Part shown: in pieces, positions 1 to 64,000 of the stretch | How positions within the stretch are numbered: position 1 is the first letter of the stretch | Layout: each line of letters begins with the position of its first letter | Virus record (IMG/VR): IMGVR_UViG_3300035703_000046 | Span: 1 to 64,000 of that record | Origin: a virus | Direction: 5' to 3' (one strand) | DNA: 64,000 nt | The notes under the pieces: model-generated | What the model was told of the DNA's origin: nothing | What the model saw: only the letters and a program-made list of their open reading frames with translations | The model's database searches: none | Position numbers and translations under genes: made by a program

Positions 1-267
1 AAGAAGTGATGATTGGAATTCTGGATTAAATTTGCCATCGGTTGGACCTTTATAAGAAACGCCCAATGGAGAAGTTTTTAAGAATTGCTGAACGAGCTTG
101 ATAGATTTATCATCTTCTGGCATATTTGCATCATGAATATCTAGTGGAACGGTGGACGAATTTTTTAATTCGTTGGGTCTATGGAAATTGCGTTTATCTT
201 GAGAGATGACGGGATTGGTGGGAACGTTAGAATCCCACTGAGTAGCTGCATCTTCAAGAAAGCTCAT
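1..267 (-). CDS. Peptidoglycan-binding-domain protein (continues past window start)
   Basis: Own translation from ATG at 267, which abuts the upstream TGA: MSFLEDAATQWD...IKLVQQFLKTSPLGVSYKGPTDGKFNPEFQSSLL. Resembles PG_binding_1 (VxxLQxxL...Y.GxxDGxF). Confidence 0.6.
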   Translation of the reverse strand, partial: MSFLEDAATQWDSNVPTNPVISQDKRNFHRPNELKNSSTVPLDIHDANMPEDDKSIKLVQQFLKTSPLGVSYKGPTDGKFNPEFQSSLL

Positions 268-1497
268 TCACATTCCTAACATGTCAATATCTTTTTCAAC
301 GTCATCTGAAGGTTCTGTTTTTGAAGATTTATCAGATTTATCAGATGGTTTTTTCGATACTACTGGTTGATCTTTAAATTTGCTAAGATCTGGTTTTTCT
401 AGATATTTTCTATAGAATTCGATATCTTTAACAGCCTGATCTAATTCGTCTTTATAAGATTTTACTTTTTCCATCATAGCTGTCATGAGTTTGATAGCAT
501 CTTCTGTGTCGCTGAGAAGTATTCCTCTACCAACAGTAGAGACCCATTCCCACCATCTTGAAGAAGACTGTTTGCTTTTAAGAATTTTATCTAATCTAGA
601 TGCAACTTGAGGGGAAACTGATAGGAAATTATCTAATAATACTTTTGTTTCTTCTACTTTGCCAATTATTTCTTTGTCTAATTTAGAATTAAAGATTAAT
701 TTTGCTAAATTATGACGGGCAACAGCTTGTTGTTTTTTATTTGTAATACTTTCTACTTCGATGCTTCTTGCTGTAATTTTGGCTATTTCTTCGTCCAAGA
801 AAGAAATATTTCGAAACATAGCTTCAACATTTTTAATATAAGGGGCTAAAATTGGTCCTGTTTCGGGATAATCATTAATTACTTGAGATAATTTTTCTAT
901 CAAAGCAGATAAATCTAATTTAAGATTTTCAGAAGCTGGGAAATATTGAGAAGCAATAGCGGAACCAATTAAAGCAGCGGCTGAAAGACCTAATACAGAT
1001 AGCAATTTTGCTTTCATTCCACCCGGAACGCCTGCTTCTTTGACTAAGGATTCTGTGCAAGAATCTGCTAATTTCATTAATGTTTCTTGGTTTTTGCTAT
1101 CCAAGAAATGGGCAAGTTTAATAGTTTCATTGACGAGATCTTGATGGGCTTTAATATAGCGAGTATTGCTTTGAAGAATTTGTGGATTTTTAAGAGCGAT
1201 ATGAGCCATCATATCTTGGCGTTGTTGTAGATTTTCGACTACGCCATTGAATTTGTCATAAGAAGGACCCATGACAACTGTTTTAGGATGGGCTTGCTCT
1301 AATAATTCTTTAGTAGGAGTTGTTTTAACTCCATAGAAAATTTCAGCTGTAGATAGATCTTTTTTATCTTCTTTGGATGGTTTTTTGTCTTTGGAAGAAG
1401 ATTCTTCTTCATCTTCTTCGGCAGCATTAGAAACTAATCCTTTTTCAAGGGCGATTCTAGTATATTCTTCAAAAACATCACTGTGTCTTGGTTGCAT
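268..1497 (-). CDS. Putative processed head-internal/ejection protein with a transmembrane helix
   Basis: About 155-aa pro-region with shared motifs ending LVKEA|G, followed by hydrophobic LLSVLGLSAAALIGSAIASQYF and coiled coil. Confidence 0.55.
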   Translation of the reverse strand: MQPRHSDVFEEYTRIALEKGLVSNAAEEDEEESSSKDKKPSKEDKKDLSTAEIFYGVKTTPTKELLEQAHPKTVVMGPSYDKFNGVVENLQQRQDMMAHIALKNPQILQSNTRYIKAHQDLVNETIKLAHFLDSKNQETLMKLADSCTESLVKEAGVPGGMKAKLLSVLGLSAAALIGSAIASQYFPASENLKLDLSALIEKLSQVINDYPETGPILAPYIKNVEAMFRNISFLDEEIAKITARSIEVESITNKKQQAVARHNLAKLIFNSKLDKEIIGKVEETKVLLDNFLSVSPQVASRLDKILKSKQSSSRWWEWVSTVGRGILLSDTEDAIKLMTAMMEKVKSYKDELDQAVKDIEFYRKYLEKPDLSKFKDQPVVSKKPSDKSDKSSKTEPSDDVEKDIDMLGM

Positions 1498-2584
1498 TTA
1501 ATTTCCTTAAAAATTCACTGGTGATAAATTTATCTACAACTTTTTTTTCTAATTCACTAATATTTTTAGAAACCGTATATTCTTCTGGAAGTTCTACTTT
1601 GCGAGTGCCGATTCTTCCTGGATCTGAAAGTATAAAATTTGTTACATTTCTAAAATTAGCATCAGAATAGATTCTACTTTCTATATCTGGATATTGGTTT
1701 AATTCTGGATAGTAATGCAAAGCCCAGGCTTTTAGGGTAGCGGGAACTGAACCATTGATTAGGTTGGTGGTCCAAACTAATCCACTGATTGGTTCTTCTT
1801 TTTTAGACCCAAAAAAAGATTTTTTTTCTTTTGTTTTTGGTTCTGGTTCTTTTTCTGATTCTGAAGTTTCTTGAGTTTGGGGAGAATCTTCATCTTTTAG
1901 AGACTCTTTCTTTTTGGGACCAAAGATCATGGCAGCACCGGCTAAAAGTCCAAGGCTTAAAAAGATATTCTTAAACATCCAGAAGACTAATCCTTTTCCA
2001 ACATGCCAGAATTTACTTCTTCCATAGGGTGTTGAAAACAAATCTCTTCCAAAAATTTTTTCTATGAAACCAGTTTTTCCGGAAGAGCCTCCAAATCCAA
2101 AAGCAGAATTTTTAACTAAGTATGCTCTTTTGAGTAGAAAATCAAAAGACTCTTCTGCGGTAACGAATCCATCATCTGCGCTTGCGCCTGGGGCTGAGCC
2201 TGCGGCGGCATCAACTGCGGATTTAATTTCTTGAGATGAAATTGGTTCTTGGGCGTCAATTTTAGGTTTTAGGGCTTTTGCTACTTTGACAGCGACGCCA
2301 GAGAGATCGAAACCTATTTGGCTTAGAGCTAAATAGAATAGTCCTAAAAATGGATTGATTCTAAAGGCTACAGAAGGGGCTAAGAGATTAAGGATGCTGG
2401 TAAAGTAGCCGCCTGGAACTTCGGAAGAATCTTGGAATTGATCTCTAAGCCATTGGGCGGCGGAATTACCTCCAAGCGAATCGAAATAACCAGCTTGTTT
2501 AGTTAAGGAATTAGGTACGAGAATTTTCTCTAATTCCTCAACTAAAAAGTTTTCTCTTAAGAGTTTGATTTCTTCGTGGTTCAT
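1478..2584 (-). CDS. Putative processed virion protein with membrane-spanning segments
   Basis: Start revised to MNHEE (ATGA overlap with upstream stop); LTKQA|GYFD site; hydrophobic segments ILNLLAPSVAFRINPFLGLFYLAL and GLVFWMFKNIFLSLGLLAGAAMIFG. Confidence 0.5.
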   Translation of the reverse strand: MNHEEIKLLRENFLVEELEKILVPNSLTKQAGYFDSLGGNSAAQWLRDQFQDSSEVPGGYFTSILNLLAPSVAFRINPFLGLFYLALSQIGFDLSGVAVKVAKALKPKIDAQEPISSQEIKSAVDAAAGSAPGASADDGFVTAEESFDFLLKRAYLVKNSAFGFGGSSGKTGFIEKIFGRDLFSTPYGRSKFWHVGKGLVFWMFKNIFLSLGLLAGAAMIFGPKKKESLKDEDSPQTQETSESEKEPEPKTKEKKSFFGSKKEEPISGLVWTTNLINGSVPATLKAWALHYYPELNQYPDIESRIYSDANFRNVTNFILSDPGRIGTRKVELPEEYTVSKNISELEKKVVDKFITSEFLRKLNATKTQ

Positions 2585-5500
2585 ATGAATTGAATTCGGC
2601 TTAATTGTCTTCGTATTGCTCTTACCCATTCATTGTGTTGGTAATCTAAAGTTGCAATAAATCTATCGGATTCTTTTTCTGGTAAGCCTCTTTGCTGTAT
2701 ATAAGCTATCGCAGACTTCCTTGCACTTGTCAATTGAGTAAGTAAGCTTGTTAAAAATTGTTTATATGAATTAAGAGAACCGTATTGAGAAATTTCCTCA
2801 AATTGATTTCTATATGCAGGAAGATCTGTAACATTATATTGAGCACCTGTTCGAGGGTCTTTATAAAGATAAGTTTGAGTTGCTTGATCTGTTACAACAG
2901 TTCCTGGAATTAAACGATACTTTACAAAATATTGTAAAACTTGAAATGGTTCCAAGGTATCATTTGGGAAGTACATTGTAGCTGCGTTTTGCGGATTTCC
3001 AGAAACGGTTGCCATTGATAAAATGGATTCTCCTGGCGGAACAGATGCAAACCAGAGATTTCCACCAGGATCTTTTGAATCTAGATAGATATTTCTGGCA
3101 TCAAATGGAACTATTCTTTTTGATCCGGGTGTATAAGTGATTTGGCTTGTTCCGGCGCCAGCTTGACCTTCAACTCCAGCAGCGCCTACTAATCCAGCGC
3201 TTCCCAATCGACCTTCTGGACCCCTTGCACCAGTACCAGCACCAGCACCTAATCCGCCTGCTTGATCGCCCAAATCTCCACCTTCAGCTAAAATATCTTC
3301 TAGAAGCAAGGTGTTCCATTTAGAATTTGGCTCGTTGCTAGGTTCAATTCCAAGACTTTTCATCTTTGCTAAAAAGAGCCGAGATAAATTTCTAACAAAT
3401 TGATTATAAGTTTTAGCCAGATTTTGTTCTTTAATTCTATTGCTTTTACTTATCTTTTCAAAAGATCTTTGATTGAACCAATTAATTAATTGACCCCAAT
3501 GAGCGGCAGTGGCATAACTATTCCACCCAAAAGTAGGAATCTTATCACGTACAAAATTAAAAAAGTTTCTTAAATTGAGCAAATCATTTTTTGTTACAGG
3601 AACATCTCCATCTTGATCTGTGCTTTCTGCAGGATTTAAAGTTTCGCTAATTCTATCAAATATTAAATTCAATCCACCCGGAGCACCGGCTAAACTAAAC
3701 CCTTTGCTTTGTAAAAAGGCAGTTATTAACTCATAATTTTTTTCTGCAGCAGCTTTTATTTTTTCCTGATCATTATTGAAAGCCTTAGCTGGTCCAAGGT
3801 TTTCACTAGGAATAGTTTTTACATATTTTCTTGCTGTTTCTAATGACCTTTTGGTATTTACTCCCCAAACTCCTTCTGGATCCGAAATGGCTCCCCCGGT
3901 TTTACCTATGACCATTACTATAGGTGCATCTGCTTTAGCATTAAGTTCCGGAGCTGTCATTAGATAATCACCTAATTTGCCTAAAGCCCATTGCATATGA
4001 TAAACGGCTTTCTTGGTTTCGGTTAGTTCGACTGGCTGAGTGAGTTCAGCTCCGCCGCCGCCAGCTGGTCTTGCTGGAACCGCTCCACCAGAAGGCTTTC
4101 CTTTGGTAGGAATTATAGATGGTTTTGCCTGGGCTTTCTTAACTAGTTCTAAATCAAATAAAAATGAAGCCTCTTTAATAAATTGAGGAGGGATTTGATC
4201 GTTTAATGCCTTAGTATATTCTGTAATTTTACCAACTAATTCAGAGAAATTTTTAACTTTAAAATATGATTTAATACTATTTTTAAGTTGAAAAAAAGTT
4301 TTACTTTTTACAATAATACTATTAAACTTTTGTAAATTTCCCATTTCTGTATCGATTACCGCAATTGTATCTGCGTCATCTTCTTCATTTAGAGATTTTT
4401 TCCAGCTATTTAAACTTCTATATGTTATTTTAATTGGAGAAGTTAGTTCTGAATATTGATCTTTTGTTAATAATTTTTTATTTTTATCAGTAATTTCTTT
4501 TTCTAGTTCTGAGATTGGAGTTTCAGAATTTCTTTGAATGTTTTTAACTCCAGTTTCAATATTTAATAATATTGAAGTATCTGAAAAAATATTTTTAATT
4601 GTATTATTTTCAAATATTTTTAAATCAAATTTTGTGCTTTCATCTTTAATTTCTGAAAATTTAATTAAACTATCAGAAAAATTATCAAGATTAACAGCAT
4701 TAGAAATTTCTTCTGATCTTGTTTTAATAACAGTTGCAGTATCTGAAATTTTAGAAAAATAAGATTTTAAATATTCAGTTGCTTTAGTTTTATTTTCTGA
4801 TGAAAAGAAAAGTTTTTCTTTTTCTCCAGTCCATTTTACAATTTTATCTGCAAGATCATTTGCAAAAGATGCATTGTCCCTACCTACTGGGGGGACAACT
4901 TGCGACTTAAGTTCAACTGGCAATAATTTTTTAACCGCAGATACTAAATCATCAGTACTTGATTCGTATCTTGCAGCCATTTCTATTAACCTAGTGACCA
5001 AAGTTCCTTTATCACTTCCTAATGTAGTGGTTATATATGCATATTCATTAAATTCATCCGTATTAATTTCCGCCGCTTTTAAATAGAAAGATCGAACAGA
5101 GCCACCTGGTTTGACTCTAGAATCATCAAATAAATTGCTAGAATCAATTGATTTAATATTGGCAATAATGCTATTAGCATTGCCTAAAAATATTTGTTTA
5201 TATTTACTTATAATATTTTTATTAATTTTTTCTATTTTAGTTTTTTCTTCTTCGGTAAGAAACTCTGCTCCTTCAGTTTTTTCTGATAGCTCAGTTTCTA
5301 ATAAACCATCTTCTGCAAATTTTAACAATCCCAATGCTTCAGCAGCAGCCACCACCAAATTATTCATTACAGGGGCTGGAGAGCCAGTGCCAGGCTGATG
5401 CGTTAATGTCTCTAAAATCTTCTGTTGACGATCCATGTTGGTGTGAACTACACCCCAGCCACCTTGAGCATCTACTATCTTTGTGCTCTCTGCGTGAGCG

Positions 5501-5796
5501 GCTTGTTGCAATGCACGGCTCTGCTCATCAATTAAATTAGAAAATGCTAATTGAGCTTTTTTGAAAATATTAAGCTTAACTTCTAAAGACTCAGCTTGTT
5601 CATATAAACCAAGCTCACGCAAGCCTGAAGCTAAATTAACCAAATCCTGCATAAAATTACCAGTAGCAGCATATTTATCAATGCTGGTACTAGCTGATTT
5701 GCTTAGTTTGTCCTCAACAATCCATTCTTTTTGAACGGCTGTAGTATAAAATTCTCTGAGAACAGGGCTGGTGATTAAATTAGCTTCTTTTTTCAT
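2581..5796 (-). CDS. Large (1071 aa) putative head-internal/ejection protein with a PG-binding-like segment
   Basis: About 161-aa pro-region with shared motifs; several KxA sites; AVYHMQWAL...EGVWGVNTKRSL resembles a PG-binding domain; Gly-rich linkers. Confidence 0.5.
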   Translation of the reverse strand: MKKEANLITSPVLREFYTTAVQKEWIVEDKLSKSASTSIDKYAATGNFMQDLVNLASGLRELGLYEQAESLEVKLNIFKKAQLAFSNLIDEQSRALQQAAHAESTKIVDAQGGWGVVHTNMDRQQKILETLTHQPGTGSPAPVMNNLVVAAAEALGLLKFAEDGLLETELSEKTEGAEFLTEEEKTKIEKINKNIISKYKQIFLGNANSIIANIKSIDSSNLFDDSRVKPGGSVRSFYLKAAEINTDEFNEYAYITTTLGSDKGTLVTRLIEMAARYESSTDDLVSAVKKLLPVELKSQVVPPVGRDNASFANDLADKIVKWTGEKEKLFFSSENKTKATEYLKSYFSKISDTATVIKTRSEEISNAVNLDNFSDSLIKFSEIKDESTKFDLKIFENNTIKNIFSDTSILLNIETGVKNIQRNSETPISELEKEITDKNKKLLTKDQYSELTSPIKITYRSLNSWKKSLNEEDDADTIAVIDTEMGNLQKFNSIIVKSKTFFQLKNSIKSYFKVKNFSELVGKITEYTKALNDQIPPQFIKEASFLFDLELVKKAQAKPSIIPTKGKPSGGAVPARPAGGGGAELTQPVELTETKKAVYHMQWALGKLGDYLMTAPELNAKADAPIVMVIGKTGGAISDPEGVWGVNTKRSLETARKYVKTIPSENLGPAKAFNNDQEKIKAAAEKNYELITAFLQSKGFSLAGAPGGLNLIFDRISETLNPAESTDQDGDVPVTKNDLLNLRNFFNFVRDKIPTFGWNSYATAAHWGQLINWFNQRSFEKISKSNRIKEQNLAKTYNQFVRNLSRLFLAKMKSLGIEPSNEPNSKWNTLLLEDILAEGGDLGDQAGGLGAGAGTGARGPEGRLGSAGLVGAAGVEGQAGAGTSQITYTPGSKRIVPFDARNIYLDSKDPGGNLWFASVPPGESILSMATVSGNPQNAATMYFPNDTLEPFQVLQYFVKYRLIPGTVVTDQATQTYLYKDPRTGAQYNVTDLPAYRNQFEEISQYGSLNSYKQFLTSLLTQLTSARKSAIAYIQQRGLPEKESDRFIATLDYQHNEWVRAIRRQLSRIQFI

Positions 5797-5803
5797 CTAT
5801 TCC

Positions 5804-6127
5804 TCAAAAAGTTGAATCATCTAGATCTAACATCATTACTGCATTAACAAATTTGCTTCCTAGTTTTTTTGCTAACCCAGGGTTTTCAGAAATTTGTTTT
5901 TGCATATCTAAAAATGCTTTTTTTAAAATTTCATTTTGATTAATGCTTAATTCAAAATTAGCAAAAGATTCAAGGGCATTGGCTCTTTCTTCAAAAGAAC
6001 GTTTTTCCCTTTTAATTTGCTCATCTGTCAATACTTTTTCTTTAGCTTCTCTTTCTAATTCTATAGATAAATAATTTCTAAAGACTTCAGATGACATTAA
6101 TGCATTTAAATCTTGGTCGTTTCCCAT
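5804..6127 (-). CDS. Hypothetical head-associated protein
   Basis: SD AAGGA; N-terminal SSEVFRNYLSIEL matches module A of the neighbouring proteins. Confidence 0.6.
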   Translation of the reverse strand: MGNDQDLNALMSSEVFRNYLSIELEREAKEKVLTDEQIKREKRSFEERANALESFANFELSINQNEILKKAFLDMQKQISENPGLAKKLGSKFVNAVMMLDLDDSTF

Positions 6128-6164
6128 TATATTCCTTTATGTCAAGTATTATATCTTAATATGG

Positions 6165-6527
6165 CTAAATTAACTCAATAATTAAACTATTTTCTTTAAT
6201 TTCAGAAACGAAACCAAGCAACAAAGAATCTTCATAAATTTTCTTGTTGGTGAATTTTCCGAACTGACTGCAATATAATTTGTCTTTAATTTCAAATTTA
6301 TCTGGCTCAATCATGGTTGTTTCAAAAACCATAGCTTCGTACCAAATAGGAATTAACCCAAATTCATCAAGATAATCTCCTATGACTCCAAATGGTTTTT
6401 CTCCGTTGCAAATTTTAGCAACTCCATCATGCAAAGAGACAATCATTCCAGGATCTGGAAAATATAAAGCATCTTTGAAAAGCATTTTAATAGGCTTTTC
6501 AGTTAAAGAATCTATAATTTTAAACAT
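6165..6527 (-). CDS. Putative capsid decoration/cement-like protein (short paralog)
   Basis: PGMIVSL..NGEKPFGVIGD..IWY..FETT..LYCSQFGKFT..LGFV aligns with the upstream gene product. Confidence 0.45.
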   Translation of the reverse strand: MFKIIDSLTEKPIKMLFKDALYFPDPGMIVSLHDGVAKICNGEKPFGVIGDYLDEFGLIPIWYEAMVFETTMIEPDKFEIKDKLYCSQFGKFTNKKIYEDSLLLGFVSEIKENSLIIELI

Positions 6528-6528
6528 A

Positions 6529-7224
6529 TCAGAAATATGTCTTAAATTCTAAGAAGCTATAAATGGCTGATGGTGGAGCGGTAACAATTCCTACAGGAGG
6601 ATACGTTTCATCAATTCTAGAAGTTGATAATTTACCATCAATGCCGCAAAATAAAATACTATTCAAAGCATAAGAGGCAGAAGTATCAAATTGATCGGTA
6701 GCAGCAATAATTTTACTGGTCCAAACTGTAATTCTACCTGTACCTTCGGTAGAATTTTCCCCTGGAATTCCTGGAACTTGATAGCTGTATCGAACTACAA
6801 CCCTAACAGAATCAAATACACCACTGTTTGTAGAACTGTAATTTAAAGGAGTTCCAGCAGGAACAGTAATAACACCATTCCTAGCATTAAGGACTACCAA
6901 TTCCGGAGTACATACAAATGAATTAGGGTAAATGTTAGCATTCTCTAATTCATATTTTAAATCAATAGGAGTAACGTAAGTAGAGCCTGATAATGTGGGA
7001 ATAGGACAAGTAATAATACAAACTTCATCTACTTTAGCAGTAGAGAAGCTAGTTTTCTTAACGTCATCAATAATTCCAATTGGGCTTAATCCATCGGAGA
7101 CACCGCAAACAACTTGATTGCCATAAACTTTTAGCTGGGCAATCATTCCGGGTTCAAATTCGGAATTAGGATCGACCAGCCAAGAATATGGAAGGCTGTT
7201 ATTGGTGTGTAGGATTCTTAACAT
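6529..7224 (-). CDS. Putative capsid decoration/cement-like protein with an inserted beta domain
   Basis: Start revised to MLRILHTN (7224); PGMIAQL..DGLSPIGIIDD...ITVW..TDQFD..LFCGIDGKLS..VGIV is a beta-clip-like decoration pattern. Confidence 0.5.
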   Translation of the reverse strand: MLRILHTNNSLPYSWLVDPNSEFEPGMIAQLKVYGNQVVCGVSDGLSPIGIIDDVKKTSFSTAKVDEVCIITCPIPTLSGSTYVTPIDLKYELENANIYPNSFVCTPELVVLNARNGVITVPAGTPLNYSSTNSGVFDSVRVVVRYSYQVPGIPGENSTEGTGRITVWTSKIIAATDQFDTSASYALNSILFCGIDGKLSTSRIDETYPPVGIVTAPPSAIYSFLEFKTYF

Positions 7225-7252
7225 GTTTAAATATATATCAGTGAAAATTAAA

Positions 7253-7900
7253 TCAATCTTTTTTGAAAGAATAATGACGTTTGCAAATAGCTTTTTCTTT
7301 ATGGGCTCCCTTGGGGGCTTTCTTCCAGCCTTTGCATTCTTTGGACATATCTTCGTCATCGGCATCCCATGCATCCATGCAATCATAAGCTAATCCGCAA
7401 TCGGCAGCGGCATCGGCGCAGTATCTACTACAAAAAGCTTTATCTTTAACCGTATTAACTGGTTCGCCGCAATAAGCGCAAGTTTTTGCCATTAAATCAT
7501 CGTGAGCTTCGTGGACAACAATATCTGAAGCATCGTTGCCATCAAACATCCATCCTTTTTCTTTTAAGTTTTTTACAGCTTGTTTTGAGCTTTTAGGGAT
7601 AGATTTATCTTTAATTTTTTTGCCAGAAGAATCGGCGAGCATTACGTCGTTTTTGTCACCCTCATCATCTTCCTCGCCTTCCTCATCTTGATTCTCACCT
7701 AAGGAAGATAACATCTTATCAAGCATTGAGGCTTCATCTTCTAAACCGACTTCATCTAGGAGGGTAGCGGACAATTCAATTAATTTGATTGCTTTTTTTA
7801 AATGTGTATCTTTAGAAATTTCTTCTTGAGAAGCAATTATAGAAAGATTATATTCTACGCTGTCAATAAAATCTGATTCTGCAAATTTTTTAATAAACAT
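7253..7900 (-). CDS. Acidic head-associated protein with a metal-binding Cys cluster
   Basis: MFIKKFA|E; tag LSATLLDEVGLEDEASMLD; CAYC...FCSRYCAD. Confidence 0.55.
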   Translation of the reverse strand: MFIKKFAESDFIDSVEYNLSIIASQEEISKDTHLKKAIKLIELSATLLDEVGLEDEASMLDKMLSSLGENQDEEGEEDDEGDKNDVMLADSSGKKIKDKSIPKSSKQAVKNLKEKGWMFDGNDASDIVVHEAHDDLMAKTCAYCGEPVNTVKDKAFCSRYCADAAADCGLAYDCMDAWDADDEDMSKECKGWKKAPKGAHKEKAICKRHYSFKKD

Positions 7901-7908
7901 ATTAATCC

Positions 7909-8100
7909 TTAGAATTTAGAAGATAGCTTTTCCATTAGTTTTGTTAATTTTTTAGAATATTTTGGTTTATCAGCCAAATCAAAACATTTAGCGGCTTCAT
8001 TTAAGCAGCGTAAAGCAACTGTTAGTTTTAAATCAGAAGACTCTAGTTGATGTTCTGAGTTTAATTTTTCCATCATTTCTAAAGCTAGATCATCTTTCAT
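7909..8100 (-). CDS. Small protein consisting largely of the shared helical tag
   Basis: Start revised to MKDDL (ATGA overlap, SD GGAGG); LNEAAKCFDLADKPKYSKKL. Confidence 0.6.
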   Translation of the reverse strand: MKDDLALEMMEKLNSEHQLESSDLKLTVALRCLNEAAKCFDLADKPKYSKKLTKLMEKLSSKF

Positions 8101-9101
8101 ACTTCGTCCTCCCAAGCAAATCCAGTATCTAAAGCATCAAGTGCATGATGCATGTCTTTCAAATCTTCATCTTCTTCGCCATCTTCTTCTTCATCCATTT
8201 CTTCGAACTCATCCATCTCTTCGTCCATTTCAGCATCTTCTTCTTTTAATTCTTCAAGCTCCTCATCTTCAGAGGATTCCTCTAACAAAGACTCAATTTC
8301 ATGCATACAATCAAGAAGTTCCATAACTTCTTCTTCGTCAAAACCTTCTTCATCTTCTAAAATTTCATCAAGTTGCTCTTTGCAGTCTTTAAGTAATACT
8401 AAGAGTTCTTCTCTGGACATATCTTCTTCATCAGAGAAATCTTCGCCGTTATCTTCTTGAGTTTCTTCTACTGCCTCTTCGGATTCTTTCAACTCTTCTT
8501 CGTCATCTTTATCTTCATCGTCTGCTGCAAAATCATCAAGAGAGACCATAAACCCTCTTAAACTTGGATCTTTTTCATATCTATCCTTCCAATAACTAGG
8601 GGATTCGGGCTCGATCATTGAAAGACTTGCTTCTGCACTTTCTTTTGCAGGCGCAGATTTAGAAGGATTTTTTTGAAGTGATCTGAAAAAATCTTCTAAA
8701 TCATCTGCATTAAAAGAGTCCATTTCAGATAATATTTCATCTGTTAATTCTACAGATTCCTCAGCCTCTTTTAATAATTTATTAGATGCAATTAGTAATA
8801 AAGAAGCCGCCTTATCAAATCCTTGAGCATCTAATTCTTCAGAAGCTTCAAGAATCATATTAAACATTTCATTTGCAGATTTTGATTTCATATCATTGCA
8901 GCTAGAGCAATCATTGGAGCATTTCGTTCCAGCTTTTCTGCACTTGCAACCTTGCCCACAATCGCAATCTGCTCCGCATTCAGAACAGCAAGATGCTTTA
9001 ACTTTTTTGGCTTTCTTGGCGGCAAATTTGCCAAATCCAAAAGATGGACTAGACATTAAAGAATCCATTTCAGCAGCAACTAAATTACTAATTTTTTTCA
9101 T
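8097..9101 (-). CDS. Metallothionein-like Cys cluster plus very acidic protein (putative prohead core protein)
   Basis: 10 Cys in 31 aa; tag EASEELDAQGFDKAASLL; E/D-rich C-terminal half. Confidence 0.55.
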   Translation of the reverse strand: MKKISNLVAAEMDSLMSSPSFGFGKFAAKKAKKVKASCCSECGADCDCGQGCKCRKAGTKCSNDCSSCNDMKSKSANEMFNMILEASEELDAQGFDKAASLLLIASNKLLKEAEESVELTDEILSEMDSFNADDLEDFFRSLQKNPSKSAPAKESAEASLSMIEPESPSYWKDRYEKDPSLRGFMVSLDDFAADDEDKDDEEELKESEEAVEETQEDNGEDFSDEEDMSREELLVLLKDCKEQLDEILEDEEGFDEEEVMELLDCMHEIESLLEESSEDEELEELKEEDAEMDEEMDEFEEMDEEEDGEEDEDLKDMHHALDALDTGFAWEDEV

Positions 9102-9109
9102 CTTTATCC

Positions 9110-9385
9110 CTATTTAACTAATCCGTAGAGTTGACCAACATGTTTAACTTCTTCATCTGAAGAAGCTTCAATTAATGAAATTGCTGCTGCTTTTAAAGCT
9201 GTAGCAGTTTTTGACATACCTCTTTTATTTAACTCGATTGCCATTTCTGCAATTTTAGCAACGGCTAAAGAAGTTGAATTATTTTTTTCTTCTAAAATAG
9301 AGGCTGTCTTAATGGAAGCAGTTTTAACAGATTCGCTTGCTAAAATGCCATTCATTTCTATATCTAAATTAAACTCTGGTTTCAT
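9110..9385 (-). CDS. Small head-associated protein (KTAS repeats plus helical tag)
   Basis: VKTASIKTAS; IAEMAIELNKRGMSKTATAL. Confidence 0.6.
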   Translation of the reverse strand: MKPEFNLDIEMNGILASESVKTASIKTASILEEKNNSTSLAVAKIAEMAIELNKRGMSKTATALKAAAISLIEASSDEEVKHVGQLYGLVK

Positions 9386-9413
9386 TCATTATCCTATAGT
9401 CGAAAAAATAAGA

Positions 9414-9448
9414 AGGGCAAACTCTATATCTATGCTAGAGTTTGCCCT
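9414..9448 (-). terminator. Rho-independent terminator after the protease/scaffold gene
   Basis: 13-bp perfect stem AGGGCAAACTCTA/TAGAGTTTGCCCT followed by a T-rich tract on the minus strand. Confidence 0.8.
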
Positions 9449-9477
9449 AATTATTTAATATTTCTTACTAACGTTTA

Positions 9478-12400
9478 TCAATATTTGCGGTTAGCAAAAG
9501 CTGCTGCAAATTCTGTGATAAGGTCGTTTGATTCTGTTGAAGCAGTTGCAATGAGTTCTTCGCTCATTAAACCAATTTGTGGCATTGCATAAGATGCGTT
9601 GCGTGTCATTGGTGTGCGTTCAACGTGTTTCTTCATAGAGTCAAAGCCTGCGTCGTTGAAGCTCATGAGTTCATCAACTTGTTCTTTGATAGCATGTTTG
9701 TCACGACCGATGAGACCTTTGGCTGCCATTTCGTTAGCAAGGTCATAGGCGCGAGCAATTTTAACGCGGAAAGTTTCCATGTTTTCTGCTTTTTTGGCTT
9801 GAGCATGTTCTGAAGTTAATTCAGCTGCAAATTCTTTGCTGGCTTTATCTTTGGCTTGACCATAGAAGTCTTTCCAGTATTTAACTGCAGCTGCATCGAG
9901 ACCTGCTTTGACGAGTTGATCAACTTCAGATGCTTCAATGCGACCGGCTGTAACAAGTTTCTGAATATCTTCTGCTGCTTTCTTGGTTTTTGCAGAAACT
10001 TCTTTTGTTGCAACTTCATGAACTGCTGAAGCAACTTCTTCGAGAGTTTCAACTTTAGCGCCTTCGCCTTTCATGCCTGAAAGTATTGGACCGCCTTTAC
10101 CGTGTGCATCTTGAAGAATTTTGCTGAATTGCATTGCTTTGGCAGCTTGTTTTGCACGATATGCTGCGCGACCTTCTTTGGTGGTAAGATCATCTGAGGC
10201 GAGTGCTGCTTTGGCATCTTCTGCTTTTTGGAATTCCATAGTGTTTCCTGATTTATCTGTTACTTTAACGGGACCATGATGAACGTCATCGGCTGCATCG
10301 TCTGAATCCATCATTGCAAGGATATCATCAACTGAAAGTTCATCGCCTTTATCCATGTCCATCATATGATGCATGTCTTTTTTGCTCATGTGGTCCTTTG
10401 CTGCTCCGTCATCAGCTAATGATGCTGGGCTATATGGTTTTGGTTTTGCTGCTTGTGGTTTGCCTGCAACTGCTCCTGAAAGACCTGGAGTAGAGGAGGC
10501 AGTTCCACTAACAGCTGCTTCGCCAGGAGCAGGGGCTTTTCCACCAGATGTAAAGGCAGTTCCTCTTTCTTTAGAGCTTAAAAGAAGTTTGCCTTTAAGA
10601 GCTTCAGATAGTTGTTTTAACTCTGCTGGAGTTAATTTAGCAGAAAGTGTATTTACAACTGGTTTTGGTAATTCTTGAGACATTTCAACAAATGGATCTT
10701 GTGCAACTTTAACCATGCGAACTTCTTGTTTTGCTTGTTTGACAAGTACTTCTGTTGAAGAAGCATATTTGCTAAATGCGCTCATAAGAGTGTATGCATC
10801 GGCAATCACTTCGCGTGCTGCTGCTTTGCTTTCTGCAACTGTATCTAGTACTTCAGCAGAAGCGTTCTTTACAAGAACTTGTCTTGCAAGTCTAAGTTCA
10901 TCAATAACGCCTGCTAATTTAACAGATGTTTCTTTCATTGCTGAAAGAATTGTTCTGCCAAGTTTTTTCTGCATTGCCATGAGAGAAGCTGTTGTTGGAG
11001 ATAATGCAGGTGATTGTGCAAGACCTTCAAGTTCAGGAGTTGGTGATTCTGCAGCTTTTTCAGTGAGAAGTGCTTCTACACCTTTGCGAAGATCTGCGTG
11101 GAGTTCTTCGAGTTTGTCAAGTAATCCAGGAAGGTCTTTAGCTGGGTCTCCAGATACGCCTGCTGCTGCTGGTTTTTCTGCTGGCTCTTCGCCCATTTCA
11201 GGAAGTTCTGGCATTTCGGGCATAGCTAAATCTGCTGGAGCAGGAGCTGCTGGAGCGGCTGGTGCTGCGGGAGCAGGTGCAGCCTGAGCGGATTTGTACA
11301 TGCTGGCAACTTTTTCTAGACCATTGCTGCGGATTTTTGCAATTAATGAACGACCAAAGCCTTCATTTGCAACGCTGTCATAAAGTGCAACTGTGCGACC
11401 GGCAGTGATTTCATTAACACTTGCTGAGAATACAAGTTTTTTGTCTGCAAATACCTCCCAACGTGAATTGGCAAGATCGTCATTGCCATTTGCAGAAGCT
11501 GCCTTTAAGAATCTAGCGGTGAGTTTTGCACGAGAAAGCATTTGTTTCTTTTCTAAGTCTTTGGGGAAAAGACCGTCAACATCGCCTGTATCTGGGAATG
11601 GAGGAGCGCCTACCATTTGTTTATCCTGAGTGTTGCGGATTTTATCTGCATCTTCTTTTGGATATGTTTGTGGTTCGTTAGCTCCGCCGCCACCTTGGAA
11701 GTAAGCTTGTTTTTTAGCAAGATTTGCTTTTGCGGCTTCTAATGCTGCTTGACGACGAATTGAGCGCATTTCTTCTTCTGCTAAGCGTTGTAATCTGCGT
11801 TTGCGAGCTTCTTCGGTTTCGCCGAAAGATTCATAACCAGGGTGCATTCCATCAACTGGACCGGTGTTCATTTGACCGACCATTTGTTTGTCTTGGGTGT
11901 TGCGAACCTTTTCTGCATCTTCTTTTGGATATGTTTGTGGCTCGTTCATTCCGCCGCCACCTTGAAAATAAGCCTTTTTCTGAGTTGTCATTTGTTCATC
12001 CTTATTAAAACTGGAAAGTTTGTTAATTCTTTCAAATATTGTGTCTAATTTATCAGAAATGTTTTTTAGTGCATATTCTGAAGATTTATCAGAAGCTTCT
12101 TTTCCTAATTGATTAGGTGAATTTTCTGATGGTTTGTCTTTTACTTCTTTCAATAATTCTTCAATTTGTGCTTTTAATGCACCTAATTGCTCTGTAGCTT
12201 CTTCTAAAGAAGATACTAATCCTTCCATCTTGCCAGAAGTTTCTGGTTTTGATGTCTCTGATTCAGATGATTCTGACTCAGAGGCTTCGGGATCTTTTTT
12301 CAAGAATTCTTGTTCTTTTGCTTCAACATATTTAGCAATGCTATTAGCAGCTGCTATAATTGTTTTAATTTTTGCCTTTGGATCGGCACCATTTACAACA

Positions 12401-13092
12401 ATGGATAATTCAATTGGGTTTAAATCCAAATTGACTTCACCATAACATGATTTATTTTTCATATGGTTACAGAAATCGGATTCTGTACGAGCCACATTGC
12501 CACAATCATAGCAAACTGCTTTACCAACACCTGTTCCCATGGAAACAGAAGCTGCATAACCAGTTGAAACTTTTCGTGCTAAATCTGGATAGTTCTTTTT
12601 ATCCAAAGCGCACAATGCAACTACTCTTTTTAATTTGTGATCATAATAAGTATCGACAATTAATCCTCGAATCATGTCAACAGAAGAGCTTTTATGATCT
12701 AAGCAAAGAGGTTTGCCAACCCATTTTTTATGAGCAGAAATAAGCTCTTGGGCGGGGAAAATATCAGAATTATTATTTTTATATGGTCTTATACTTGGGT
12801 CGTTGCTTTTCCAAATAACTCCATCGCCTTTTTTCTCCCACCAAACTTTAACTGGCTCGCCAGAAGCTGTAACTTTTAAGCTGCCATCTTCATTGATAGC
12901 TGAATGCTCAGCGGCGTGCATCATTACTGCGCTAAAATAAAGAAAATCATCTCCTTTTGGAGCAATAATTTTTAATTCTTTGGCAATTTTTTCAAATTTA
13001 TTTTGAATCTCTGGATCGGATAAAACGCTTTCAACGTCTTGAATATCCGATGCTGTAATTGAAATAGATTCACCAATTTTTACTAACGACAT
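9478..13092 (-). CDS. Prohead maturation protease fused to scaffolding protein
   Basis: N-terminal about 250 aa has GKPLCLDH (His), SVSMG (Ser), a CxxC..CxH knuckle and ELSIVVNGADPKAKI, typical of HK97/assemblin-fold head proteases; long Ala/Pro-rich coiled-coil scaffold-like C-terminus. Confidence 0.75.
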   Translation of the reverse strand: MSLVKIGESISITASDIQDVESVLSDPEIQNKFEKIAKELKIIAPKGDDFLYFSAVMMHAAEHSAINEDGSLKVTASGEPVKVWWEKKGDGVIWKSNDPSIRPYKNNNSDIFPAQELISAHKKWVGKPLCLDHKSSSVDMIRGLIVDTYYDHKLKRVVALCALDKKNYPDLARKVSTGYAASVSMGTGVGKAVCYDCGNVARTESDFCNHMKNKSCYGEVNLDLNPIELSIVVNGADPKAKIKTIIAAANSIAKYVEAKEQEFLKKDPEASESESSESETSKPETSGKMEGLVSSLEEATEQLGALKAQIEELLKEVKDKPSENSPNQLGKEASDKSSEYALKNISDKLDTIFERINKLSSFNKDEQMTTQKKAYFQGGGGMNEPQTYPKEDAEKVRNTQDKQMVGQMNTGPVDGMHPGYESFGETEEARKRRLQRLAEEEMRSIRRQAALEAAKANLAKKQAYFQGGGGANEPQTYPKEDADKIRNTQDKQMVGAPPFPDTGDVDGLFPKDLEKKQMLSRAKLTARFLKAASANGNDDLANSRWEVFADKKLVFSASVNEITAGRTVALYDSVANEGFGRSLIAKIRSNGLEKVASMYKSAQAAPAPAAPAAPAAPAPADLAMPEMPELPEMGEEPAEKPAAAGVSGDPAKDLPGLLDKLEELHADLRKGVEALLTEKAAESPTPELEGLAQSPALSPTTASLMAMQKKLGRTILSAMKETSVKLAGVIDELRLARQVLVKNASAEVLDTVAESKAAAREVIADAYTLMSAFSKYASSTEVLVKQAKQEVRMVKVAQDPFVEMSQELPKPVVNTLSAKLTPAELKQLSEALKGKLLLSSKERGTAFTSGGKAPAPGEAAVSGTASSTPGLSGAVAGKPQAAKPKPYSPASLADDGAAKDHMSKKDMHHMMDMDKGDELSVDDILAMMDSDDAADDVHHGPVKVTDKSGNTMEFQKAEDAKAALASDDLTTKEGRAAYRAKQAAKAMQFSKILQDAHGKGGPILSGMKGEGAKVETLEEVASAVHEVATKEVSAKTKKAAEDIQKLVTAGRIEASEVDQLVKAGLDAAAVKYWKDFYGQAKDKASKEFAAELTSEHAQAKKAENMETFRVKIARAYDLANEMAAKGLIGRDKHAIKEQVDELMSFNDAGFDSMKKHVERTPMTRNASYAMPQIGLMSEELIATASTESNDLITEFAAAFANRKY
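11609..11976 (-). repeat. Two-copy ~35-codon repeat inside the scaffold (K[KQ]AYFQGGGGxNEPQTYPKEDAxKxRNTQDKQMVG)
   Basis: Copies at about 11878-11976 and 11609-11712, near-identical in protein with synonymous DNA differences. Confidence 0.9.
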
Positions 13093-13147
13093 TTATCATC
13101 CTTGTTTTAAATAAATATTTTCCTGAATATACAAATTTAGCCATATA

Positions 13148-13282
13148 TTATTTCAATTTATCTTTGGAAGAATCTTTATTTTCTTCTTCGGCATTTTTTT
13201 GTATTTTTTCTTGTTCCTTCTTCATTTCTTCGGTGCTTAAAATTTTAATAGGAACAACATCACCAATTTTAATAAAAGCCAT
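13148..13282 (-). CDS. Small 44-aa protein missed by the ORF track (MAFIKIGDVVPIKILSTEEMKKEQEKIQKNAEEENKDSSKDKLK)
   Basis: SD AGGA; fills the intergenic gap; N-terminus resembles the protease N-terminus MSLVKIGES. Confidence 0.6.
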   Translation of the reverse strand: MAFIKIGDVVPIKILSTEEMKKEQEKIQKNAEEENKDSSKDKLK

Positions 13283-13289
13283 ACTATCC

Positions 13290-14009
13290 TTACGTTGCTA
13301 TTCTGGTAGCGTTTCTCAAATCTTGTGGATATGAAACCTTTTGAGAATCAGAGAAATTTAAACTTTGTGGTCTTTTTTTAATCTGTGGTAATTGACCACC
13401 TTCTGACTCATTTATTTTCTTATAAATTTCTATAACAGTTGGTATTTTTTCTTCTAAATTTTCTTTATAATTATTATCAGAAATCCAACTATCACCTGCA
13501 ATATTTTCTGACAAGTGTTTAATTATTCTATCTCTACAGAGTTCTTCTGTTTGGTTAATTTCTTTTCGAAGATTATCAATTGCCGCAATGAGTTTATCTT
13601 TAAACTCAGATATTGAATAATCGTCTAGTGTGTTAATTAGTTTTGCTTTTGCTGAAAAAACATCAGAAATACTTTCTTTAAAAGTATTAATTAGTTCAAT
13701 GCAATGAGTATCTGTAGAAAAATAATTTAAAGATTTTAAAGATTTAATAGAAATTTTTTGTAAAGTTGTAAAATGCTTTTTAACTTGTAATTTAATTAAA
13801 TTTAATCTTCCGCGAAATTTTATTAAATCATCTTTTGGAATTGAATCTGCGGTTTTAAACGGATCGTATAATTTATCTAAATAATTTTTTATTATTGAAA
13901 TAGAATTAATAACATAAGAGAAATTCTTAACAGCATGATTTGCAATTTCTTTTTCAGAATCAGGGACTTTAAAAGACATTTCTAATGCTGCAGCTAGTTT
14001 TGTAATCAT
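13290..14009 (-). CDS. Hypothetical helical protein
   Basis: ORF track; N-terminal MITKLA|A. Confidence 0.7.
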   Translation of the reverse strand: MITKLAAALEMSFKVPDSEKEIANHAVKNFSYVINSISIIKNYLDKLYDPFKTADSIPKDDLIKFRGRLNLIKLQVKKHFTTLQKISIKSLKSLNYFSTDTHCIELINTFKESISDVFSAKAKLINTLDDYSISEFKDKLIAAIDNLRKEINQTEELCRDRIIKHLSENIAGDSWISDNNYKENLEEKIPTVIEIYKKINESEGGQLPQIKKRPQSLNFSDSQKVSYPQDLRNATRIAT

Positions 14010-14080
14010 AGTTTTTACTTATAACAAGTATGTTTAAAATAATATATGAATATAATATATAATTGATAGCGTTAAACTAA

Positions 14081-14884
14081 TTAAATATCAACCAATCCTT
14101 CGCCCTCAACTGGACCCCTGCCTATCGTTTGAGGCGCTCCATTTGTGCGAGTGCCCATTTGAATCATATTTTGAATTTGCGAGTCATAGTCATCAACAAG
14201 TGCATGCACTTTAGAGCCAATCCCATAATATGGGACGCTTTCAAAAGGAGCAAAAGATGTCATTTTATGATGTTCGGATGGATTTGGTAAATTATTAATT
14301 TGATAAATATTAGAAATTAAATCATTTAAATTATTTTTAAATTCACCATCATCGGCGGCAGAAGAAGAGGGACTTATTTCTGTTCCAGATTCTGTCTCTA
14401 CGGATTTATCTTTATTTTTAGGATCTAATAATTTTAGATATGTTTCCCATGATTGATATAAATTGGTATTAGTTCCAACTTTTCCGAAATTTAATTTATT
14501 TTTAATTTCATCAATTACAGCTTGAACTGATTGATTCATTCCAATTATTTTATATAAAGCAATAACAAACCCAACCTGATCTGTGTTTACAGAAGAATAA
14601 ACATAGATAGGTCTTTTGCTGAAAATGTTTTTGATGTTATTTTTTAAGTAATTAACATCGCCCCTGGCAAATTCAGTTCCGCTAATTCCTACTTGAGTGT
14701 AAATGTCTCCAAATCCGGCTTGATTAATATTTTCTTTAATTTTTTTATCAGTAGATTTATCAACACATAAAATGTTTTTTATATTAATAGTTTTTAAATA
14801 CTTTAAAATATCTGGTGTCGGTGGAGGACCAGCATAAATATCATTCCCAAGCGATTTATAAGATGTAAATTGAGCCATAATCAA
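14081..14884 (-). CDS. Tyrosine/dual-specificity phosphatase-fold protein, catalytically degenerate
   Basis: IYAGPPP..L..INIKNILCVD..RPIYVYSSVNTDQVG..IALY mirrors the DSP fold but lacks HCxxGxxR. Confidence 0.55.
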   Translation of the reverse strand: MIMAQFTSYKSLGNDIYAGPPPTPDILKYLKTINIKNILCVDKSTDKKIKENINQAGFGDIYTQVGISGTEFARGDVNYLKNNIKNIFSKRPIYVYSSVNTDQVGFVIALYKIIGMNQSVQAVIDEIKNKLNFGKVGTNTNLYQSWETYLKLLDPKNKDKSVETESGTEISPSSSAADDGEFKNNLNDLISNIYQINNLPNPSEHHKMTSFAPFESVPYYGIGSKVHALVDDYDSQIQNMIQMGTRTNGAPQTIGRGPVEGEGLVDI

Positions 14885-15189
14885 TATAAGTGATTTATAA
14901 TATTATCTAAAACATTTTTAATATATCTGCTATCGTGACCAATTAGAATGGTTTTAATGAACGTAATAGACTGACCCATAGAAGAACTAGCGGGTGTTTT
15001 CTTGGAAGCAATCTCGGTTGGGTTTAACTTCCTAATCTTATCTCTCATTGATTTATAAACTTGAGGTCTTTTTTCCGGAGAAATTCTTGTTAATAAAAAT
15101 TTAACAATATCTGCAATTCCTTTGCCTGCAGATTCTGGAGAGCCCATTTCAATTGTGGCAGCAGCTAATTTAAACATCCTGTGATTCAT
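14881..15189 (-). CDS. Hypothetical protein
   Basis: ORF track; N-terminal MFKLA|A. Confidence 0.65.
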   Translation of the reverse strand: MNHRMFKLAAATIEMGSPESAGKGIADIVKFLLTRISPEKRPQVYKSMRDKIRKLNPTEIASKKTPASSSMGQSITFIKTILIGHDSRYIKNVLDNIINHLY

Positions 15190-15577
15190 GTTTGTCCTTG
15201 GCTTGCATTTCTAACAAGCAAACGTTTTCAATCTCATCAATGGGCGTGTTTTCAAGCAATGCTTTATCAAAAATTTTTTTAAATTTTCTCATTACTTCTT
15301 CTACATTTTCTGGATTTTTTTTATTAACATTTCTTAGATAGCTAGAATATGTGAGGTCTTCGTTATGATCATGATGATGATTGTGATGATGATGGTTAGC
15401 CTTGGATTCTTTTTGATACTTTTTCATTCTCTCATCTTTATGCTTGAAAAATTCAATATCTTTTAAACGTTCTTGGGCTGCTGCTAAAGAGTGATAAGTG
15501 CCCATGTTTTTTCCTTTTTCAGAAAAAACTCTCCAGGTATTTTGATTAATTTTTTTTATATATGATAATTTAATCAT
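15170..15577 (-). CDS. Hypothetical protein with a His-rich tract
   Basis: WRVFSEKGKNMGTY..AAAQERL..IEFFKH small phage domain; HHHHNHHHDH. Confidence 0.65.
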   Translation of the reverse strand: MIKLSYIKKINQNTWRVFSEKGKNMGTYHSLAAAQERLKDIEFFKHKDERMKKYQKESKANHHHHNHHHDHNEDLTYSSYLRNVNKKNPENVEEVMRKFKKIFDKALLENTPIDEIENVCLLEMQAKDKHESQDV

Positions 15578-15939
15578 TTTAATGATTGCATATAATTAAA
15601 TTTTTCAGCAAAACCATCATATTCTTCTTCATAAATATCTTTAATATATAGTTTTTCCTCTAACGCGACAATAGAACGAACGCTCCAAACATTAAGAAAA
15701 ACTTTTGCAAATCTTCCCTTTTTTTCGACCAAAACAATCAAAGAATCGCCAACGGCAGCAACTAACTTTCCCCGAATGACGTTTTTTTGCTCAATATCCT
15801 GTTCAGCAAATTTAGTTGTAGTTTTTACATCCCCAGAATAGACTTCTACTAATTGATCTTTTAAATGAACAATAACGGCAGCTGCATAGGGGTGAAGCTT
15901 TATATCTTCCATGTGGATATCATCGCCAGTTTCTATCAT
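15574..15939 (-). CDS. Hypothetical protein (possible Sm-like beta fold)
   Basis: IRGKLVAAVGDSLIV...VFLNVWSVRSI; the fold call is a guess. Confidence 0.55.
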   Translation of the reverse strand: MIETGDDIHMEDIKLHPYAAAVIVHLKDQLVEVYSGDVKTTTKFAEQDIEQKNVIRGKLVAAVGDSLIVLVEKKGRFAKVFLNVWSVRSIVALEEKLYIKDIYEEEYDGFAEKFNYMQSLK

Positions 15940-17897
15940 GAATTCCTCATTAAAAATTTTCTATGATTTGATTCTATTTCTTCATCAGAGATTTCATCTG
16001 CAAATGTAGGTAAATTTTCTGCTATTACAGTATATACATTTTTATTAATTTTTTTATTAATTTCTTTCGATAATAAATTTGAAAGTTCAATTGCTGCTAG
16101 TTTAAAGTTACTTTCCGTATGTGCAATTGCTTGTATTTGAATTTTATTATCTAATTTGTGCAATGTAGTTACTCCTTTAAGATAATCCTGAATTAAATAA
16201 CTTAAATTGTTAGCATATTCTAAATTATCAGTTAAATCGCTACCTTCTACTTGAATTAATATTTTTTTCTCTGGATTATTTATTTTAAATATTGCATTTT
16301 TAACTAAATAAGTTAATGGAGATGCGTATAATGTTTTTGATAATTCATCTATTTTAGAAACAGATTGTTCAGAAGATCCAGGTGCGGAAAATTTCGAATC
16401 TTCTTTCTGTGAAGAAACTCTTGATAATTCGGGGAATTTATCAGAGTATTTTTTTAAAAATTCATCATAAATACTTTTTACATTCCCGGTGTACTGCTCA
16501 ACGGGAGCTGTGTAATATTTTTCTTTTGATAATGTTTCAGAGGCTGCTACAGGCTTGCCTTCTTGAATTTTTTCCAAAGATTTTGGAAATTTATTTTTTA
16601 ATCTTTCTAAATATGCTTCAAAACCTTTTTCTAAAGTTGGATAAGCTCTCCATTTTGCAGATTTTTCAACATACTCCTTGCCTTCTTGAGTATATTCTTT
16701 TGTATCCATTGCATAATACATATTAGAGCTATCTGAGAGCCAGCTATCAAAAGCTTTTAAATTACCAACATTATTTCCTATAAATTTATATTTTCTTCCA
16801 TGTTCCCAAGTAAGCTGAGCCCACATAAAGGCAAGCGTTTCTAAACTTGGAAGCTCTCCAAAAAAATTTTGATATGCATCTTTTAGCATTTCCGCAACTT
16901 CATCTGGGCTATGAGGATTTAAAGTATTTTTAATATCAACTCTTTTTGCTTTAATATTAGATTCTGATGATAGGGCATGTTTAATAATTTTTGAATAAAA
17001 GTTTTTTCTTGCTTCTGAAATAGAAGACAATGATCCAGAAGAACCAGAAACAACTTTTATAACATCAGTTTTTCTAAGGATAAATCTTTTATCATTAGCA
17101 AGTGTAGGATCAATTAACACTACATCTGCTTTGATTTTAATATTTGTATCTGGAATAATAAAATCATCAGATAAAACAGAGAGTAGCAAGTGACCTATAG
17201 TTGCAGATTTGCCTTGAGATGGAACTTGATATGCCACATATCCAATGGTTCCATTTAAAATGGCTTTAGCCAGTCTATTATAAAATTCTTCATTAATTTT
17301 ATTTTCAATGTCTTCTAAAGAAATATTTAAACTGCCGTTGATAGCTGTATTTAATTTTTCTTTTAATGCACCTTGAGCTGATGGAGTAATTGTTATTGAA
17401 AAATTATTATAATTTAAATTTTTGTAGTAATTACTGTCTGAAAATTTAATATTAATAGATTTTTTTAATGGCAAGTCATAATTGTGCTCTTCCATTAATT
17501 TTTCGTATTCATTTACAATTTCTGAAGTTAATGAGCGAAAAGATTTTACACGACCAGTAACACTACTTACTATCCCAGCTTGGTCTAAATTTTTATCAGT
17601 TTTTATTAAAGTCTTGTCTAATAATTCTTTTAAAACTTTTAGCTCTGAACGATATTCTTCTAGCTCTTTATCTTTAATAGCGTCTTGAACTTTTTCAATT
17701 TGTTGTTTAATTTCATCTAATGTTGAAGAGTATTCAACAGATTCTGTTTCTAATTTTTCAACTTCTTCTTTAAATTCTGGAGAAAATTGTGTCTTTAACC
17801 AATTTTTTAATCGGCGCAAGACTCCAGCAACCTTAACGATTTGATCGTCAGGTAATCTGCTTAATTGGCTGCTGGATATTTTAATTAATTCATGCAT
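15936..17897 (-). CDS. Virion-associated peptidoglycan hydrolase (GH73/FlgJ glucosaminidase-like domain)
   Basis: AQLTWEHG..NNVGNLKA..TKEY..WRAYPT..GFEAY..YYTAP..Y matches the GH73 pattern (catalytic E, YxT motif). Confidence 0.75.
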   Translation of the reverse strand: MHELIKISSSQLSRLPDDQIVKVAGVLRRLKNWLKTQFSPEFKEEVEKLETESVEYSSTLDEIKQQIEKVQDAIKDKELEEYRSELKVLKELLDKTLIKTDKNLDQAGIVSSVTGRVKSFRSLTSEIVNEYEKLMEEHNYDLPLKKSINIKFSDSNYYKNLNYNNFSITITPSAQGALKEKLNTAINGSLNISLEDIENKINEEFYNRLAKAILNGTIGYVAYQVPSQGKSATIGHLLLSVLSDDFIIPDTNIKIKADVVLIDPTLANDKRFILRKTDVIKVVSGSSGSLSSISEARKNFYSKIIKHALSSESNIKAKRVDIKNTLNPHSPDEVAEMLKDAYQNFFGELPSLETLAFMWAQLTWEHGRKYKFIGNNVGNLKAFDSWLSDSSNMYYAMDTKEYTQEGKEYVEKSAKWRAYPTLEKGFEAYLERLKNKFPKSLEKIQEGKPVAASETLSKEKYYTAPVEQYTGNVKSIYDEFLKKYSDKFPELSRVSSQKEDSKFSAPGSSEQSVSKIDELSKTLYASPLTYLVKNAIFKINNPEKKILIQVEGSDLTDNLEYANNLSYLIQDYLKGVTTLHKLDNKIQIQAIAHTESNFKLAAIELSNLLSKEINKKINKNVYTVIAENLPTFADEISDEEIESNHRKFLMRNS

Positions 17898-19452
17898 CTA
17901 AAATTCCCTCGGCAAGAGCGAGAAGTTTCATGCTAGCATTAAGATCGTAGTCTTCTATCTCTGAAGAATATTTTAGTAAAAGATTAGCAGCTTCGTATTG
18001 ATTTTTGCAAGAAGCTAGTTTCTTGATAAAATTAATATGAACACCGGCAATTGTAGGCTCTGAAGAAGGAGCCTCTTCTTCAGTAGAGGCGGTAAATCCT
18101 TCCCATCTTTTTAGAGCATCTGTTATAAAAGATATTTGATTATTAATTTTTGATTTTTCTTGGTCCGAGACTTGACCAAGCAAAGTTTGTAATTGTAATT
18201 TAATTCCTTTTAATTTATTAATTTCTTTTTCTTTTTCTTCTTTGCTTAATTTTTTAAAATCATCATCAGATTTTACAAAAGCTGTTAAATCTTCGGTTTC
18301 GGTTTCGGTTTCGGTTTCGGTTTCGGTTTCGCCTTCGGGTGAATGACCGAGTTCTGATAGTTTTTGGTTGTGGCTTTGAATTTGCTTTTCTAACTCTCCG
18401 ATGCTAAACTCTCTAAGTTTAACTTCATCTTCGGTGAGTGAAGATTTTTCGCTTTCTAATTCCTGTTTCTTATTTAAGATCTCTTCGTTAAGTCTCTTTA
18501 AATCTTCAAGATAAAAATTTATTAATTCTTGATCTGTAGGCTCCGCTTTTGCGGGAGCTGGAGTCTCGGGACGAGCGGGTCCTGTTGGAGGTACTTCTGG
18601 AGAAGCTGGGCGAGCAGATGGCTTACCATCACCTTTTCCAGTTGAGGGGGCTGGGGGTAAAGCAGGCGTATCAGTTGCTGTTGGAGGTTGGCTAATATCA
18701 ATTAAAGATTTTAAATGCTTTTCATACAAAGATTTAAATGATTTTTCAAATTCCATTTGTAAATTAGAAACTTTTCTTAAACCATCTAAATATGCTCCAA
18801 TTTCTCCATATGCACGAGCATCGTGAAGATCTTTAATTAAAGAATCAATTCTTGATAAAGTATTCTTGGTTTTATTAAAAAATCCCCTTAAAGCCGCATC
18901 TCTTTCTTTTCTTTGCTTGCTTTGAAGTTTTTTATATACCCATTCTCTTTTCCAGTCATCTAGCCATCCTGCATTTTTGATTAATTCAAAATAAAAATCT
19001 TCATCAGCCTTGGCGCTAATGTTTCCACCCTTATTGCCTTTAAAAAATTCTACAAGCTCTGCTCTAATTTGCTCATCAGTTAAATCATAAGGATTGCTCA
19101 ATACTCTTTCTTTTTCAAATTCTTGAAGAGATTCCTCAGAAATAACATTTACTTTACTTGTTTGGCTGGAAATGCTTCTTAGAGCTTTATTAATCGCCGT
19201 AACAACAGAAACAAAATCTAAAATCCTTTTAGAGTTATACGCAGACTCCATGCGATCAAGATATACTTTTAAATCTTTTCGCCAATTTTCAATCTGATTA
19301 TCAATATCTCTTAGTTCAGACATTTTTTGAGAATATTCTGAAATAAATCCCTCACCAAACATTCTCACTATACCAGAGGGCGTAAATTTTTCTTTAAGCC
19401 AAGTTCCTACGCCAACATCAGCAGATTTGATAATAATAATTTCATTATTCAT
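17890..19452 (-). CDS. Putative processed head-internal protein (coiled coil, Pro-rich linker)
   Basis: IIKSA|D, LIKNA|GWLD, IKKLA|S; C-terminal tag-like helix pair. Confidence 0.55.
   Translation of the reverse strand: MNNEIIIIKSADVGVGTWLKEKFTPSGIVRMFGEGFISEYSQKMSELRDIDNQIENWRKDLKVYLDRMESAYNSKRILDFVSVVTAINKALRSISSQTSKVNVISEESLQEFEKERVLSNPYDLTDEQIRAELVEFFKGNKGGNISAKADEDFYFELIKNAGWLDDWKREWVYKKLQSKQRKERDAALRGFFNKTKNTLSRIDSLIKDLHDARAYGEIGAYLDGLRKVSNLQMEFEKSFKSLYEKHLKSLIDISQPPTATDTPALPPAPSTGKGDGKPSARPASPEVPPTGPARPETPAPAKAEPTDQELINFYLEDLKRLNEEILNKKQELESEKSSLTEDEVKLREFSIGELEKQIQSHNQKLSELGHSPEGETETETETETETEDLTAFVKSDDDFKKLSKEEKEKEINKLKGIKLQLQTLLGQVSDQEKSKINNQISFITDALKRWEGFTASTEEEAPSSEPTIAGVHINFIKKLASCKNQYEAANLLLKYSSEIEDYDLNASMKLLALAEGILDA
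18292..18330. repeat. (TTCGGT)6.5 tandem repeat encoding ETETETETETETE
   Basis: Read directly from the sequence. Confidence 0.95.
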
Positions 19453-19510
19453 ATTAATTTTCCTGAGCTTATATTAACTACCAACTATGTCAATTTATTA
19501 CTATTTAAAT

Positions 19511-21232
19511 TTAAACTCCTGGTGGAGGCGGTGGTGGAACTCCTCCGCCGCCGCTAGAGCCTTCAGGAGCTGCTGTGGATGAATCTTCTCCTGGCAATAG
19601 AACTTCTGGAGCCTCTGGAATTTCATCATTATTGCCCAGTGCCCTAAGCTCATTTAATGACATTTTCTCCAATGAAATTTTCTCTTTTGCTAAAATGGCT
19701 TCATCAATAGATTCTTGACGAATTCTTCTTTGCTCATCTTCCCAGTCCAAACCAAGAGAACGATACAAAGTATGAAGACTGGCTTTTTTATTGTTCGTGT
19801 CTTGAGTCATGTTCATAAGATTTTGAATGTAATCACCCATATCGAACATGCTCATGTGGTTCCAGTCAATTTCTGGAACAATTAATCTTTTCTCTTCGCC
19901 ATCATAATCATAAAAATCATTAATAATGCTAATTGGTGCAAATATTTTTCTTCTTAACCAATTCGTTAACATGTTTCTAAATTGAGTATATCTCTGACGC
20001 AATACATCTAATCCAACCGAGCCGTTAGCATATGTTGTATCACTGCCGCCATCCATGATAACAGAAGGCACCATTAATGCTGTAAATATTTCTTTTACTA
20101 ATTGAGCTACAATACTTGAATCATCATAAATTGCCCCACCGCTACCAATTTTTTCTACCGCAACATCTTGATGGGTAAATATTTTAAAATTTCTATCGGC
20201 TTCGGCAGCTTCCCAAATGTCACGATAAGAAGAAATGTCTTCTGGACTTGGTTTAAATTCTGTGCTTCCAATTTTAACTAGTGTTAAAGGATTGACCATT
20301 GATACCGCTTGAGTGTATTTAGCTTCTCTAAATTGATCAAATAGCATCAGAGCTTTAAATGCAGGCACGATTAATCCTGTACCGCGAGTTTCGTAGGGCG
20401 AAATTCTTCGGGCTAAATGAGAACAATTAAAGTTATCTAAAGGAATATTTTCACCTTTTCTAACTCTTTCTACAATTGCCGGATCTAATTTTGATCGCTG
20501 CATAATATCAGCAGGGGAATTTCCTGTAATAATCTTTTTAAGATTTTCATCAGGGCGCAAGCTAATTACTGGATCTCCGCCTAAAGAATTTTGAATAACA
20601 ACATAATCTGGATTTTGAATAATTAATCGGCTCCATTTGCCTTTATTCTGATCTAATTCGGCATATACAATAGCTTCACCTAAAATCCAATATTCTTGAG
20701 CAATTTGAACAATCATATCCATTAAATTAATTTCTTCAATCATTTCTGAGAAGAATTTTTCAACTTTTGGATTTTTACATTTAATATTTAATTTTGCTAC
20801 TGGATAAGTGGAGTGCAGCGTACATGCATTATGAACAAACGGATTTAATGCAAAGAATGCACGGCTCCAAGCATTAATAGTTGCTCGGTCTCTTGGAAGG
20901 CTTAAATTGCTATATAGCCATAAAGGAGAGTAAACCTCGCTAGCCTGATGTACTACTCCACCGCCTCCACGCCAACTAGCACCAGCGCCGCCAGTTCCCA
21001 TGGAGTCATAATTACTTGCTTTTTTAGAAAACCCAGCAGAGATACCGCTCAAATATGAATTTGGATTAGCATCTGCCGACTTAGTTACGCCTTTTTCGAC
21101 AAATAAACCTTTATTAAGTTCATCTTCTAACATGGCTCTGCGATATTGAGAAACGTTTTTTGCCATGTTATTTGTAATAAATGGTTTTAAATCCTGTCGA
21201 GGAACAAAAGAGCCATTTTTAAATTCAGTCAT
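19511..21232 (-). CDS. Portal protein
   Basis: 573 aa downstream of TerL; FFALNPFV..YWILGEA..IQNPDYV..HLARRISPYETRGTGLI..LMVPS pattern typical of phage portals. Confidence 0.8.
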   Translation of the reverse strand: MTEFKNGSFVPRQDLKPFITNNMAKNVSQYRRAMLEDELNKGLFVEKGVTKSADANPNSYLSGISAGFSKKASNYDSMGTGGAGASWRGGGGVVHQASEVYSPLWLYSNLSLPRDRATINAWSRAFFALNPFVHNACTLHSTYPVAKLNIKCKNPKVEKFFSEMIEEINLMDMIVQIAQEYWILGEAIVYAELDQNKGKWSRLIIQNPDYVVIQNSLGGDPVISLRPDENLKKIITGNSPADIMQRSKLDPAIVERVRKGENIPLDNFNCSHLARRISPYETRGTGLIVPAFKALMLFDQFREAKYTQAVSMVNPLTLVKIGSTEFKPSPEDISSYRDIWEAAEADRNFKIFTHQDVAVEKIGSGGAIYDDSSIVAQLVKEIFTALMVPSVIMDGGSDTTYANGSVGLDVLRQRYTQFRNMLTNWLRRKIFAPISIINDFYDYDGEEKRLIVPEIDWNHMSMFDMGDYIQNLMNMTQDTNNKKASLHTLYRSLGLDWEDEQRRIRQESIDEAILAKEKISLEKMSLNELRALGNNDEIPEAPEVLLPGEDSSTAAPEGSSGGGGVPPPPPPGV

Positions 21233-21382
21233 TACGCAACCTTCCTGATAATAATTTCATATAATGTTAAGCGCTGGTTAAACTAACTATAACCTAAAGG
21301 AGTTACAGATCATCTATTGAAAATGCTATAATAATAGTCTTTTTAAAATCTGAATTTTAACTCTAAAATGGCTATCATATAA

Positions 21383-22696
21383 ATGAAAAAAATATACATA
21401 CTAGACACTTCAGTACTCGTTCAAAATCCATCGTGCCTAAACGAAATATCAAATTCGACATTAATCTTACCAATTACTGTATTGGAAGAGCTTGATAAAT
21501 TAAAATCTTATAGGGAAGAAGTTGGCAAAAACGCCAGAATGTTAATCAAACAAATTGATAAACTTTCTTCTGAAGGTGATTTCCAAAGCGGAATAAATCT
21601 TCCATCTAATTCGATATTAAAAGTTGATGTTTCTGATGAGGGCTTCATAGGAAAAGATGAAACCTATGGAGACAATAAAATCTTAGCATGTGCCTTAAAA
21701 TATAAAAAAGGCAAAACTGTTCCTACTCTTTTATCTGCAGATCTTAATTTAAGAATCAGAGCAAAAGCATTAGGAATAAAAGCTGAAGATTATATTGAAA
21801 AAGGAGCAAAAACATCTGAGTTTTATTCTGGAATTGCTCAAATTCACCACGAAGATGCTTTTCAAGAATTAATGGAAAAAAGTTCTTTTAATCCAAAAAA
21901 CTACAATATAAAATTGTTACCAAATGAATTCGCTTTGTTTGTAGATGAAAATGGATACGAACTAGGATTGGCTCGAAAAGTATCTGATGACAAAGTAAAG
22001 CTTGTAAAAAAACAAAGTGTCTGGGGAATTCATCCAAGAAGCAATGAACAAGCATGTCTTGTAGATCTATTAATGGACTCTAGTCTTCCATTAGTTACCG
22101 TTATGGGTCAAGCAGGTTCCGGTAAAACGTTGGTAGCCTTAGCAGCAGCATTAGAGCTAGTACTAGAAAAACAAAAATATGATAAGCTAATTATTTATCG
22201 CCCAGTAGAAGTTATTGGAAAAGAACTTGGCTACATGCCAGGCAATAAATATGAGAAAATGGAACCATACTTTCAAGCAATCTTTGATTCTTTCGAAGCC
22301 TTATTAGCTAGTAATACTGGTGGAAAAGATAAAAATAAAAATACTTTAACCTGGCGAGATAATTTAGAATATTTTATTAAAAAAGATAAAATAGAACTTG
22401 ATGTTCTTGCTTATGCTCGTGGTAGAAGCCTTGCAAATGCGCTCATTATCATTGATGAGGCTCAAAATTTACCAGCTAGCGCCGCCAAAACATTACTAAC
22501 TAGATTGGGCGCAGGTAGCAAAATTGTATGCACTGGCGATATTGAACAAATTGACGTAAATAATTTAGATGCTATAAATAACACTATCAGCACAATAGTA
22601 GAAGCTTTTAAAGGATCTAAATTGGCTGGTCATATCTCTCTAGTTAAGGGAGAGCGTTCAGAACTTGCTAATGAGGCAATTAAATTACTAACGTGA
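21383..22696 (+). CDS. phoH: PhoH-family ATPase with an N-terminal PIN domain (PhoH2/YlaK-like)
   Basis: YILDTSVL..VLEELD (PIN); GQAGSGKT; RGRS; IIDEAQN; TRLG..SKIVCTGD..QID. Confidence 0.93.
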   Translation: MKKIYILDTSVLVQNPSCLNEISNSTLILPITVLEELDKLKSYREEVGKNARMLIKQIDKLSSEGDFQSGINLPSNSILKVDVSDEGFIGKDETYGDNKILACALKYKKGKTVPTLLSADLNLRIRAKALGIKAEDYIEKGAKTSEFYSGIAQIHHEDAFQELMEKSSFNPKNYNIKLLPNEFALFVDENGYELGLARKVSDDKVKLVKKQSVWGIHPRSNEQACLVDLLMDSSLPLVTVMGQAGSGKTLVALAAALELVLEKQKYDKLIIYRPVEVIGKELGYMPGNKYEKMEPYFQAIFDSFEALLASNTGGKDKNKNTLTWRDNLEYFIKKDKIELDVLAYARGRSLANALIIIDEAQNLPASAAKTLLTRLGAGSKIVCTGDIEQIDVNNLDAINNTISTIVEAFKGSKLAGHISLVKGERSELANEAIKLLT

Positions 22697-22699
22697 AAA

Positions 22700-24568
22700 T
22701 CATCTCCATCTAGGTAAATAACCTAAAGTAATTGGAGGATCTTTACTAGCCCCGGCTTCTTTATAGTTGTCGGGGTTTTTAATTTTAAAATTATTGCTTG
22801 CTAAAGATAAAGCTCCAACATAAGCATATGTTAGACCCATAAGACCGTCATTGGGAATATGACCTTTTACATATTTAGTCATAGGTTCTCCGCTGCGGTC
22901 ATAAGTTACTTTGGTGTCCATGCTAGCGCAATGCTCTACTAGCCAAGCAATTTTTTCATAATCTTTATAAGGAAATTTAATTTCTCCTCTTTTAAATTTT
23001 TCAAATATTTGCTCTAATACATAATCTTTTTCAAAAATAACTGTATTTAAATTATCTTCTTCTTTTAAGCGATATTTGCCAGTTACGTTATGCAAGCCGC
23101 TTGCGGCTAAAAATTTATGACCATATCTTTTTTGTAATATTTTGCAAATTTCATATCCGAATCCAATATCTCCTAATGCCAAATCTGGATTATAACGTCT
23201 AAATAATTGTTCAGCTCTTTCAACTTTATAATCTAAATCATTTTTCATGAACCTTTCAGCCCAAGCAACTCTAAATAATTTCGGACCTTCTTGAACTAAA
23301 ACAATAGCAACGCTATAAGATTTTCCTCCAGAAGACTCTTCATCCCCTGCTCCTGAATCTTCTACTTTTTGACCCCAATCAAACCCAATGATAATTTTTC
23401 TATCAGGACTAGATGACAACCTAGAAGCCAACATCATGGTTTGTTCACCGCAAATCTGATCAATTTCATCAGTGGTAATTGGTTGACTTGTACCAGAATA
23501 AAATTCTCCTAAAATTTCATTTCGATAAGCTCTCTCAGTATTTACAGGATGATTCTCTGGCTTTTCCCCAATAACTTTCCATCTTGGAAAATTTGGAATA
23601 TATAATTGATTTAAATGATAACCCATATATTGGGATTTGGGATCTTTATTATAACAGACCCATTTTCCTCTTTTTGCAGCTGCTCTTTTATCTTGCTCAT
23701 GTCCGCAATGGACACATTTAACTATAAAACCATGGCTTGGATGAGATTCAGGCAAAGAATCTTCTATCCAAATATTTTCCCAGTCATCGCTCCCTGGAGT
23801 GTATAAAGGGAAATCTTGCTGACATTTTTCACAACCTAAATGATAAAATTGTTGATTTGATACTGACCAGCGTTTATGAAAATCAGATCCTTTTTTCTTA
23901 GGAGTACCAAAATAAAATTGAACTCCGTCACCCGTAGCTCCATATTGAGCCTGAGTTAAGCTTTTTGTGGCGTTTTCAATTGCGGCAGTGCGCATATCTT
24001 GAATTTCATCACCTAAGAAAATGTCAGCAGTAATACCACGTAAACGATCTCCGGTTAACCCCGTTGATTCAATAAAAATGTGGTTTCCTCCTTGGAAATA
24101 CTTTAATTGCTGAGAATCAGCATCAGGCATTATCCTGGTTTCAATATAAGGTATTTTTTTAATTTTATCTTTAGGAGAATCTACTAGCTTGGAGGTGTTA
24201 ACTACAGTATCAAATTTAGTAACAGAAAATCTTCTTGCCATTTCCAATTGAGGAAAGCAATGCATAATTCGTATGGGAGGCTTGGTTTTAGTACCGTACT
24301 GACCAGATGCTAATAAAAATAATTCAATAAATAATGCCGCCATAGTGCCACCGACTTGGCGACCTTTAAGAAAGATGACTTTTTTACCTTTTCTAGTTAG
24401 AGCGGTCACTCCAACATATCGATAAATATCAATGTATGGCTCCCAACCATCTCTTAATTTTAAGGGCTTTCCATCAATTGTAAGATATTTTTCACACCAA
24501 TAAACAGGATCCATTTCTAGGATCTTTTCTTTCATTTCTAGAAAAAGATCTTTTTCTTTCTTGCTCAT
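22700..24568 (-). CDS. terL: Terminase large subunit (lambda GpA-like)
   Basis: KGRQVGGT, LRG, DEIQD, GTP; CEKC...CVHC zinc site; C-terminal nuclease IGFDWG...ND. Confidence 0.9.
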   Translation of the reverse strand: MSKKEKDLFLEMKEKILEMDPVYWCEKYLTIDGKPLKLRDGWEPYIDIYRYVGVTALTRKGKKVIFLKGRQVGGTMAALFIELFLLASGQYGTKTKPPIRIMHCFPQLEMARRFSVTKFDTVVNTSKLVDSPKDKIKKIPYIETRIMPDADSQQLKYFQGGNHIFIESTGLTGDRLRGITADIFLGDEIQDMRTAAIENATKSLTQAQYGATGDGVQFYFGTPKKKGSDFHKRWSVSNQQFYHLGCEKCQQDFPLYTPGSDDWENIWIEDSLPESHPSHGFIVKCVHCGHEQDKRAAAKRGKWVCYNKDPKSQYMGYHLNQLYIPNFPRWKVIGEKPENHPVNTERAYRNEILGEFYSGTSQPITTDEIDQICGEQTMMLASRLSSSPDRKIIIGFDWGQKVEDSGAGDEESSGGKSYSVAIVLVQEGPKLFRVAWAERFMKNDLDYKVERAEQLFRRYNPDLALGDIGFGYEICKILQKRYGHKFLAASGLHNVTGKYRLKEEDNLNTVIFEKDYVLEQIFEKFKRGEIKFPYKDYEKIAWLVEHCASMDTKVTYDRSGEPMTKYVKGHIPNDGLMGLTYAYVGALSLASNNFKIKNPDNYKEAGASKDPPITLGYLPRWR

Positions 24569-24600
24569 TAATTTTTCTTTCTTAAAAATTTAAGAAATTA

Positions 24601-25296
24601 TCATTTCTTCTGGAGACTGTGAAGAAAATCTCTATTGCTTCCATCGTCTTCAATTTCTATAATAGCTTTACCTAAATTGCCATCAACATTAGTTGTTCTA
24701 GGGTGATTCTTGTTATAAGATTCTAAGCATTTACCAATGAATTTGCTTAATTTAGAATCGTAAACATGATAAGCTTCTAATCCATCATTTTTTAATGATT
24801 TTAATAAATCATCTTGAATTGCAGGAATAGAAATATGACCATAATAAGAATTTACTTTATTATTAACAAATGATTTAATTTTTTCTTTTAATACATCAGA
24901 AACATCAAGACCCAATTCATCGCTTTCATCTACAGAAATCATTACAACAGAATTATTAATTACTGTTCCATTACCAGGAGACATATCTTGTGCTGTTTTA
25001 ATATTATCTTTAGAGGCGTCTTCTTTTTCAGCCAATGTTTTTAAATATTGCTTTAAGCCAGTTAATTCTTGATATTCTTTAACAATAGAATCTACTGTTG
25101 CATGTTTTTTCTTACCACTGACAATGGAAGAAATTTGAGAATAATAATCAGTTTCGCTTTGACGCAATCTAGCTGCCTCTACAGCGGTTGCACTTGATGT
25201 TTTTTCCCATTGAACCGCAAACTCATCAAGCCAAGAAGGAGAGGAAGAGCCTGAAGAAGTAAAATTATCTCTATCAAACATGCGATTACGTGACAT
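24601..25296 (-). CDS. Hypothetical head-associated protein
   Basis: Start revised to MSRNR (SD AAGG); IKTA|Q site. Confidence 0.65.
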   Translation of the reverse strand: MSRNRMFDRDNFTSSGSSSPSWLDEFAVQWEKTSSATAVEAARLRQSETDYYSQISSIVSGKKKHATVDSIVKEYQELTGLKQYLKTLAEKEDASKDNIKTAQDMSPGNGTVINNSVVMISVDESDELGLDVSDVLKEKIKSFVNNKVNSYYGHISIPAIQDDLLKSLKNDGLEAYHVYDSKLSKFIGKCLESYNKNHPRTTNVDGNLGKAIIEIEDDGSNRDFLHSLQKK

Positions 25297-25304
25297 AAAA
25301 ACCT

Positions 25305-26240
25305 TTATGCAGGGTACTGAGCAGCCCAATCGCCGTTTTCAGCACTAGTTAAATCAATTTCTTCACCAATCATCTTGGAGCGATCTCTCCAGACAGAAGC
25401 ATATCCCATGTCTTCAATCAAATGAACAACTTCAAGTTTTTGCTGTTTAGTTAGATCGTATTTCTTACAAAGATCCATAAAAACTTCTTCAATATCGTGA
25501 CCCGCAGAAACAGAAGAATTAATACAAATTCTAGCCAATAAGCTTATAAAATAAGGAACATTAACTTCAAAATGAATAGATTTAGCTTCTTTTACAAATC
25601 CAACTGAATCATCAGAGGCTTTTTTCTTTTTACGTTTCATTGGATTTTTAATAGATTCTAATTTTTCTAGGCGGTCAAATAATCTATCAAGACCATCATA
25701 AATTTCTTGACGAGCTTTTTCTAATAAAGAAGTATCAACGAGATCATGAATATCTGTGCGACTTGCTTTGGAGCATTCTCCTTCCAAATATTTTAAATAA
25801 GCAATTGCTTTTTCAATTCCAGAAATATCTTTACCATTATGACGAGGAACTGTTTTTAATTTATTTTCTAGCCAAGGTAAAAATTTATCATGTGTCCATT
25901 TCCATGGATCATCTGTTACTTGAACTTTATCGTCTTCTTCTGATACAGAGAGTTCGGAAGGTTCTTCAATTTCTTCTTCAGAGTCAGAACCTGGAAATTT
26001 ACCTAAAGTAAATGAAAATTCTTTTTTTGCATCAAATTTAAAATCTTCATCATCACTAGAAATATGAATATGACCTTCTATCTCAGGATGATGCTCTAAA
26101 AGCTCCTCTTCATGTTCATTTTCTGGATCAATTTCAATTTCTACATCAAGAAAATGAGTATCTGCTAACATCCCGTCAGCTTCTTCTCTAGAAACCAATT
26201 CACTTCCTGTAGGACTTATTTGAGCAATTTTAATAGTCAT
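25305..26240 (-). CDS. Hypothetical acidic head-associated protein
   Basis: MTIKIA|Q, KKKA|S, FVKEA|K. Confidence 0.65.
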   Translation of the reverse strand: MTIKIAQISPTGSELVSREEADGMLADTHFLDVEIEIDPENEHEEELLEHHPEIEGHIHISSDDEDFKFDAKKEFSFTLGKFPGSDSEEEIEEPSELSVSEEDDKVQVTDDPWKWTHDKFLPWLENKLKTVPRHNGKDISGIEKAIAYLKYLEGECSKASRTDIHDLVDTSLLEKARQEIYDGLDRLFDRLEKLESIKNPMKRKKKKASDDSVGFVKEAKSIHFEVNVPYFISLLARICINSSVSAGHDIEEVFMDLCKKYDLTKQQKLEVVHLIEDMGYASVWRDRSKMIGEEIDLTSAENGDWAAQYPA

Positions 26241-26304
26241 TTCATAAACCTTTTAAATACTAGTATTCTAAATTATCACGTATTATTAGCAGATTTTTAT
26301 AGTT

Positions 26305-26811
26305 TTAAAAATCATATTTTTTAACAGATGCAATTTTTTTCAAAACTTCATAATATTCTTTTTTCACAAACTCTATATCCTCTTTGGAGCTAAGACTCTC
26401 TATAGAATAATATCCATAATAGTGACTTCTATCTAAAGAATTATCATTGTAATATCCCAGAGGAAAAGTCATTAATCCGGTCATAAGAGTGCCGCTTAAT
26501 GGCTTATAATACAACGGAGAGCCCGTAGGCATCTCTATATCTTTTTGTTTTTCAGGATATTTGCAAACTGTTTTTTCTAATTTTTCAATAATTTTATCTG
26601 CATAAAAACATTTTTCTTCTGGATTTGATTGCATTAAAATATTATTATTACTTGTAGCTGCCTCTGGAGAAGATGCAATAGGAAGTTCTAAAACTAATTT
26701 ACCTGCACTCTTGCAGCCAAAAGGAATAGGAAATCCAAAAGGACAAATAGTTTCATCATTGTCTCTGATTATTTTTAAATGAAGATTTGTATCAGCTTTT
26801 TCTTTGGGCAT
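26305..26811 (-). CDS. Hypothetical Cys-containing protein
   Basis: CPFGFPIPFGC..C..C; LKKIA|S. Confidence 0.65.
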   Translation of the reverse strand: MPKEKADTNLHLKIIRDNDETICPFGFPIPFGCKSAGKLVLELPIASSPEAATSNNNILMQSNPEEKCFYADKIIEKLEKTVCKYPEKQKDIEMPTGSPLYYKPLSGTLMTGLMTFPLGYYNDNSLDRSHYYGYYSIESLSSKEDIEFVKKEYYEVLKKIASVKKYDF

Positions 26812-26812
26812 A

Positions 26813-27031
26813 TCATCCTAATTTTAAAACTTCATTTGCAAATTTTTCAATCTCTAAAACTATCTCTGCTATTGTTTTCTTTTTGGCACGCAATGACTTT
26901 CTTTTATTTAAAAAATCTCTAACACTTTTAAATCTATTCATGCTGCCATGGTAAAAGCCTTCTCCATAATCGTAATTTTTTCTTACAGGACTTGGATAAG
27001 GTCTAACATCTAGATCTACTCTCTTTTTCAT
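26813..27031 (-). CDS. Small hypothetical protein
   Basis: ORF track; overlaps or abuts both neighbours. Confidence 0.6.
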   Translation of the reverse strand: MKKRVDLDVRPYPSPVRKNYDYGEGFYHGSMNRFKSVRDFLNKRKSLRAKKKTIAEIVLEIEKFANEVLKLG

Positions 27032-27753
27032 AATGAAGCCTTAAAGTCAATATAATTTAAAGGCAGAACGTTTTCAAGTTCTAATTTTTTAATTAATTTA
27101 ATAGTATTTTTATAATTAAATTGCAATGCTTTATTAAGCTTTTTGACCATATATTCTTGCGATACTAGATTTAAAATCTGCTTGTTTTTTATTATCCAAG
27201 ATTCAACTCTGGGAGATAAATCAAAGCCTAGTTTAGAAGAAAGATAAATCGCTCTAACAATTCTATTAGGATCTACATGCAAAGTAATATTAGGAGGAAG
27301 ACACGTATCTATTACTTGCTTTTCAATATCTTTCAGTCCTCTTTTTAAAGGGTCATAAATTGTAGTTAAATCCATTGACATTAATAATGAATTGCAGGTA
27401 AAATCTCTGCTTATCATTTCTTTATGTAGAGGAGATAAAGAAATTCCTACAATATTCTCTATGTTGGGAACTATAAAATTGCTACTAAAATCTAGTTTTA
27501 ATCCTGGAAGCATAATGGAAGAATGACCATCATCCATTACAATGTGCTTGGCTGGAATATTTTTTAATTTTTCATGTACTTTCTTTGACAATACATGAAC
27601 AGTTACATCTCCAGTTGTAATATCAACATCATTTAAATGAATATTTTTATTAATTGCCTTGTCTCTGGGCAAGCCTCCGCACAAGTACGGTTGGGATAAG
27701 CCGTTCTCTATAGCTGTCTCATTAATTATCTTTAAAAGATAAATTAGCTTCAT
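27028..27753 (-). CDS. tRNA nucleotidyltransferase/poly(A) polymerase family protein (class II, compact)
   Basis: YLCGGLPRD, DVD, RDFTCNSL, DPL..GLKDI, DPNRIVRA. Confidence 0.88.
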   Translation of the reverse strand: MKLIYLLKIINETAIENGLSQPYLCGGLPRDKAINKNIHLNDVDITTGDVTVHVLSKKVHEKLKNIPAKHIVMDDGHSSIMLPGLKLDFSSNFIVPNIENIVGISLSPLHKEMISRDFTCNSLLMSMDLTTIYDPLKRGLKDIEKQVIDTCLPPNITLHVDPNRIVRAIYLSSKLGFDLSPRVESWIIKNKQILNLVSQEYMVKKLNKALQFNYKNTIKLIKKLELENVLPLNYIDFKASL

Positions 27754-27757
27754 TTAA

Positions 27758-29410
27758 TCATATTGCTGTTGTTGGTTTCGTTGAGACCGGAGCTGCTGGT
27801 GCGGCTGGAGAAGTTGGTAAATTAACTGGCTGAGCAAGATCTTCCTCTACTTCAATTACTGGTTTTTCTACCTTTGTTTGTTCATCTAATTTTCTTTGTT
27901 GTTTTCTTGCTTTTTCTTTATTTTCCTGATCTTCAAGAGAAGACCTTACGCCTTCTAAATCAACTGCAGAGGGGCTGGTTGAAGTTTCTTTCCCTAACAA
28001 ATCTAATTCTTGCTCTTTTGGATTTTTAATAGATCCCTTTAATTTGGAAAGAACTTCCTCAATACGTGTTAAGGCGTATTGATTGCTTTCTAAGCTTTTA
28101 GATGAGGCTTCTGCTAGACCTGGGAAGAAAGAACTTAGATTTAATTGATCCATCATAAGATCAATAATAGCCAATTGTCTTGGAATCTCTCTAGTTCTAA
28201 ATAAATTAACCAATGTATCCAGTCTTTCAATTACATCCGTAATTGTTATTCCGGATAATGCATTTTCTAATAAATCATCTGTTTTTTTATGAACTAAAGT
28301 ATCTGCACTTTCTTGAGGTTCATCAACAATTTCAATTTCAGCTTTTGGAACAGCTATAGGCTTTGCAGGCACTGTCCCTGCTGCTGGTACAGGGCTTAAT
28401 TCTGGAGAAGGAGCTAGTGCTGGCTCTGGCGCAGGAGCAGCCAAAGGGTCTAAGGCTTGAGCCATAACCACCATATTTTCAGAAATAGGATCGGTTCCTT
28501 CCAGCATGTCTACGATATCATTGAAGTCAGGATCGAATTCCTCAACTTGTATCGCAAAATTATCATCTGAATTTTCATCATCAATAGCGTTTTGATCACC
28601 AAAACCACTTCCAAGTAATGATTTTGAAACTTCTGCCAAAGGATCTTTTGCAGGTTCTGCGGGAGGACCACCAGGACCAGGGGGAAGGGGAGTAATCCCC
28701 GGTGGAGGAGGCACCGCATCCATTCCAGGTTCAAGCGGAGGAGGTGGAGGAACTGGATCTTGAGCAATTTTAATTAATTCTCTTGCTGTTTTAGGAAATC
28801 CTTTATGAGCTAATATATTAGCTTCTTTTATAATTAAGTCCTCTAAAATTGTTGAACTAGCATGTTTAATTGGAGCAACTTGAACTAATCGTTTTACTCT
28901 TTGCAATTCTTCTAGCCATTTATGAATTCCAACATCTAATCTTTTAGACAACTCTCTTTGGACATCTGGATCTGTTGCTAATTTTTCAGCAGACATTAAT
29001 CTGCTAATAATAGATTTAATTTTTTTATTAATTTTAAATTGAGGATCGTCTTCTTCTGGTAATTTAATATTGGGCTTTAATTCATTTAAAGCAGGTGGCT
29101 TGTTAGGTGCGATTACGCCAGGTGCAACTGCTAAATAATTTGAATCAACCATGCCAGGTAAAAACTGAGCTGTTTTATATGAATTTTGATTATTGCCTTG
29201 GTAATATTTTACCCAATGATTGAAATCATTCTTTTCCATGCTATCCCAATTTTGTGTTAATTGTTCGCGGGTTTTTGAAATATCATAGCCTTGATTTGCA
29301 TATAAATACATGGTTTCTAAAGTTTTAACCCATTTATTTATGTCATAAGACTCAATATAATCAACAGAGTAACCTTGAGGATATGCTGTTTTATTGATTT
29401 TATTACTCAT
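27758..29410 (-). CDS. Pro-rich putative prohead core protein with multiple KxA sites
   Basis: INKTA|Y, YKTA|Q, IKHA|S, IKEA|N, LIKIA|Q; tag EANILAHKGFPKTAREL. Confidence 0.55.
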   Translation of the reverse strand: MSNKINKTAYPQGYSVDYIESYDINKWVKTLETMYLYANQGYDISKTREQLTQNWDSMEKNDFNHWVKYYQGNNQNSYKTAQFLPGMVDSNYLAVAPGVIAPNKPPALNELKPNIKLPEEDDPQFKINKKIKSIISRLMSAEKLATDPDVQRELSKRLDVGIHKWLEELQRVKRLVQVAPIKHASSTILEDLIIKEANILAHKGFPKTARELIKIAQDPVPPPPPLEPGMDAVPPPPGITPLPPGPGGPPAEPAKDPLAEVSKSLLGSGFGDQNAIDDENSDDNFAIQVEEFDPDFNDIVDMLEGTDPISENMVVMAQALDPLAAPAPEPALAPSPELSPVPAAGTVPAKPIAVPKAEIEIVDEPQESADTLVHKKTDDLLENALSGITITDVIERLDTLVNLFRTREIPRQLAIIDLMMDQLNLSSFFPGLAEASSKSLESNQYALTRIEEVLSKLKGSIKNPKEQELDLLGKETSTSPSAVDLEGVRSSLEDQENKEKARKQQRKLDEQTKVEKPVIEVEEDLAQPVNLPTSPAAPAAPVSTKPTTAI

Positions 29411-30116
29411 TAGATAATACCTGATATTCTAATTTTTGAATTTCTGCACCAGTAACTTGCTTTACGCCCTCTTCATTATATTGTAATGTTGCTAGTTTTT
29501 CATTTAATTTATCTAAAAAATTAGTTGCAAATGAAGGATCCATCTCTTCCAAGACTTCGTAAATTGCATCCTGTAAAAATGTAGTTCTTTTATCAATATA
29601 ATCTACAGTATGATTGTGTTGAATAATCATATCTGGAGCTAAATTAATTGTTTTATTATATGTTTCTAATAATTTTAGATAATGCTCAAAATATTTAATT
29701 AATACGTGATCTCCCCTAGTAGCATTGGGATTGTCTTGAATAGAATCAAATACTTGTTCCATTCTATCGCGAACAAGCAATTCCATTTTATTAAGTCTAT
29801 CTTTGATATCTACTTTTTCATCAAGTAAATTATCAACTCTTTGCTTCCAGGTTTTATTATTTTTTAGTGAGCTTAATGCTTTTTCATCTCCAGTTTGAGC
29901 TGCTTGCAATTCAGAATTTAAATGTTTTTCATAATTTACAAAATCGCTTTTTATAAATTGCTCAAGAATTTTTTGACTTAATCTTAAGTGATTTTCGTCT
30001 TTGTCATTAAACAATGTTTTAAGCCAAGCAGAAATTTCTTTTGCAGAAATACCACTTAAAATTTTAGAAACTATTTCATTTCTTTTAGGATGATTTAATA
30101 TTGGAGAAAAGTCCAT
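29403..30116 (-). CDS. HTH protein, candidate terminase small subunit
   Basis: HPKRNEIVSKILSGISAKEISAWL HTH followed by coiled coil; lies in the head module. Function is inferred. Confidence 0.4.
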   Translation of the reverse strand: MDFSPILNHPKRNEIVSKILSGISAKEISAWLKTLFNDKDENHLRLSQKILEQFIKSDFVNYEKHLNSELQAAQTGDEKALSSLKNNKTWKQRVDNLLDEKVDIKDRLNKMELLVRDRMEQVFDSIQDNPNATRGDHVLIKYFEHYLKLLETYNKTINLAPDMIIQHNHTVDYIDKRTTFLQDAIYEVLEEMDPSFATNFLDKLNEKLATLQYNEEGVKQVTGAEIQKLEYQVLSNE

Positions 30117-30131
30117 GTAACCTCAAATTAA

Positions 30132-30160
30132 AAAGCGGGATTCAAAATTGATCCCGCTTT
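30132..30160 (-). terminator. Rho-independent terminator
   Basis: AAAGCGGGAT/ATCCCGCTTT stem with a T tract on the minus strand. Confidence 0.75.
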
Positions 30161-30181
30161 ATAATATATCTATTCAAGTGA

Positions 30182-30952
30182 TTATTTTTTAGAATTAAAG
30201 CTCATTGGAACATTAACATAGGCATTATATGCTGTTTGAGATTGCAAAGAAATATCTCCACCAGGAACTTTATTTCCTTTTAAAGTAGTGAATCCATGTT
30301 TATAATCATAAGTTTTTTTATCTAAAGAGCATTGATAAACATCATCAGAAACTCTGATTAGTTGGTGCCCAGGATGATCAATGCAAGATCTTGTTTTTAA
30401 AGGAGCCTCTAAAGGCTTATATTCTTTTATATTTTTGTCTACTACTTTTGCAATTTCGTCAGCTTTAAAAGAAACTTTAACTTGCTCTGAATTTTCGGAT
30501 TTGTTATTTAAATTTTTTTTTATTTCAGAAATTTTTGCTTCGTAAGCTCTTTTTTCTTCTTCTCTTGCTTCTGGAACTGCGAAAGTTAAAAGAACTTGAT
30601 CAAGGACAGAAGCCTGTCTGCGAAGAAGGTTATCGCTTGATTTGGAAAACTCTTCTGCTAAAGCGGCAACGGCTTCCAAATCTTTAGGAGTAACTTCTTC
30701 TTTTTCTTCTACTTCGCCCAATTCTTCTTTTTTAGATTTGCAGAATTCTTCAAATTCTTTTCGCTCTTCTTCTCCGAGCTTGTATGAATTAGATTTGCAA
30801 ATATTATCAATAGCTGTTGCGCAACCAATAAAACACCCGGCTACAGTTTGTAGCATATCGGGACTTACTTGGTCTGCCAAATCGAGAACTTCATGATCTC
30901 GATTTAAAAACATGCAACGTAACTCTTCAAGTTTTTTTAATAGTTCTAACAT
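30182..30952 (-). CDS. Hypothetical protein with a C-terminal C/H metal site
   Basis: Start revised to MLELL (TGATG overlap); CIDHPGH...YQC; tag-like LAEEFSKS..QASVLDQVL. Confidence 0.65.
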   Translation of the reverse strand: MLELLKKLEELRCMFLNRDHEVLDLADQVSPDMLQTVAGCFIGCATAIDNICKSNSYKLGEEERKEFEEFCKSKKEELGEVEEKEEVTPKDLEAVAALAEEFSKSSDNLLRRQASVLDQVLLTFAVPEAREEEKRAYEAKISEIKKNLNNKSENSEQVKVSFKADEIAKVVDKNIKEYKPLEAPLKTRSCIDHPGHQLIRVSDDVYQCSLDKKTYDYKHGFTTLKGNKVPGGDISLQSQTAYNAYVNVPMSFNSKK

Positions 30953-32571
30953 CAGCAGTTCCAATATACTTTTGAGGTTACAAAGTGAGCTGATTCTGTA
31001 CCGTCTTCCATTCCTTTACGGTGAAGCGGGCGGCACTGACCAAATTTATCTTGGTACACTTTGCCTACTGGAAGACCGGTATGGCTGCAAATTAAACTTG
31101 AACTATTTGCAGTCTTTATCGTATGTGAGCATCCAGAAGATGCCTGCTTATGAAGATTAAATTCACCTTTAAGGGCTTGTTTATAAATGGCAAATGCCAT
31201 GTTGTAGAAGTGAGCGTCTCCAGCTTCACGTAGAATATGAAGAGCATCTTCTGCTTTTTCAAAGTTCTCTTCTTGTAATGCTGAGGCAAGACTTAAAAAT
31301 AACTCTTGTGGTTTTAAATCATAAAGAGGAGAAGCCATTGCCATAGCGGAAAGATCATTTGTTTCATTGATAATTTCAGAAATTCCCTCTGATGAGAATT
31401 CTTTAATTGCATCTTCTGCTACAACAGTTCTTGGCAATAATACGTTTGTTTGAGAGATTTTAACGGGTACTTTAAATCCTCTGCGACCATCAATAGAGGC
31501 GGCATAAACGATTCCATCTTTGTCAGATGAAGCTACTCCTACCTGAGCCTTATATCCAAACGATGCTAGTTTTCTAACAATCATTTCTCTGCCAGTGGCT
31601 ACCACTTTTTTACCATGATATAATTCAGCTTCACCAGCCTTGGAAGATAATCTCTCTCCAAGAGATTTGTACTCTTCTGGGACCTCGAATTGAGGCATAG
31701 CAACATCGGAAACTTCATTTCCTACATTGGGATTGTACAAAAGAACCCCTGGGGCGTCTAAAGAAACGCTATCGCCAGAAGCCGTTTTCATTCTAAATAA
31801 AGCTAACTCTACTTCGGATAATGGCTCGGCGGTTTTAGAAACAAAATTTAATACTTGTTCCGCATTAACCTGCATTAATTTACCTGCGTTTTTAACAAGG
31901 TAATCATCTAATAGAGATGCCGTTAGTTCAACAATTCCTTCTGGAGTAACAAAGGAAGATGGAATTGCAGGCTCACTGTCTACAATCTCTACTGGTAATA
32001 GGACTGAAGTTTCGCCTCGTGGAGTTTCAAAAGAAGCTCTACAAACAAGCCAAGTATCGTTTCCAGCAACCACTTGTGCGAGCTTTGGATTTGCACCAAC
32101 AGAGCGTAAAGCGTATGCGGTATTTCTTTCGGCAGAACTTGCTGCTGTCTTAGAGTAAGTTTTAACTACAGCATTTTTGCCATCGTTGAATAATGAAGAT
32201 AATGTTTCAACTAAATTTGAATCTACATCTTTATGAGCAATAGATAATAAATCTTCACCTTCTCTGAAATCTTTTTTAATTTCTGGAGCTTTTTCCTGAG
32301 CGCCAAGCTCTTCTGCAAAGTAAGAAGCAAACTTGTTATTATTGCTATATAAAGTGTTGTATATTTTCTTTAATTCAAAACGAGAAATCATTGGTTGGGA
32401 GCTAGCTTTTTTATTTAAAAAGTTGCACATCCCAACGATTGTGGCGTCATATGGAAAAACCTCTGCAAGTTTTTCAGCTTTTTTAGCTAAAACACCAGTG
32501 AAGAAGCTTTCTTGTTCTTTGACTGCTTCTGCCGCTTTTAAAATAACGTTATTTAATTGATTAAAATCCAT
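30952..32571 (-). CDS. Putative head protein with an internally duplicated alpha/beta domain and many KxA sites
   Basis: Two related repeats; KKA|S, KTA|A, KNA|G, KTA|S, KQA|S; C-terminal C..C.H..C. Confidence 0.55.
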   Translation of the reverse strand: MDFNQLNNVILKAAEAVKEQESFFTGVLAKKAEKLAEVFPYDATIVGMCNFLNKKASSQPMISRFELKKIYNTLYSNNNKFASYFAEELGAQEKAPEIKKDFREGEDLLSIAHKDVDSNLVETLSSLFNDGKNAVVKTYSKTAASSAERNTAYALRSVGANPKLAQVVAGNDTWLVCRASFETPRGETSVLLPVEIVDSEPAIPSSFVTPEGIVELTASLLDDYLVKNAGKLMQVNAEQVLNFVSKTAEPLSEVELALFRMKTASGDSVSLDAPGVLLYNPNVGNEVSDVAMPQFEVPEEYKSLGERLSSKAGEAELYHGKKVVATGREMIVRKLASFGYKAQVGVASSDKDGIVYAASIDGRRGFKVPVKISQTNVLLPRTVVAEDAIKEFSSEGISEIINETNDLSAMAMASPLYDLKPQELFLSLASALQEENFEKAEDALHILREAGDAHFYNMAFAIYKQALKGEFNLHKQASSGCSHTIKTANSSSLICSHTGLPVGKVYQDKFGQCRPLHRKGMEDGTESAHFVTSKVYWNC

Positions 32572-32586
32572 TTATGTTCCTAAATT

Positions 32587-33063
32587 TCATGCAAGTTCAG
32601 GATACTTTTTGTATAATTCTTGACGTTCAGACTCAGATAATTGATTTAAAAGTCCTCTAACTAATCTCGAATTATTAGCTAGTTTATTTGGAAGATATGA
32701 AGGAACCAAATTTACTTCATCTTCAGGCACTCCTAAATCCTGAGCAGCAAGTCTAATTATAGGCTCATTTTTATAAAAAACATGCAAGTCATTTTGTTTA
32801 GAAAGTAAAACTTTCCAATTGCTTTTGGTAGAAGCAGTCTTTTCTAATTGCTCTTCATCATAAAGGGCAATTATGCATTCGCCTTCAGAGGTCTTATCTA
32901 CTCGCCACAAACCTTCAATATCTGAGCCGTCAATAAAGCGAACAATATCAAATGCTACTTTACGGATTTTGTGTTGCACATCGGCTAATTTATAAACTTT
33001 TTGCTCAGATTTATTAATACTTTTTTCTAAGCTTGAATAATCTATTGAAGATTTGGACATCAT
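32587..33063 (-). CDS. Hypothetical head-associated protein
   Basis: SD AGGAG; IRKVA|F, LEKTA|S. Confidence 0.65.
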   Translation of the reverse strand: MMSKSSIDYSSLEKSINKSEQKVYKLADVQHKIRKVAFDIVRFIDGSDIEGLWRVDKTSEGECIIALYDEEQLEKTASTKSNWKVLLSKQNDLHVFYKNEPIIRLAAQDLGVPEDEVNLVPSYLPNKLANNSRLVRGLLNQLSESERQELYKKYPELA

Positions 33064-33133
33064 TCTCTCCTGATCATATAAAAAAATATAGCTATTATTA
33101 TGTTTAAGAATTAATAGATAATTATTATATATT

Positions 33134-33607
33134 TTAAAAACCCTCTAACTCTTCTTTTATTTCCGCTATTCTAGCTAGAATTTTCTGTATTTTAGGGTCT
33201 TTATCTACTAATTTTTTGATTCTTTTATTAGCTCCGCCATAAGATTTTTTATTTTTCTTTCCATCTTTTTTACCATAATCGGTATTTCCGTGAACGGACT
33301 TGGTAACAGAAGACTGGTTTACATTTAATATTTTAGCTACATCAATTTGAGTCATTCCTGTAGCCAATAATTTTAAAACTTGTTGCTGTCTTGGAGTTAA
33401 ATTAGTTTCTACAATTCTCCAATACTCTTCTCTTAATTGATCGTTTAATTCTTTTAGCTCTTCTTTATAAATTGCATCATTCATAACTCCCGCAAAGCCT
33501 TGAGAGTCTGAAAAATCAGATAAAGTATCAGAGTCAAATGGGGTTTCCATAATCACCCATTGATAACTATTGCTTCTATTTGTTGAAAAATCTCTTCGGC
33601 GGGACAT
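33134..33607 (-). CDS. Sigma-70 region 4/LuxR-like HTH transcription regulator
   Basis: LTPRQQQVLKLLATGMTQIDVAKILNVNQSSV. Confidence 0.7.
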   Translation of the reverse strand: MSRRRDFSTNRSNSYQWVIMETPFDSDTLSDFSDSQGFAGVMNDAIYKEELKELNDQLREEYWRIVETNLTPRQQQVLKLLATGMTQIDVAKILNVNQSSVTKSVHGNTDYGKKDGKKNKKSYGGANKRIKKLVDKDPKIQKILARIAEIKEELEGF

Positions 33608-33614
33608 ACTTACC

Positions 33615-34412
33615 TTATATGTTAGCTAAAAAATTTAAATTATTATTTGATTTAATATGATCATCTATATCTTTTACATTGCTGGGTAAAGATAATTTAA
33701 TTATATTAGTTTTATCTTTGAATTTATTTTGAAGCTTTCTTATTCCCTCTTGTCCTCGCTCGTCGTTATCCAGCAAAGCATAAATCCTTAATTTCTCTCC
33801 GCCGTATTTTTTCAATAAATAGTATTGATAATAATGTAAATCCAGCCCGCCCAAAGCCACCGAATTATAAATTCCATGAGATTGAAGTTGAATACAGTCC
33901 AATTGACCTTCAACTAAAATTACAGATTTATAATTGGCAATTGATTCTTTTGCTTTGTTTAAACCAAATAAAATATGACTTTTGCTAAAAAAAGTATATT
34001 TATATTTATCCAAGCCTTTGGACTTATATTCTTTTTCTGAAAGCAAAGTCCTTCCAATTAGACCCACTATATTATCATACTCGTCTTGAATAGGAAAAAT
34101 TAAACTATGATTTTCAAAAAAGCTATTTGTAACAATGGTATTAAAATTATCTTTTAAATTTTTTTGAAAAATTAATTTTACAGATTTTAAATCTTCAATA
34201 TTAACGTTTAATTGGCTAATATTATTAGAATTAGGAAAATATCCAAATTTATAATTTTTAATAATTTTATCACTTACTCTACTTTTAATATAAGTAAAAG
34301 CATCTTTTCCACTTTCTGATTTTAAAAGCTCAGAAGAGCTAGCTATTACTTTTTGTAAAGTATTATTTGTTGATAAATAATTATTTATAAAATTATTAGT
34401 ATTCATTTTCAT
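33615..34412 (-). CDS. dnaG: DNA primase catalytic core (TOPRIM), lacking the zinc-binding domain
   Basis: FGYFP..LIFPI..GLIGR..KYKY..LFGL..LVEGQLD..ALGG..LLDNDERG..KDIDD; no CHC2 finger. Confidence 0.88.
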   Translation of the reverse strand: MKMNTNNFINNYLSTNNTLQKVIASSSELLKSESGKDAFTYIKSRVSDKIIKNYKFGYFPNSNNISQLNVNIEDLKSVKLIFQKNLKDNFNTIVTNSFFENHSLIFPIQDEYDNIVGLIGRTLLSEKEYKSKGLDKYKYTFFSKSHILFGLNKAKESIANYKSVILVEGQLDCIQLQSHGIYNSVALGGLDLHYYQYYLLKKYGGEKLRIYALLDNDERGQEGIRKLQNKFKDKTNIIKLSLPSNVKDIDDHIKSNNNLNFLANI

Positions 34413-34735
34413 TTAGACATGTTTGCAATGAACATGTTCTTAAAATGAGAAGTGACCCTGTGCGGCTCTCGACACTCTGGACAACATAATGCATCTTTCA
34501 CCAAGAGTGGAGTCATTTTTTTACGACAATTACCACACTCCAGTGCATACGAAGAAACTGACTTCTTAACAGACCTAAATTTCTTCATTGAAAATAGGCT
34601 TTGCTTTACAAAATTAGTAACATTTGTCATTTCGCAATCACAGTCACTGCAATAAGCTTGCCTAGTATCCTTATCAACTACTACATCGGTTACTTTTTTA
34701 CAATCTTTATTTGGGCATTGTAATAAAAAACTCAT
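34409..34735 (-). CDS. Double zinc-ribbon protein
   Basis: CPNKDC, CSDC, CGNC, CPEC. Confidence 0.75.
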   Translation of the reverse strand: MSFLLQCPNKDCKKVTDVVVDKDTRQAYCSDCDCEMTNVTNFVKQSLFSMKKFRSVKKSVSSYALECGNCRKKMTPLLVKDALCCPECREPHRVTSHFKNMFIANMSK

Positions 34736-35580
34736 TTGACATCTTTCTCTAGAAATTTAATTAGATCACTAATATTTTCAGGATAATTTACAATTATAAT
34801 TACATTATAATTTCCTGAATTTGGAAGCTTGTTTTTCACTATAACTACGTCATTGTTCTTTGAAGAAGATTTAATATCAATTTCATGTTTCCCATCAAAA
34901 AGATCCACTGATATTTTGCCACCACGTAATGCTTCTAATAAAGAAATATGCTTTCTGACATAAATATCATTTCCCTGACGAGAGAAATTTGGGTCATCAT
35001 CTATTAGAATAACAAATGAAAATTTATAATTTTTTCCAGAAATTTGTCTATCAAGTACTACCGTAGAGTTGTGTTGTATTCCCGGAACTAGTGTCAAATT
35101 CCAGTTTCCGGATTTTTTATTTTGCTTCGTATTATTGCATACTTTGCAATCAGTTTTATCTTTTGGACACTGAGAGCATGATTCTACCCAATCAACTGAA
35201 GTTTTTACCGAACAACCCAGGATAGCGTCTTTTAAAGGTATTTTAATAGTTTTAGCTGGTACTTGGTAAAAATTCATTTGGATTTGTCTCTTAAAAAGCT
35301 CTTCTACATTAAAAGTTCTAAAATTAGAATTTCCAAAATTTACCCTGATAGTTTTGTGCTTTCCTGGATTAACGGGATTATTAATTGGTCTATTCCAATT
35401 TTTTGGTTCTTTTAAAAAACTATGTGCTTCAGAAATTTCTTTAGATTTCTTTTCCGCATCAGGAGACTTATTAACGTCTGGGTGGTACTTAGCGGCTAAT
35501 TTTCTGAATTGCTTTTTTAAATCTTCTTCAGTAAACCCCTCTTTCAGCTCTAATAATAAAAGGGCTTTTTTGAAATTCAT
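34732..35580 (-). CDS. dnaJ: DnaJ-like co-chaperone
   Basis: J-domain with HPD; reduced zinc region CSQC..CKVC; C-terminal RQGNDI..ISLLEALRGG. Confidence 0.88.
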   Translation of the reverse strand: MNFKKALLLLELKEGFTEEDLKKQFRKLAAKYHPDVNKSPDAEKKSKEISEAHSFLKEPKNWNRPINNPVNPGKHKTIRVNFGNSNFRTFNVEELFKRQIQMNFYQVPAKTIKIPLKDAILGCSVKTSVDWVESCSQCPKDKTDCKVCNNTKQNKKSGNWNLTLVPGIQHNSTVVLDRQISGKNYKFSFVILIDDDPNFSRQGNDIYVRKHISLLEALRGGKISVDLFDGKHEIDIKSSSKNNDVVIVKNKLPNSGNYNVIIIVNYPENISDLIKFLEKDVK

Positions 35581-36182
35581 GGCAGTTTACTCTTTTTCTT
35601 TTTTTTCTTTTTCTCTTTTTTGATCCCGGATTCTTTTTCTAATGGAAAAGATCCGCCATTATTTATGGTTAAACATGCATATGCCAATGCCACAGCAATC
35701 CCGTCTGCAACGTCATAATTTTCCACAATAGGCTTGTTGTTTTTATTATAAACCCATGGAAATTGAATATTTAACTTACTAGCTACGGTCTCTGGAATCT
35801 TTTCTTTATCTGGAACTTCTCCATTTTTAATCGCATGTCTAATAGTTAAGACATTTAAAAGAGTTGGAGGGGCGTTAATTTTATCATAAACCGCAAGCCC
35901 TACTGTTCTATTTAAAGAAGCTAAGCTGGTAGTAGTTTTAGCCGTGCTCTTGCCTTTCATAAATAAAATAATATCTTCTAAGGCAACGTGATCTGGCTTA
36001 TATTTTTCAATTATTTTTTCAATTGCAGATTTTGTAATTGCTAATCTTTCAATTGGATGACCTTTTTTCGGAGGCTTATAATAGCTAGCAATAACTAAAT
36101 CAAATTTACCATCTAAGGTAAAATCTAAAACGCAAATTCCAATTGTATTTGTACTGGCGTCTAACCCTAAAACTCTTGGCAT
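35577..36182 (-). CDS. ruvC: RuvC-like Holliday junction resolvase
   Basis: VLGLDAS..G; VALED; DVADGIAVA. Confidence 0.8.
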   Translation of the reverse strand: MPRVLGLDASTNTIGICVLDFTLDGKFDLVIASYYKPPKKGHPIERLAITKSAIEKIIEKYKPDHVALEDIILFMKGKSTAKTTTSLASLNRTVGLAVYDKINAPPTLLNVLTIRHAIKNGEVPDKEKIPETVASKLNIQFPWVYNKNNKPIVENYDVADGIAVALAYACLTINNGGSFPLEKESGIKKEKKKKKKKSKLP

Positions 36183-36214
36183 ATTGTGAACCTTATTAAG
36201 GATAATATAACAAA

Positions 36215-36240
36215 AGGGATGCGAAATTAATCACATCCCT
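36215..36240 (-). terminator. Rho-independent terminator after ssb
   Basis: Minus-strand stem AGGGATGTGA/TCGCATCCCT followed by TTTG. Confidence 0.7.
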
Positions 36241-36269
36241 CTTATTATTTTCACAATATGATTGTTTAA

Positions 36270-36980
36270 TCAGTCTACTGATGGAAAATCATCATCGCCA
36301 TCAGCAGATGATTTTTTAACTGTAGCACCTTCAACTGAAATCTTTTTCATGATACGATCCATCTGCTCTTCCACTTGAGCAGGCGTCGGAATTACAAGAT
36401 GACGTGTAAGTGTTTTATCATCCCAGTCAGCCTTAAGAGCCATTTCTTTTTCTGTAAGTGGCTCAGGTGGACCTGATGGAGTTACTGTATAGTAATTGTT
36501 TGGGTCCGCATCGGGATTCTTAACAATATCTACATCGTAACGAAATGGATTTCCCCATTTTTTGTTATCGTTAAGAGTCTTGAGATCTTTGGCAATTGCA
36601 GGGGAAGCATCAAGAAGTTTGATTTTACCAACATCTTTATGATCTGATTTGCCTTCGACATCTTTGACAAGAACTGCCATAAGGAATTTCTGCTTGGGTT
36701 TATTGCCCGCTTTGCAAAGCTGACACGATCCATGAAGCTTAGAGCATTTAACCGTATAGCCCCACTTACTAACTTTTTTAGCATCTACGCCATCACCTTC
36801 TGGCTTCCAATTATGGAAACTGTAAGGAGCTGGAGACGTGAGAACTCGTACAGTATTTACACCTGCTTCTAGTTTGAAATAATCGCTTTCTTTATTATCG
36901 TAATTTTTCTTACCATCTTTGGATGGAAATTTAAGATCGTCCCATGCTACAAAACCGTATGATTGATTTTCTTCTGACAT
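36270..36980 (-). CDS. Single-stranded DNA-binding protein, T4 gp32-like
   Basis: FKL..GVNTVRVL..H..C..CQLC..YDVDI..YTVTP; acidic tail DGDDDFPSVD. Confidence 0.75.
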   Translation of the reverse strand: MSEENQSYGFVAWDDLKFPSKDGKKNYDNKESDYFKLEAGVNTVRVLTSPAPYSFHNWKPEGDGVDAKKVSKWGYTVKCSKLHGSCQLCKAGNKPKQKFLMAVLVKDVEGKSDHKDVGKIKLLDASPAIAKDLKTLNDNKKWGNPFRYDVDIVKNPDADPNNYYTVTPSGPPEPLTEKEMALKADWDDKTLTRHLVIPTPAQVEEQMDRIMKKISVEGATVKKSSADGDDDFPSVD

Positions 36981-37001
36981 AATTATCTCCTTTTTATTTG
37001 T

Positions 37002-37343
37002 TCACTTAGGTCTATATGATAGATTTTGGACTTTAACTACTCGATGCCAAGGTATAAATAAACTGATCATTTCGATCTTTTTTGATTGGGCATGTTGAAT
37101 TGCTTCTGTCCATGTTTTTATTTGACCGATTATTTTCTTATCTACTTCAAATCCTTTAAACTCAAGACCAAAATTTCCTTTATCTACCGTATGAGTAAAA
37201 AAAGTTCGTTCTTTGATTTTTGTAAAAGGATCTTCTACCGTTATTAGATGCAAATGCTTGCTAGAATTCGCATCTAATAATTTCTTATCTACTTCACTCA
37301 AAGCAGATGCTTTGATAAAAGCCGGATCTTGATCACTATTCAT
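37002..37343 (-). CDS. Hypothetical protein
   Basis: ORF track; SD AAGGA. Confidence 0.65.
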   Translation of the reverse strand: MNSDQDPAFIKASALSEVDKKLLDANSSKHLHLITVEDPFTKIKERTFFTHTVDKGNFGLEFKGFEVDKKIIGQIKTWTEAIQHAQSKKIEMISLFIPWHRVVKVQNLSYRPK

Positions 37344-37369
37344 TAATGTAAATCCTTTATTTTAAATAA

Positions 37370-38344
37370 TCAATCGTCTTCTTCTTCAAGAAGATCTCCT
37401 TCATCATTTTTCTTTCCTTTGCCAAATAAGCAAATTCCAGATGCTGATACTTCCAATTCTAATTCTGATACACAATCATCGCCATCGAAAAGATGGTTTT
37501 TCTTAACTTTGGCTCTGCTAACGATTCCATGCTTAACTTTAATGCCAGCCCTAGTCTTTGTCAAGTCAGACTTTCGTGAAAGATTTAAAATTATACTTGA
37601 AAGATATTCTAGCTGAGCACCACCTTTTTCTTTGGTACCTACCGAGCCAATATTAGCATAAACTTGATTGACTACAAGACAGGCAACTGAATGCTCTCCA
37701 GTTTCCTTGCTAAAATATCTAAACATTGTTTTATTTAGTTTTTTAACAGCCTTTGCAATATCACGAGCATCAACGCCTGGTTGATTTGAGGCTTCTTCTG
37801 TTTCCTCGGAGTCCTCTTTAGAATTCAAAGAAGCGCCTACACTATCCCAAACAATAAGAACTTTAACATTTGGATCTAGCTGTTTGGCTGCGTGAATTGT
37901 ATTAGCAACGTGCATAACTCCATCTTGAATGGAATTCGTCTGAATAACTAGAAGTTCATTTGAATTGCCGCCCATTTTTGAATCATAACGTTTTTGAGAG
38001 AATTTACCCTCTGCATCCCAAAGAACAACTAAAACTCCTTGAGCTTGAGCGTCTGCCATAAAACACATGGCATGTGTGCTTTTACCAGAATCGGGCTTGC
38101 CAGCGATTTGTATAATTTTTCCAAATGGAATACCTTTGATTCCAGTAAGTTTTTGCCAATGGTCGCCCTTTGTCCAAAGAACGAAATCAGTGTCTTTTTC
38201 TGGTCGAACAATATTTGAGCCTGAAGAAATCTGTTTAGCCAGACCTGCATCTGACTTTCCATATATCCCCCGAGCTTTATCAACTAATGCACTAATATCA
38301 AATTTTAATTTTGAAGTAGGTGAGCTGCTTTGTTTTGTTACCAT
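37370..38344 (-). CDS. recA: RecA/UvsX-like recombinase
   Basis: GIPFGKI..GKPDSGKST, DAE, VWDSV, VNQ, GG..L.Y.S, VKKNH. Confidence 0.9.
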   Translation of the reverse strand: MVTKQSSSPTSKLKFDISALVDKARGIYGKSDAGLAKQISSGSNIVRPEKDTDFVLWTKGDHWQKLTGIKGIPFGKIIQIAGKPDSGKSTHAMCFMADAQAQGVLVVLWDAEGKFSQKRYDSKMGGNSNELLVIQTNSIQDGVMHVANTIHAAKQLDPNVKVLIVWDSVGASLNSKEDSEETEEASNQPGVDARDIAKAVKKLNKTMFRYFSKETGEHSVACLVVNQVYANIGSVGTKEKGGAQLEYLSSIILNLSRKSDLTKTRAGIKVKHGIVSRAKVKKNHLFDGDDCVSELELEVSASGICLFGKGKKNDEGDLLEEEDD

Positions 38345-38384
38345 GATTTTTTCTCCTTTTGATGCTTTTTAGCCTGCTGGCGCA

Positions 38385-38798
38385 TCATTGCGTTTTGTTT
38401 AGGTTTCTAAAAAAGATATGAGAATCTTTTAAAGTGTTAAAAATATACTGCCACTTTTTAAACTCTTTATGAGCAACTGCTGAGTTTGATTTGGCTTCTT
38501 TTACTTCTTGTTTACTATTAATTAGTTCTTTAACCTGAGCTTCAGTAATTTTTTTACTTGGCTCTTTGTTTTCTGCCCTAATATTAGTAGCTACTTCGGC
38601 TTCTAAAAAGTCCAAATCATTTTCTCGTTGTTTTACTTCAAATTCAGCGGCAGATAAAATATCTGCTAACAAAATCTGAGCTTCTAAAGAGGCAGCCGCA
38701 ACGACATCAGATTTTACAGTGTCAAATGTGCCAGACTGAACGGCTTGTACTTGATTTAATACAAATTCCACTAAATTTTCAATGCTTCTGTTTTCCAT
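38385..38798 (-). CDS. UvsY-like recombination mediator (putative)
   Basis: Helical 137-aa protein with KKITEAQVKELI, directly upstream of the recombinase. Confidence 0.45.
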   Translation of the reverse strand: MENRSIENLVEFVLNQVQAVQSGTFDTVKSDVVAAASLEAQILLADILSAAEFEVKQRENDLDFLEAEVATNIRAENKEPSKKITEAQVKELINSKQEVKEAKSNSAVAHKEFKKWQYIFNTLKDSHIFFRNLNKTQ

Positions 38799-38807
38799 AA
38801 ACTTCCT

Positions 38808-39134
38808 TTATTTTTTTAATTCTGAAATAACTGTTTTCGCCTCATCAATAACTCGACGAGCGTCTTCCATTAAAAGATCGAATTGCTGCGTGCTTTGACG
38901 CAAATGCTGATGAACCATTATGGATATTAAAAATAAAAATACCTCCATGCTGGCATAAGGCTTGTTTGATGGTTTTAAAAAAATAATTAAACCATCATCA
39001 TTTGTTTCAAACAAGCCTTTGAACAAATCTTTTCCCTGAAAAGTAGGGGTATCATATGCTTTACATATTTCTTGGTAAAGTAAAAATTCGGAGTCTGTTA
39101 AATCTACTTTTTTATTGTCTATAATTCTTAACAT
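38808..39134 (-). CDS. Hypothetical protein
   Basis: ORF track; translationally coupled to its neighbour. Confidence 0.65.
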   Translation of the reverse strand: MLRIIDNKKVDLTDSEFLLYQEICKAYDTPTFQGKDLFKGLFETNDDGLIIFLKPSNKPYASMEVFLFLISIMVHQHLRQSTQQFDLLMEDARRVIDEAKTVISELKK

Positions 39135-39817
39135 TATCTTTTAAATCCTCCGCCACCAGATAACATATTTTCTTGTCTCTGAAGGCGGTCCATTCTTTCA
39201 CTTTCTAAAATGTTATCAGCAACAGAACTACCAGATTTCATAACCAAAGATTTTAACTCGTTCATTTCCTGGCGACCTAAAGGTCGTCCTGGAACTATGA
39301 GTTCTTCATTGCCAAATTTGGCATTCATTTCTTTTGCAGCCACAAAATCATCTTCTGTTGGACTTGCCATATCATCACCCATTTCTACTTCATCGTCAAG
39401 TCCATACATGTTTTGTTCAAGATTATTATTGATTTGATCAACTAAAGCACTGTAATCTTTTGATAATTTAGCCTTGGTCTGTGGGCTAACACCAGCTCTT
39501 TGAAAGAATTCATTAGTTTTTTCAGGAGATGCAGCTTTGATTTTAGGTTCTTTATTTTTAACTTCACCTGTTGTAGCTCCATAAAATTTTTCAACAGGTG
39601 TAACTGTTCCAATTTTTGATAGCTTATAGTTATCTAAAAGCCATCCAGTTAGACCTACAGGATCGTTAGGCATGCGTAACATTGCCTCTTTTAATTCATT
39701 ATACAGGTCTTTCATTTCGTCATCATAAATTGCTCCGCCACATCCAGGACAAGAATTATTTGCAATAGCGTGTACATATTGAGGCGAAATTTCAGCATTA
39801 CAATTCATACATTTCAT
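39134..39817 (-). CDS. Zinc-ribbon protein
   Basis: Start revised to MKCMNC (SD GGAG); CPGC. Confidence 0.7.
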   Translation of the reverse strand: MKCMNCNAEISPQYVHAIANNSCPGCGGAIYDDEMKDLYNELKEAMLRMPNDPVGLTGWLLDNYKLSKIGTVTPVEKFYGATTGEVKNKEPKIKAASPEKTNEFFQRAGVSPQTKAKLSKDYSALVDQINNNLEQNMYGLDDEVEMGDDMASPTEDDFVAAKEMNAKFGNEELIVPGRPLGRQEMNELKSLVMKSGSSVADNILESERMDRLQRQENMLSGGGGFKR

Positions 39818-39829
39818 ATTAATCTCCAA

Positions 39830-42800
39830 TTAATCTTCAATTGATTCAGGTGCCTGATACTCCGATAATTCATCTATATCTAAAGGATCATTTTTTTCTG
39901 CATCAGGATTTTCTACAATTCCATTTTCCTCTAATTCCTCATTAGCTTCTTCTAAAAATTCCATTAGAGTATTTGATTTTTTCTTTTTAGAATTTGCAAT
40001 CTTTAAAGTTACCTTTTGAGGCTTCAACTGATCTTTAGATGGCTTTTGAGGAAGACCAGCAATTTTTCTAACTTGTTTTAATATTAAGCTTGGCGTTCCT
40101 TCATACCAGTTTAAAGCACCGGCAAAATTAATAGCTACACCTGGCTCAATAACAAATTTAGATCCCATAGTTTTCTTGATGTCTTTTTTGAACTTCTCCA
40201 AATCATCCGAAAACAATGTCATTCCAATAGAATTTCCATATGGGTCTCGAATAGACATTTTGCCCATTTCTCTACCAAAATTTTTAGAAGTTTCTTTTTT
40301 AATTTTAAAAGTAAAGAAATTTTCAATAATTCCTTGAAGATATCCATAAGTAGATGGAATTTCTACACCAAAGCTATCATCCTCTTTGTCTGGAAAATCT
40401 TTGATTAATTTTGCAAAATTAACAGCGGACTTGTCAAAAAAGCCTGGGTAAATATCAAAAGAACTTCCAGTCAATCCTTCGCCTAAGAAAAATATTTCAA
40501 AAGCATGTTTTTCTGGAATAGTAAAATCTCCTACCTCTGGGAATGGATAGTTAAATGGCTGAGAAATATCATCTGCCCTGGAAAGATATAAGGACAATTT
40601 TTTCCTGTAATCAGCGGCATAAAGATACATTTGTTTCCTGCTCATACCAAAGCAATCAAAACAGCCAGAGCCAATAAGGGCATAAACGCTATTGATCTTA
40701 ACTTTTCTAGCACTAACTTTTCTCATAAAATCTTCAAAAGAAGTATATGGACGATGAGTAATAATTTCTGGAATTGCATCATCACTCATGAATTTCAGTG
40801 AGTCAAAACCGGTTAAAAGAGTATCATCATCAATAATGTTGTAAGTCATTTCTGACTTATTAATATCTGGAGGTAGTACTTTTACACCTGAAGCACGAAG
40901 TTCTTGTTTAATTTTAAGAATGTTATCAGGAGCATTCTTGGCGTTGGAATTAGCTTCGGCAATTAAGTTGGCTGCAAGAAACTCTAATGGATAGTGAGCT
41001 TTTAGATATGCTGTTTTGAATCCTAAGAAAGAATAAAATACAGCGTGGGACAAATTAAAACCATATCCGGAAAATTTAGAAATTACATCATCCCACACTG
41101 TAGTAGCAATACCTGCAGGTATATTGTTAGCCTCAGATCTTTCAATAAAATTTTTTCTTAGTTTAGCTGCTTTTTCTGGATTCTTGCCTTTTTCCTTTGT
41201 TAGCTTTCTAAGAGCATCTGCTTCATTAAGCGTCCATCCTGCAACGTCTTGAGCAAGGAACATAAGAGATTCCTCAAACAAACCAAATCCATAAGTGAAT
41301 CCAAAGGCTCTTTCTAATGAACTATGTAGTAGTTCCATTGGCTTTTCACCATTTCTAACTTTGGCAAAGTCATCTCGAATGTCTGCTGTAGCAGGTCGAG
41401 CCAAAGCATTGATAAGAGCCAAATCAAGAATAGATTTGGGCTTGATCTTTCTGCAAAGATCCATTGTTCCACCAGAAGTTCCTAGCTGGAAGACAGCAAA
41501 TGTATTTCCAGATGAAATCAAATCATAAGTTTTTTCATCATACATTTCAAAGTCGAAAGGCTCTTTGGGAAGAGGTTTTCCTTGTTTTTTAATCAATTCA
41601 AGACAATCATCGATAATATCCAAAGTCTCAAGACCAAGAATATCCATCTTGACTAAACCATTGGCTTCGGCTCGCTCTTTTTCATATTCAAGAACGATAA
41701 AGCCTTCTTTATCTACACGAAGAGGAACGACTTCTTCAAGTTTACGTTTGCCAATAACCAATCCAGCAGCGTGTTTAGAAAATGCTGCAAAAGTATTCCC
41801 TAGCTTCTTGGAGTGCTTGTATAGCTGAGGATGAACCTTTGTATATTCGGCGTATAGCGGCGCATTATCCATAAGCTCGGAAACTTTATGTACTTCATCT
41901 GGAATTGCGGCTGCAATTTCATTTCCTACTTTAACAGCGGATTTGAAATCTCCTCCAAACTTATAAACCCTAGAAATAGCTCTAGCATATGGTTTTGGAG
42001 TTAATTCCATATAGTTGGCGATCTGGGCAACGTATTCATTTCCATATTTTTTATAAATATATTCTAGTACTTTTTCACGATTGCGTTTAGAAAAATCCAA
42101 ATCGATATCAGGCATAGCTGCCTTTTCTCGATTTTGAAATCGTTCAAAGATAAGATTATATTTTAGAGGGTCAGCTTCGTGAATTCTAGCTAAATAAGCA
42201 ATTAAGCTTCCGCCTGCACTTCCACGACCATAACCAGTAGAAATATTATTCTTACGACAAAAATCCAAAATATCAGCTACAATAAGCATATAGCTATTGA
42301 ATTTCTTGCCTGCAATAACTTCAAACTCATCTTCAATTCTGGCTTTATAAGCATCTAGATTGGGCATTTTAGCCCGAGATTCTAGATTTGAATACACGAG
42401 ATATCGAAGATATGCTTCATCTTCTGGGCATTCTTTTTCAAGATGCTCATGTTTCCAGACAAGAAATTTCTTATAATCAGGCTGATTCTTAACTGGAAAA
42501 TCAGGAAGCTCTCGTTTTGATGGATTAGTAAAGGCAGGATCAATCCAGTTAGGAAATTCACATTTTTCAGCAAAATACAAAGTATTATCAGCCCATTCTT
42601 CTGCCTTATCTTTATAAAGACGAGAGAAAAATGAAACCACTTCATCTCGGGATTTCATATAAAACTCCGAATGAATTGAATCTTCGCTGGTATTGTAATA
42701 CCTTAATCTATTATTTGATTCTACTGGCTGACCAGAACCAATTGCCAGAGCAACATCATGAGTCTCTGCATCTTCTTTGTATAGATAGTGGGCATCTGTA

Positions 42801-43441
42801 GAAATAATGACTTTAACATCAAATTCTTTGCCAATTTTGATTAAGATATTATTGACCAAGGTTTGATCAATATAGTCGTTCATGGAACTGACTTGGCGTT
42901 TTAGTGCATGAGGCTGAATTTCAAACGCAAGATCATCTCCAAAAATTTCTTTTAGTTTTCTTGCCTGTTGTTTAGCGGTTTCAATTTGACGAGTATTAAT
43001 AAGCTGACCCAAAATTCCACCACTACAAGCGGTGGTGCAAATAAGATCGCCAGAATATTTTTCTAGCAAAGACCAATCAATTCTTGGATGAGTTTTTTTA
43101 AAAGCAATTACGCTATGATTGTTAGCTTCTCGGTGTAATTTTAATAGATTTTTATATCCATTATAGTTCTTGGCACAAAGGATAACATGTCGCCAACGAT
43201 CATTTTTTGTAGAAGCGGATAGGTCATCTACAAAATTAAATTCACAACCCATAATTAGCTTGACTCCAGTTTCTTTGCTTGCAGCCAAAGAATCATGAGC
43301 AGAGGCTAAAGTAGCATGATCAGTAACAGCAATTGCTGACTGTCCTAGCTCTTTAGCTCTATAAAAAAGATCCCTAGGTTTAATTAGGGAATCTAGAAGC
43401 GAAAATGTTGTATGGTTGTGAAATGAAACGTAATCTTTCAT
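39830..43441 (-). CDS. dnaE: DNA polymerase III alpha subunit
   Basis: PHP domain HNHTTFSLLD..TDH; GRGSAGGS; PDIDLD; KMDILGL; YGFNLSHA; YLKAHYP; OB fold. Confidence 0.97.
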   Translation of the reverse strand: MKDYVSFHNHTTFSLLDSLIKPRDLFYRAKELGQSAIAVTDHATLASAHDSLAASKETGVKLIMGCEFNFVDDLSASTKNDRWRHVILCAKNYNGYKNLLKLHREANNHSVIAFKKTHPRIDWSLLEKYSGDLICTTACSGGILGQLINTRQIETAKQQARKLKEIFGDDLAFEIQPHALKRQVSSMNDYIDQTLVNNILIKIGKEFDVKVIISTDAHYLYKEDAETHDVALAIGSGQPVESNNRLRYYNTSEDSIHSEFYMKSRDEVVSFFSRLYKDKAEEWADNTLYFAEKCEFPNWIDPAFTNPSKRELPDFPVKNQPDYKKFLVWKHEHLEKECPEDEAYLRYLVYSNLESRAKMPNLDAYKARIEDEFEVIAGKKFNSYMLIVADILDFCRKNNISTGYGRGSAGGSLIAYLARIHEADPLKYNLIFERFQNREKAAMPDIDLDFSKRNREKVLEYIYKKYGNEYVAQIANYMELTPKPYARAISRVYKFGGDFKSAVKVGNEIAAAIPDEVHKVSELMDNAPLYAEYTKVHPQLYKHSKKLGNTFAAFSKHAAGLVIGKRKLEEVVPLRVDKEGFIVLEYEKERAEANGLVKMDILGLETLDIIDDCLELIKKQGKPLPKEPFDFEMYDEKTYDLISSGNTFAVFQLGTSGGTMDLCRKIKPKSILDLALINALARPATADIRDDFAKVRNGEKPMELLHSSLERAFGFTYGFGLFEESLMFLAQDVAGWTLNEADALRKLTKEKGKNPEKAAKLRKNFIERSEANNIPAGIATTVWDDVISKFSGYGFNLSHAVFYSFLGFKTAYLKAHYPLEFLAANLIAEANSNAKNAPDNILKIKQELRASGVKVLPPDINKSEMTYNIIDDDTLLTGFDSLKFMSDDAIPEIITHRPYTSFEDFMRKVSARKVKINSVYALIGSGCFDCFGMSRKQMYLYAADYRKKLSLYLSRADDISQPFNYPFPEVGDFTIPEKHAFEIFFLGEGLTGSSFDIYPGFFDKSAVNFAKLIKDFPDKEDDSFGVEIPSTYGYLQGIIENFFTFKIKKETSKNFGREMGKMSIRDPYGNSIGMTLFSDDLEKFKKDIKKTMGSKFVIEPGVAINFAGALNWYEGTPSLILKQVRKIAGLPQKPSKDQLKPQKVTLKIANSKKKKSNTLMEFLEEANEELEENGIVENPDAEKNDPLDIDELSEYQAPESIED

Positions 43442-43719
43442 TTTAAGATAGCTTCCTCCAATAACTGAGAAAATTCTGGAATCAGATCGCTGCCATTTGC
43501 AGAGATTTTTAAGTTTATTTTATTTGTTCCAAAAGAAGCAGTGGCTACTAGCCCGCCTTTTTGAGCGTAAAAAATACCTGCATTAAAAAAATTATCAGGT
43601 ATGACGTACCCAGCTTGTTTGAATACGTCAACCTGATATTTTCTTAATGGCTTGCTAACTTCTAATATTGTAGTTGAACTTCCGCAACAGGACTTTACTA
43701 CATATTGTCTAACAGCCAT
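43438..43719 (-). CDS. Hypothetical protein
   Basis: ORF track; SD AAGGA; SCCG motif. Confidence 0.65.
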   Translation of the reverse strand: MAVRQYVVKSCCGSSTTILEVSKPLRKYQVDVFKQAGYVIPDNFFNAGIFYAQKGGLVATASFGTNKINLKISANGSDLIPEFSQLLEEAILK

Positions 43720-43732
43720 CTATTTCCTTTAA

Positions 43733-44014
43733 TCACTTACCGCGTTGTTCTAGATTCCAAACTAGGAATTTAATCATAATCTGATGTTCTTTGATTGGAA
43801 TTGTGTATGTTTCTTTAAGTTCTTTAACTAGCTGCTTTGCGGCTGCTAGCTTTTCGTCCTTGTCCATGTCTTGTTCAAACTGACTAATCCCTTTCTCTAC
43901 TTCGATAATTCGTTCTTTAACTTCATCATCGGACATAGATCCGACTGAATCTTTAATAGATTCGGGCAGTTTGTTTAACCATTTTGTTGGAAAATCATTT
44001 TTTTCTTCTGACAT
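43733..44014 (-). CDS. Hypothetical coiled-coil protein
   Basis: ORF track; SD AAGGAG. Confidence 0.7.
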   Translation of the reverse strand: MSEEKNDFPTKWLNKLPESIKDSVGSMSDDEVKERIIEVEKGISQFEQDMDKDEKLAAAKQLVKELKETYTIPIKEHQIMIKFLVWNLEQRGK

Positions 44015-44028
44015 AATCTCTCCTTAAA

Positions 44029-45270
44029 TCATTCAATAATAGTAGAATTTTTAATTACCCACTCAACTGTAGCCGAATCTCTCATGTTGGCAACAATGCC
44101 AAAAATTGATCCGTCTTCAGTAGCTTTTTTAATAAAATCATCTGGATTTCCTCCTGTACCAGAAACTTTCATGCGAAGAGAATTTAAAAGCTCTCTTTCA
44201 GAGAAAGATGCATCTGGCTCTGCTTCTCGGATCGAATCTAGAATCAAGCTTAGTTTAACAGCTCTCTCGGCTTCTGTAAAGAGGCGAGATTTCGTTTCAG
44301 GTGGCATTGTTTTTAAATCCATGCCTCTATTTCTAGCGACATTTTGAGCTTCCATTTCCACTAACCAACTAGGAACATTGATCTCATTATGCTCAAGTAA
44401 TCTTACTAAAACTTGATTGGTAAGATCATTTCTTTCTTTTTGCTGAGACTGGCTCATTACGACTGAGCTTGCATAAGACTCTAGCTTTTCATAGGTAGGA
44501 AAGCCAACTTTCTGAGCAAATGCATCATCTAGTGCGGCTAGGTCGGTTCTCATGCCCATGTGCAAAGTAACGGTAAAATCAACCACTTTATTTTTAAGCG
44601 ATTCTAGAGGAGTGTCTTCATCCATTGAAACTTTAAAGTTTTTTGTTTCATCTGGAACCATGCCTAAAAGATTTTCATCTAGTTTTGAGAACTGACCAAC
44701 GTTATAAACCAAGCCTTCTTGAGTAAGCTCTGAAACTACCTGTCCCTCAGATTCTACCTTAATGTCTAAGGTGATTTTATCGCCTTGCTGGACAAAATCA
44801 CCTTCACCGTAAGGTCGTGACTCTCCATGCTTTACTCGGAGATTTTGGATCATTTTAGCTACTAGCTCTGTGACGGGCTCTGAGGCGGGTTTTGGAATGC
44901 TAAACCCTTTATATTCTTTTAATTCAACGTCAGGCTTTTTCCAGACCATCATTTCACAATAGAATTGATCTTTATCAAAAGATTGCGATGTAACCTGGGG
45001 ATAAAACATAGTTTTAATTTTGTGCTCAAATAGCAAATCATTATAAGCCTCAGAAACTAAATCTTTGGCAGCTAAAGAATCAATTGTTGATTTCATTTGC
45101 AACTCAATGGCTTGAGTTGGGGCTGCTCCGGGTCGAAATCCTTTAACAGGAACTTTTTCTTTTTTAATTCTGTCAACGACTCTTAATCGAGCTGCTTTAA
45201 CCTTTTCGGGCTCAGCAACATAATGAACATTTAATTTACATAAATCAACTTCTTGCACTTGAATAGTCAT
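44029..45270 (-). CDS. tig: Trigger factor (ribosome-associated chaperone, full length)
   Basis: Ribosome-binding signature VKGFRPGAAP; FKBP-like middle (GDKITLD..LLGM); C-domain LDDAFA..VPSWLV..AERAVKLSLILDSI. Confidence 0.9.
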   Translation of the reverse strand: MTIQVQEVDLCKLNVHYVAEPEKVKAARLRVVDRIKKEKVPVKGFRPGAAPTQAIELQMKSTIDSLAAKDLVSEAYNDLLFEHKIKTMFYPQVTSQSFDKDQFYCEMMVWKKPDVELKEYKGFSIPKPASEPVTELVAKMIQNLRVKHGESRPYGEGDFVQQGDKITLDIKVESEGQVVSELTQEGLVYNVGQFSKLDENLLGMVPDETKNFKVSMDEDTPLESLKNKVVDFTVTLHMGMRTDLAALDDAFAQKVGFPTYEKLESYASSVVMSQSQQKERNDLTNQVLVRLLEHNEINVPSWLVEMEAQNVARNRGMDLKTMPPETKSRLFTEAERAVKLSLILDSIREAEPDASFSERELLNSLRMKVSGTGGNPDDFIKKATEDGSIFGIVANMRDSATVEWVIKNSTIIE

Positions 45271-45289
45271 ACTAACTTACCTTTCAATA

Positions 45290-46165
45290 TTATTTGTCAA
45301 ACCAATTCACAGAACTGTAATATAGAGTATTATCTTTCTCGACAGGTGTAATTTTTGTTTGTTTGGGAGCGATGGAGCCTAAAAATTTAGCCCCATCGTG
45401 ACAGTTTTCTAAATAATCACAATAATCACACAATCTACTTGGGCTAGGTTTAAATGCGGCTTCAGTTCTAATTAAAGCTGCTTTTTCTAGATAATAATCT
45501 TCCACTTCTTTTACATCGTCAAGAGTAAATTCTTTAACAATTTCTTTAAATCCCATTTTTGCCATAATGTAAGATGTTCTAACTTTTTTCAAAGACGGGT
45601 CAGTTAAAAACATTACGTAGGCATAAGTCTTTAATTGAAAAAAATCATTCTTTAAATAAGAATCATTCTTAGATGTTTTATAGTCAGCAACATGAAGAAT
45701 CTTATCTTGATCTAATTGAATTTTATCAATAAATCCATTTAGTAATATTGTATTATCAATATTTACATTAAACTCTTTTTCTGCTGCTAAGAAGTCAGAT
45801 AATGTATTATTTTTTCTTTTTTCTGAAATGTTTTTTAAATAAGTGAAGCAAAGCTCCCAAATTTCTTTATTTTTTTCTTGAGATAGCTTAGATTCATATG
45901 CTTTTTTAGCCTTAGAATAAGAATCTTTCATTATTAGATTTAAGGGCTGATCGGGGTTTTCATTGTATTGTAAATGAAAATATTCTAAAACTGCATGTAA
46001 AAATTTTCCAAAAGAATGAAACTCCCATTCTTTTTTAGGGAGCTTATCTATATAAGAAAATTTAAATTTGGTCTTACAATCTTCAAATGTTTTTAATTTA
46101 CTAACGCTAAGATTAAGAATTTCTTTGTTTTTTTCAGGTCTGCTATCAAGCAAAATGCCTTTCAT
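45290..46165 (-). CDS. PD-(D/E)XK nuclease, AddB/Cas4-like with an Fe-S staple
   Basis: LSVSKL..C; G..LH; GFIDKI; DYKT; QLKTY; CDYC-x5-C. Confidence 0.85.
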   Translation of the reverse strand: MKGILLDSRPEKNKEILNLSVSKLKTFEDCKTKFKFSYIDKLPKKEWEFHSFGKFLHAVLEYFHLQYNENPDQPLNLIMKDSYSKAKKAYESKLSQEKNKEIWELCFTYLKNISEKRKNNTLSDFLAAEKEFNVNIDNTILLNGFIDKIQLDQDKILHVADYKTSKNDSYLKNDFFQLKTYAYVMFLTDPSLKKVRTSYIMAKMGFKEIVKEFTLDDVKEVEDYYLEKAALIRTEAAFKPSPSRLCDYCDYLENCHDGAKFLGSIAPKQTKITPVEKDNTLYYSSVNWFDK

Positions 46166-47124
46166 ATAATCCTGCTCCTAAAGAAAGGATACCATTTAAA
46201 TACCAATCCGACTCCAGAAGTTCGGCTTACTGGAATTACATTTGAATAATTGGTAGATACAGTTGGTAAGAATTTTTCTTTTGAAATAATCCATCGTAAC
46301 GAAGACGAATCGAAATAATAATAAGTTATTGTAGAGTCTTTGGGGTTGAAGTGCTGACGTAATGCAGAGCCGGTGCTTTGTAAAGTTCCTGGATTATAAT
46401 AATATTGAGCACCATTGTTAGCAATTTCAGGATTAATTAAAGTAAATGACCCCCTATTAATCATTGAAATGTCTTGATTTGCCGTATCGGAAAAAGATTG
46501 AAAAATTACTTTAGCTTTTGGATTAAAAAATTTATCATTAACTGAAGTTTGGTCTGGTATTGGATCGGGTAATCGAATAGTAGAATAAGAAACGGTGCCA
46601 ATTCCTCGACCGACATTTCCTTTTCCATCAGTTTCAGAATAAATAAAATCTAATCTTGTAGCAGTTTGATCTATAGATCCCACCGCATTTCCAGCTGCAT
46701 CATACCCATCTAAAATATTAGGAATTGCAGAGTCATCAATAATAAGACCCGCAGCAGGTCCAAATGTAGGACTAATATCTTGTAACATGTCTCCAAATGG
46801 AGAATAGTTAGTCCCTGTACGATATTGATTGTAATTAGTTACAATAGAAGATCCTGGATCTAACCCAACAAATGAAGACCCATAAGTTTGAGAAAAAATA
46901 GCTGAATTTTCTATTCCATTGGTGGCAAAGATTTTTACTGTAACTTTACTGAAGTTGGAAGGCAAATTAATTTGATCAATATAAATATTTGAATTTATAT
47001 CAGGGGCAGAGCCATCCAAGGTGTAAAATATACTAGCGGGAACGTTAGTTTCTACAGTAAGAAATGAAGGAATCCCTGCAATTTTTTCTAAATCAGATTC
47101 TGTAATAATTAAACTTATAGCCAT
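46162..47124 (-). CDS. Protein with an N-terminal Fn3-associated/chitobiase-C-like domain (possible virion protein)
   Basis: IFYTLDGSAPD..S..Y...VKIFA. Confidence 0.6.
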   Translation of the reverse strand: MAISLIITESDLEKIAGIPSFLTVETNVPASIFYTLDGSAPDINSNIYIDQINLPSNFSKVTVKIFATNGIENSAIFSQTYGSSFVGLDPGSSIVTNYNQYRTGTNYSPFGDMLQDISPTFGPAAGLIIDDSAIPNILDGYDAAGNAVGSIDQTATRLDFIYSETDGKGNVGRGIGTVSYSTIRLPDPIPDQTSVNDKFFNPKAKVIFQSFSDTANQDISMINRGSFTLINPEIANNGAQYYYNPGTLQSTGSALRQHFNPKDSTITYYYFDSSSLRWIISKEKFLPTVSTNYSNVIPVSRTSGVGLVFKWYPFFRSRII

Positions 47125-47450
47125 TATTTTACCAATAAATTAAGAAACTTTTTAGTATTCATTGTTTTTTTAGGATTAATCATAAATCCATGCCTATATA
47201 CGGCATGACCTACTCTTCTTAAAATTTTTCCTAAAGTAAAATAATGTTCTTCTCCAGTAGTCCTATATAAAGAAAAAAAATCTTCCGAAGTTTCAATAAA
47301 TTCTTTTTCTAAATCTGGATTGTCCTGAAGTCTTGTAAGAGAGTTCTTCTTTAAAAAAAGAAACAAGCCATCCTCGCCATCCTTGGCAAGGATGTCTCGG
47401 CAAGTTTTAGAAATCTCCTCTAAGTTCCTTTTTGTAGCCATGTTTCGCAT
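47124..47450 (-). CDS. Hypothetical protein
   Basis: ORF track. Confidence 0.65.
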   Translation of the reverse strand: MRNMATKRNLEEISKTCRDILAKDGEDGLFLFLKKNSLTRLQDNPDLEKEFIETSEDFFSLYRTTGEEHYFTLGKILRRVGHAVYRHGFMINPKKTMNTKKFLNLLVK

Positions 47451-47493
47451 AGTGGTCTTGCATAATGGGTTCCTATAGTTATATATCTTATCT

Positions 47494-48420
47494 TTAGTAA
47501 TTAAAACTGCTATCAGATTTTAAAAAACTATAATAGTTTCTACCTCTTTGCCACGAATCAAAATAAGAAGAAGGGGGATTAAGAGGATCTAGCCATATTT
47601 TTAAATTTTCTAACTTAATAGAATTATTAAAATAATCAATTTTTTCAGAGAGTTCTGATAAATTATTTTTTATAGAATTTAATTCTAATCTTTTTAGATT
47701 ATTTTTTTCTTTATGAGCACATATAAATCCGCCAATAAAAGCATCATTTGGAACCGCAGCTGTAATATCAAACTGTAAAATTGGCTTTATGCCAGCATTG
47801 CTAAATACTATTAAGTTTTGATTTTGATTTCTTTTTTTGAAATTTTCAATTAAAAAATTGACGCTATTATTATTAATAATAATATTTTTTAAATCAAACC
47901 ATTGCAAAGAGGTCTCAGAGCTATGATTTGAAATATCCCAGTTATCAGGTCTAATTAAAAAATACTCTTCAGCGCCAAGGCTTTTAAGACCAAGTAATTC
48001 ATTTTGAAATCGCAAGTCATCGCAAACAAAATTAACGCCAGGACTATTTTGAATTTCTAATAGTGTCTTTTTAACATGAAAATCTGTATCGTGCGCTCGT
48101 AAAACATCCGTCCCAACAAATTGCAACAATTTTCTAGGAGTCTCTATAAAAATTTCTTCTTTAAGAAGATAAGTTACGTCTTCTTTAATATAAGAAGATA
48201 TTTTTTTATAAAAATCAATATTTGTATAAATTTTTAAGCATTTAGTTTCTTTTAAAGTTTGATCGTAAAGATATTTTTTATCTATCAAAAAAACATCAGA
48301 AATTAAATTTTTTAAAAAATCTGCAAAAGATATTTTGACATATTTCTCACTTTCTATGAGAAACCTAGATAAAGTGGATTTCCCACTTCCTTTTCTTCCC
48401 GCTAAAGCCAAAATAGTCAT
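47494..48420 (-). CDS. Deoxynucleoside monophosphate kinase with a C-terminal extension
   Basis: GRKGSGKST, SFADFLK, TPRKLLQFVGTD, DDLRFQNE, HSSE. Confidence 0.85.
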   Translation of the reverse strand: MTILALAGRKGSGKSTLSRFLIESEKYVKISFADFLKNLISDVFLIDKKYLYDQTLKETKCLKIYTNIDFYKKISSYIKEDVTYLLKEEIFIETPRKLLQFVGTDVLRAHDTDFHVKKTLLEIQNSPGVNFVCDDLRFQNELLGLKSLGAEEYFLIRPDNWDISNHSSETSLQWFDLKNIIINNNSVNFLIENFKKRNQNQNLIVFSNAGIKPILQFDITAAVPNDAFIGGFICAHKEKNNLKRLELNSIKNNLSELSEKIDYFNNSIKLENLKIWLDPLNPPSSYFDSWQRGRNYYSFLKSDSSFNY

Positions 48421-50585
48421 ACCGCTATTACCTCTGCCGTTGATCCAAGAGAGCCTTCATTATTAACTACTATAGCATGATTAAACTTTTCTTTTAGTTT
48501 ATCCTTGTGAGTAATTACTAAAACCTTATAAGTCTTCTCTAGCTCTTTAATTATTGAAATAAATGCAGAAGAAGAAGCCTCATCTAAACGCTCATCAATC
48601 TCATCAAAACACAAAAGCTTAAACTTGGGAACCCCATTTTCCACAGTATCTTTGAGACCCATTTTTAACGCCCATCTAATTACAAATTCTTGACCGCCAG
48701 AAAGCTCTGAAGAATCTAGCTCTAAAGAATTTTCAAAGAATTTAATATCAAAAGTATCTTCTTCTTTGCCCTTTTTATCTTTAGAAATAATAAATTGAAC
48801 TTCTAGCCCAGGCTTAATTTTATTAAGCCAAGAATTAGTATTTATCTGAAAAGCATCTAAAATATTATAGATGATTCTATTAGGGACTCCTGTAGGAGAA
48901 AATCCTTGTAGAACAATTTGATAAGTTTCAATCTCTTCTTCTAAGAGAGATTTTTGAATACTAAAAGAATTATATTTTTCAATATTTTTTTCGTTTGTAT
49001 CTAATTTGTCTTTTAGAATAGCTAAATTGTTATTTCCGATTAATATACTATTGTCTATTTTTTCAATAACAATTTTAACATTTTCAAATTCTGATTTTAA
49101 AGATTTTAGTTTAGAAGAAGTGTTTTCATCAGTCTGCTTATCTAATTTTTCAGATAAATTCTTTTGTTTTTCTAAATTTAATTTTAGAGTATTATTCAAA
49201 GAATGCAAATCAGACTCTATCATTTTGATAAATTCTTCCACAGAGGATTTGCTTTGAATTAAGGACTGCTCTTTTTCTTTAAGAATTTTTTCTTTTTGCT
49301 CTAAATCTAATATTACTTTAGTTCTTTCATCGTTTTTTAATATTTTATTATTAATATCCATTTTTTTGTTTTGAATATTTTCTAAGACAGAAGAATATTT
49401 TTTATTTTCTTCTGTAATTAAAGATATTTCTTGCAAGACTTTATGATTATGAGATTCTTTATACTCTTCAGTTATGGACTGAAAGCATTCTGGACATACT
49501 TCATCTTGCGGTATTGGAGATTTTAACTTAGAAAGTTTAGAATTATTATTTAATACTAGGGCTTTAATGTTTGTTTCTTCTTTTGTTAAATCCTGTAATT
49601 TTTCTTTAAGCTCTACTTTGTCATATGTTGGCAAAGCTAGCGCCTCTTTTAATTTTAGAGAATTATCTTCGCAAGAATTTTTATTTAAAGAAATATCTTT
49701 AATAATTTTATTTTTTTCAATATCTTTTTTGTCTTTGTTGTCATTCAGTGATTTAATTTTTAAATTAATTAAATCATGCTCTGACTCTAATTCTTTAGAC
49801 TGTTTGAGTAACAATTCTGAAGATTTATCTAAAGACGATTCTAAAACATTAATTTCTTGCTGAAAACCATTTAACTGTTCAATTTTAGAAGTTTTTTCTA
49901 AAAATTTATCATCTAAAATTGATTGAGTAATTTTTATTTTTTCTAGTAAAGAATTTTTTTGCTGAATAGGATCTTCAAGTGATTCAATTTTGGCATTTAC
50001 TACACTTATTTCTTTATTTTTTTCAGAAATATATTCTTTTGTTTTTTGCTCTAGTTTAGAATAGATAGAAAGTAATAAAGCGTTTTTAATAATTTCTAAT
50101 CTTTCTTTTGGATTTTTAGCTGATAGAAATCCGTGCAAATGATCTTTTTGACTAAAAAGATAAATATTATGAAAAGCATTATCATTTAATGATAATAGCT
50201 TTGAAATTTCCAAATCTATATTTGTATTTGTATTGCTGCTTTTTGAAATCCATTCATCATTAACTTTTTGATAAAGTTCAAGGATAGAACTTCCCTTTGT
50301 CCTAGCTCTAAATATTTTATATTCAATAGAGTCTGTTTCAAATTCAAATTCAACAGTACATTTTTTCTCTCCTCTTCGGATAACTCTATCTACCGTTGAA
50401 ACATCATAGGTTCCAAATAAAGCGTATCGTATCGCCCTAAATATGGTAGATTTGCCCGCAGCGTTGGATAATGACAAGTCTCCATTGTGCTGACCTAAAA
50501 CTAAAGCAGAATCAAATTTTGAAAAATCAATTTCCGCTTCTTTATAAGTCATAAAGTTTTTTATATTTAATTTTAATGGATTCAT
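48417..50585 (-). CDS. sbcC: SbcC/Rad50 (gp46-like) ATPase
   Basis: NAAGKST, zinc hook CPEC, LSGGQ, FDEID, ITH. Confidence 0.93.
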   Translation of the reverse strand: MNPLKLNIKNFMTYKEAEIDFSKFDSALVLGQHNGDLSLSNAAGKSTIFRAIRYALFGTYDVSTVDRVIRRGEKKCTVEFEFETDSIEYKIFRARTKGSSILELYQKVNDEWISKSSNTNTNIDLEISKLLSLNDNAFHNIYLFSQKDHLHGFLSAKNPKERLEIIKNALLLSIYSKLEQKTKEYISEKNKEISVVNAKIESLEDPIQQKNSLLEKIKITQSILDDKFLEKTSKIEQLNGFQQEINVLESSLDKSSELLLKQSKELESEHDLINLKIKSLNDNKDKKDIEKNKIIKDISLNKNSCEDNSLKLKEALALPTYDKVELKEKLQDLTKEETNIKALVLNNNSKLSKLKSPIPQDEVCPECFQSITEEYKESHNHKVLQEISLITEENKKYSSVLENIQNKKMDINNKILKNDERTKVILDLEQKEKILKEKEQSLIQSKSSVEEFIKMIESDLHSLNNTLKLNLEKQKNLSEKLDKQTDENTSSKLKSLKSEFENVKIVIEKIDNSILIGNNNLAILKDKLDTNEKNIEKYNSFSIQKSLLEEEIETYQIVLQGFSPTGVPNRIIYNILDAFQINTNSWLNKIKPGLEVQFIISKDKKGKEEDTFDIKFFENSLELDSSELSGGQEFVIRWALKMGLKDTVENGVPKFKLLCFDEIDERLDEASSSAFISIIKELEKTYKVLVITHKDKLKEKFNHAIVVNNEGSLGSTAEVIAV

Positions 50586-51757
50586 TTAGATAAAACCTCG
50601 TCAATGATATTATTTGCCATATCTAATATTTTAGGCTGCTTTATTTCGCTGATTTCTCTGGATTCCAACCAATCTTTAAATGCATCTTTGGGTGACATTG
50701 AAGCGTTTAAATTATTTCTTTTATCCGTAGATACTACAGACTTTGCGCGAGACTCTGTAATTCCAGTCAGATTATGAAGAGAGTATTTTTCTAAAGTTTT
50801 ACTTATTACTTTGTTATCTATTTTTTGCTTAGGATCTTCAAATTTAATTTCTAAATTAAGAATTGAGTCATATAAAGTGCGTTTAGACTCTTCGACTTCA
50901 AGTATGTTAAGCAAATATTGAGTCGGTTCAACTGATTCTGGAATAATAATTTCTATTTTTCTCAAGGGGCGAGTAGGAACGTCCAGCTTAACAATTGAAA
51001 AATCTTTATTTGAATCGTATAGATAAATGATTTTATCATGATTAGTCTCTCCAAAATCAGAGATGTCTAAAGATCCTACATGACCCACAAAGGGAGACTC
51101 GTTCATGACTTGAGGTTTATGTATATGCCCCATGAACGTTGCCGTAAATTTTTCTGAGAACATCTCTGCTGGACAATGCAACTCATTGTGAAGGTCGTCA
51201 ATTTCATCTCCAACATACAAAGAGCCATCTAAAGTCAAATGACCAATGCATAAATGAGGAGAAGAAGTTTTCTCTGGAAGAAGATCGTTTAATATTTTAA
51301 GCGCATCTTGATTGCTCTGACAATTAAATGACTTTCTATCTCTAAAAGGAACAAATGTAATAAATCCATCCTCAATTTCCTGAGTAAGAATTTCAGAGTG
51401 AACTTTGCAGCCAGAAAGCTCAACAATATTAACTAAGTTTAATATACTATGGTATTCTGATCCGATTCTTTTAATGTCATGATTGCCTAAAACAATATGG
51501 ACTTTAATATTATGAGAATCATAAGATTTTAAATATGAAAAAAATAATTGAATTAAAACATTATCAACATTATAATTTTCAAAAACGTCTCCAGTAAATA
51601 CTACATGCTTAACATCGTATTCAATGGCTTTAGATTGTACCCAATTCAAAAGTCTAAATTTATCTTCGTTCCTAGAATTTAGTTTTCCAGGTCCATAATT
51701 TTTGCCTATAGAAGTGCCTTTATCTAAATGAACGTCACCGATGATTAAAACTTTCAT
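50582..51757 (-). CDS. sbcD: SbcD/Mre11 (gp47-like) nuclease
   Basis: GDVH, GD, GNHD, GH, GHIH; coupled to sbcC. Confidence 0.92.
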   Translation of the reverse strand: MKVLIIGDVHLDKGTSIGKNYGPGKLNSRNEDKFRLLNWVQSKAIEYDVKHVVFTGDVFENYNVDNVLIQLFFSYLKSYDSHNIKVHIVLGNHDIKRIGSEYHSILNLVNIVELSGCKVHSEILTQEIEDGFITFVPFRDRKSFNCQSNQDALKILNDLLPEKTSSPHLCIGHLTLDGSLYVGDEIDDLHNELHCPAEMFSEKFTATFMGHIHKPQVMNESPFVGHVGSLDISDFGETNHDKIIYLYDSNKDFSIVKLDVPTRPLRKIEIIIPESVEPTQYLLNILEVEESKRTLYDSILNLEIKFEDPKQKIDNKVISKTLEKYSLHNLTGITESRAKSVVSTDKRNNLNASMSPKDAFKDWLESREISEIKQPKILDMANNIIDEVLSK

Positions 51758-52446
51758 GTTTCCTCAAATTCTTCAAATTTTCTTTTGCAGAAATCTAATC
51801 TCAATCTCAGGGCTTCTTCATCTAGACCATTATTTTTGAGTATGTTTTTAACATATAATTCAAAAACTGGAGCCACATTAGAAGCAAATTCAAATGCCTC
51901 GTCAGAAAAATTATTTTTCTCTAAAAACAAATGATGAATCTTTGAAAATTCATCTAAATAGGGAAATATAATTTCATTATATGACTGCTGGGCTTCTTTT
52001 ACAAGATCAGTAATCTCGACATGACCTTTTTCTATTAGCTCTTTTGCAATGTCTATTGTCTGCTTGCCCTTTAAACATGCCAAAAATTGGCAAACTCCCC
52101 CTTTTCTAGAGCAACCAAAACAATGAAATGTGTTTGTGGAAATATTAATATAAAAAGAGGGGCTAGAATCTCTATGATCCGGAAATGGACAAGAAATCTT
52201 ATAAGCCCAATCAGGCTTATGAGTGGACTGTAAAATAATGTTTTGTTTTTTAACAGCAGTTAAGATATTAACTTTACTGTTAACATAGCTAATTAATTTA
52301 TAATCCTCTTTGCAAGAATCTAAATATAATTTTAAGTAAGAAACATCTTCTATTCCAGAGACATCAAAAGGCTGTTCAAAGTTTGAATTATCCCCTGATG
52401 CAGGGCTGCTGCTTTCGGATCTGGGTCTACTTGATAAGATTTGCAT
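51754..52446 (-). CDS. Stand-alone primase CHC2 zinc-binding-domain protein
   Basis: CPFPDHRDSSPSFYI..FHCFGC..KGG..QFL; true start uncertain. Confidence 0.85.
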   Translation of the reverse strand: MQILSSRPRSESSSPASGDNSNFEQPFDVSGIEDVSYLKLYLDSCKEDYKLISYVNSKVNILTAVKKQNIILQSTHKPDWAYKISCPFPDHRDSSPSFYINISTNTFHCFGCSRKGGVCQFLACLKGKQTIDIAKELIEKGHVEITDLVKEAQQSYNEIIFPYLDEFSKIHHLFLEKNNFSDEAFEFASNVAPVFELYVKNILKNNGLDEEALRLRLDFCKRKFEEFEET

Positions 52447-52520
52447 AATCTAAGATATTCTGAATACTGCAATTTTTCTTCAGATATAAAATTAATTAAT
52501 TCAGATTTGTTAATTGTCAT
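52350..52520 (-). CDS. Small 56-aa ORF (MTINKSELINF...LLMSLE) overlapping the start of the zinc-finger gene
   Basis: Own translation; SD-like GGA; fills the gap after 52543. Confidence 0.5.
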   Translation of the reverse strand: MTINKSELINFISEEKLQYSEYLRLCKSYQVDPDPKAAALHQGIIQTLNSLLMSLE

Positions 52521-52542
52521 TTATTTTCCAAATTAATTAATT

Positions 52543-53016
52543 TTATTCTTTTTTAGAATTTAAATTAATTTCTTTTAACTGATTAATGACATAATCCATC
52601 TCGTTTAATCGGTCTCTTACAATTAAGAGAGATTTAAAAAACAAGGTATCTAGTACTAAAGATCCTGCACCTTCAGACTCATTTGGATCATTATTAACAG
52701 CTGTAGCTAAGAAAAAAAGATCATTGCAAACTTGTTTTTCTACATCTTTTTGAATAACGCTTTTATTCGAAGATAAAGTCCTATCATGCAATAAAGATAA
52801 GAATTTTTGACCTAATTCTAAAGCCTTTTTATTTCTATCAACCTTATCCGATATGGCGTCTTTGACTTTTTGTTCAAAGTCTTTTTTAGTGTCTGGCTTA
52901 GCGTTAAATCTTGATTTGGCATTATTAATTTTTAAGCCACTTCTTGGATTAAACCCAGCTTCTTGTGATTGAGGTTCTTCCTGTTCTGTGTCTGGTTCTC
53001 CAAAAGCTTTTTTCAT
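52543..53016 (-). CDS. Hypothetical protein
   Basis: ORF track; SD GAGG. Confidence 0.7.
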   Translation of the reverse strand: MKKAFGEPDTEQEEPQSQEAGFNPRSGLKINNAKSRFNAKPDTKKDFEQKVKDAISDKVDRNKKALELGQKFLSLLHDRTLSSNKSVIQKDVEKQVCNDLFFLATAVNNDPNESEGAGSLVLDTLFFKSLLIVRDRLNEMDYVINQLKEINLNSKKE

Positions 53017-53073
53017 ATTGCCCTCTTAATTATTAAAATATATGTGCTGATGATCTATATCGAATTAGATGCT

Positions 53074-53451
53074 TTAATATATTTCGAATTCGTCATCATT
53101 GAATTCGTCATCATAATCATCTAAGCTGTCGTCCTCGTCATCAGCCTCCTCTTCAATAACTTCGGGTTCGGAGATTTCATCTTCTTCCGGGAAATGATTA
53201 GGATCTTCAATTGTTGTAACAAACTTAGAAATATCTACATCCCTTGAGTTAATTAATTTTGACAACATATTAGCTTCATAATTTAAACAGTCAGAGCAAA
53301 TCAAAGACTGATAAGAACGTAATGGGGAATCGCAAGCCATACAATATGACTCTCTGACAATCAGATGGTCAAACTCATCATCTTCGTCTGTGTCTGAAAA
53401 ATCAGTCTCTACTTTTTCGAAAAGATAATCGTCATTTTTTATTTCGGTCAT
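53074..53451 (-). CDS. Acidic protein with CxxC..CxxC
   Basis: CMAC..CSDC; D/E-rich; SD AAGGAG. Confidence 0.65.
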   Translation of the reverse strand: MTEIKNDDYLFEKVETDFSDTDEDDEFDHLIVRESYCMACDSPLRSYQSLICSDCLNYEANMLSKLINSRDVDISKFVTTIEDPNHFPEEDEISEPEVIEEEADDEDDSLDDYDDEFNDDEFEIY

Positions 53452-53466
53452 TTTTAAGCATTCTCC

Positions 53467-53862
53467 TTATTTTTGGATTAATTTTAAAATATTAGAAGAG
53501 GAATTATTTTTATCTAAAGAGCTTTCAATTTTTTCACTGGAAAGTTTTAATACAAGACCGCAAATTTTATGGTCTATTGCAAATTTTTGATAATTATTAT
53601 ATTTTCTTTCAACCCAAACTGGTGATAAAGGGCTTTCAAATTTTTGTCTAAATCTAGATAAAAAATTTCTTACAGCATTATAGTCATACAAGGGTTTGTC
53701 AAAAAGTTTACAATTATCTAGATAATTCATAATTTCTTCATAAGAAAAATGCTTTTTATCAAAAGAAAAGATTTTGTTTTCTATCCCTGGACAGAAAACA
53801 AAATCATCATCTTTATATCCGTAACAGCCCATGGCAATATGAATTTTATAATTTGAATTCAT
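53467..53862 (-). CDS. Hypothetical protein
   Basis: ORF track. Confidence 0.6.
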   Translation of the reverse strand: MNSNYKIHIAMGCYGYKDDDFVFCPGIENKIFSFDKKHFSYEEIMNYLDNCKLFDKPLYDYNAVRNFLSRFRQKFESPLSPVWVERKYNNYQKFAIDHKICGLVLKLSSEKIESSLDKNNSSSNILKLIQK

Positions 53863-53876
53863 GGGCTGCTAAATTT

Positions 53877-54206
53877 TCATTTGGTCACTGATTTACGGCT
53901 AATAACTAGCATTCCGTTATTTGTAGTTTCAACGTCAAAAGCATCTACACGAACTTCTCCGCCCAGACCATCACGTCTTACATTTAACTTATCTTCAATG
54001 AATGCAATGCTAGCTCCAGGTGCTCGCAAGCTAAGATGTAGCTTATCTGGAACAACGTCAATACGGGCAACCAATTCTTCAAGCGGCTTTGAAGTTAAGC
54101 CAAACATAGTAATTGGAGTTTTTTTAATTTGATCCCATAGAGTATCTGCTTCTGTGCGAGATGCTGTCTTTACAGATTCCGTTTTTGTTTCGTTTTTACT
54201 TGACAT
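53877..54206 (-). CDS. Hypothetical protein carrying a VKTA|S site
   Basis: ORF track; SD AAGG. Confidence 0.65.
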   Translation of the reverse strand: MSSKNETKTESVKTASRTEADTLWDQIKKTPITMFGLTSKPLEELVARIDVVPDKLHLSLRAPGASIAFIEDKLNVRRDGLGGEVRVDAFDVETTNNGMLVISRKSVTK

Positions 54207-54489
54207 AACTTACCTTTCTTAATTTTTCTTTAATTAAACTTCTTAATGGAGTTATTAAGACATCCCCTTCAACTATATCTTGAGTGCCATTAATTTCAAT
54301 AATCCAAGAAGGAAGAAGGGTTACTACATCATCATAGCTACTATCATCTTGATGTGAAATTATTGAAAAATTAATGTTAAAAAATTCTTTTTTTAAAGAA
54401 GAAAACTTGTTAATAAGTTTTTTGTTTTTTAAATTCTGACAAACTAAAATAATTTCATTTCTTATTTGAGATGACATTTTTAGCTTCAT
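54196..54489 (-). CDS. Hypothetical protein (possible degenerate thioredoxin fold)
   Basis: VTLLPSWII..IVEG; no CxxC. Confidence 0.5.
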   Translation of the reverse strand: MKLKMSSQIRNEIILVCQNLKNKKLINKFSSLKKEFFNINFSIISHQDDSSYDDVVTLLPSWIIEINGTQDIVEGDVLITPLRSLIKEKLRKVSYVK

Positions 54490-54640
54490 CTTTTAAAGAT
54501 TCATCTGCTGCGGCAATTTCATCTAATGAAACTAGATTCTTATCTATAAGGATCTTTTCAAGAGCCGCTACCCTCATAGCCATTTCAATAATTAAATTTT
54601 TAAATAAAACTAAAGATTCTTCTTTGCTTAATTCTGACAT
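54455..54640 (-). CDS. Small hypothetical protein
   Basis: SD AAGGA; ALEKILIDKNLVS. Confidence 0.65.
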   Translation of the reverse strand: MSELSKEESLVLFKNLIIEMAMRVAALEKILIDKNLVSLDEIAAADESLKDEAKNVISNKK

Positions 54641-54642
54641 AA

Positions 54643-55095
54643 TTATCCTTTTAAAATATCCGGTAGCACTACGCCATTTAAATGATCTATTTCATGTTGA
54701 ATGCATACTGCTGGAAGCCCAGTTGCTATAAATTTTTTAGGAGAACCAAGAAAATTTTCAACTTTTATTTCTTGATACCTTTTAGTTCTTCCAGACATCC
54801 CAGGAAATGACAGGCACCCCTCTCCATCAAATATGGAGAGATCATATTTCTCAATAATATTTGGATTTACTAAATCTGCGTAAAAATAATTAGATCCTAC
54901 TTTGATTCTAATTATTGCCATTTTTTTAGCAATTCCAATTTGAGGACAAGCTAGCCCTATTCCTGGGAAGCCATTCTTTTCAGTTAATTTAAGAGCGCTT
55001 TCTAATAGATTTCGTAAATCATCGATTTCACTGGGTAGAACAGGCTCTGAATTTAAACCTAAATTTCGTACCTGTTCTTCATCCGTGAGAATCAT
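54643..55095 (-). CDS. def: Peptide deformylase (short, lacking the C-terminal helix)
   Basis: GIGLACPQIG, EGCLS, QHEIDHLNG. Confidence 0.95.
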   Translation of the reverse strand: MILTDEEQVRNLGLNSEPVLPSEIDDLRNLLESALKLTEKNGFPGIGLACPQIGIAKKMAIIRIKVGSNYFYADLVNPNIIEKYDLSIFDGEGCLSFPGMSGRTKRYQEIKVENFLGSPKKFIATGLPAVCIQHEIDHLNGVVLPDILKG

Positions 55096-55655
55096 GACTT
55101 CATCAAATTAAGAGTTAGCTCTTTGCCTTCCCAGGAAATTTCTCCATCAATTTTAAAAGAATTCTCTGGGAGATAACTCAAAAATTGTTCAAGCGTCTTG
55201 GTTCCGACTTCTTGATGAGTAATTGCCCTTCCGGCAAAGAGTATTGCAACTTTCACTCTAAGATTATCTTGTAGAAATTTATTAGCTTGTTTTGCTTTAA
55301 TTTCTAGATCGTGATTTCCGGTTGTAGGCTTAAATTTAACTTCTTTAATTTTGATGGCAGATTCTCGCTGCTTACGATCTGCTTCTTTTTTCTTTTTAGA
55401 AGTTTCATATTTAAACTTACTAAAATCCATAATTTTGCAAGTAGGAGGTCGATCTTTTGATGGTGGACTTAGCTGAACCAGATCAAGCCCTTGTTCTTGA
55501 GCGAGTTTTAGAGCATCTTTTGTAATTAAAAGACCCAAATTTTGGTCATCTGAATTAATGCAGATGACTTTTGGAACACGAATATTAAAATTAATAAACC
55601 AACGGTCACGGTCACGGTCACGGTCACGGTCAATGTTTGATTTCATAAAGTGAAT
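55092..55655 (-). CDS. infC: Translation initiation factor IF-3, probable AUU start
   Basis: INFNIRVPKV..LDLV..PPTCKIMDFSKFKYE..IKEVKF..HDLEIK..VKV..F.GR; SD AGGAG is 6 nt from an in-frame ATT. Confidence 0.95.
   Translation of the reverse strand: MHFMKSNIDRDRDRDRDRWFINFNIRVPKVICINSDDQNLGLLITKDALKLAQEQGLDLVQLSPPSKDRPPTCKIMDFSKFKYETSKKKKEADRKQRESAIKIKEVKFKPTTGNHDLEIKAKQANKFLQDNLRVKVAILFAGRAITHQEVGTKTLEQFLSYLPENSFKIDGEISWEGKELTLNLMKS
55602..55631. repeat. (ACGGTC)5 encoding DRDRDRDRDR at the IF-3 N-terminus
   Basis: Read directly from the sequence. Confidence 0.95.
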
Positions 55656-55664
55656 GATATACTC

Positions 55665-56012
55665 CTATGCTAGGCTTTCTTTATTTGATTTAAATTTCTG
55701 CTGATCTTTAACGTAATCCTGTAATACAGGATGTGTAGAGTATAACTCTTCCAGACCCTGCTGTAAAGCCTCGACGACTTTCAAGTCTTGAATAAAATGA
55801 TCCCCAAATCTGGCGTCCAAATATAATTGATCTTTTAGGGCTACATAAGTGGCTTCTGCCATCATGCAAGAATCTTGAAAGGATAGAGATTTTATCGCAA
55901 ATTTATTGACAATAAAATAGCTATCCCCTTTCTTCAAAAGAAATTTATCCGATGAGCTATCGGTTTTCTTCTTCGCCAAAGATTTGGATGATTTCGACCC
56001 TTTTTTCTTCAT
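55665..56012 (-). CDS. Hypothetical protein (start may be the TTG near 55979)
   Basis: ORF track. Confidence 0.6.
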   Translation of the reverse strand: MKKKGSKSSKSLAKKKTDSSSDKFLLKKGDSYFIVNKFAIKSLSFQDSCMMAEATYVALKDQLYLDARFGDHFIQDLKVVEALQQGLEELYSTHPVLQDYVKDQQKFKSNKESLA

Positions 56013-56094
56013 CGGATTTCTTTTCTTTTTTAAACTTAATCGGACCTATTTCTTCCTCCAAATACAGATATTCTACCTTATATTTTTCAGTCAT
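55957..56094 (-). CDS. Small 45-aa protein missed by the track (MTEKYKVEYLYLEEE...EEENR)
   Basis: Strong SD AGGAGGAG just upstream of the ATG. Confidence 0.6.
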   Translation of the reverse strand: MTEKYKVEYLYLEEEIGPIKFKKEKKSDEEKRVEIIQIFGEEENR

Positions 56095-56142
56095 AGCTCC
56101 TCCTAATATTTTAATCTTTCACATATATGCCATTTAATTATA

Positions 56143-57168
56143 TCAAAGTCCGACTTGGACACTTGCAGACACAGAAACATTGGCATTTACATCTATAGCT
56201 ACACTTGGTCCTACAAATAAGTTGTCCAATAAAGGCAATGGCTCCCCTACATTATAATTAATAGGAGATATAACAACAGCAGGAGATAATTCTTGAGTAT
56301 GTGCTCCTAAGCCAACATTTAAAAAGCTAAACGTTGATTGCTTTTTATTGGGACCATAAGATAATAAAGATACCCCTACAGATGGAACTACCTCGGCTCT
56401 CAACTCAGGAGTCACATTAACTCCAATTCCCGTGCCTAAATATAGCTTAGGATTAAACCAAAACTCAGATTCAGAAACTTGCTGTAAAGTTTTAGATTCT
56501 TGAATAGAAATTGGATATTTTTTACCCTTTACTTCTACTTCGAACTTATTGTGAACTATATAATTTCCTTCTTCGTCCTGGCTAAGCGCAGTAGTGGAAT
56601 GATAATTTCTTGGAAAAATTTGTAAACTCCAAGGTTTTTCTTCCCAGGCTTTAAAAGAAGTAGAGCCAAATGGCACTGATAGATTTGAAAAGGGCTCGTT
56701 TATTTCTAAAAACTGCTCGCTTTTTAAATAGTTAAACTTATCAGGATTAATGCAAACACCTTGAACACATGGTACATTTTCTGGCGGTTGAGGACCTGGA
56801 CGAGGCTTAGTTGATGTTGAGGGAATATTTGAAGCATAAAATCCAGGAGTAGAAATTAAAATTTTATTAATAGCAAATAGCTTTGCATTTAAATCTTCAA
56901 GATCTTTTTTTATTGCAGGTATATTTAAATCTTCAAGTGATTGATCTAAATATTCAGAAGTAACATATAAAGATTGACTGCGGACAATTGAATCTTCCAA
57001 CTCTTTCATTTGAAGAGACGATGCTGCAATCTTCTTTTGCATTTCTAATGAAGATTCTTTTAAGCTCACTAAAGAGCTAATTAACCAACCACATAAAATT
57101 AACAATGCAATTACTGCAAATATTAAAATATATTTTGTATTGTTATCTTTTTGCTGTTCCATATTCAC
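56143..57168 (-). CDS. Membrane-anchored protein: N-terminal TM helix, coiled coil, C-terminal amphipathic beta strands
   Basis: YILIFAVIALLILCGWLI; C-terminal Gly-rich strands ending VSASVQVGL. Confidence 0.65.
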   Translation of the reverse strand: MNMEQQKDNNTKYILIFAVIALLILCGWLISSLVSLKESSLEMQKKIAASSLQMKELEDSIVRSQSLYVTSEYLDQSLEDLNIPAIKKDLEDLNAKLFAINKILISTPGFYASNIPSTSTKPRPGPQPPENVPCVQGVCINPDKFNYLKSEQFLEINEPFSNLSVPFGSTSFKAWEEKPWSLQIFPRNYHSTTALSQDEEGNYIVHNKFEVEVKGKKYPISIQESKTLQQVSESEFWFNPKLYLGTGIGVNVTPELRAEVVPSVGVSLLSYGPNKKQSTFSFLNVGLGAHTQELSPAVVISPINYNVGEPLPLLDNLFVGPSVAIDVNANVSVSASVQVGL

Positions 57169-57195
57169 CTAACTAAATATATATCTTGTTAAAAA

Positions 57196-57227
57196 AATAG
57201 CTTGCGCAGAAAACTACGCAAGCTATT
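57196..57227 (-). terminator. Rho-independent terminator after dUTPase
   Basis: Minus strand AATAGCTTGCGTAG-TTTT-CTGCGCAAGCTATT followed by TTTTT. Confidence 0.8.
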
Positions 57228-57245
57228 ATTGATGCAATAATATTA

Positions 57246-57788
57246 TTATTTTCCAGTTGAACCAAAACCGCCAGATCGAGAAGAATTTCGTCTTGTATGC
57301 ATGAATTTTAATTCATTTTTAGTAACTGAGTTAACTATCATATCTTCTCTTCTAACTGGAATAATCTGAGCAATTCGCTCTCCAAAACTAAATGACAAAG
57401 ACGTTTTAATCAACAAAGTAGAATCCGGTAAATATTGAACTGCAAACTTAAGATTATCTGGATATGACTGATCAATTGTTCCATATAATGGATGGCAATG
57501 ACGTTTAGCGAAGACAGAGGACCTTGGAACTAATTGTAACCACCAGCCTTCTGGGCAAAACACATTAAATCCTAAATTGATTAATTTATATTGGCTTGGA
57601 CTAATAGACATTCCATTTGGCTCGGCACATCTAACATCCCAACCAGTATCATCACTATTTGCTTTAGATGGTAAAAACATCTCAGGAGTTATCGGAGCTT
57701 CGCTACTGTGTAGCTTGTTATGTTTTTCACATAAATCTGTTAAATTTTCATCTAATGCAAAATAAAATTCTGGAATTTTTACTGACAT
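57246..57788 (-). CDS. dut: dUTPase (trimeric)
   Basis: TGWDV, PRSS, GTIDQSY, GERIAQ, RSSGGFGSTG. Confidence 0.93.
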   Translation of the reverse strand: MSVKIPEFYFALDENLTDLCEKHNKLHSSEAPITPEMFLPSKANSDDTGWDVRCAEPNGMSISPSQYKLINLGFNVFCPEGWWLQLVPRSSVFAKRHCHPLYGTIDQSYPDNLKFAVQYLPDSTLLIKTSLSFSFGERIAQIIPVRREDMIVNSVTKNELKFMHTRRNSSRSGGFGSTGK

Positions 57789-57803
57789 ATTCTTACCTTT
57801 CAA

Positions 57804-58310
57804 TTATCTGTTTCTTCCTAAATAAAATTTCCAATCATCGTGTACTACCTGCAAACTCTCATATTCATTTATGATAAATCTTTGAGGAGGAGCTGGCTTA
57901 TTTAATAATTTCATTCCAACTTGATCTAAAGTTTTAGATCCCTTTTTACTGTTACATGGCTTGCAGCATGTAACACAATTATCAAAAGAATTGACGCCAC
58001 CTAAAGCCCTCGGAATAACATGATCAATGCTTAATTGAGTAGCAGTGCCAGTAAATCCGCAATATTGACAAATAAAATAATCTCTTTTTAATATTGCTTT
58101 TCTATTAAACTTTGCAATCTTTGGCATCCACCTATTTCGATAAACTAACCTTACTACAGCAGGGTTGTTAAAGAAAGAGTTTATAGTTGAAGAAGATTCT
58201 TCCCAACTAGATAATACTTCTACTTTTCCCAACCAAAGCATTTTTAAAACTTTGCGTTCCGATATAAAAGATATTGGCTCATAAGAATGACTTAATAACA
58301 AAGCATTCAT
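57804..58310 (-). CDS. HNH endonuclease (McrA-like)
   Basis: LL..SYEPI; RD..CQYCG; IDHVIPR..GG; N.V..C..CN..KG. Confidence 0.92.
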   Translation of the reverse strand: MNALLLSHSYEPISFISERKVLKMLWLGKVEVLSSWEESSSTINSFFNNPAVVRLVYRNRWMPKIAKFNRKAILKRDYFICQYCGFTGTATQLSIDHVIPRALGGVNSFDNCVTCCKPCNSKKGSKTLDQVGMKLLNKPAPPQRFIINEYESLQVVHDDWKFYLGRNR

Positions 58311-58314
58311 AAAA

Positions 58315-58986
58315 TTATGACCCTATAATCCTGCTAATAGAGTCCCTGATATCTTCGCCAGAGCATACTTCATTTCCTATGCATGTCCACCCTGGTCTAG
58401 TTCTTCTGGCAAAGATTTCAATTTTTTTCATGTCTTCACCTGGGAACATAATATCTAATTGATCTTGTAAATTTTCAGGTTTCTTAGAATGACGCTCATT
58501 TTGATGAAAATGAACGGTTCTTTGAGATTTATTTTTTAAATGTTTATAAATTTTACCCTTTGTACCAATTAAAGCTACTTCATGACAATTTCTCCACAGT
58601 CTACCCATTCCAAAACCTAGCATCTCTTGGTAATTAAAAGTATCAAAAATTTGATCAATAGAAGATTTATTATCTAAATTTATATTTTTTAACTTGCTCT
58701 TGATAGATTTGAACGGATCTTTGACTGTTTTATTCCAAACAATCATTTGTTTATGTTGGAATCCCCATGACTTCAATAAGTCTAAACCCTCTTGCAATAA
58801 AGAAGAAGGCGTCCAAGAAACAATTAGAGCATCATTATCTGATATTTCTGAAATTTTTAACTTTTTTAATTCTTCAAAGTTCAATACGGAATATTGGGAA
58901 GATGCTCCTCTAGCTACTTCAGACATATTCAATTCATCTGAAAAGCTCCAAGGACAGTCTATACAAATTATATTAAACTTATTCAT
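58315..58986 (-). CDS. MT-A70 family adenine methyltransferase
   Basis: DCPW (DPPW-like), WGF, WNK, GMG..R..E, HSKKPE, EIFAR..PGW..GNE. Confidence 0.88.
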   Translation of the reverse strand: MNKFNIICIDCPWSFSDELNMSEVARGASSQYSVLNFEELKKLKISEISDNDALIVSWTPSSLLQEGLDLLKSWGFQHKQMIVWNKTVKDPFKSIKSKLKNINLDNKSSIDQIFDTFNYQEMLGFGMGRLWRNCHEVALIGTKGKIYKHLKNKSQRTVHFHQNERHSKKPENLQDQLDIMFPGEDMKKIEIFARRTRPGWTCIGNEVCSGEDIRDSISRIIGS

Positions 58987-59341
58987 TTAGTTCTTTTAAG
59001 ATGAGGTTTATTTTTTCAATTGCTAAATCTATTCTGGCTTCTTGAATTTTATTTTCTAATTTTGAAATTTTATCTAGAAATAATTCTTTATTTTTTCTCT
59101 CTTTAGAGCATTGATTTAGATGTTCAGTTATCGATTCTTTTCTTACATATAATTCTTGCAAAGATTCTATTGGCAATTTATTAAGAGAAGCATCTGAAAT
59201 TTTTTCATTTAAAATTAAATTAACATTTTCATTAGAAATTTTTATTTCTAGTTCCAGTTTCTTTTTCTCATCCATTAACTTTTTAATATTCTTCTTTTTT
59301 GTTAGAATTTCTTTGGATGATTTTGTTTTTATTTTTGCCAT
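58979..59341 (-). CDS. Hypothetical Lys-rich coiled-coil protein
   Basis: ORF track. Confidence 0.6.
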   Translation of the reverse strand: MAKIKTKSSKEILTKKKNIKKLMDEKKKLELEIKISNENVNLILNEKISDASLNKLPIESLQELYVRKESITEHLNQCSKERKNKELFLDKISKLENKIQEARIDLAIEKINLILKELNE

Positions 59342-59346
59342 AATAA

Positions 59347-59910
59347 TCAGCCTAGCGGCTCCAATTCTAATACTGATTTTTCATCAGTTACATTTATAGG
59401 AAAATAATGATCTATTTGAGGCTTTTGAGTAGATGCTGGCTTTAAAATATGAACAAAATAATCTCCTGGGGATAAATCTATCTTCCAACGACCATTTTGA
59501 TCGGTTCGATTTTCTCCAACTAAAGCCCCTCCCTGAAGACCTTTGTGATCGTAAATTTTCACAGAAGCAAGAACCACATTATTCTGTTTGGAATTTTTGC
59601 TTTTAGGGTATTTTACCACCTGGCTAACTCGAACTTTATCAGGTTTTGATGATGCTGCAGAATTGTCAACCTGAGGAAATTCAGACTGCTTTTTCTCCTT
59701 AGCTGAGATAATGGTTGGCTCAGGGGGAATGCTTACTGGCTGATTATTTGGCGGATAGCTAGGGCGCAAAGCCATAGATGTATTATTTTTTAACTGATCC
59801 AACCTAGAAATAATAATTTTATAATTATTATCTACATTGGCGATGTGTAATAATAATTTATCAATTTTATCTTCTAAATCTAATAAAATATCTGTGGCTT
59901 TGCGTTCCAT
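59347..59910 (-). CDS. Coiled coil plus a C-terminal transthyretin-like/carboxypeptidase-regulatory-like domain
   Basis: ASVKIYD..RTDQNGRW..L.PGDY.V. Confidence 0.55.
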   Translation of the reverse strand: MERKATDILLDLEDKIDKLLLHIANVDNNYKIIISRLDQLKNNTSMALRPSYPPNNQPVSIPPEPTIISAKEKKQSEFPQVDNSAASSKPDKVRVSQVVKYPKSKNSKQNNVVLASVKIYDHKGLQGGALVGENRTDQNGRWKIDLSPGDYFVHILKPASTQKPQIDHYFPINVTDEKSVLELEPLG

Positions 59911-59911
59911 A

Positions 59912-60547
59912 TTAGCTTATATTAATTGAAATAGATATTGGAAGTCTTTTAATAACTAAAATTTTATCAGGATTTAAATTATTTTGAAAAATTAAATCTG
60001 CTAATTTAGCTTTTATACTTTCTTCATCTGTAGATGAAAAAAGTACTTGATTTTCAGCTATAATAACAATTTCATTCGAAGATAGCTGATCTAAAGAAGT
60101 TGGAGGCTCATATTCTTTTGATTTTTGAGCTGATTCGGAAAAATTATCTTTATTTTTACTAGGATTTGAATTTTCAAAATTAATTTGTTTTTTTGCAGCT
60201 TCTTCATAGAGAATTTCTAGCTCTTCCGAAGTTAGGTCTTCTCTTATCAAATTATCATCATATACAGGTCTTTCTGATAGCGGCTCATCATAAAATTTTG
60301 TTTGCTTGTTCCAGCCAATATCTTGTTGTCCTACGGAAGGAACTGTGACTTTAGGTGATAGTTGAAGCTCTTTTATTACCTGATTTCTTAAAGTTGCTTG
60401 ATGCTCAGGTAGGTCAGTTGCCGCTTCAATTCCTTTAAGCTTTCCTTCTGCCATAAGGCGCTGCCATTCAGGCACATATGGTTCTTGAACCATTTGCGCC
60501 CGAACAGCACGAGCTGGATTCTTAATAAGAAATTCTTTTTTATTCAT
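59912..60547 (-). CDS. Hypothetical protein
   Basis: ORF track. Confidence 0.65.
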   Translation of the reverse strand: MNKKEFLIKNPARAVRAQMVQEPYVPEWQRLMAEGKLKGIEAATDLPEHQATLRNQVIKELQLSPKVTVPSVGQQDIGWNKQTKFYDEPLSERPVYDDNLIREDLTSEELEILYEEAAKKQINFENSNPSKNKDNFSESAQKSKEYEPPTSLDQLSSNEIVIIAENQVLFSSTDEESIKAKLADLIFQNNLNPDKILVIKRLPISISINIS

Positions 60548-60873
60548 TGGCGGTCGTCTGAAGAAGACTTTTTCTTTCTTTCTTCCATCTTCTTATTCTT
60601 GCGAGCTTCTTTTCTGGCTTGGATTTTATCCCATTCTCCACTAAGAATTTGCTGTTCTCGCAATTTAGTTAACATTGCTTTTTGAATAGCTTCTCGCTTT
60701 TTTCTTCGCTTTTTATCAGAAGGTTTTTCGTATCTCTGTTTTTCTTTATATTCTGAAATAATTTTTTCTTTTTGAATTAAAGACTTAAATTTTCTAAAAG
60801 CATCTTCAAAGTCATTATCATGAACTTTAACTTCCAACCCTCTAAACTGAAGTAAATCTCCAGGTATTGCCAT
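60544..60873 (-). CDS. rpsU: Ribosomal protein bS21 homolog with extensions
   Basis: VKV..DFEDAFRKFK..IISEYKEKQRYEKPSDKKRRKKREA. Confidence 0.92.
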   Translation of the reverse strand: MAIPGDLLQFRGLEVKVHDNDFEDAFRKFKSLIQKEKIISEYKEKQRYEKPSDKKRRKKREAIQKAMLTKLREQQILSGEWDKIQARKEARKNKKMEERKKKSSSDDRQ

Positions 60874-60884
60874 GTGGTTTACCC

Positions 60885-62849
60885 TTAACCTTTCTTGAAC
60901 TTTAATAAATTGTTATAAAAATTAATTTGTTTTTCTGTGGGAGATAATTTGCCATCACACTCTTTTCTAGAGCAGACCAAGGTCCAATTTTCTTGAGAGT
61001 GATAGGCTCGAAGATAACCATTACATTTAGGACAGTTTTGAAAAGCAGTAAATCGATCTTCACTAGCAACTATATCATCATTCTTTTTAGAATAAGTTGA
61101 TTTATAACTACATTTTGGAAACGATTTACAATAAACATAATGCGTAGAACCAAAAATATATTCATTGTTTTTGCTATTGCATTTAGGACATGAATTAATC
61201 GCATTTTTATTTACATTTTTTTCAACCTTAGATAATTCTTCGGAAAAATCTTTGTAAAAATTACTCAAAAAATCAACATATTCCATGGATCCAGCTTCTA
61301 TCTTGTCCAAAGATTGCTCCATGCTGGCAGTATAATCATAATTCATAAAGCTAAATTTAGAATTTAAATGATTAAAAACTTCTTCGCCAAGAGAGGTTGG
61401 TGCCAAGGTTTTACCTTTGCTCTCTACGTATTGTCTTTCTTGTATTTTTGAAACTATTGCAGAATAAGTACTAGGTCTTCCAATTCCTCTTCTTTTAAGT
61501 TCTTCTAACAAAGTTTTTTCAGAGAATCTTGAAGGTGGCTTTGTTTGTTTTTCAGAAAGCTTTTCATTATTGATATTGGGAGATTCTCCAACTTCAAGAT
61601 TAGGCAATATGCTATCCGAGGATTTGTCATCGGAATCCTTGAATAAGGATAGCCATCCCTCAAAGTTTAAAATTCTACCGTGAGATTTAAACTCTGATCC
61701 GTTTTTTGATTTAAAAGTGATTGTTGTTGCGTCGTATATTGCTGGTTTTAGCTGAGATGCTAAAAATCTTTTCCAAATTAAATCGTATAATTTCTCTTCA
61801 TCTTGAGGCAGTCCTGAACTATCAGGCAAATTATTTATATCAGTGGGTCGAACTGCTTCGTGTGCATCTTGAGCTTCAGCAGAGGCTCCATATAAATTAG
61901 GTTTAGATGGAAGAGCATAATGTTGAGCAGATAAATAATCTCTCGCTTGAGAGATAGCATCATCAGATACCCTAAAAGAATCAGTTCTCATGTAGGTAAT
62001 TATACCCTTTTCGTACAAAGATTGGGCTAATTTCATTGTTTTGGCACTGCCAAATCCCAAAATTGATGAAGAAGATCCCATTAAAGCAGCGGTATCAAAT
62101 GGAGGAAAGGGATTTTGCTTTTTTTGAGATTTATCTAAATTAGATACTTTAATTCCTGATTTTAAGGATTCTAATACTTTTTTACCTTTTTCTGCATCAG
62201 TAATTTTATCTGAATATTTGATTTCAAAATTAATTTTATCTTTTGAGCCATTTGCCGTTACCGTATAATAAGTTTCCGGTTTAAAAGATTCAATTTCTTT
62301 CTCTTTTTCTACAATCAACTTTAATGCAACAGATTGAGTTCTTCCAGCTGACAAAGAAGTCTTAGACTCTTCTGCCTTTCTTAAATATCCTGAAACTCCA
62401 AAACCAACTATACGGTCAATGATTCTACGAGCTTGTTGGGCATTATAAAGCTGTTCATCAAGTCCTCTAGAAGATTTAATTGATTCAAGAATAGCTTTTT
62501 TAGTATATTCTTTAAATAAGACTCTTTTAATTGGTTTGTTGAATTTTTTTAATTCCTCAGATAAATGCCAAGAAATTGCTTCGCCCTCTCTATCAGGATC
62601 GGAAGCGAGCAATATTAACTCAGCTTCTTTTGCAGCTTTATTAATATTTTCCATTTGATTTCTTTTATCTTGCAATAAAGAATAATAAGTTTTAAAATTA
62701 TTTTTAATATCTACGCCCCAGGTGGCTTTGGTTGTATCTAAATCAAACATATGACCAAAGCTAGAAAGTATTTTATATTCTTTACCTAAGTATTTTGATA
62801 AAGTTTTTGCTTTTGTTGGAGATTCTACGATAAGTAGTACGCTAGACAT
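60885..62849 (-). CDS. topA: Type IA DNA topoisomerase
   Basis: IVESPTKAKT, DPDREGEAI, SAGRTQS, ITYMRTDS, QDAHEAVRPT, GIGRPSTY; C-terminal zinc ribbons. Confidence 0.97.
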   Translation of the reverse strand: MSSVLLIVESPTKAKTLSKYLGKEYKILSSFGHMFDLDTTKATWGVDIKNNFKTYYSLLQDKRNQMENINKAAKEAELILLASDPDREGEAISWHLSEELKKFNKPIKRVLFKEYTKKAILESIKSSRGLDEQLYNAQQARRIIDRIVGFGVSGYLRKAEESKTSLSAGRTQSVALKLIVEKEKEIESFKPETYYTVTANGSKDKINFEIKYSDKITDAEKGKKVLESLKSGIKVSNLDKSQKKQNPFPPFDTAALMGSSSSILGFGSAKTMKLAQSLYEKGIITYMRTDSFRVSDDAISQARDYLSAQHYALPSKPNLYGASAEAQDAHEAVRPTDINNLPDSSGLPQDEEKLYDLIWKRFLASQLKPAIYDATTITFKSKNGSEFKSHGRILNFEGWLSLFKDSDDKSSDSILPNLEVGESPNINNEKLSEKQTKPPSRFSEKTLLEELKRRGIGRPSTYSAIVSKIQERQYVESKGKTLAPTSLGEEVFNHLNSKFSFMNYDYTASMEQSLDKIEAGSMEYVDFLSNFYKDFSEELSKVEKNVNKNAINSCPKCNSKNNEYIFGSTHYVYCKSFPKCSYKSTYSKKNDDIVASEDRFTAFQNCPKCNGYLRAYHSQENWTLVCSRKECDGKLSPTEKQINFYNNLLKFKKG

Positions 62850-62875
62850 ATGAATTTTTTCCTATATTATTAGAT

Positions 62876-63301
62876 ATGGATGGAATATTAATTAAATATT
62901 TCAAACCAACCATCGACAAACTTGCTTACAGCAAGGAGTTGAATTCTTATCTATTAAATTTACTTGTTACTATTGATAAGTTAGAAAACTTGTCTAAAAA
63001 CAGTTTAACATTAAAATATATTGAAGCTCAAAGCAATTATAATTTTAATTTGTATCAATCTTTAGGAGACTGGATATTGTTCTGCCAGGTTAATATGCCA
63101 GAGCATTTAAAAAATGCAGAAGAAAAATATTACAACGCATTAGCTCAAAACTCCTACTATCATTGTTACATTATGCTAAAACGTCAATGGAAACTATTTG
63201 AGGAATTAGCGGATATGTATCCAAATATCGTCAAAGATCTCCGAATTTCAGTGAAAAGGTCTGCTTTTCACGATGCTATTGGCAGTAGAAAATTTTACTA
63301 A
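62876..63301 (+). CDS. Conserved hypothetical helical protein
   Basis: LGDWILF..P..YY..LAQNSY..LFEELAD.Y resembles a bacterial conserved hypothetical family (from memory, unverified). Confidence 0.6.
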   Translation: MDGILIKYFKPTIDKLAYSKELNSYLLNLLVTIDKLENLSKNSLTLKYIEAQSNYNFNLYQSLGDWILFCQVNMPEHLKNAEEKYYNALAQNSYYHCYIMLKRQWKLFEELADMYPNIVKDLRISVKRSAFHDAIGSRKFY

Positions 63302-64000
63302 TTTTGATTTGTCATTTTCGGCAACAAAAGCTTCTCTGGAATTTGCTTCAAGTATAAGCAATCTTCTGGGGCTGCCAGCATCTAACATCATAAATTTATC
63401 ATGAAATAATGGAATTGGTCCGTTATGTCCAGAAATTATTGTTTTTTGCCAGGGCAATGACTGATTATTTGCAATTGAATATTTGACAAATTCAAAAAGC
63501 TTCCTATCCCAATAAATAACTTCCGGGGCATGTTTTTCCCATGGAATTTTAGGATTGCCGCCGCCATGAATAAAACAAAAACGATCCGTTTCATAAAAAT
63601 CTAAGCAATTCATCATAAAATCTAAGTGAGATTCTGGAATTAAATTAAATTTTTTTGCAGCAAAAGAGTTTATACTAGATGACATCAAATCAGGTGGCAC
63701 CTGACCATTTTGCTTAGCAATATTTAAATATCCAGCTAAAGTCAAATTTCCTCCATTGGCAAGCCACATTTTCCATTGGGCAGCATACTCAACGGGCAAA
63801 TAATTTGGATATTTTTCCAACCCCATAAGCAACATATACTCATGATTGCCTTTTAAACAAATAACTTGATCTGGATATTCTTTCTTAAGATCAATTAAAG
63901 TTTGAATTACTAGTGGAGAATCCAAATGACGATCTATATAATCTCCTAAAAATATTAGCATGTCTTTTTTACCACCTTGATTCCTTAATGGTAAAATTCT
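63248..64000 (-). CDS. Metallophosphoesterase, Ser/Thr protein phosphatase-like (5' end beyond the window)
   Basis: GDYIDR, GNHE, HGG, W.R, GH; frame is open to position 64000. Confidence 0.88.
   Translation of the reverse strand, partial: RILPLRNQGGKKDMLIFLGDYIDRHLDSPLVIQTLIDLKKEYPDQVICLKGNHEYMLLMGLEKYPNYLPVEYAAQWKMWLANGGNLTLAGYLNIAKQNGQVPPDLMSSSINSFAAKKFNLIPESHLDFMMNCLDFYETDRFCFIHGGGNPKIPWEKHAPEVIYWDRKLFEFVKYSIANNQSLPWQKTIISGHNGPIPLFHDKFMMLDAGSPRRLLILEANSREAFVAENDKSKLVKFSTANSIVKSRPFH

Follow-up and report, generated by a model that had tools for sequence, protein, structure and literature searches.

The genes at 268-33063 of this viral DNA raise the question of whether a short motif shared by many of their products is the cleavage code of a prohead protease and, if so, which bond is cut. 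The window, i.e. the whole stretch of 64,000 nucleotides that was analysed, is part of a 91-kb fragment from an uncultured megaphage of approximately 400-480 kb, which is kin of Bacillus phage G. An earlier note had listed hydrophobic-x-K-x-A sites in approximately 20 of the encoded proteins and proposed that a protease encoded at 9478-13092 cuts them after Ala. To our knowledge, maturation codes have been established by experiment for a few phages only (T4, phiKZ and relatives), and all of these cut after Glu.

The head-assembly module (268..33063; minus strand, as are all genes, domains and sites placed within it below) comprises 31 ORFs, in which the hydrophobic-x-K-x-A motif is enriched 2.7-fold. 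Assignable among them are the large terminase, the portal and the protease-scaffold, whose genes follow each other in this order. In the two syntenic relatives G001 and G002 the capsid gene is found further downstream, and the protease gene is located between the portal and capsid genes, as in a head module. A gene for the major capsid protein was sought in the window and the contig and is absent, because the contig is a fragment. Pfam and PHROGs gave no match for most of the motif-bearing ORFs, a megablast search with 15.6 kb against isolated phages gave none either, and the large terminase shares at most 25% identity with those of isolates.

The enrichment was evaluated by shuffling each protein separately in 500 rounds, which keeps its composition, and the head region (268-33063, 31 ORFs, 10,734 aa) was compared with the replication side at 33134-64000 (42 ORFs, 10,039 aa). 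In the head region, [LIVFMY]xKxA occurs 63 times versus 23.1±4.7 expected (z 8.6), and the stricter [LIVFM]xKxA[SQGYDA], which uses the P1' set of the earlier note, 36 times versus 7.4 (z 10.6). In contrast, the same motifs are close to expectation on the replication side (23 vs 17.4, z 1.4; 9 vs 4.8, z 1.9); the bias is restricted to the head genes. It does not depend on the two richest ORFs, after whose removal 45 matches versus 17.5 expected were still counted (z 6.9), and an unbiased scan of all residue pairs in the head region returned K-x-A as the top pair at gap 1. Moreover, the sites are concentrated near protein starts, as the earlier note had pointed out for many of them: 11 of the 31 head-region ORFs have one within the first 30 residues (1.8±1.3 expected), compared with 3 of 42 at 33134-64000 (2.1 expected). 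Such an over-representation of a short motif in head proteins, at N-terminal propeptides and in the scaffold, is also found in phage cleavage codes. However, the enriched motif ends in Ala and not in Glu as in the T4, phiKZ and SPN3US type; the Glu-type motif [SAG]xE is not enriched in any region (z -1.3 to 1.1), and hxE is mildly raised in the flanks as well as in the head.

Could the excess be without function, a mere consequence of the composition and helical periodicity of coiled-coil head proteins rich in Lys and Ala? Many carriers are helical, Ala is commoner in the head region (7.6% vs 5.2%), and hxKxL is also raised (z 4.0) as the sole control motif, hence some of the signal may be amphipathic-helix periodicity. 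But the other controls, namely hxKxG/S/T/E, hxRxA, hxExA, hxxKA and the mirror motif AxKxh, are flat (z -1.5 to 1.2), and shuffles confined to windows of 10, 20 or 40 residues leave z at 8.4-9.1, the same as with the composition-keeping shuffles. Furthermore, sites are found in N-terminal tags that are flexible and next to linkers rich in Gly or Pro, and the motif residues are conserved well above background (see below). This explanation is largely rejected by the tests run, and we regard it as very improbable.

Every site listed in the earlier note is present in its ORF. Conservation was judged in homologs of less than 65% identity, in which the motif Lys and the motif Ala are each kept in 60% of the comparisons, versus 34.5% and 36% for the other Lys and Ala residues of the same proteins. 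The N-terminal tags persist down to 21-40% identity. Nevertheless, the list is only partly to be taken as genuine: the excess is real, but perhaps one in three entries lacks conservation and may have arisen by chance, among them VTKSA of the portal, IIKSA of the protein at 17890 and LGKEA of the scaffold, which are lost in more distant homologs. At the best-conserved sites P1 varies in the order A > G > S and P3 in the order K > R, a pattern more in keeping with a small S1 pocket than with helix packing. Of 120 capsid proteins of the clade, 115 have retained [LI]xK[YF]A[ASQ] at residues 22-27; the N-terminal extension in which it lies otherwise varies more than any other part of the protein.

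The claim that 9478-13092 encodes a protease is borne out. The gene (9478..13092) specifies a protease-scaffold polyprotein of 1204 aa, in which 9 of the 22 K-x-A sites have a hydrophobic residue at P5. It matches PHROG 18299 'head maturation protease' (E 1.7e-12); the Pfam model PF03420 (Peptidase_S77) found no match at E<=1 in our contig (G000) and the two relatives. The protease domain (aa 38-250, 12343..12981) has the T4 gp21/herpes assemblin fold of MEROPS S77/S21-like serine proteases, as judged from an AF2 model with a pLDDT of 81. Since Foldseek alone gave an E of only 2e-3 for gp21, VIA-align was used. The model aligns with the VZV protease 1vzv (Z 10.1, rmsd 2.5, 114 aligned residues) and with T4 gp21 5jbl (Z 10.0, rmsd 2.6, 126 aligned), and ranks 1-32 of the structure comparison are herpes proteases; those of PrV, HSV, HCMV, KSHV and EBV reach Z 7-9.5, at a sequence identity to herpes proteases of only 10-16%. 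A phmmer search of the domain against PDB sequences returned only chance zinc-finger matches.

His133 (12694..12696), the presumed catalytic His, is invariant in 118 homologs, and Ser184 of the SVSMG segment (12541..12543), the presumed nucleophile, is invariant in 118 sequences. The domain also contains a zinc-knuckle-like insert, Cys194-x2-Cys197-x10-Cys208-x-His/Cys210 (12463..12513). Because His210 alternates with Cys inside this C-x2-C...C-x-H/C cluster, it is more likely a metal ligand than the third catalytic residue. For the latter, which is His in herpes proteases, the invariant Glu219, Asn221 and Glu228 are candidates. When the protease domain was modelled in complex with the KKA↓YFQG segment (↓ denotes the putative cut), the score was 0.01, which speaks neither for nor against binding.

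Among the homologs listed by a representative search, most have the protease fused N-terminally to the scaffold, typically in proteins of about 1050-1420 aa, which reach about 1500 aa where an intein is present. In 117 full-length homologs the scaffold carries 9.8 sites versus 3.3 expected, and 116 of the 117 are above expectation. The candidate N-terminal self-processing site FEKIA↓K (aa 33-37, 12982..12996), whose K and A have both been retained by 80% of the 117 homologs, aligns with LVKTA↓A of phage G gp19. After the protease domain follows KKA↓YFQGGGG (aa 372-374, 11971..11979), with K in 99 and R in 13 of the 117 homologs at P3, A in 84, G in 20 and S in 13 at P1, and Y in 109 at P1'; this conserved K-x-A↓YFQG is probably the release site between protease and scaffold. 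A similar KQA↓YFQGGGG (aa 461-463, 11704..11712; P1 A 93, G 15, S 8) marks the start of the second tandem scaffold repeat. Further conserved scaffold sites are FLKAA↓S (aa 528-532, 11497..11511), MYKSA↓Q (aa 598-602, 11287..11301; K in 96, A in 94 and Q in 85 of 117), which directly precedes a Pro/Ala-rich linker, and FSKYA↓S together with LVKQA↓K (aa 773-787, 10732..10776). Met368, a candidate internal start of a nested in-frame scaffold gene, is nearly invariant, and AAGGATGA precedes it as well as the gene's own start.

Outside the polyprotein, the portal has FSKKA↓S at aa 68-72 (21017..21031), upstream of the conserved portal core that begins at approximately aa 114. The site is kept in the approximately 90%-identical portals shown, and one of four more distant portals has ISKIA↓Q there. 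A 239-aa protein starts with the tag M-ITKLA↓A (13992..14006), which is kept in 11 of 12 homologs; the most distant one shows a shifted IEKTA↓F. In the structural model of this protein the tag is located outside the folded helical bundle, with a pLDDT below 50 for aa 1-13. Other N-terminal or near-terminal sites are MFKLA↓A of a 102-aa protein (15163..15177; kept down to 41% identity), IVKVA↓G at aa 20-24 of a 653-aa protein (17826..17840; kept at 37-40% identity), M-TIKIA↓Q of a 311-aa protein (26223..26237) and INKTA↓YPQ at aa 5-9 of a 550-aa protein (29384..29398), which is kept in relatives whose upstream segment is of very different length. NIKTA↓Q of a 242-aa protein (24991..25005) is found in 4 of 5 homologs, and LIKNA↓G at aa 157-161 of a 520-aa protein (18970..18984) appears as K-x-A-G in all three homologs, at approximately 38-41% identity. 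The densest carrier outside the scaffold is a 539-aa protein (30952..32571), whose 15 K-x-A sites include 9 with a hydrophobic P5; a 1071-aa protein (2581..5796) has eight motif matches, most of them in its first 240 residues.

Site conservation, head specificity and N-terminal bias would fit equally well if the motif stayed uncut and served as a short linear address or binding tag, by which proteins are recruited into the prohead, e.g. through contacts with the scaffold or the inner capsid surface. Moreover, targeting and cleavage coincide in phage T4, which makes the two roles hard to separate. However, a pure address leaves unexplained why more than ten sites are found inside the scaffold itself and at linker boundaries, the order A > G > S at one position resembles the constraint of a protease pocket, and the same module encodes a protease whose family members trim tags of this kind. 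Therefore, we consider an uncut tag unlikely.

The bias extends to relatives. In the heads of the two syntenic relatives the motif occurs 56 times versus 25.6 expected (G001, z 6.2) and 47 times versus 20.1 (G002, z 6.1), in both with flat flanks. Capsid relatives of the clade are abundant, with 1787 at E<=1e-10 on contigs of up to 480 kb. The nearest protease relative in an isolated phage is gp19 of phage G (Donellivirus gee), with 33% identity (E 2e-20), in which the His, the Ser of SMG and the zinc knuckle recur, as does an N-terminal h-x-K-x-A at the aligned position. Likewise, the clade capsid protein is 54% identical to gp27, and the head module of phage G has the K-x-A bias: its gp4-gp28 proteins contain 25 hxKxA matches versus 10 expected (z 4.7, weaker than in the head region at 268-33063), K-x-A ranks second in strength among all residue pairs there, and several proteins begin with MKRLIKKA↓S-type N-termini. 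Unlike the polyprotein discussed here, gp19 is a stand-alone protease of 300 aa without scaffold fusion, and the motif-bearing N-terminal extension of the capsid proteins of the window's clade is missing from gp27. Phage G is cultivated. Its particle LC-MS/MS data are public and were searched with fully tryptic rules only (PMC12484599), and our literature search found no cleavage motif or cleavage data for this phage. In Rhodococcus phage E3, which has a more distant fused protease, K-x-A is flat and R-x-A mildly raised (46 vs 29.7, z 3.0), which is suggestive only.

On sequence alone, a cut after Ala and a cut after Lys look the same, and the tolerance of Arg in place of Lys at P3 also suits a Lys/Arg-specific cut. 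The sites could thus be cleaved as h-x-K↓x-A, or by another enzyme such as a phage ClpP homolog or a host protease. Besides the tolerated Lys-to-Arg substitutions, a ClpP homolog is indeed encoded outside the window (G000:68115-68636), and ClpP-like prohead proteases of other phages are mentioned in a passage of PMC5694885 that refers to Liu and Mushegian (2004). But this gene is located outside the head module, and in phage G the ClpP gene adjoins ClpX (gp257-258), which suggests a degradative ClpXP. In addition, the motif bias accompanies the gp19-type protease in phage G as well, and at P1 the known proteases of the fold accept Ala (herpes) or Glu (T4) rather than Lys. Hence, a cut after Lys or by another enzyme appears improbable. 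A Prp-type protease, considered by analogy to phage 80alpha, was also sought in the three records (G000-G002), and none is encoded.

We infer, with a probability of approximately 0.65, that the motif sites are cleavage sites of the protease encoded at 9478-13092, which would cut after Ala and not after Lys. This reading, first put forward in the earlier note, is supported by the excess relative to the replication genes, by site conservation, by the protease fold and by the bias in phage G. The protease would recognise hydrophobic(P5/P4)-Lys(P3)-x-Ala(P1) inside the prohead and cut after the small P1 residue, with Ser, Gln, Ala, Gly or Tyr preferred at P1'. At the conserved K-x-A↓YFQG sites it would release itself; it would also cut the scaffold into fragments and take short N-terminal tags (6-30 residues) off the portal and off a dozen internal or cargo proteins. 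The major capsid protein would be trimmed as well in those relatives that have a gene for it. The tags may double as addresses that bring proteins into the prohead. If true, such a code would mark head or ejected proteins among the many unknown genes of phage-G-like megaphages, predict their mature ends and link phage and herpesvirus protease specificity.

Among the known systems, the T4 prohead protease gp21 cuts (L/I)-x-E sites, including the capsid-targeting sequences of internal proteins, phiKZ gp175 cuts S/A/G-x-E and SPN3US gp245 cuts A-x-E. Herpes assemblin, the UL26/UL80a protease-scaffold precursor, has release and maturational sites of the type (V/L/I)-x-A↓S. As in the three phages, the scaffold, portal-side proteins and many internal head proteins share a short motif here, short N-terminal propeptides and self-processing sites are predicted, and the fold matches gp21. 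Ser is preferred at P1' in SPN3US as well (PMC10052503). In contrast to these phages, the predicted P1 is Ala (Gly, Ser) instead of Glu, with Lys at P3 and hydrophobic residues at P5/P4; and unlike the T4 type, the protease is fused to a scaffold of approximately 950 residues, carries the zinc-knuckle insert and escapes detection by Pfam S77. Lys at P3 together with a small P1 would be new for a phage, and our literature search found no phage protease with a K-x-A or Ala-P1 motif; the sites resemble the Ala↓Ser sites of herpesviruses. With assemblin, the system further shares the fold, the arrangement of protease and scaffold in a single polypeptide with the protease on the N-terminal side, the predicted Ala↓Ser cut and, possibly, the internal scaffold start, which may be Met368 here. 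The differences are Lys at P3, where herpesviruses have a hydrophobic residue (the hydrophobic residues being at P5/P4 here), many sites versus two, and the dozens of other head proteins that carry the motif. A maturational site near the C-terminal end of the scaffold is also missing, since the last K-x-A is at aa 1132-1134 of 1204 and no site falls within the last 70 residues. It is conceivable, though rather unlikely in our estimate, that Lys-x-Ala↓Ser cutting by the scaffold-fused protease is homologous and not convergent with the assemblin Ala↓Ser sites, the tag being at the same time a portable head-loading address. In that case, small-P1 specificity and the protease-scaffold polyprotein would date back to the ancestor of the capsid proteases of tailed phages and herpesviruses, with the Glu specificity of T4 and phiKZ as a derived state.

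The 31 ORFs of the head module (268-33063) contain the motif [LIVFMY]xKxA (hxKxA, with h hydrophobic, Lys at P3 and Ala at P1; | marks the predicted cut) 63 times, compared with 23.1±4.7 expected from per-protein shuffles (z 8.6), whereas the 42 ORFs of the replication-side region (33134-64000) gave 23 vs. 17.4. Restricted to the P1' set of the earlier note, [LIVFM]xKxA[SQGYDA], the counts are 36 vs. 7.4 (z 10.6) and 9 vs. 4.8. That note had read such sites as an Ala-specific prohead maturation code; every site it listed was found in the sequence, and the enrichment over replication genes holds against composition-matched shuffles. In the remainder of the contig beyond the window the motif is flat (14 vs. 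13.8). That the excess only reflects helical composition is largely excluded by directional controls and local shuffles: there was no head-region enrichment when Ala was replaced by Gly, Ser, Thr or Glu, when Lys was replaced by Arg or Glu or shifted, or when the motif was mirrored, hxKxL being the only control motif raised (z 4.0), and shuffling inside windows of 10-40 residues, which removes local composition effects, leaves z at 8.4-9.1. Without the two richest proteins z is still 6.9.

Furthermore, an unbiased pair scan of the head region ranks K-x-A first among the gap-1 residue pairs. At these K-x-A sites P5 is preferentially L/I/F, P4 V/I, P2 Thr and P1' Ser or, in second place, Gln; the K-x-A sites of the replication-side region share none of these preferences. 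A site lies within the first 30 residues in 11 of 31 head ORFs (1.8 expected) and in 3 of 42 ORFs of the other region (2.1 expected). Outside the range covered by the earlier note, a 282-aa protein (34732-35580) has FRKLA|A at residues 25-29, identical in the two syntenic relatives G001 (62% identity) and G002 (28% identity), so it may be a further tagged protein. Inside the head module, no motif site occurs in the protein at 27028-27753, which has a poly(A) polymerase/CCA-adding head domain (PF01743, E 3.7e-11).

The window is the start of one 91,314-bp virus contig, which is a fragment (21% completeness, CheckV); G+C of the window is low (about 32%), and the minus strand carries nearly all genes. 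The syntenic relatives measure 301 kb (71% complete) and 327 kb (76% complete), and contigs with capsid-protein relatives 412-480 kb. A capsid gene was sought on the whole contig and is absent. The G002 capsid protein is 54% identical to gp27 of Bacillus phage G; the window's phage is therefore a member of an uncultured, phage-G-related clade. The head module includes the portal (19511-21232), the large terminase (22700-24568), a PIN-PhoH gene (21383-22696) on the strand opposite to these two neighbours, and a 1204-aa protease-scaffold gene (9478-13092), whose residues ~100-240 match head-maturation proteases; for most other ORFs within 268-33063 no family was matched. One of the module's proteins (334 aa, 8097-9101) is Cys-rich in its N-terminal part and extremely acidic (Asp/Glu-rich) in its C-terminal half, and its best G001 match, a 1289-aa ORF, shows 45% identity over only 110 residues. 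The 134-base overlap of ORFs 6529-7386 and 7253-7900 is probably a start-codon artefact, since the 231-aa G001 homolog of the former points to a later start at ~7221. Outside the window, the contig also encodes a ClpP homolog (G000:C1:68115-68636; E 1e-55) and has rIIA/rIIB-like genes (87235-90350).

The head protease that the earlier note placed at 9478-13092 is corroborated by its model, which has an assemblin/gp21-type fold. For the AlphaFold2 model of residues 1-260 (pLDDT 81), the best structural matches are the protease of varicella-zoster virus (Z 10.1) and T4 gp21 (Z 10.0), followed by other herpesvirus assemblins (Z 7-9.5); the Pfam S77 model did not detect the domain. Neither His133 nor Ser184 (the second Ser of SVSMG) varies among 118 sequences; a third catalytic residue could not be assigned in the domain. 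The catalytic Ser strand is followed by a zinc-knuckle-like insert (12463-12513) built from Cys194, Cys197, Cys208 and His/Cys210; this Cys-x2-Cys...Cys-x-His/Cys cluster, of which we found no description, is invariant in the clade and also present in phage G gp19.

A search with the protease domain against 1.8 billion cluster representatives (E<=1e-30) gave 200 proteins, and most homologs among the matches listed are likewise fused to a scaffold. In 117 full-length homologs the motif occurs 9.8 times vs. 3.3 expected, with 116 above expectation. The conserved scaffold site K-x-A|Y-F-Q-G is present in two copies, each opening one of two tandem repeats of ~90 residues (together 11446-11979) that both start with K-x-A|YFQGGGG-NEPQTYPKEDA-K-RNTQDKQMVG. 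The other best-conserved sites of the gene are F-x-K-x-A at residues 33-37, [LM]-Y-K-S-A|Q preceding a Pro/Ala-rich linker, and L-x-K-x-A at residue 785; variation at these sites follows Ala > Gly > Ser at P1 and Lys > Arg at P3. Moreover, the in-frame Met368 (11989-11991) is nearly invariant among homologs and is preceded by AAGGATGA (11995-12002), the same Shine-Dalgarno-like context as at the gene's own start (13092). By analogy with herpes UL26.5 or lambda Nu3, a nested scaffold-only product starting at Met368 is possible.

The protease genes of G001 and G002 contain an intein of ~365 residues (C...HN|C, LAGLIDADG endonuclease), located at ~10,130-11,230 of L022 (G001:100001-120000) and at G002:C1 ~295,100-296,190. 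The insertion point follows KNNN, at ~residue 108 of the domain; in the window copy, which has no intein, the empty site (~12766-12771) reads NNNS|DIFP. Among the matches listed, 26 of 150 homologs match in two stretches, the second domain half being displaced by ~130-390 residues, so intein-like insertions seem common. The G001 major capsid gene (9476-12853 of L023, G001:120001-140000) is in at least four pieces (9476-9706, 9977-10042, 11064-11531 and 12584-12853), and two LAGLIDADG-type ORFs lie in the stretches between them, which therefore resemble introns carrying homing endonucleases. The G002 capsid gene (337 aa) is uninterrupted.

The motif bias recurs in the syntenic head module of G001 (56 vs. 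25.6, z 6.2) and in that of the more distant G002 (47 vs. 20.1, z 6.1), and is absent from their flanks. In homologs below 65% identity, motif Lys and motif Ala are each retained in 60% of comparisons; elsewhere in these proteins Lys is retained in 34.5% and Ala in 36%, and the replication-side region shows no excess conservation of motif Lys/Ala. Conservation of the previously listed sites is mixed: many N-terminal tags and scaffold sites are kept, but VTKSA (portal), IIKSA (17890) and LGKEA (scaffold) are not, and these may be chance matches. M-ITKLA|A of a 239-aa protein is retained down to 21-33% identity, and even the most distant homolog has not lost the site but carries it at a shifted position (IEKTA|F); MFKLA|A, IVKVA|G, LIKNA|G, NIKTA|Q and INKTA|YPQ are also kept. 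In the clade's capsid proteins, 115 of 120 carry [LI]-x-K-[YF]-A-[ASQ] at residues 22-27. The N-terminal extension that holds this site is missing from phage G gp27 and, apart from the site, is the least conserved part of these proteins.

The nearest isolated homolog of the protease is phage G gp19 (33% identity), which shares the His, the Ser and the zinc-knuckle-like insert and has LVKTA|A aligned to FEKIA|K. In phage G gp4-gp28, hxKxA occurs 25 times vs. 10 expected (z 4.7) and K-x-A ranks second among all residue pairs; MKRLIKKA|S-like N-terminal tags are found in gp9, gp13, gp20 and gp38, and MAKQA|A at residues 16-20 of the portal gp14. The bias is therefore not confined to the window's clade but accompanies this protease type outside it. 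The phage G literature examined describes no cleavage motif, and the particle proteomics used fully tryptic search rules (PMC12484599). The actinophage E3 of Rhodococcus (NC_021347.1:26611-50934) also encodes a fused protease, gp77 (895 aa), which is more distantly related; in the head proteins of this phage R-x-A is mildly raised (46 vs. 29.7) and K-x-A is not. Its portal contains MPRVA|S, and the N-terminus of its capsid protein LGRFA|K. A basic-x-Ala code may extend beyond the phage G clade.

Beside the observed protease fold, motif bias and conservation, we infer, with a probability of roughly two in three, that the motif is the cleavage signal of the fused protease, an inference that covers the cleavage itself, the scissile bond and the enzyme. 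The scaffold part would build the polyprotein into the prohead, and the protease would release itself at the K-x-A|YFQG sites, perhaps also at residue 37, cut the scaffold at ~10 places and trim tags of 6-30 residues off the N-termini of the portal, of a dozen unassigned, probably internal or ejected, proteins and, in relatives, of the capsid protein. In the model of the 239-aa protein the tag lies outside the folded helical bundle and the second site at a helix end, which would fit accessibility. Less probably, the motif is a pure address tag that stays uncut, or cleavage occurs after Lys or through a different enzyme. As to a different enzyme, the contig does encode a ClpP homolog (68115-68636), but outside the head module, and in phage G ClpP adjoins ClpX; a Prp-type protease is found in none of the three records. 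Compared with these alternatives, we favour cleavage by the fused protease.

To our knowledge, the known phage maturation cleavage codes all end in Glu. The T4 code is L/I-x-E and that of phiKZ S/A/G-x-E. For SPN3US the code A-x-E was reported (PMC10052503). The Lys-x-Ala code, predicted and not demonstrated, would work similarly to those of T4 and phiKZ but differ from them in its Lys at P3 and its small P1 residue. Herpesvirus assemblin resembles the window's system in the protease-scaffold fusion and the Ala|Ser preference; P3, the number of sites and the absence of a C-terminal site set the window's system apart.

Follow-up and report, generated by a model that had tools for sequence, protein, structure and literature searches.

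A helix-glycine-helix module in head-gene pro-regions of an uncultured huge phage and its possible role in scaffold co-assembly

The protease-scaffold gene and the M2 hairpin

The window (the whole 64,000-nucleotide stretch analysed here) is part of a 91-kb fragment from an uncultured huge phage and gave no megablast match against phages. Its sole cultured relative is Bacillus phage G, for which the likeness is confined to the protease domain: phage G gp19 shares a 33% match over aa 43-237 of the ORF 9478 protein, which is predicted to join a prohead protease to a long scaffold region. Several genes near this one encode copies of a 31-aa helix-Gly-helix hairpin, here called M2; Pfam and PHROGs gave no annotation for these motif proteins. 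A search for the major capsid protein (PF05065, PF07068, PHROGs, BLAST, and hhalign against phage G gp27) returned no candidate. ORFs are named by their lower coordinate.

9478..13092, minus strand: 1204-aa protein, prohead protease (aa 120-214 match phrog_18299 head maturation protease, E 2e-12), then a long scaffold-like remainder
9173..9265, minus strand: M2, 91-aa protein (ORF 9110-9385), aa 41-71 (hhalign against the 8097 family, P 1e-10)
8775..8867, minus strand: M2, 334-aa protein (ORF 8097-9101), aa 79-109, then LLKEA at aa 109 (distant-relative HMM, E 3e-6)
7927..8019, minus strand: degenerate M2, 68-aa protein (ORF 7909-8115) (hhalign against the 7253 family, P 1e-13 to 2e-16)
7700..7792, minus strand: M2, 215-aa protein (ORF 7253-7900), aa 37-67 (conservation in relatives, hhalign, distant-relative HMM)
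5563..5655, minus strand: M2, 1071-aa protein (ORF 2581-5796), aa 48-78, then F/Y-K-x-A-Q/E at aa 77-82 (distant-relative HMM, E 8e-11)
28754..28846, minus strand: M2, 550-aa protein (ORF 27758-29410), aa 189-219, ending I-A-Q, then a Pro-rich linker (kept in 46 loci)

M2 has the core A/S-x2-L-x3-G-[FLM]-x-(K/E)-x-A-x2-L and is common to the products of ORFs 2581, 7253, 8097, 9110 and 27758. It starts at aa 37-79 and lies within aa 37-110, with the exception of 27758 (aa 189-219), where it closes a larger conserved domain of 220 aa and is not free-standing; it is never C-terminal. AlphaFold2 predicts the hairpin in the 9110 protein as two helices (37-54 and 58-74) joined by a loop that includes G56 (block-mean pLDDT 89-94). 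In the 2581 protein the helices are predicted to span 48-61 and 65-88 and form the best-defined stretch of an N-terminus otherwise modelled as separate helices on flexible linkers (pTM 0.30). Several residues are strongly kept: the 9110 family shows no variation at L52, G56, K59 or A61, nor the 2581 family at L55, G63 or A68, with conservation of 90% or more at K79 and A81 in the latter. M2 ranks third by conservation among the 31-aa stretches of the 7253 family. Beyond the hairpin, the 7253 protein has a Cys-rich C-terminus and the 8097 protein a long acidic tail.

The initial annotation had proposed a single helical tag, recurring in eight quoted strings with weaker versions in two further proteins. 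All eight strings are present in the named ORFs on the minus strand (2581 aa 51, 268 aa 125, 7253 aa 40, 7909 aa 38, 8097 aa 83, 9110 aa 45, 27758 aa 193 and 9478 aa 1116), as are the K-x-A sites quoted with them (IFKKA at 2581 aa 77, LVKEA at 268 aa 151, LLKEA at 8097 aa 109 and LIKIA at 27758 aa 212). As one motif, the strings hold together for 2581, 7253, 8097, 9110 and 27758. ORF 7909 encodes a degenerate orthologue: the Gly is replaced in the window phage, and the orthologues in relatives have genuine copies reading A-G-M-x-K-E-A in the family alignment. Of the ten instances put forward, four did not pass the tests, namely the 268 protein, the scaffold C-terminus, the C-terminus of 17890 (a different conserved hairpin) and 30182 (no signal). 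The observation that two tiny proteins (7909 and 9110) consist of little else was sound, in that both are conserved and contain little beyond pro-region modules.

Statistical support and conservation

A leave-one-out HMM analysis using this genome only was weak (best left-out E 0.002-0.12, with 2581 and 27758 missed) and could not decide the matter, so we turned to comparative data. M2 is kept in orthologues at 25 of 25 related loci and, for the 27758 family, in 46 loci. When an HMM was trained on distant relatives only, without 27758-family members, and run against 115 ORFs, its top five were 2581 (E 8e-11, 34.6 bits), 8097 (3e-6, 20.0 bits), 27758 (1e-3, 11.8 bits), 7253 (0.012, 8.4 bits) and 9110 (0.018, 7.9 bits); the best score among 20 shuffled proteomes was 8.6 bits, above the last two of these. 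The 27758 copy was detected with no member of its own family in the training set.

Profile-profile comparison supports the same grouping. Across 21 family alignments, hhalign placed other families' motif sites on top and in register (P 1e-16 to 7e-4), connecting the 8097 M2 with the 9110, 7253, 2581 and 27758 families (27758 against 8097, P 1.6e-4), and nearly all top matches of the 27758-family HMM were M2 sites. A short HMM from the 9110, 8097 and 7253 groups failed to retrieve the 2581 family, whose link to these groups comes solely from hhalign and jackhmmer. In the latter search the 2581 N-terminus reached the 268 protein and the 9110 protein, with homology over the whole of 9110.

BLAST found no between-family similarity outside M2. 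However, two pairs of neighbouring genes (9110/8097 and 7909/7253) are paralogues, as the 2581 N-terminus and 9110 are homologous. Adjacent paralogy is sufficient by itself to account for the similarity within each pair.

In related loci, the gene for the protease-scaffold protein is always followed directly by three to five M2-bearing genes. Four relatives, of 301, 409 (96% complete), 359 and 267 kb, have all their M2 matches just downstream of that gene or in the 27758 orthologue, and these genomes contain no M2 match outside the head-gene cluster and that orthologue. Two further candidates in the window were rejected as M2: a pattern match at portal aa 44 is not conserved, and the site at aa 214 of the 25305 protein is not in a hairpin.

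Companion modules and K-x-A sites

M2 is one of several modules found in flexible pro-regions, some of which are shared with the scaffold-like part of the ORF 9478 protein.

11260..11352, minus strand: M2-like basic hairpin in the scaffold, aa 581-611, ending Y-K-S-A-Q, then a Pro/Ala linker (family alignment, hhalign)
10003..10122, minus strand: M3 in the scaffold, aa 991-1030 (M3 HMM, E 1.4e-4)
9712..9765, minus strand: scaffold C-terminal segment VKIARAYDLANEMAAKGL, aa 1110-1127, conserved, with the first half of the pattern only and no significant hhalign link
5707..5775, minus strand: M1, an N-terminal helix module, in the 2581 protein, aa 8-30 (M1 HMM, E 3e-9)
5395-5517, minus strand: M3 in the 2581 protein, aa 94-134 (common to the scaffold and 268)
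1423-1488, minus strand: M1 in the 268 protein, aa 4-25 (M1 HMM, E 1e-11)
1186-1311, minus strand: M3 in the 268 protein, aa 63-104 (common to the scaffold and 2581)
1018..1158, minus strand: M4, a hairpin in ORF 268-1497, aa 114-160, then LVKEA and a hydrophobic helix (alignment)

The scaffold hairpin aligns with the 27758 family (hhalign P 2e-4 to 0.002) and is always basic, with a mean net charge of +3.1 over 20 orthologues against family means of -0.3 to -2.9 for the other hairpins. The M3 HMM also picks up eight more ORFs at related loci that are orthologues of the scaffold, of which two are identical. M4, the 268 instance of the initial annotation, has D/N at the turn in place of the Gly of M2, and hhalign gives it no significant link with M2 (P 0.007-0.014). 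M1 is strong in the 268 protein and weak in the 5804 protein, both of which lack M2. Since M2 is absent from the 268, 1478 and 5804 proteins, it cannot be a universal address. In the head region of phage G, M2, M1 and M3 were not found, the only signal being a weak match at the gp19 N-terminus.

A further recurrent element is a K-x-A site, a putative cleavage site of the prohead protease, and the pro-regions are rich in such sites. Per 1000 aa, head-side ORFs contain 5.8 sites of the form h-x-K-x-A (h, hydrophobic) and the rest of the contig 2.0. A conserved K-x-A-Q/E/S follows M2 in the 2581, 27758, scaffold and 8097 families, and none follows the 7253 M2. M1, M3 and K-x-A sites co-occur within the same proteins.

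Possible role of M2

We tentatively favour, at somewhat less than even confidence, a reading in which M2 is a scaffold-like module for co-assembly and is later cut away by the prohead protease. Head-internal or ejected proteins would have N-terminal pro-regions made of short helical modules on flexible linkers, and the same module set would recur in two to four tiny core proteins and in the scaffold throughout a large clade of uncultured huge phages. M2 would let its carriers co-assemble with the prohead scaffold core, perhaps by bundling with the scaffold's basic hairpin or by binding where the scaffold binds. The protease would then remove or shred M2 at the flanking K-x-A sites (in four families, in the turn itself), freeing the mature proteins inside the head. 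A stronger version, in which M2 is a portable address that docks on the scaffold's basic copy, is released by the turn cut and forms with M1 and M3 a modular scaffold-mimicking loading code, seems unlikely.

The nearest functional parallel would be the capsid-targeting sequence (CTS) of T4, found in internal proteins IPI-III and Alt (Mullaney and Black 1996), which, in the account given by a later review, associates with the scaffold core, is cut off by the prohead protease and can be transferred to foreign proteins (PMC5694885), the kind of use that the initial annotation had suggested for its tag. Both the CTS and M2 are short sequences common to otherwise unrelated proteins, head-internal ones in T4. 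The CTS, however, comprises the first 10-20 residues and ends in L/I-x-E, whereas M2 is an internal hairpin of 31 residues, one of several modules, with K-x-A-type sites; the N-termini of the 2581 and 268 proteins are held by M1, and no sequence similarity was detected between M2 and the CTS. Giant phages offer a second comparison: their ejection-type proteins (SPN3US gp47, gp50, gp53 and gp54, and the phiKZ inner-body proteins) begin with propeptides of some 80-130 residues that are believed to be CTS-like and may also form part of the core or scaffold (PMC5694885, PMC10052503). Those propeptides belong to the phiKZ-like lineage, end in A/S/G-x-E and have no reported shared hairpin, whereas the M2 pro-regions are modular, share modules with the scaffold and have K-x-A as the recurrent site, and the protease beside them matches phrog_18299 and phage G gp19 rather than the gp175/gp245 type.

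In architecture, M2 resembles the helix-turn-helix coat-binding domain of the P22 scaffolding protein, likewise a small two-helix hairpin, which mediates procapsid incorporation. Fused to foreign proteins, the P22 domain loads these into capsids. In P22 the basic domain sits at the C-terminus and binds the coat N-arm. Most M2 copies are acidic or neutral, the one basic copy being the scaffold's own, which is internal (aa 581-611 of 1204). A search of the M2 profile against the PDB gave no sequence match to the P22 domain.

K-x-A also occurs in the M2 turn itself, as G-h-x-K-x-A, in four families, and this raises the possibility that M2 serves chiefly in protease recognition or processing, marking proteins for shredding into small peptides, and has no part in addressing them to the head. 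G-h-x-K-x-A is enriched (12 observed versus 2.6 expected, with 0 of 1000 shuffles reaching 12) and is found outside hairpins as well: in the 25305 ORF, at aa 156 of the 2581 protein, and at the N-terminus of the portal, whose family conserves it as GFSKKAS. There are three h-x-K-x-A sites within the 31 residues of the 27758 M2, and in the 9110 family neither K59 nor A61 varies. However, many members of the 2581 and 7253 families retain the hairpin without the Lys, the start of a stable helix is a poor protease substrate, and K-x-A specificity is itself a prediction. We consider this reading improbable.

The T4 prohead core provides a precedent for another arrangement, since gp67 and gp68, small proteins encoded beside the protease and scaffold genes, are minor constituents of that core and are broken down when the head matures (PMC5694885). 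The scaffold-adjacent M2 proteins could likewise be minor scaffold or core proteins in which M2 serves self-association, as in Rop-like four-helix bundles, instead of tagging cargo. The tiny 9110 and 7909 proteins have no cargo, the acidic tail of 8097 and the fixed position of the M2 genes after the protease-scaffold gene would fit, and the PDB matches of the M2 profile include Rop as well as designed coiled coils. The likeness of gp67 and gp68 to 9110 and 7909 is an analogy of size and gene position only, with no homology detected. The 2581 (1071 aa) and 27758 (550 aa) proteins, by contrast, have large and differing C-terminal parts, and one M2-bearing relative has a PG_binding_1 domain. We give this account a low probability as a separate explanation, though it overlaps the co-assembly reading and differs from it mainly in emphasis.

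The L-x3-G-hydrophobic pattern is a generic helix-capping pattern, and M2 fits the description of a generic alpha-alpha hairpin (helix, L-x3-G-hydrophobic, helix, with a Schellman-type Gly cap). In the PDB its profile matches de novo designed helical proteins best (E 0.003), along with a designed binder and coiled coils, and Foldseek with the 9110 model against the PDB and BFVD returned generic helical miniproteins only (E at least 0.5). Because M2 is so close to an idealised alpha-hairpin, part of the likeness between families could be convergent, and the links at P 1e-3 to 1e-4 may partly be so. Wholesale convergence, with the hairpin having arisen or persisted independently and without a common partner or function, would also suit the weak within-genome result and is less likely still, given the 267-409-kb genomes without matches outside the head cluster, the top off-family hhalign matches, which always fall in register on other motif sites, the predominance of M2 sites (nearly all) among the top matches of the 27758-family HMM, and the companion modules and K-x-A sites in the same proteins.

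For large phages, the selection of internal and ejected proteins and their loading into the prohead is understood only for T4, through the CTS, and partly for P22, and is open for giant phages (PMC5694885). If the co-assembly reading is right, this clade would offer a readable modular code (the hairpin, M1, M3 and K-x-A sites) that is partly shared by the scaffold, and a portable M2 could become a cargo-loading handle for phage-derived capsids. The pro-region is also widespread in metagenomes: its profile matched 1169 protein clusters, and 146 of the best 150 listed matches, in proteins of 158-1184 aa, start within residues 1-6. Elsewhere in the window, the product of ORF 6529 gave a weak ESM Atlas lead to a lambda gpD-like decoration protein.

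Recognition of M2 across relatives

The phage contig comprises 91,314 bases (estimated completeness 21%), of which the window covers the first 64 kb, and its minus strand holds nearly all genes. Nucleotide comparison with deposited phages gave no match to any of them. The following genes were recognised:

9478-13092, minus strand: 1204-aa protein with an N-terminal prohead-protease domain, then a long scaffold-like region (phrog_18299; phage G gp19, 33%)
19511-21232: portal
21383-22696, plus strand: PhoH
22700-24568: terminase large subunit, ~25% identical to Bacillus phage terminases

We found 25 related IMG/VR loci (protease-scaffold identity 38-91%) on contigs of up to 409 kb. No major capsid protein was recognised in the whole window or in four compared genomes (G001-G004) using PF05065, PF07068, PHROGs, and comparison with phage G gp27; it may be encoded past the end of this contig or have diverged too far to be recognised.

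The initial annotation had proposed a recurrent helical tag as a capsid-targeting signal, and every string it quoted was found at its ORF (minus-strand ORFs are named here by start coordinate). Support for the underlying motif, a 31-aa helix-Gly-helix hairpin (M2), is weak inside a single genome, where a four-sequence HMM gives the left-out fifth instance E-values from 0.002 to above 1. Comparative data show that the M2 segment is kept in orthologues of all relatives, and the iterated profile settles at 31 positions (consensus AFDNLLELADILDEAGLEKEAEELEKALESL), with the best decoys staying at ~E 1. An HMM built only from relatives with protease-scaffolds <=49% identical, and excluding the 27758 family, gave 2581, 8097, 27758, 7253, and 9110 its five highest ranks among the contig's 115 ORFs.

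BLAST between families with the motif masked found no similarity common to them, and the M2 families are not fully independent. Comparison with hhalign against 21 family alignments linked 9110 to 8097 (P 1e-10) and 7909 to 7253 (P 1e-13 to 2e-16); since the members of each pair are also adjacent genes, they are probably tandem paralogues. Links extended between the two pairs (P 3e-5), from 2581 to 9110 (P 2.4e-4), from 27758 to 8097 (P 1.6e-4), and from scaffold aa 574-612 to 27758 (P 2e-4), the top off-family match always being another family's motif site, in register. Top hits of the 27758-family motif profile (35 sequences) were almost only other families' M2 sites and included the internal hairpin of one scaffold orthologue.

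Several proposed instances were not borne out by family alignments and hhalign. The 268 segment is its own family's conserved hairpin (M4, with D/N at the turn), its link to M2 not being significant. The scaffold C-terminal segment is conserved yet agrees with the pattern over its first half only. The C-terminal 40 residues of 17890-19452 (minus strand) form a separate helix-turn-helix (Y-x2-A-x2-L-L-K-Y-S ... L-L-A-L-A-E-G-I-L-D), unrelated to M2 and present in 18/18 sequences of the family alignment, and 30182 gave no signal. The 7909 instance is degenerate, its Gly having been lost in this phage, though it is an orthologue of genuine M2 copies.

Pro-region modules and K-x-A sites

In the 91-aa protein (9110), which aligns with pro-region residues 17-78, AF2 predicted five helices; helices 37-54 and 58-74, with G56 in the loop that joins them, make up the predicted M2 hairpin (block-mean pLDDT 89-94). 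Residues 1-165 of the 2581 protein were predicted as isolated helices joined by disordered linkers (pTM 0.30), M2 being the best-defined element (helices 48-61 and 65-88). The alignment of 2581-like and 268-like families is modular:

M1: pro-region N-terminus, S-x-V-F-x-E-Y-x-K-I-A-x-E-K-G-L-V, then a K-x-A site
M2: after the K-x-A site, in the 2581-like proteins only
F/Y-K-x-A-Q/E site: between M2 and M3, conserved
M3: 40-aa module, L-x2-A-H-P ... G-x-V-E-x-L, minus strand at 10003-10122 (C-terminal part of the scaffold, aa 991-1030), 5395-5517 (2581 pro-region), and 1186-1311 (268 pro-region), kept in relatives
M4: 268-like proteins, then L-V-K-E-A and a hydrophobic helix

M3 was found in eight further scaffold orthologue ORFs, and scaffold aa 581-611 form an M2-like hairpin ending in Y-K-S-A-Q, followed by a Pro/Ala linker. 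Since the scaffold also carries these elements, the pro-regions resemble, from their sequences, mixed sets of scaffold-type modules. Out of 1.84 billion representative proteins, 1169 clusters matched the pro-region profile; in 146 of the 150 best matches listed, the match starts within the first six residues (protein sizes 158-1184 aa).

Sites of the form h-x-K-x-A (h, hydrophobic), putatively cleaved by the protease, have a density of ~5.8 per 1000 aa across the head-side ORFs (window 1-33000; z ~6 versus shuffles). The remaining 81 ORFs of the contig reach 2.0 per 1000 aa (z 1.0), so that per residue the sites are ~3 times commoner on the head side. G-h-x-K-x-A was observed 12 times against 2.6 expected, with 9/12 in head-side proteins. 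It occupies the M2 turn of 8097, 9110, 27758, and the scaffold, and is also found outside hairpins, as at the portal N-terminus (conserved GFSKKAS, aa 67) and elsewhere.

In the 334-aa M2 protein (8097-9101, minus strand), about 11 Cys cluster at aa 38-69, close to the N-terminus, and the C-terminal half is extremely acidic; its orthologues span 205-1289 aa. The 1071-aa protein (2581-5796, minus strand) contains a collagen-like G-x-y run at ~aa 860-890 and matches a tail-fibre PHROG weakly (E 0.0045). The 7253 protein has a Cys-rich C-terminus, and its orthologues match DUF6321 below threshold. Its listed ORF (7253-7900) overlaps 6529-7386 by 134 bases (both minus strand); this overlap is probably absent, since the latter's ESM Atlas record begins only at ~aa 55 of its listed frame (near base 7224). 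ESM Atlas also gave a weak lead from the 6529-7386 protein to lambda gpD-like head decoration.

Possible roles and known systems

The evidence best supports M2 as a candidate scaffold-like co-assembly module: it would act within pro-regions that the prohead protease would remove. The scaffold's M2-like copy is always basic (mean net charge +3.1), while the means of other families range from -0.3 to -2.9, a difference that would suit hairpin-to-hairpin pairing and is suggestive but unproven. M2 might alternatively be a protease-processing module or, by analogy with T4 gp67/gp68, a motif through which minor core proteins self-associate.

Functionally closest among known systems are the capsid-targeting sequence (CTS) of T4, grouped with the long phiKZ-like propeptides (PMC5694885, PMC10052503), and the scaffolding helix-turn-helix of P22 (PMC9965877, PMC12005531). 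The P22 domain already serves to load cargo (PMC9962691). M2 may work like the T4 CTS or the P22 domain. It belongs to neither class: the T4 CTS is an extreme N-terminal decapeptide and the P22 domain is C-terminal and basic, whereas M2 has neither set of defining positional features and no sequence in common with either. We found no description of the M2 motif in the literature.

Distribution and origin of the hairpin

The 32-row M2 alignment (A1) was searched in six frames against four relatives (301, 409 [96% complete], 359, and 267 kb). Matches fell only in genes directly downstream of the protease-scaffold gene and in one further place, the 27758 orthologue, though the model held no member of that family. 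By the initial annotation's own terms, equal frequency of the motif in non-virion proteins would have refuted its proposal; these matches show no such pattern. Across the 46 loci of the 27758 family, the hairpin shows strong conservation, and directly after it come A-Q and a variable Pro/Gly-rich linker.

Best PDB matches of the A1 profile were de novo designed helical proteins (E 0.003), a designed binder, designed coiled coils, and Rop, and Foldseek returned generic helical miniproteins only, indicating that M2 is near an idealised hairpin. L-x3-G-h is a standard helix cap, and the likeness among M2 families could, judging from sequence, be partly convergent. Convergence without shared function, as a full explanation of the resemblance, is opposed by the confinement of M2 to a single gene cluster, although these genomes hold hundreds of genes, and by its co-occurrence with M1, M3, and K-x-A sites.

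M2 was not found in the head region of phage G, the cultured relative, whose protease gp19 (L081:15851-16753) has SLGLVKTAAKVVKIA in its N-terminus, with two h-x-K-x-A sites. One M2-bearing protein of a distant relative (L015:13749-15320) has a PG_binding_1 domain (E 3e-8, above cut-off), which fits a cell-wall-directed ejected protein.

Follow-up and report, generated by a model that had tools for sequence, protein, structure and literature searches.

Two large proteins encoded between the protease-scaffold and capsid genes of an uncultured phage begin with N-terminal leaders that are built from the same three sequence modules, A, B and C, in different orders, and one of these modules, B, recurs in the scaffold itself. 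The leaders belong to ORFs 268 and 2581 of the window, the 64,000-nucleotide stretch of DNA analysed here, which is part of a 300–435 kb phage whose portal and capsid proteins show distant kinship with those of Bacillus phage G. Conserved K-x-A tripeptides are placed at the module boundaries, where they fit a prohead-protease site. Proteins from the interval between the protease-scaffold and capsid genes are likely to be packaged within the head, and we consider the chances somewhat better than even that the two leaders are cleavable modular assembly propeptides that load proteins into the forming capsid. Coordinates of the features are collected in Table 1.

Table 1. Features of the protease-scaffold region discussed in the text, with positions in the window.
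Feature	Position	Strand	Remarks
ORF 268	268..1497	-	409 aa; leader aa 1-155, module order A-B-C
Module A of ORF 268	1426..1488	-	aa 4-24; short amphipathic helix
Module B of ORF 268	1180..1353	-	aa 49-106, core aa 62-106
Module C of ORF 268	1048..1161	-	aa 113-150; helical hairpin tag
K153-E-A155 of ORF 268	1033..1041	-	candidate protease site closing the leader
Hydrophobic helix of ORF 268	943..1002	-	aa 166-185, after K153-E-A155
ORF 2581	2581..5796	-	1071 aa; leader aa 1-161, module order A-C-B
Module A of ORF 2581	5716..5781	-	aa 6-27
K33-S-A35 of ORF 2581	5692..5700	-	conserved site after module A
Module C of ORF 2581	5548..5664	-	aa 45-83
Module B of ORF 2581	5386..5544	-	aa 85-137
K159-F-A161 of ORF 2581	5314..5322	-	candidate protease site closing the leader
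Module A of ORF 5804	6041..6103	-	aa 9-29; ORF 5804-6127, 107 aa
C-like helical tag in ORF 7253-7900	7691..7819	-	96.9% against the tag of ORF 9110 (hhalign)
C-like helical tag in ORF 7909-8115	7918..8103	-	68-aa ORF; same tag as ORF 7253-7900
C-like helical tag in ORF 8097-9101	8754..8924	-	acidic, Cys-rich ORF; jackhmmer from ORF 9110, 2.6e-9
C-like helical tag in ORF 9110-9385	9146..9280	-	91-aa ORF
Protease-scaffold fusion	9478..13092	-	1204 aa; protease domain ~aa 1-250
Module B of scaffold	9973..10158	-	aa 979-1040; flanked by K981-Q-A983 and K1038-A-A1040

A preliminary description of this DNA had reported shared modules in ORFs 268, 2581 and 5804 and in the scaffold; the strings it quoted were all located on the minus strand, and the modules are present at the positions it named. 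Single-sequence BLASTP does not relate the leaders significantly to each other (best E 0.028) or, pairwise, to the scaffold, so family profiles were needed, and these were drawn from 80 related loci. The profile-profile comparison of leaders with scaffold that had been proposed as a check was run with hhalign and is significant: the two leader families (A2 and A3) match at 97.3% (E 1.8e-11), ORF-2581 leaders match scaffold C-termini at 95.8% (E 7.4e-9), and ORF-268 leaders match scaffold C-termini more weakly (64%, E 6e-5). Module-only profiles give 86–97% for B, 92–96% for A and 28% for C of ORF 268 against C of ORF 2581, with every cross-module control comparison scoring below 6%. When the A and B profiles are compared with a six-frame translation of the whole window, matches are confined to the expected ORFs. 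Neither A nor C is found elsewhere in the scaffold or window at E < 1, with one exception, a 47-aa frame at 40222–40362 that the A profile matches at E 0.15. ORFs 268 and 2581 have no match in Pfam, PHROG or NCBIfam, a Gly-rich stretch of ORF 2581 giving a weak PHROG tail-fibre match (E 0.0045), and none among GenBank phages by tblastn; the leaders have none in the ESM Atlas.

Module B spans about 50 aa with the motif AHP...G-x-VE...P-x-G (LY...AHP...G-V-VE-N...Q...P in ORF 268), and its predicted fold is a helix, two strands and a helix. It links the ORF 268 leader, the ORF 2581 leader and the scaffold (hhalign 96–97%, E 1e-9 to 2e-11), the link between ORF 268 and the scaffold being the weaker one (64–86%). 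Its His, Gly and Glu positions are nearly invariant. A B-module HMM identifies 154 domains at 74 loci, all in three syntenic contexts and none in other ORFs, and K-x-A follows B directly in all contexts, as P-T-G-K-x-A on the cargo proteins and as P-K-V-R-K-x-A on scaffolds. A library search with module B returned 840 clusters at E ≤ 1e-10. The module occurs in 1846 protein clusters, every one of them unnamed and of metagenomic origin. Neither Pfam nor PHROG has a family for it, and it is not in phage G or GenBank phages. In a sister clade, the large protein starts with A and carries B close to its C-terminus, and the scaffold is without B. The preliminary description had called the shared motif scaffold-derived; the sharing is upheld by the profiles, whereas the direction is unsupported, as the scaffold B copies group as a clade of their own and the sister clade carries B on the large protein and not on the scaffold.

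Members of the ORF 268, 2581 and 5804 families carry module A at their N-termini, as does the large protein of the sister clade. Its presence in the three window ORFs is supported at 92–96% by hhalign profiles (ORF 268 against ORF 2581, 95.8%; against ORF 5804, 95.3%), and in the ORF 5804 family it is followed by K/R-E-A. Evidence for module C is weaker than that for A and B (28–82%). As had been noted, both large proteins have QDLVN ahead of C; their relatedness in this module is weak (28%). The tag of ORF 9110 scores 56% against C of ORF 268 and 82% against C of ORF 2581, and C-like tags are present in other ORFs (Table 1). A candidate C-like tag in the scaffold C-terminal domain (stretch 'YDLANEMAAKGLI') was rejected at 3.5% by hhalign. 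The shuffled order, A-B-C in ORF 268 versus A-C-B in ORF 2581, and the K-x-A at the end of both leaders (aa 155 and aa 161) are as the earlier reading had them; the order proves to be conserved within each family, and the K-x-A positions are conserved too. The modular rearrangement that it proposed is also borne out, and extends to tandem B copies and to C-terminal B in the sister clade. Judging from these arrangements, the modules act as portable units.

Leaders and mature parts were compared using the relative L007 as reference: the ORF 268 leader is 68% identical and its mature part 24%, and the corresponding values for ORF 2581 are 64% and 25%. Fast-evolving mature parts follow both leaders, in ORF 268 after the hydrophobic helix. 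Matches of phmmer to ORF 2581 relatives concentrate in aa 1–170, and the ORF 2581 counterpart is split into two separate genes in several relatives. A peptidoglycan-binding domain considered for ORF 2581 and its relatives had no Pfam support (best E 0.17). Nearly all members of the ORF 268 family have K-x-A or K-x-G at aa 141–165. In ORF 2581, K79-K-A81 closes module C, with K-x-A kept in 26 of 28 sequences, and hydrophobic-x-K-x-A-(Q/E/D) occupies the alignment position of the leader end in most family members. For the ORF 268 leader, AF2 predicts a helix at aa 7–18 in module A, a short helix followed by two strands and another helix in module B, and helices at aa 107–134 and 138–155 in the module C region (pLDDT ~88). 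This model is of modest confidence overall (pLDDT 66), with B poorly defined and no compact A-B-C domain; that of the scaffold tail, also modest (pLDDT 72), leaves B poorly defined and not packed on the scaffold domain. Foldseek found no match in the PDB. The neighbouring ORF 1478 has hydrophobic segments and a short leader that closes with K-x-A.

The protease domain of the fusion matches a PHROG head maturation protease (phrog_18299, 1.7e-12), phrog_2774 (2.9e-17) and NF045541 (2.9e-6), carries a His/Ser pair in nearly invariant D-H-K-S and S-M-G motifs, and is conserved in both clades, with and without scaffold B. Its family profile found no relative in Pfam or the PDB, and its cleavage specificity is thus not predictable. 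The remainder of the fusion is long, Ala/Glu/Lys-rich and contains ten conserved K-x-A sites; the gene position between portal and capsid, the composition and a conserved helical C-terminal domain point to an assembly scaffold. Among the conserved a-x-b tripeptides of the head-module alignments, K-x-A leads with 20 sites, against 12 for the next and 4 for A-x-K, and it still ranks first or second when the scaffold is excluded. Conserved copies follow modules A, C and B, stand at the leader ends and on both sides of scaffold B, and occur near the N-termini of the capsid protein (~aa 24–26) and portal (~aa 62–64). Raw K-x-A counts are not enriched in structural ORFs relative to other window ORFs (1.36 versus 1.32), so that the case stands on conserved position only. 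At least one conserved K-x-A lies within the conserved capsid core (~aa 64–66), where cleavage is unlikely.

Under the propeptide reading, ORFs 268 and 2581 would start with assembly propeptides composed of three portable modules, namely an N-terminal amphipathic helix (A), a ~50-aa unit (B) and a helical hairpin tag (C). The modules would most likely dock the large proteins, putative cargo on the two grounds of gene position and hydrophobic segments, into the procapsid scaffold core. As module B is also in the scaffold, cargo and scaffold probably share a binding partner; a direct contact between scaffold B and cargo B cannot operate in the sister clade, whose scaffold is without B. After assembly, hydrophobic-x-K-x-A sites around each module are probably cut by the prohead protease with which the scaffold polyprotein begins. 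Such cutting would take the scaffold apart and free the fast-evolving mature cargo parts, one of which would open with a membrane-type helix; the cargo may also have a role in ejection. The better conservation of the leaders than of the mature parts (64–68% versus 24–25%, L007) counts for this reading, as does the prohead protease domain within the scaffold polyprotein. A bolder and decidedly more tentative proposal, which we regard as possible but doubtful, is that A, B and C form a combinatorial capsid-interior 'address code' of a large clade of uncultured phages (300–435 kb), in which each module docks independently and is cut out at K-x-A by a protease whose specificity is new, and B is a scaffold mimic that lets cargo fill scaffold binding sites.

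Several other explanations can be weighed against these data. It is scarcely credible that the resemblances arose by chance among helical Lys/Ala/Glu-rich sequences: the pairwise BLASTP results are not significant and module C is weak between the large proteins (28%), but profile-profile scores of 92–97% stand against cross-module controls below 6%, HMM matches are restricted to the expected syntenic proteins at 74 loci, and 840 library clusters are reached at E ≤ 1e-10. For modules A and B, chance is refuted by the profile comparisons and the B-HMM distribution. The N-terminal region might instead be a permanent virion-attachment domain, retained to anchor fast-evolving fibres or inner-capsid proteins, with K-x-A having a structural role. 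Fibre-like proteins typically join a conserved N-terminus to a variable rest of the chain, and ORF 2581 has its weak PHROG tail-fibre match (E 0.0045), yet this appears unlikely given that module B is also in the scaffold, which is normally degraded, that the modules sit at either protein end depending on the clade, that K-x-A falls precisely between modules and recurs in the scaffold and the capsid and portal N-termini, and that the genes are placed between the scaffold and capsid genes.

Rather than serving in co-assembly, module B could offer the prohead protease a docking element (exosite) and mark nearby K-x-A of the scaffold and two substrates for cutting, with targeting left to A and C. 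K-x-A directly after B in all contexts, the nearly invariant His, Gly and Glu, and the retention of B where the scaffold lacks it, alongside a protease conserved in both clades, would all agree with such a role; conserved K-x-A in capsid and portal proteins that have no B, and the many other scaffold sites with no B nearby, make it improbable. A leader acting mainly as an intramolecular chaperone or inhibitor, which keeps membrane-active mature parts soluble and harmless to the cell making them and shares modules through descent from a common prodomain and not for targeting, would account for the hydrophobic helix immediately after the ORF 268 leader and for ORF 1478, with its hydrophobic segments and a short leader that closes with K-x-A. 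It gives no account of C tags on small acidic proteins, of module A on ORF 5804, which is small and soluble, or of the scaffold's module B, and we judge it very unlikely.

To our knowledge, recruitment of internal or ejected proteins in very large phage heads is known experimentally only for T4 and, in part, phiKZ-like phages. The present locus offers a sequence-defined and testable candidate recruitment system in a lineage related to phage G, with three portable modules, one of them in the scaffold, and a candidate protease motif, K-x-A, that is conserved in the scaffold, capsid and portal proteins as well as in the cargo. On its own, module B defines a family, so far without a name, that exceeds 1800 protein clusters. 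If the propeptide reading is true, it would provide annotation rules for head proteins of huge uncultured phages, and capsid targeting could be multi-part and independent of place in the protein; if the 'address code' is true, foreign proteins fitted with the modules could be loaded into such capsids.

Parts of this arrangement have counterparts in known systems. Phages lambda (C/Nu3) and P2 (gpO) have protease-scaffold polyproteins or nested genes, and here too an N-terminal head protease and a scaffold come from one gene beside the capsid gene; unlike them, the fusion has 1204 aa and ten conserved K-x-A sites, and module B is also on other head-region proteins. Encapsulin cargo-loading peptides are short, single and uncleaved, and bind the HK97-fold shell directly from either terminus. 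The putative loading described here is similarly portable among unrelated cargo and possible at either terminus, but a protease and scaffold are present, and no sequence similarity was found between encapsulin peptides and the modules.

In T4, the internal proteins IPI-III and Alt carry capsid targeting sequences (CTS) that the protease gp21 removes (PMC9026906, PMC5694885). The CTS are single pieces of 10–19 residues (PMC9026906) that terminate in a site for the protease of the phage itself and are believed to attach to the scaffold core (PMC9026906, PMC5694885), and Alt is trimmed at both ends (PMC9026906). The leaders resemble CTS as N-terminal tags on otherwise unrelated, fast-evolving and putatively head-internal proteins, and two-end trimming of Alt has a parallel in the sister clade, where A is N-terminal and B C-terminal. 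Unlike CTS, they are 155–161 residues long with three separable modules of variable order and number; their candidate site is K-x-A where that of T4 is L/I-x-E, and the protease has no detectable kinship with gp21. SPN3US propeptides are 111–254 aa long and cut several times, and the cleavage motif in SPN3US and phiKZ is A-x-E or S/A/G-x-E, with a gp21-like protease (PMC10052503). The ORF 268 and 2581 leaders fit this length range (155 and 161 aa to the conserved K-x-A), belong to putative head-internal proteins of a very large phage, and may also be cut more than once, with K33, K79 and K159 as candidates in ORF 2581. The candidate sites differ in being K-x-A and not A-x-E, and no sequence relation connects ORFs 268 and 2581 with the SPN3US/phiKZ inner-body and paralog families (no PF12699-type Pfam match). 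A targeting role is suspected for both sets of propeptides, and a module shared with the scaffold protein, as seen here, has not been described for SPN3US/phiKZ. The system is most likely a longer, multi-part version of T4 capsid targeting, and a further form of the theme to which giant-phage propeptides also belong.

Two large head-region proteins, ORF 2581 and ORF 268 (minus-strand ORFs named, like those below, by start coordinate), carry N-terminal leaders built from short modules: an amphipathic helix (A), a ~50-residue segment of the pattern AHP...G-x-VE...P-x-G (B) and a helical tag (C). Module A recurs in ORF 5804 and module B in the protease-scaffold fusion. The strings quoted for these modules in the preliminary description are all found where it had placed them.

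Positions of the modules and of the K-x-A sites that end the leaders
Protein	Module A	Module B	Module C	Leader-end site
ORF 268	aa 4-24	aa 62-106	aa 113-150	K153-E-A155
ORF 2581	aa 6-27	aa 85-137	aa 45-83	K159-F-A161
ORF 5804	aa 9-29	none	none	none
Scaffold, ORF 9478-13092 (-)	none	aa 979-1040 (window 9973-10158)	none	none

The genes of window positions 1-21,300 are all on the minus strand, in the order gpA-type large terminase, portal, several unknowns, the 1204-aa protein whose residues 1 to ~215 match PHROG head-maturation proteases, small acidic/Cys-rich proteins, a conserved 230-aa protein, and ORFs 6165, 5804, 2581, 1478 and 268. The remaining genes include DnaE, PhoH, topoisomerase and SbcCD-like genes, and the portal's top match in cultured phages, at 35% identity, is gp14 of Bacillus phage G. 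The window comes from a 91-kb IMG/VR record, a fragment estimated to be 21% complete; relatives reach 301-435 kb. Positions 1-267 belong to a gene downstream of ORF 268 that is broken by the start of the record. Relatives have their capsid gene after the ORF 268 homologue (as at L004 12782-13792); here it is expected past the left end of the window and is absent from this record. A 285-aa ORF, 6529-7386 (-), overlaps ORF 7253-7900, and its relatives begin at an internal Met (MLRI..), which gives a ~231-aa protein (6529-7224) that is the best conserved of the region, at 45-55% identity across 80 loci. By eye it shares an N-terminal P-G-M-I motif with ORF 6165, and neither has a Pfam or PHROG match. 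In one relative (L010:10684-13416), inserted opposite-strand genes separate the 230-aa protein from the ORF 5804 homologue; among them are a Cys-repeat protein of 481 aa and an ORF of 330 aa that by eye resembles IMP dehydrogenase/GMP reductase. ORF 2581 is a single 1071-aa gene in the window, unlike its homologue in L004:5431-9005, L027, L021/L022, L033 and L024, which is split into two adjacent genes (~550-605 and 577-625 aa). Pfam gives no support for a peptidoglycan-binding domain in ORF 2581 and its relatives (best E 0.17), and hence none for the peptidoglycan-binding part of an ejectosome reading of 1-5796.

Because single-sequence BLASTP supports none of the leader or scaffold matches, relatives were gathered: one locus syntenic through ORF 268 itself and 80 more anchored on the 230-aa protein, with the ORFs of all loci grouped by phmmer. 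Both leaders are strikingly conserved within their families, whereas the regions that follow are not; compared with relative L007, identity is 64% in the leader and 25% in the mature part of ORF 2581, and 68% and 24% in those of ORF 268. An HMM of the ORF 2581 leaders matches members of the ORF 268 family at module B, with E-values as low as 9e-10 (6.7e-7 for the ORF 268 of the window), and also the homologous position of 14 scaffolds, the best at 7.8e-7. When whole-leader alignments are compared by hhalign, the two leader families match at 97.3% (E 1.8e-11), with A and B aligned and module C of ORF 2581 treated as an insertion; the scaffold tails match the ORF 2581 leaders at 95.8% (E 7.4e-9) and the ORF 268 leaders at 64%. 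Profiles of single modules give, for B, 96.4% (E 1e-9) between the two leaders, 96.6% (E 7e-10) between ORF 2581 and scaffold and 86% (E 5e-6) between ORF 268 and scaffold. For A they give 95.8% (E 7.4e-9) between ORFs 268 and 2581, 95.3% (E 2.3e-8) between 268 and 5804 and 92.3% (E 5.6e-7) between 2581 and 5804. These comparisons rule out a chance resemblance in the case of A and B, with eight cross-module controls at 0.1-5.8%, not significant. The C tags of the two leaders match at 28% (E 6.4e-4); through small tagged proteins upstream, C7253 matches C9110 at 96.9%, and C9110 matches the tags of ORFs 2581 and 268 at 82% and 56%. By these profile statistics, modules A and B are genuine and common to several proteins, B to both leaders and the scaffold, and C is a looser helical-hairpin motif.

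A clean HMM of module B finds 154 domains in 74 loci, all within the expected syntenic proteins. The near clade (~45 loci, including the window) has three copies, in the scaffold and the homologues of ORFs 2581 and 268; three of its genomes (301-435 kb) contain exactly three apiece, and some ORF 2581 homologues have two (L004, L011). The sister clade (~28 loci) has a single B, 45-70 residues from the C-terminus of a syntenic 650-1040-aa protein whose N-terminus bears an A-like motif and then K-x-A, sometimes with a C tag after B. No B is detectable in sister-clade scaffolds, as confirmed genome-wide in two nearly complete genomes (335 and 317 kb). Searches of phage G, and of GenBank phages by tblastn, find no module B. 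A profile of 117 modules, compared with 1.84 billion proteins, retrieves 1846 cluster representatives at E <= 1e-3, of which 840 reach E <= 1e-10; those looked up are all metagenomic and unnamed. Among the best 150, the architectures are C-B (54), A-C-B (43), A-B-C (29), B near the C-terminus (6), scaffold-like (4) and tandem B (A-C-B-B, A-C-B-B-B or A-B-B-C; 6).

In a tree of B modules, the 32 scaffold copies all group together (support 0.98), as do all 19 C-terminal copies (0.96), and the ORF 268 copies make up a third clade, so the rearrangements are old and stable. The preliminary description had read the leaders as cleavable and modularly rearranged, with a scaffold-derived co-assembly motif in them. 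Its observation is confirmed and extended and its interpretation partly supported: the shared modules, differing order and K-x-A ends hold, but nothing marks the scaffold copy, which sits in a clade of its own, as the source of B.

The protease has no relative in profile searches of Pfam and PDB, and its specificity therefore cannot be inferred by homology. Conserved a-x-b sites, defined as tripeptides kept in at least 60% of sequences, were counted in alignments of 17 head-module families. K-x-A ranks first of 400 patterns with 20 conserved sites, followed by P-x-G with 12; the reverse, A-x-K, has 4. With the scaffold left out, K-x-A is still first or second at all three thresholds. Its context is two hydrophobic residues, K-x-A, then Q/S/E/A. 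A conserved site ends both leaders, as had been described; others follow modules A and C in the ORF 2581 leader and, as P-T-G-K-x-A in most family members, module B. The scaffold's B is flanked on both sides (K981, K1038), both Gly-rich scaffold repeats are preceded by a conserved site, and further sites lie near the N-termini of the capsid protein (~aa 24-26), portal (~aa 62-64) and ORF 1478 (aa 44-46). A distribution of this kind would be expected of a prohead-protease site. There are caveats: structural ORFs show no enrichment in raw counts of K-x-A, and one of the conserved sites is within the capsid core.

K-x-A is strongly enriched in two unknown ORFs, 30952-32571 (-) with 15 observed against 4.4 expected (p = 6e-5) and 32587-33063 (-) with 4 against 0.8 (p = 0.009). 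Both lie outside the head module and may encode additional substrates of the protease. Scaffold residues 365-500 (window 11590-12000) contain two ~35-aa units, YFQGGGG..NEPQTYPKEDA..RNTQDKQMVG, ~90 aa apart and each with K-x-A directly before it; phage G gp21, the likely scaffold there, has a similar Y-P-x-E-D motif. Two relatives (L065:2243-3022 and L027:2937-3716) carry Hint/intein domains (Pfam Hom_end_hint, 4.4e-11) as insertions within the protease domain of their protease-scaffold gene.

The best reading of these findings, which are comparative sequence evidence throughout, is that the leaders are capsid-targeting propeptides in a multi-module form. Through the modules, head-internal proteins would dock into the core of the procapsid; later, the scaffold polyprotein would cut at K-x-A with its protease domain, dismantling the scaffold and freeing the mature proteins. 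Since the sister clade keeps B on a large protein and has scaffolds lacking it, B probably binds a partner that both clades have, namely the capsid protein, portal, protease or 230-aa protein; direct contact between scaffold B and cargo B is less likely. A serious rival reading gives B a role in docking the protease.

Two other readings concern the leader as a whole. It is less likely to be a permanent anchoring domain, and a chaperone-like prodomain is likewise less likely. AF2 with the family alignment (pLDDT 66, pTM 0.30) models the ORF 268 leader with A as a helix, B as a short helix, two short strands and a helix, and C as a confident helical hairpin (pLDDT ~88); a hydrophobic helix follows at aa 166-185. 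The model contains no compact A-B-C domain, which agrees with the independent docking units of the propeptide reading. In the model of the scaffold tail (pLDDT 72), the helical C-terminal domain is confident and B is poorly defined, and Foldseek finds no match in PDB.

The proposed logic, a targeting tag later trimmed by the protease, is the same as that established for T4, in which capsid-targeting sequences are 10-19 aa and Alt is trimmed at both ends (PMC9026906, PMC5694885). The proposal also agrees with SPN3US, whose propeptides are long and cut at several points (PMC10052503). The leaders differ from both systems in their module structure, their candidate cleavage motif and the sharing of a module with the scaffold.
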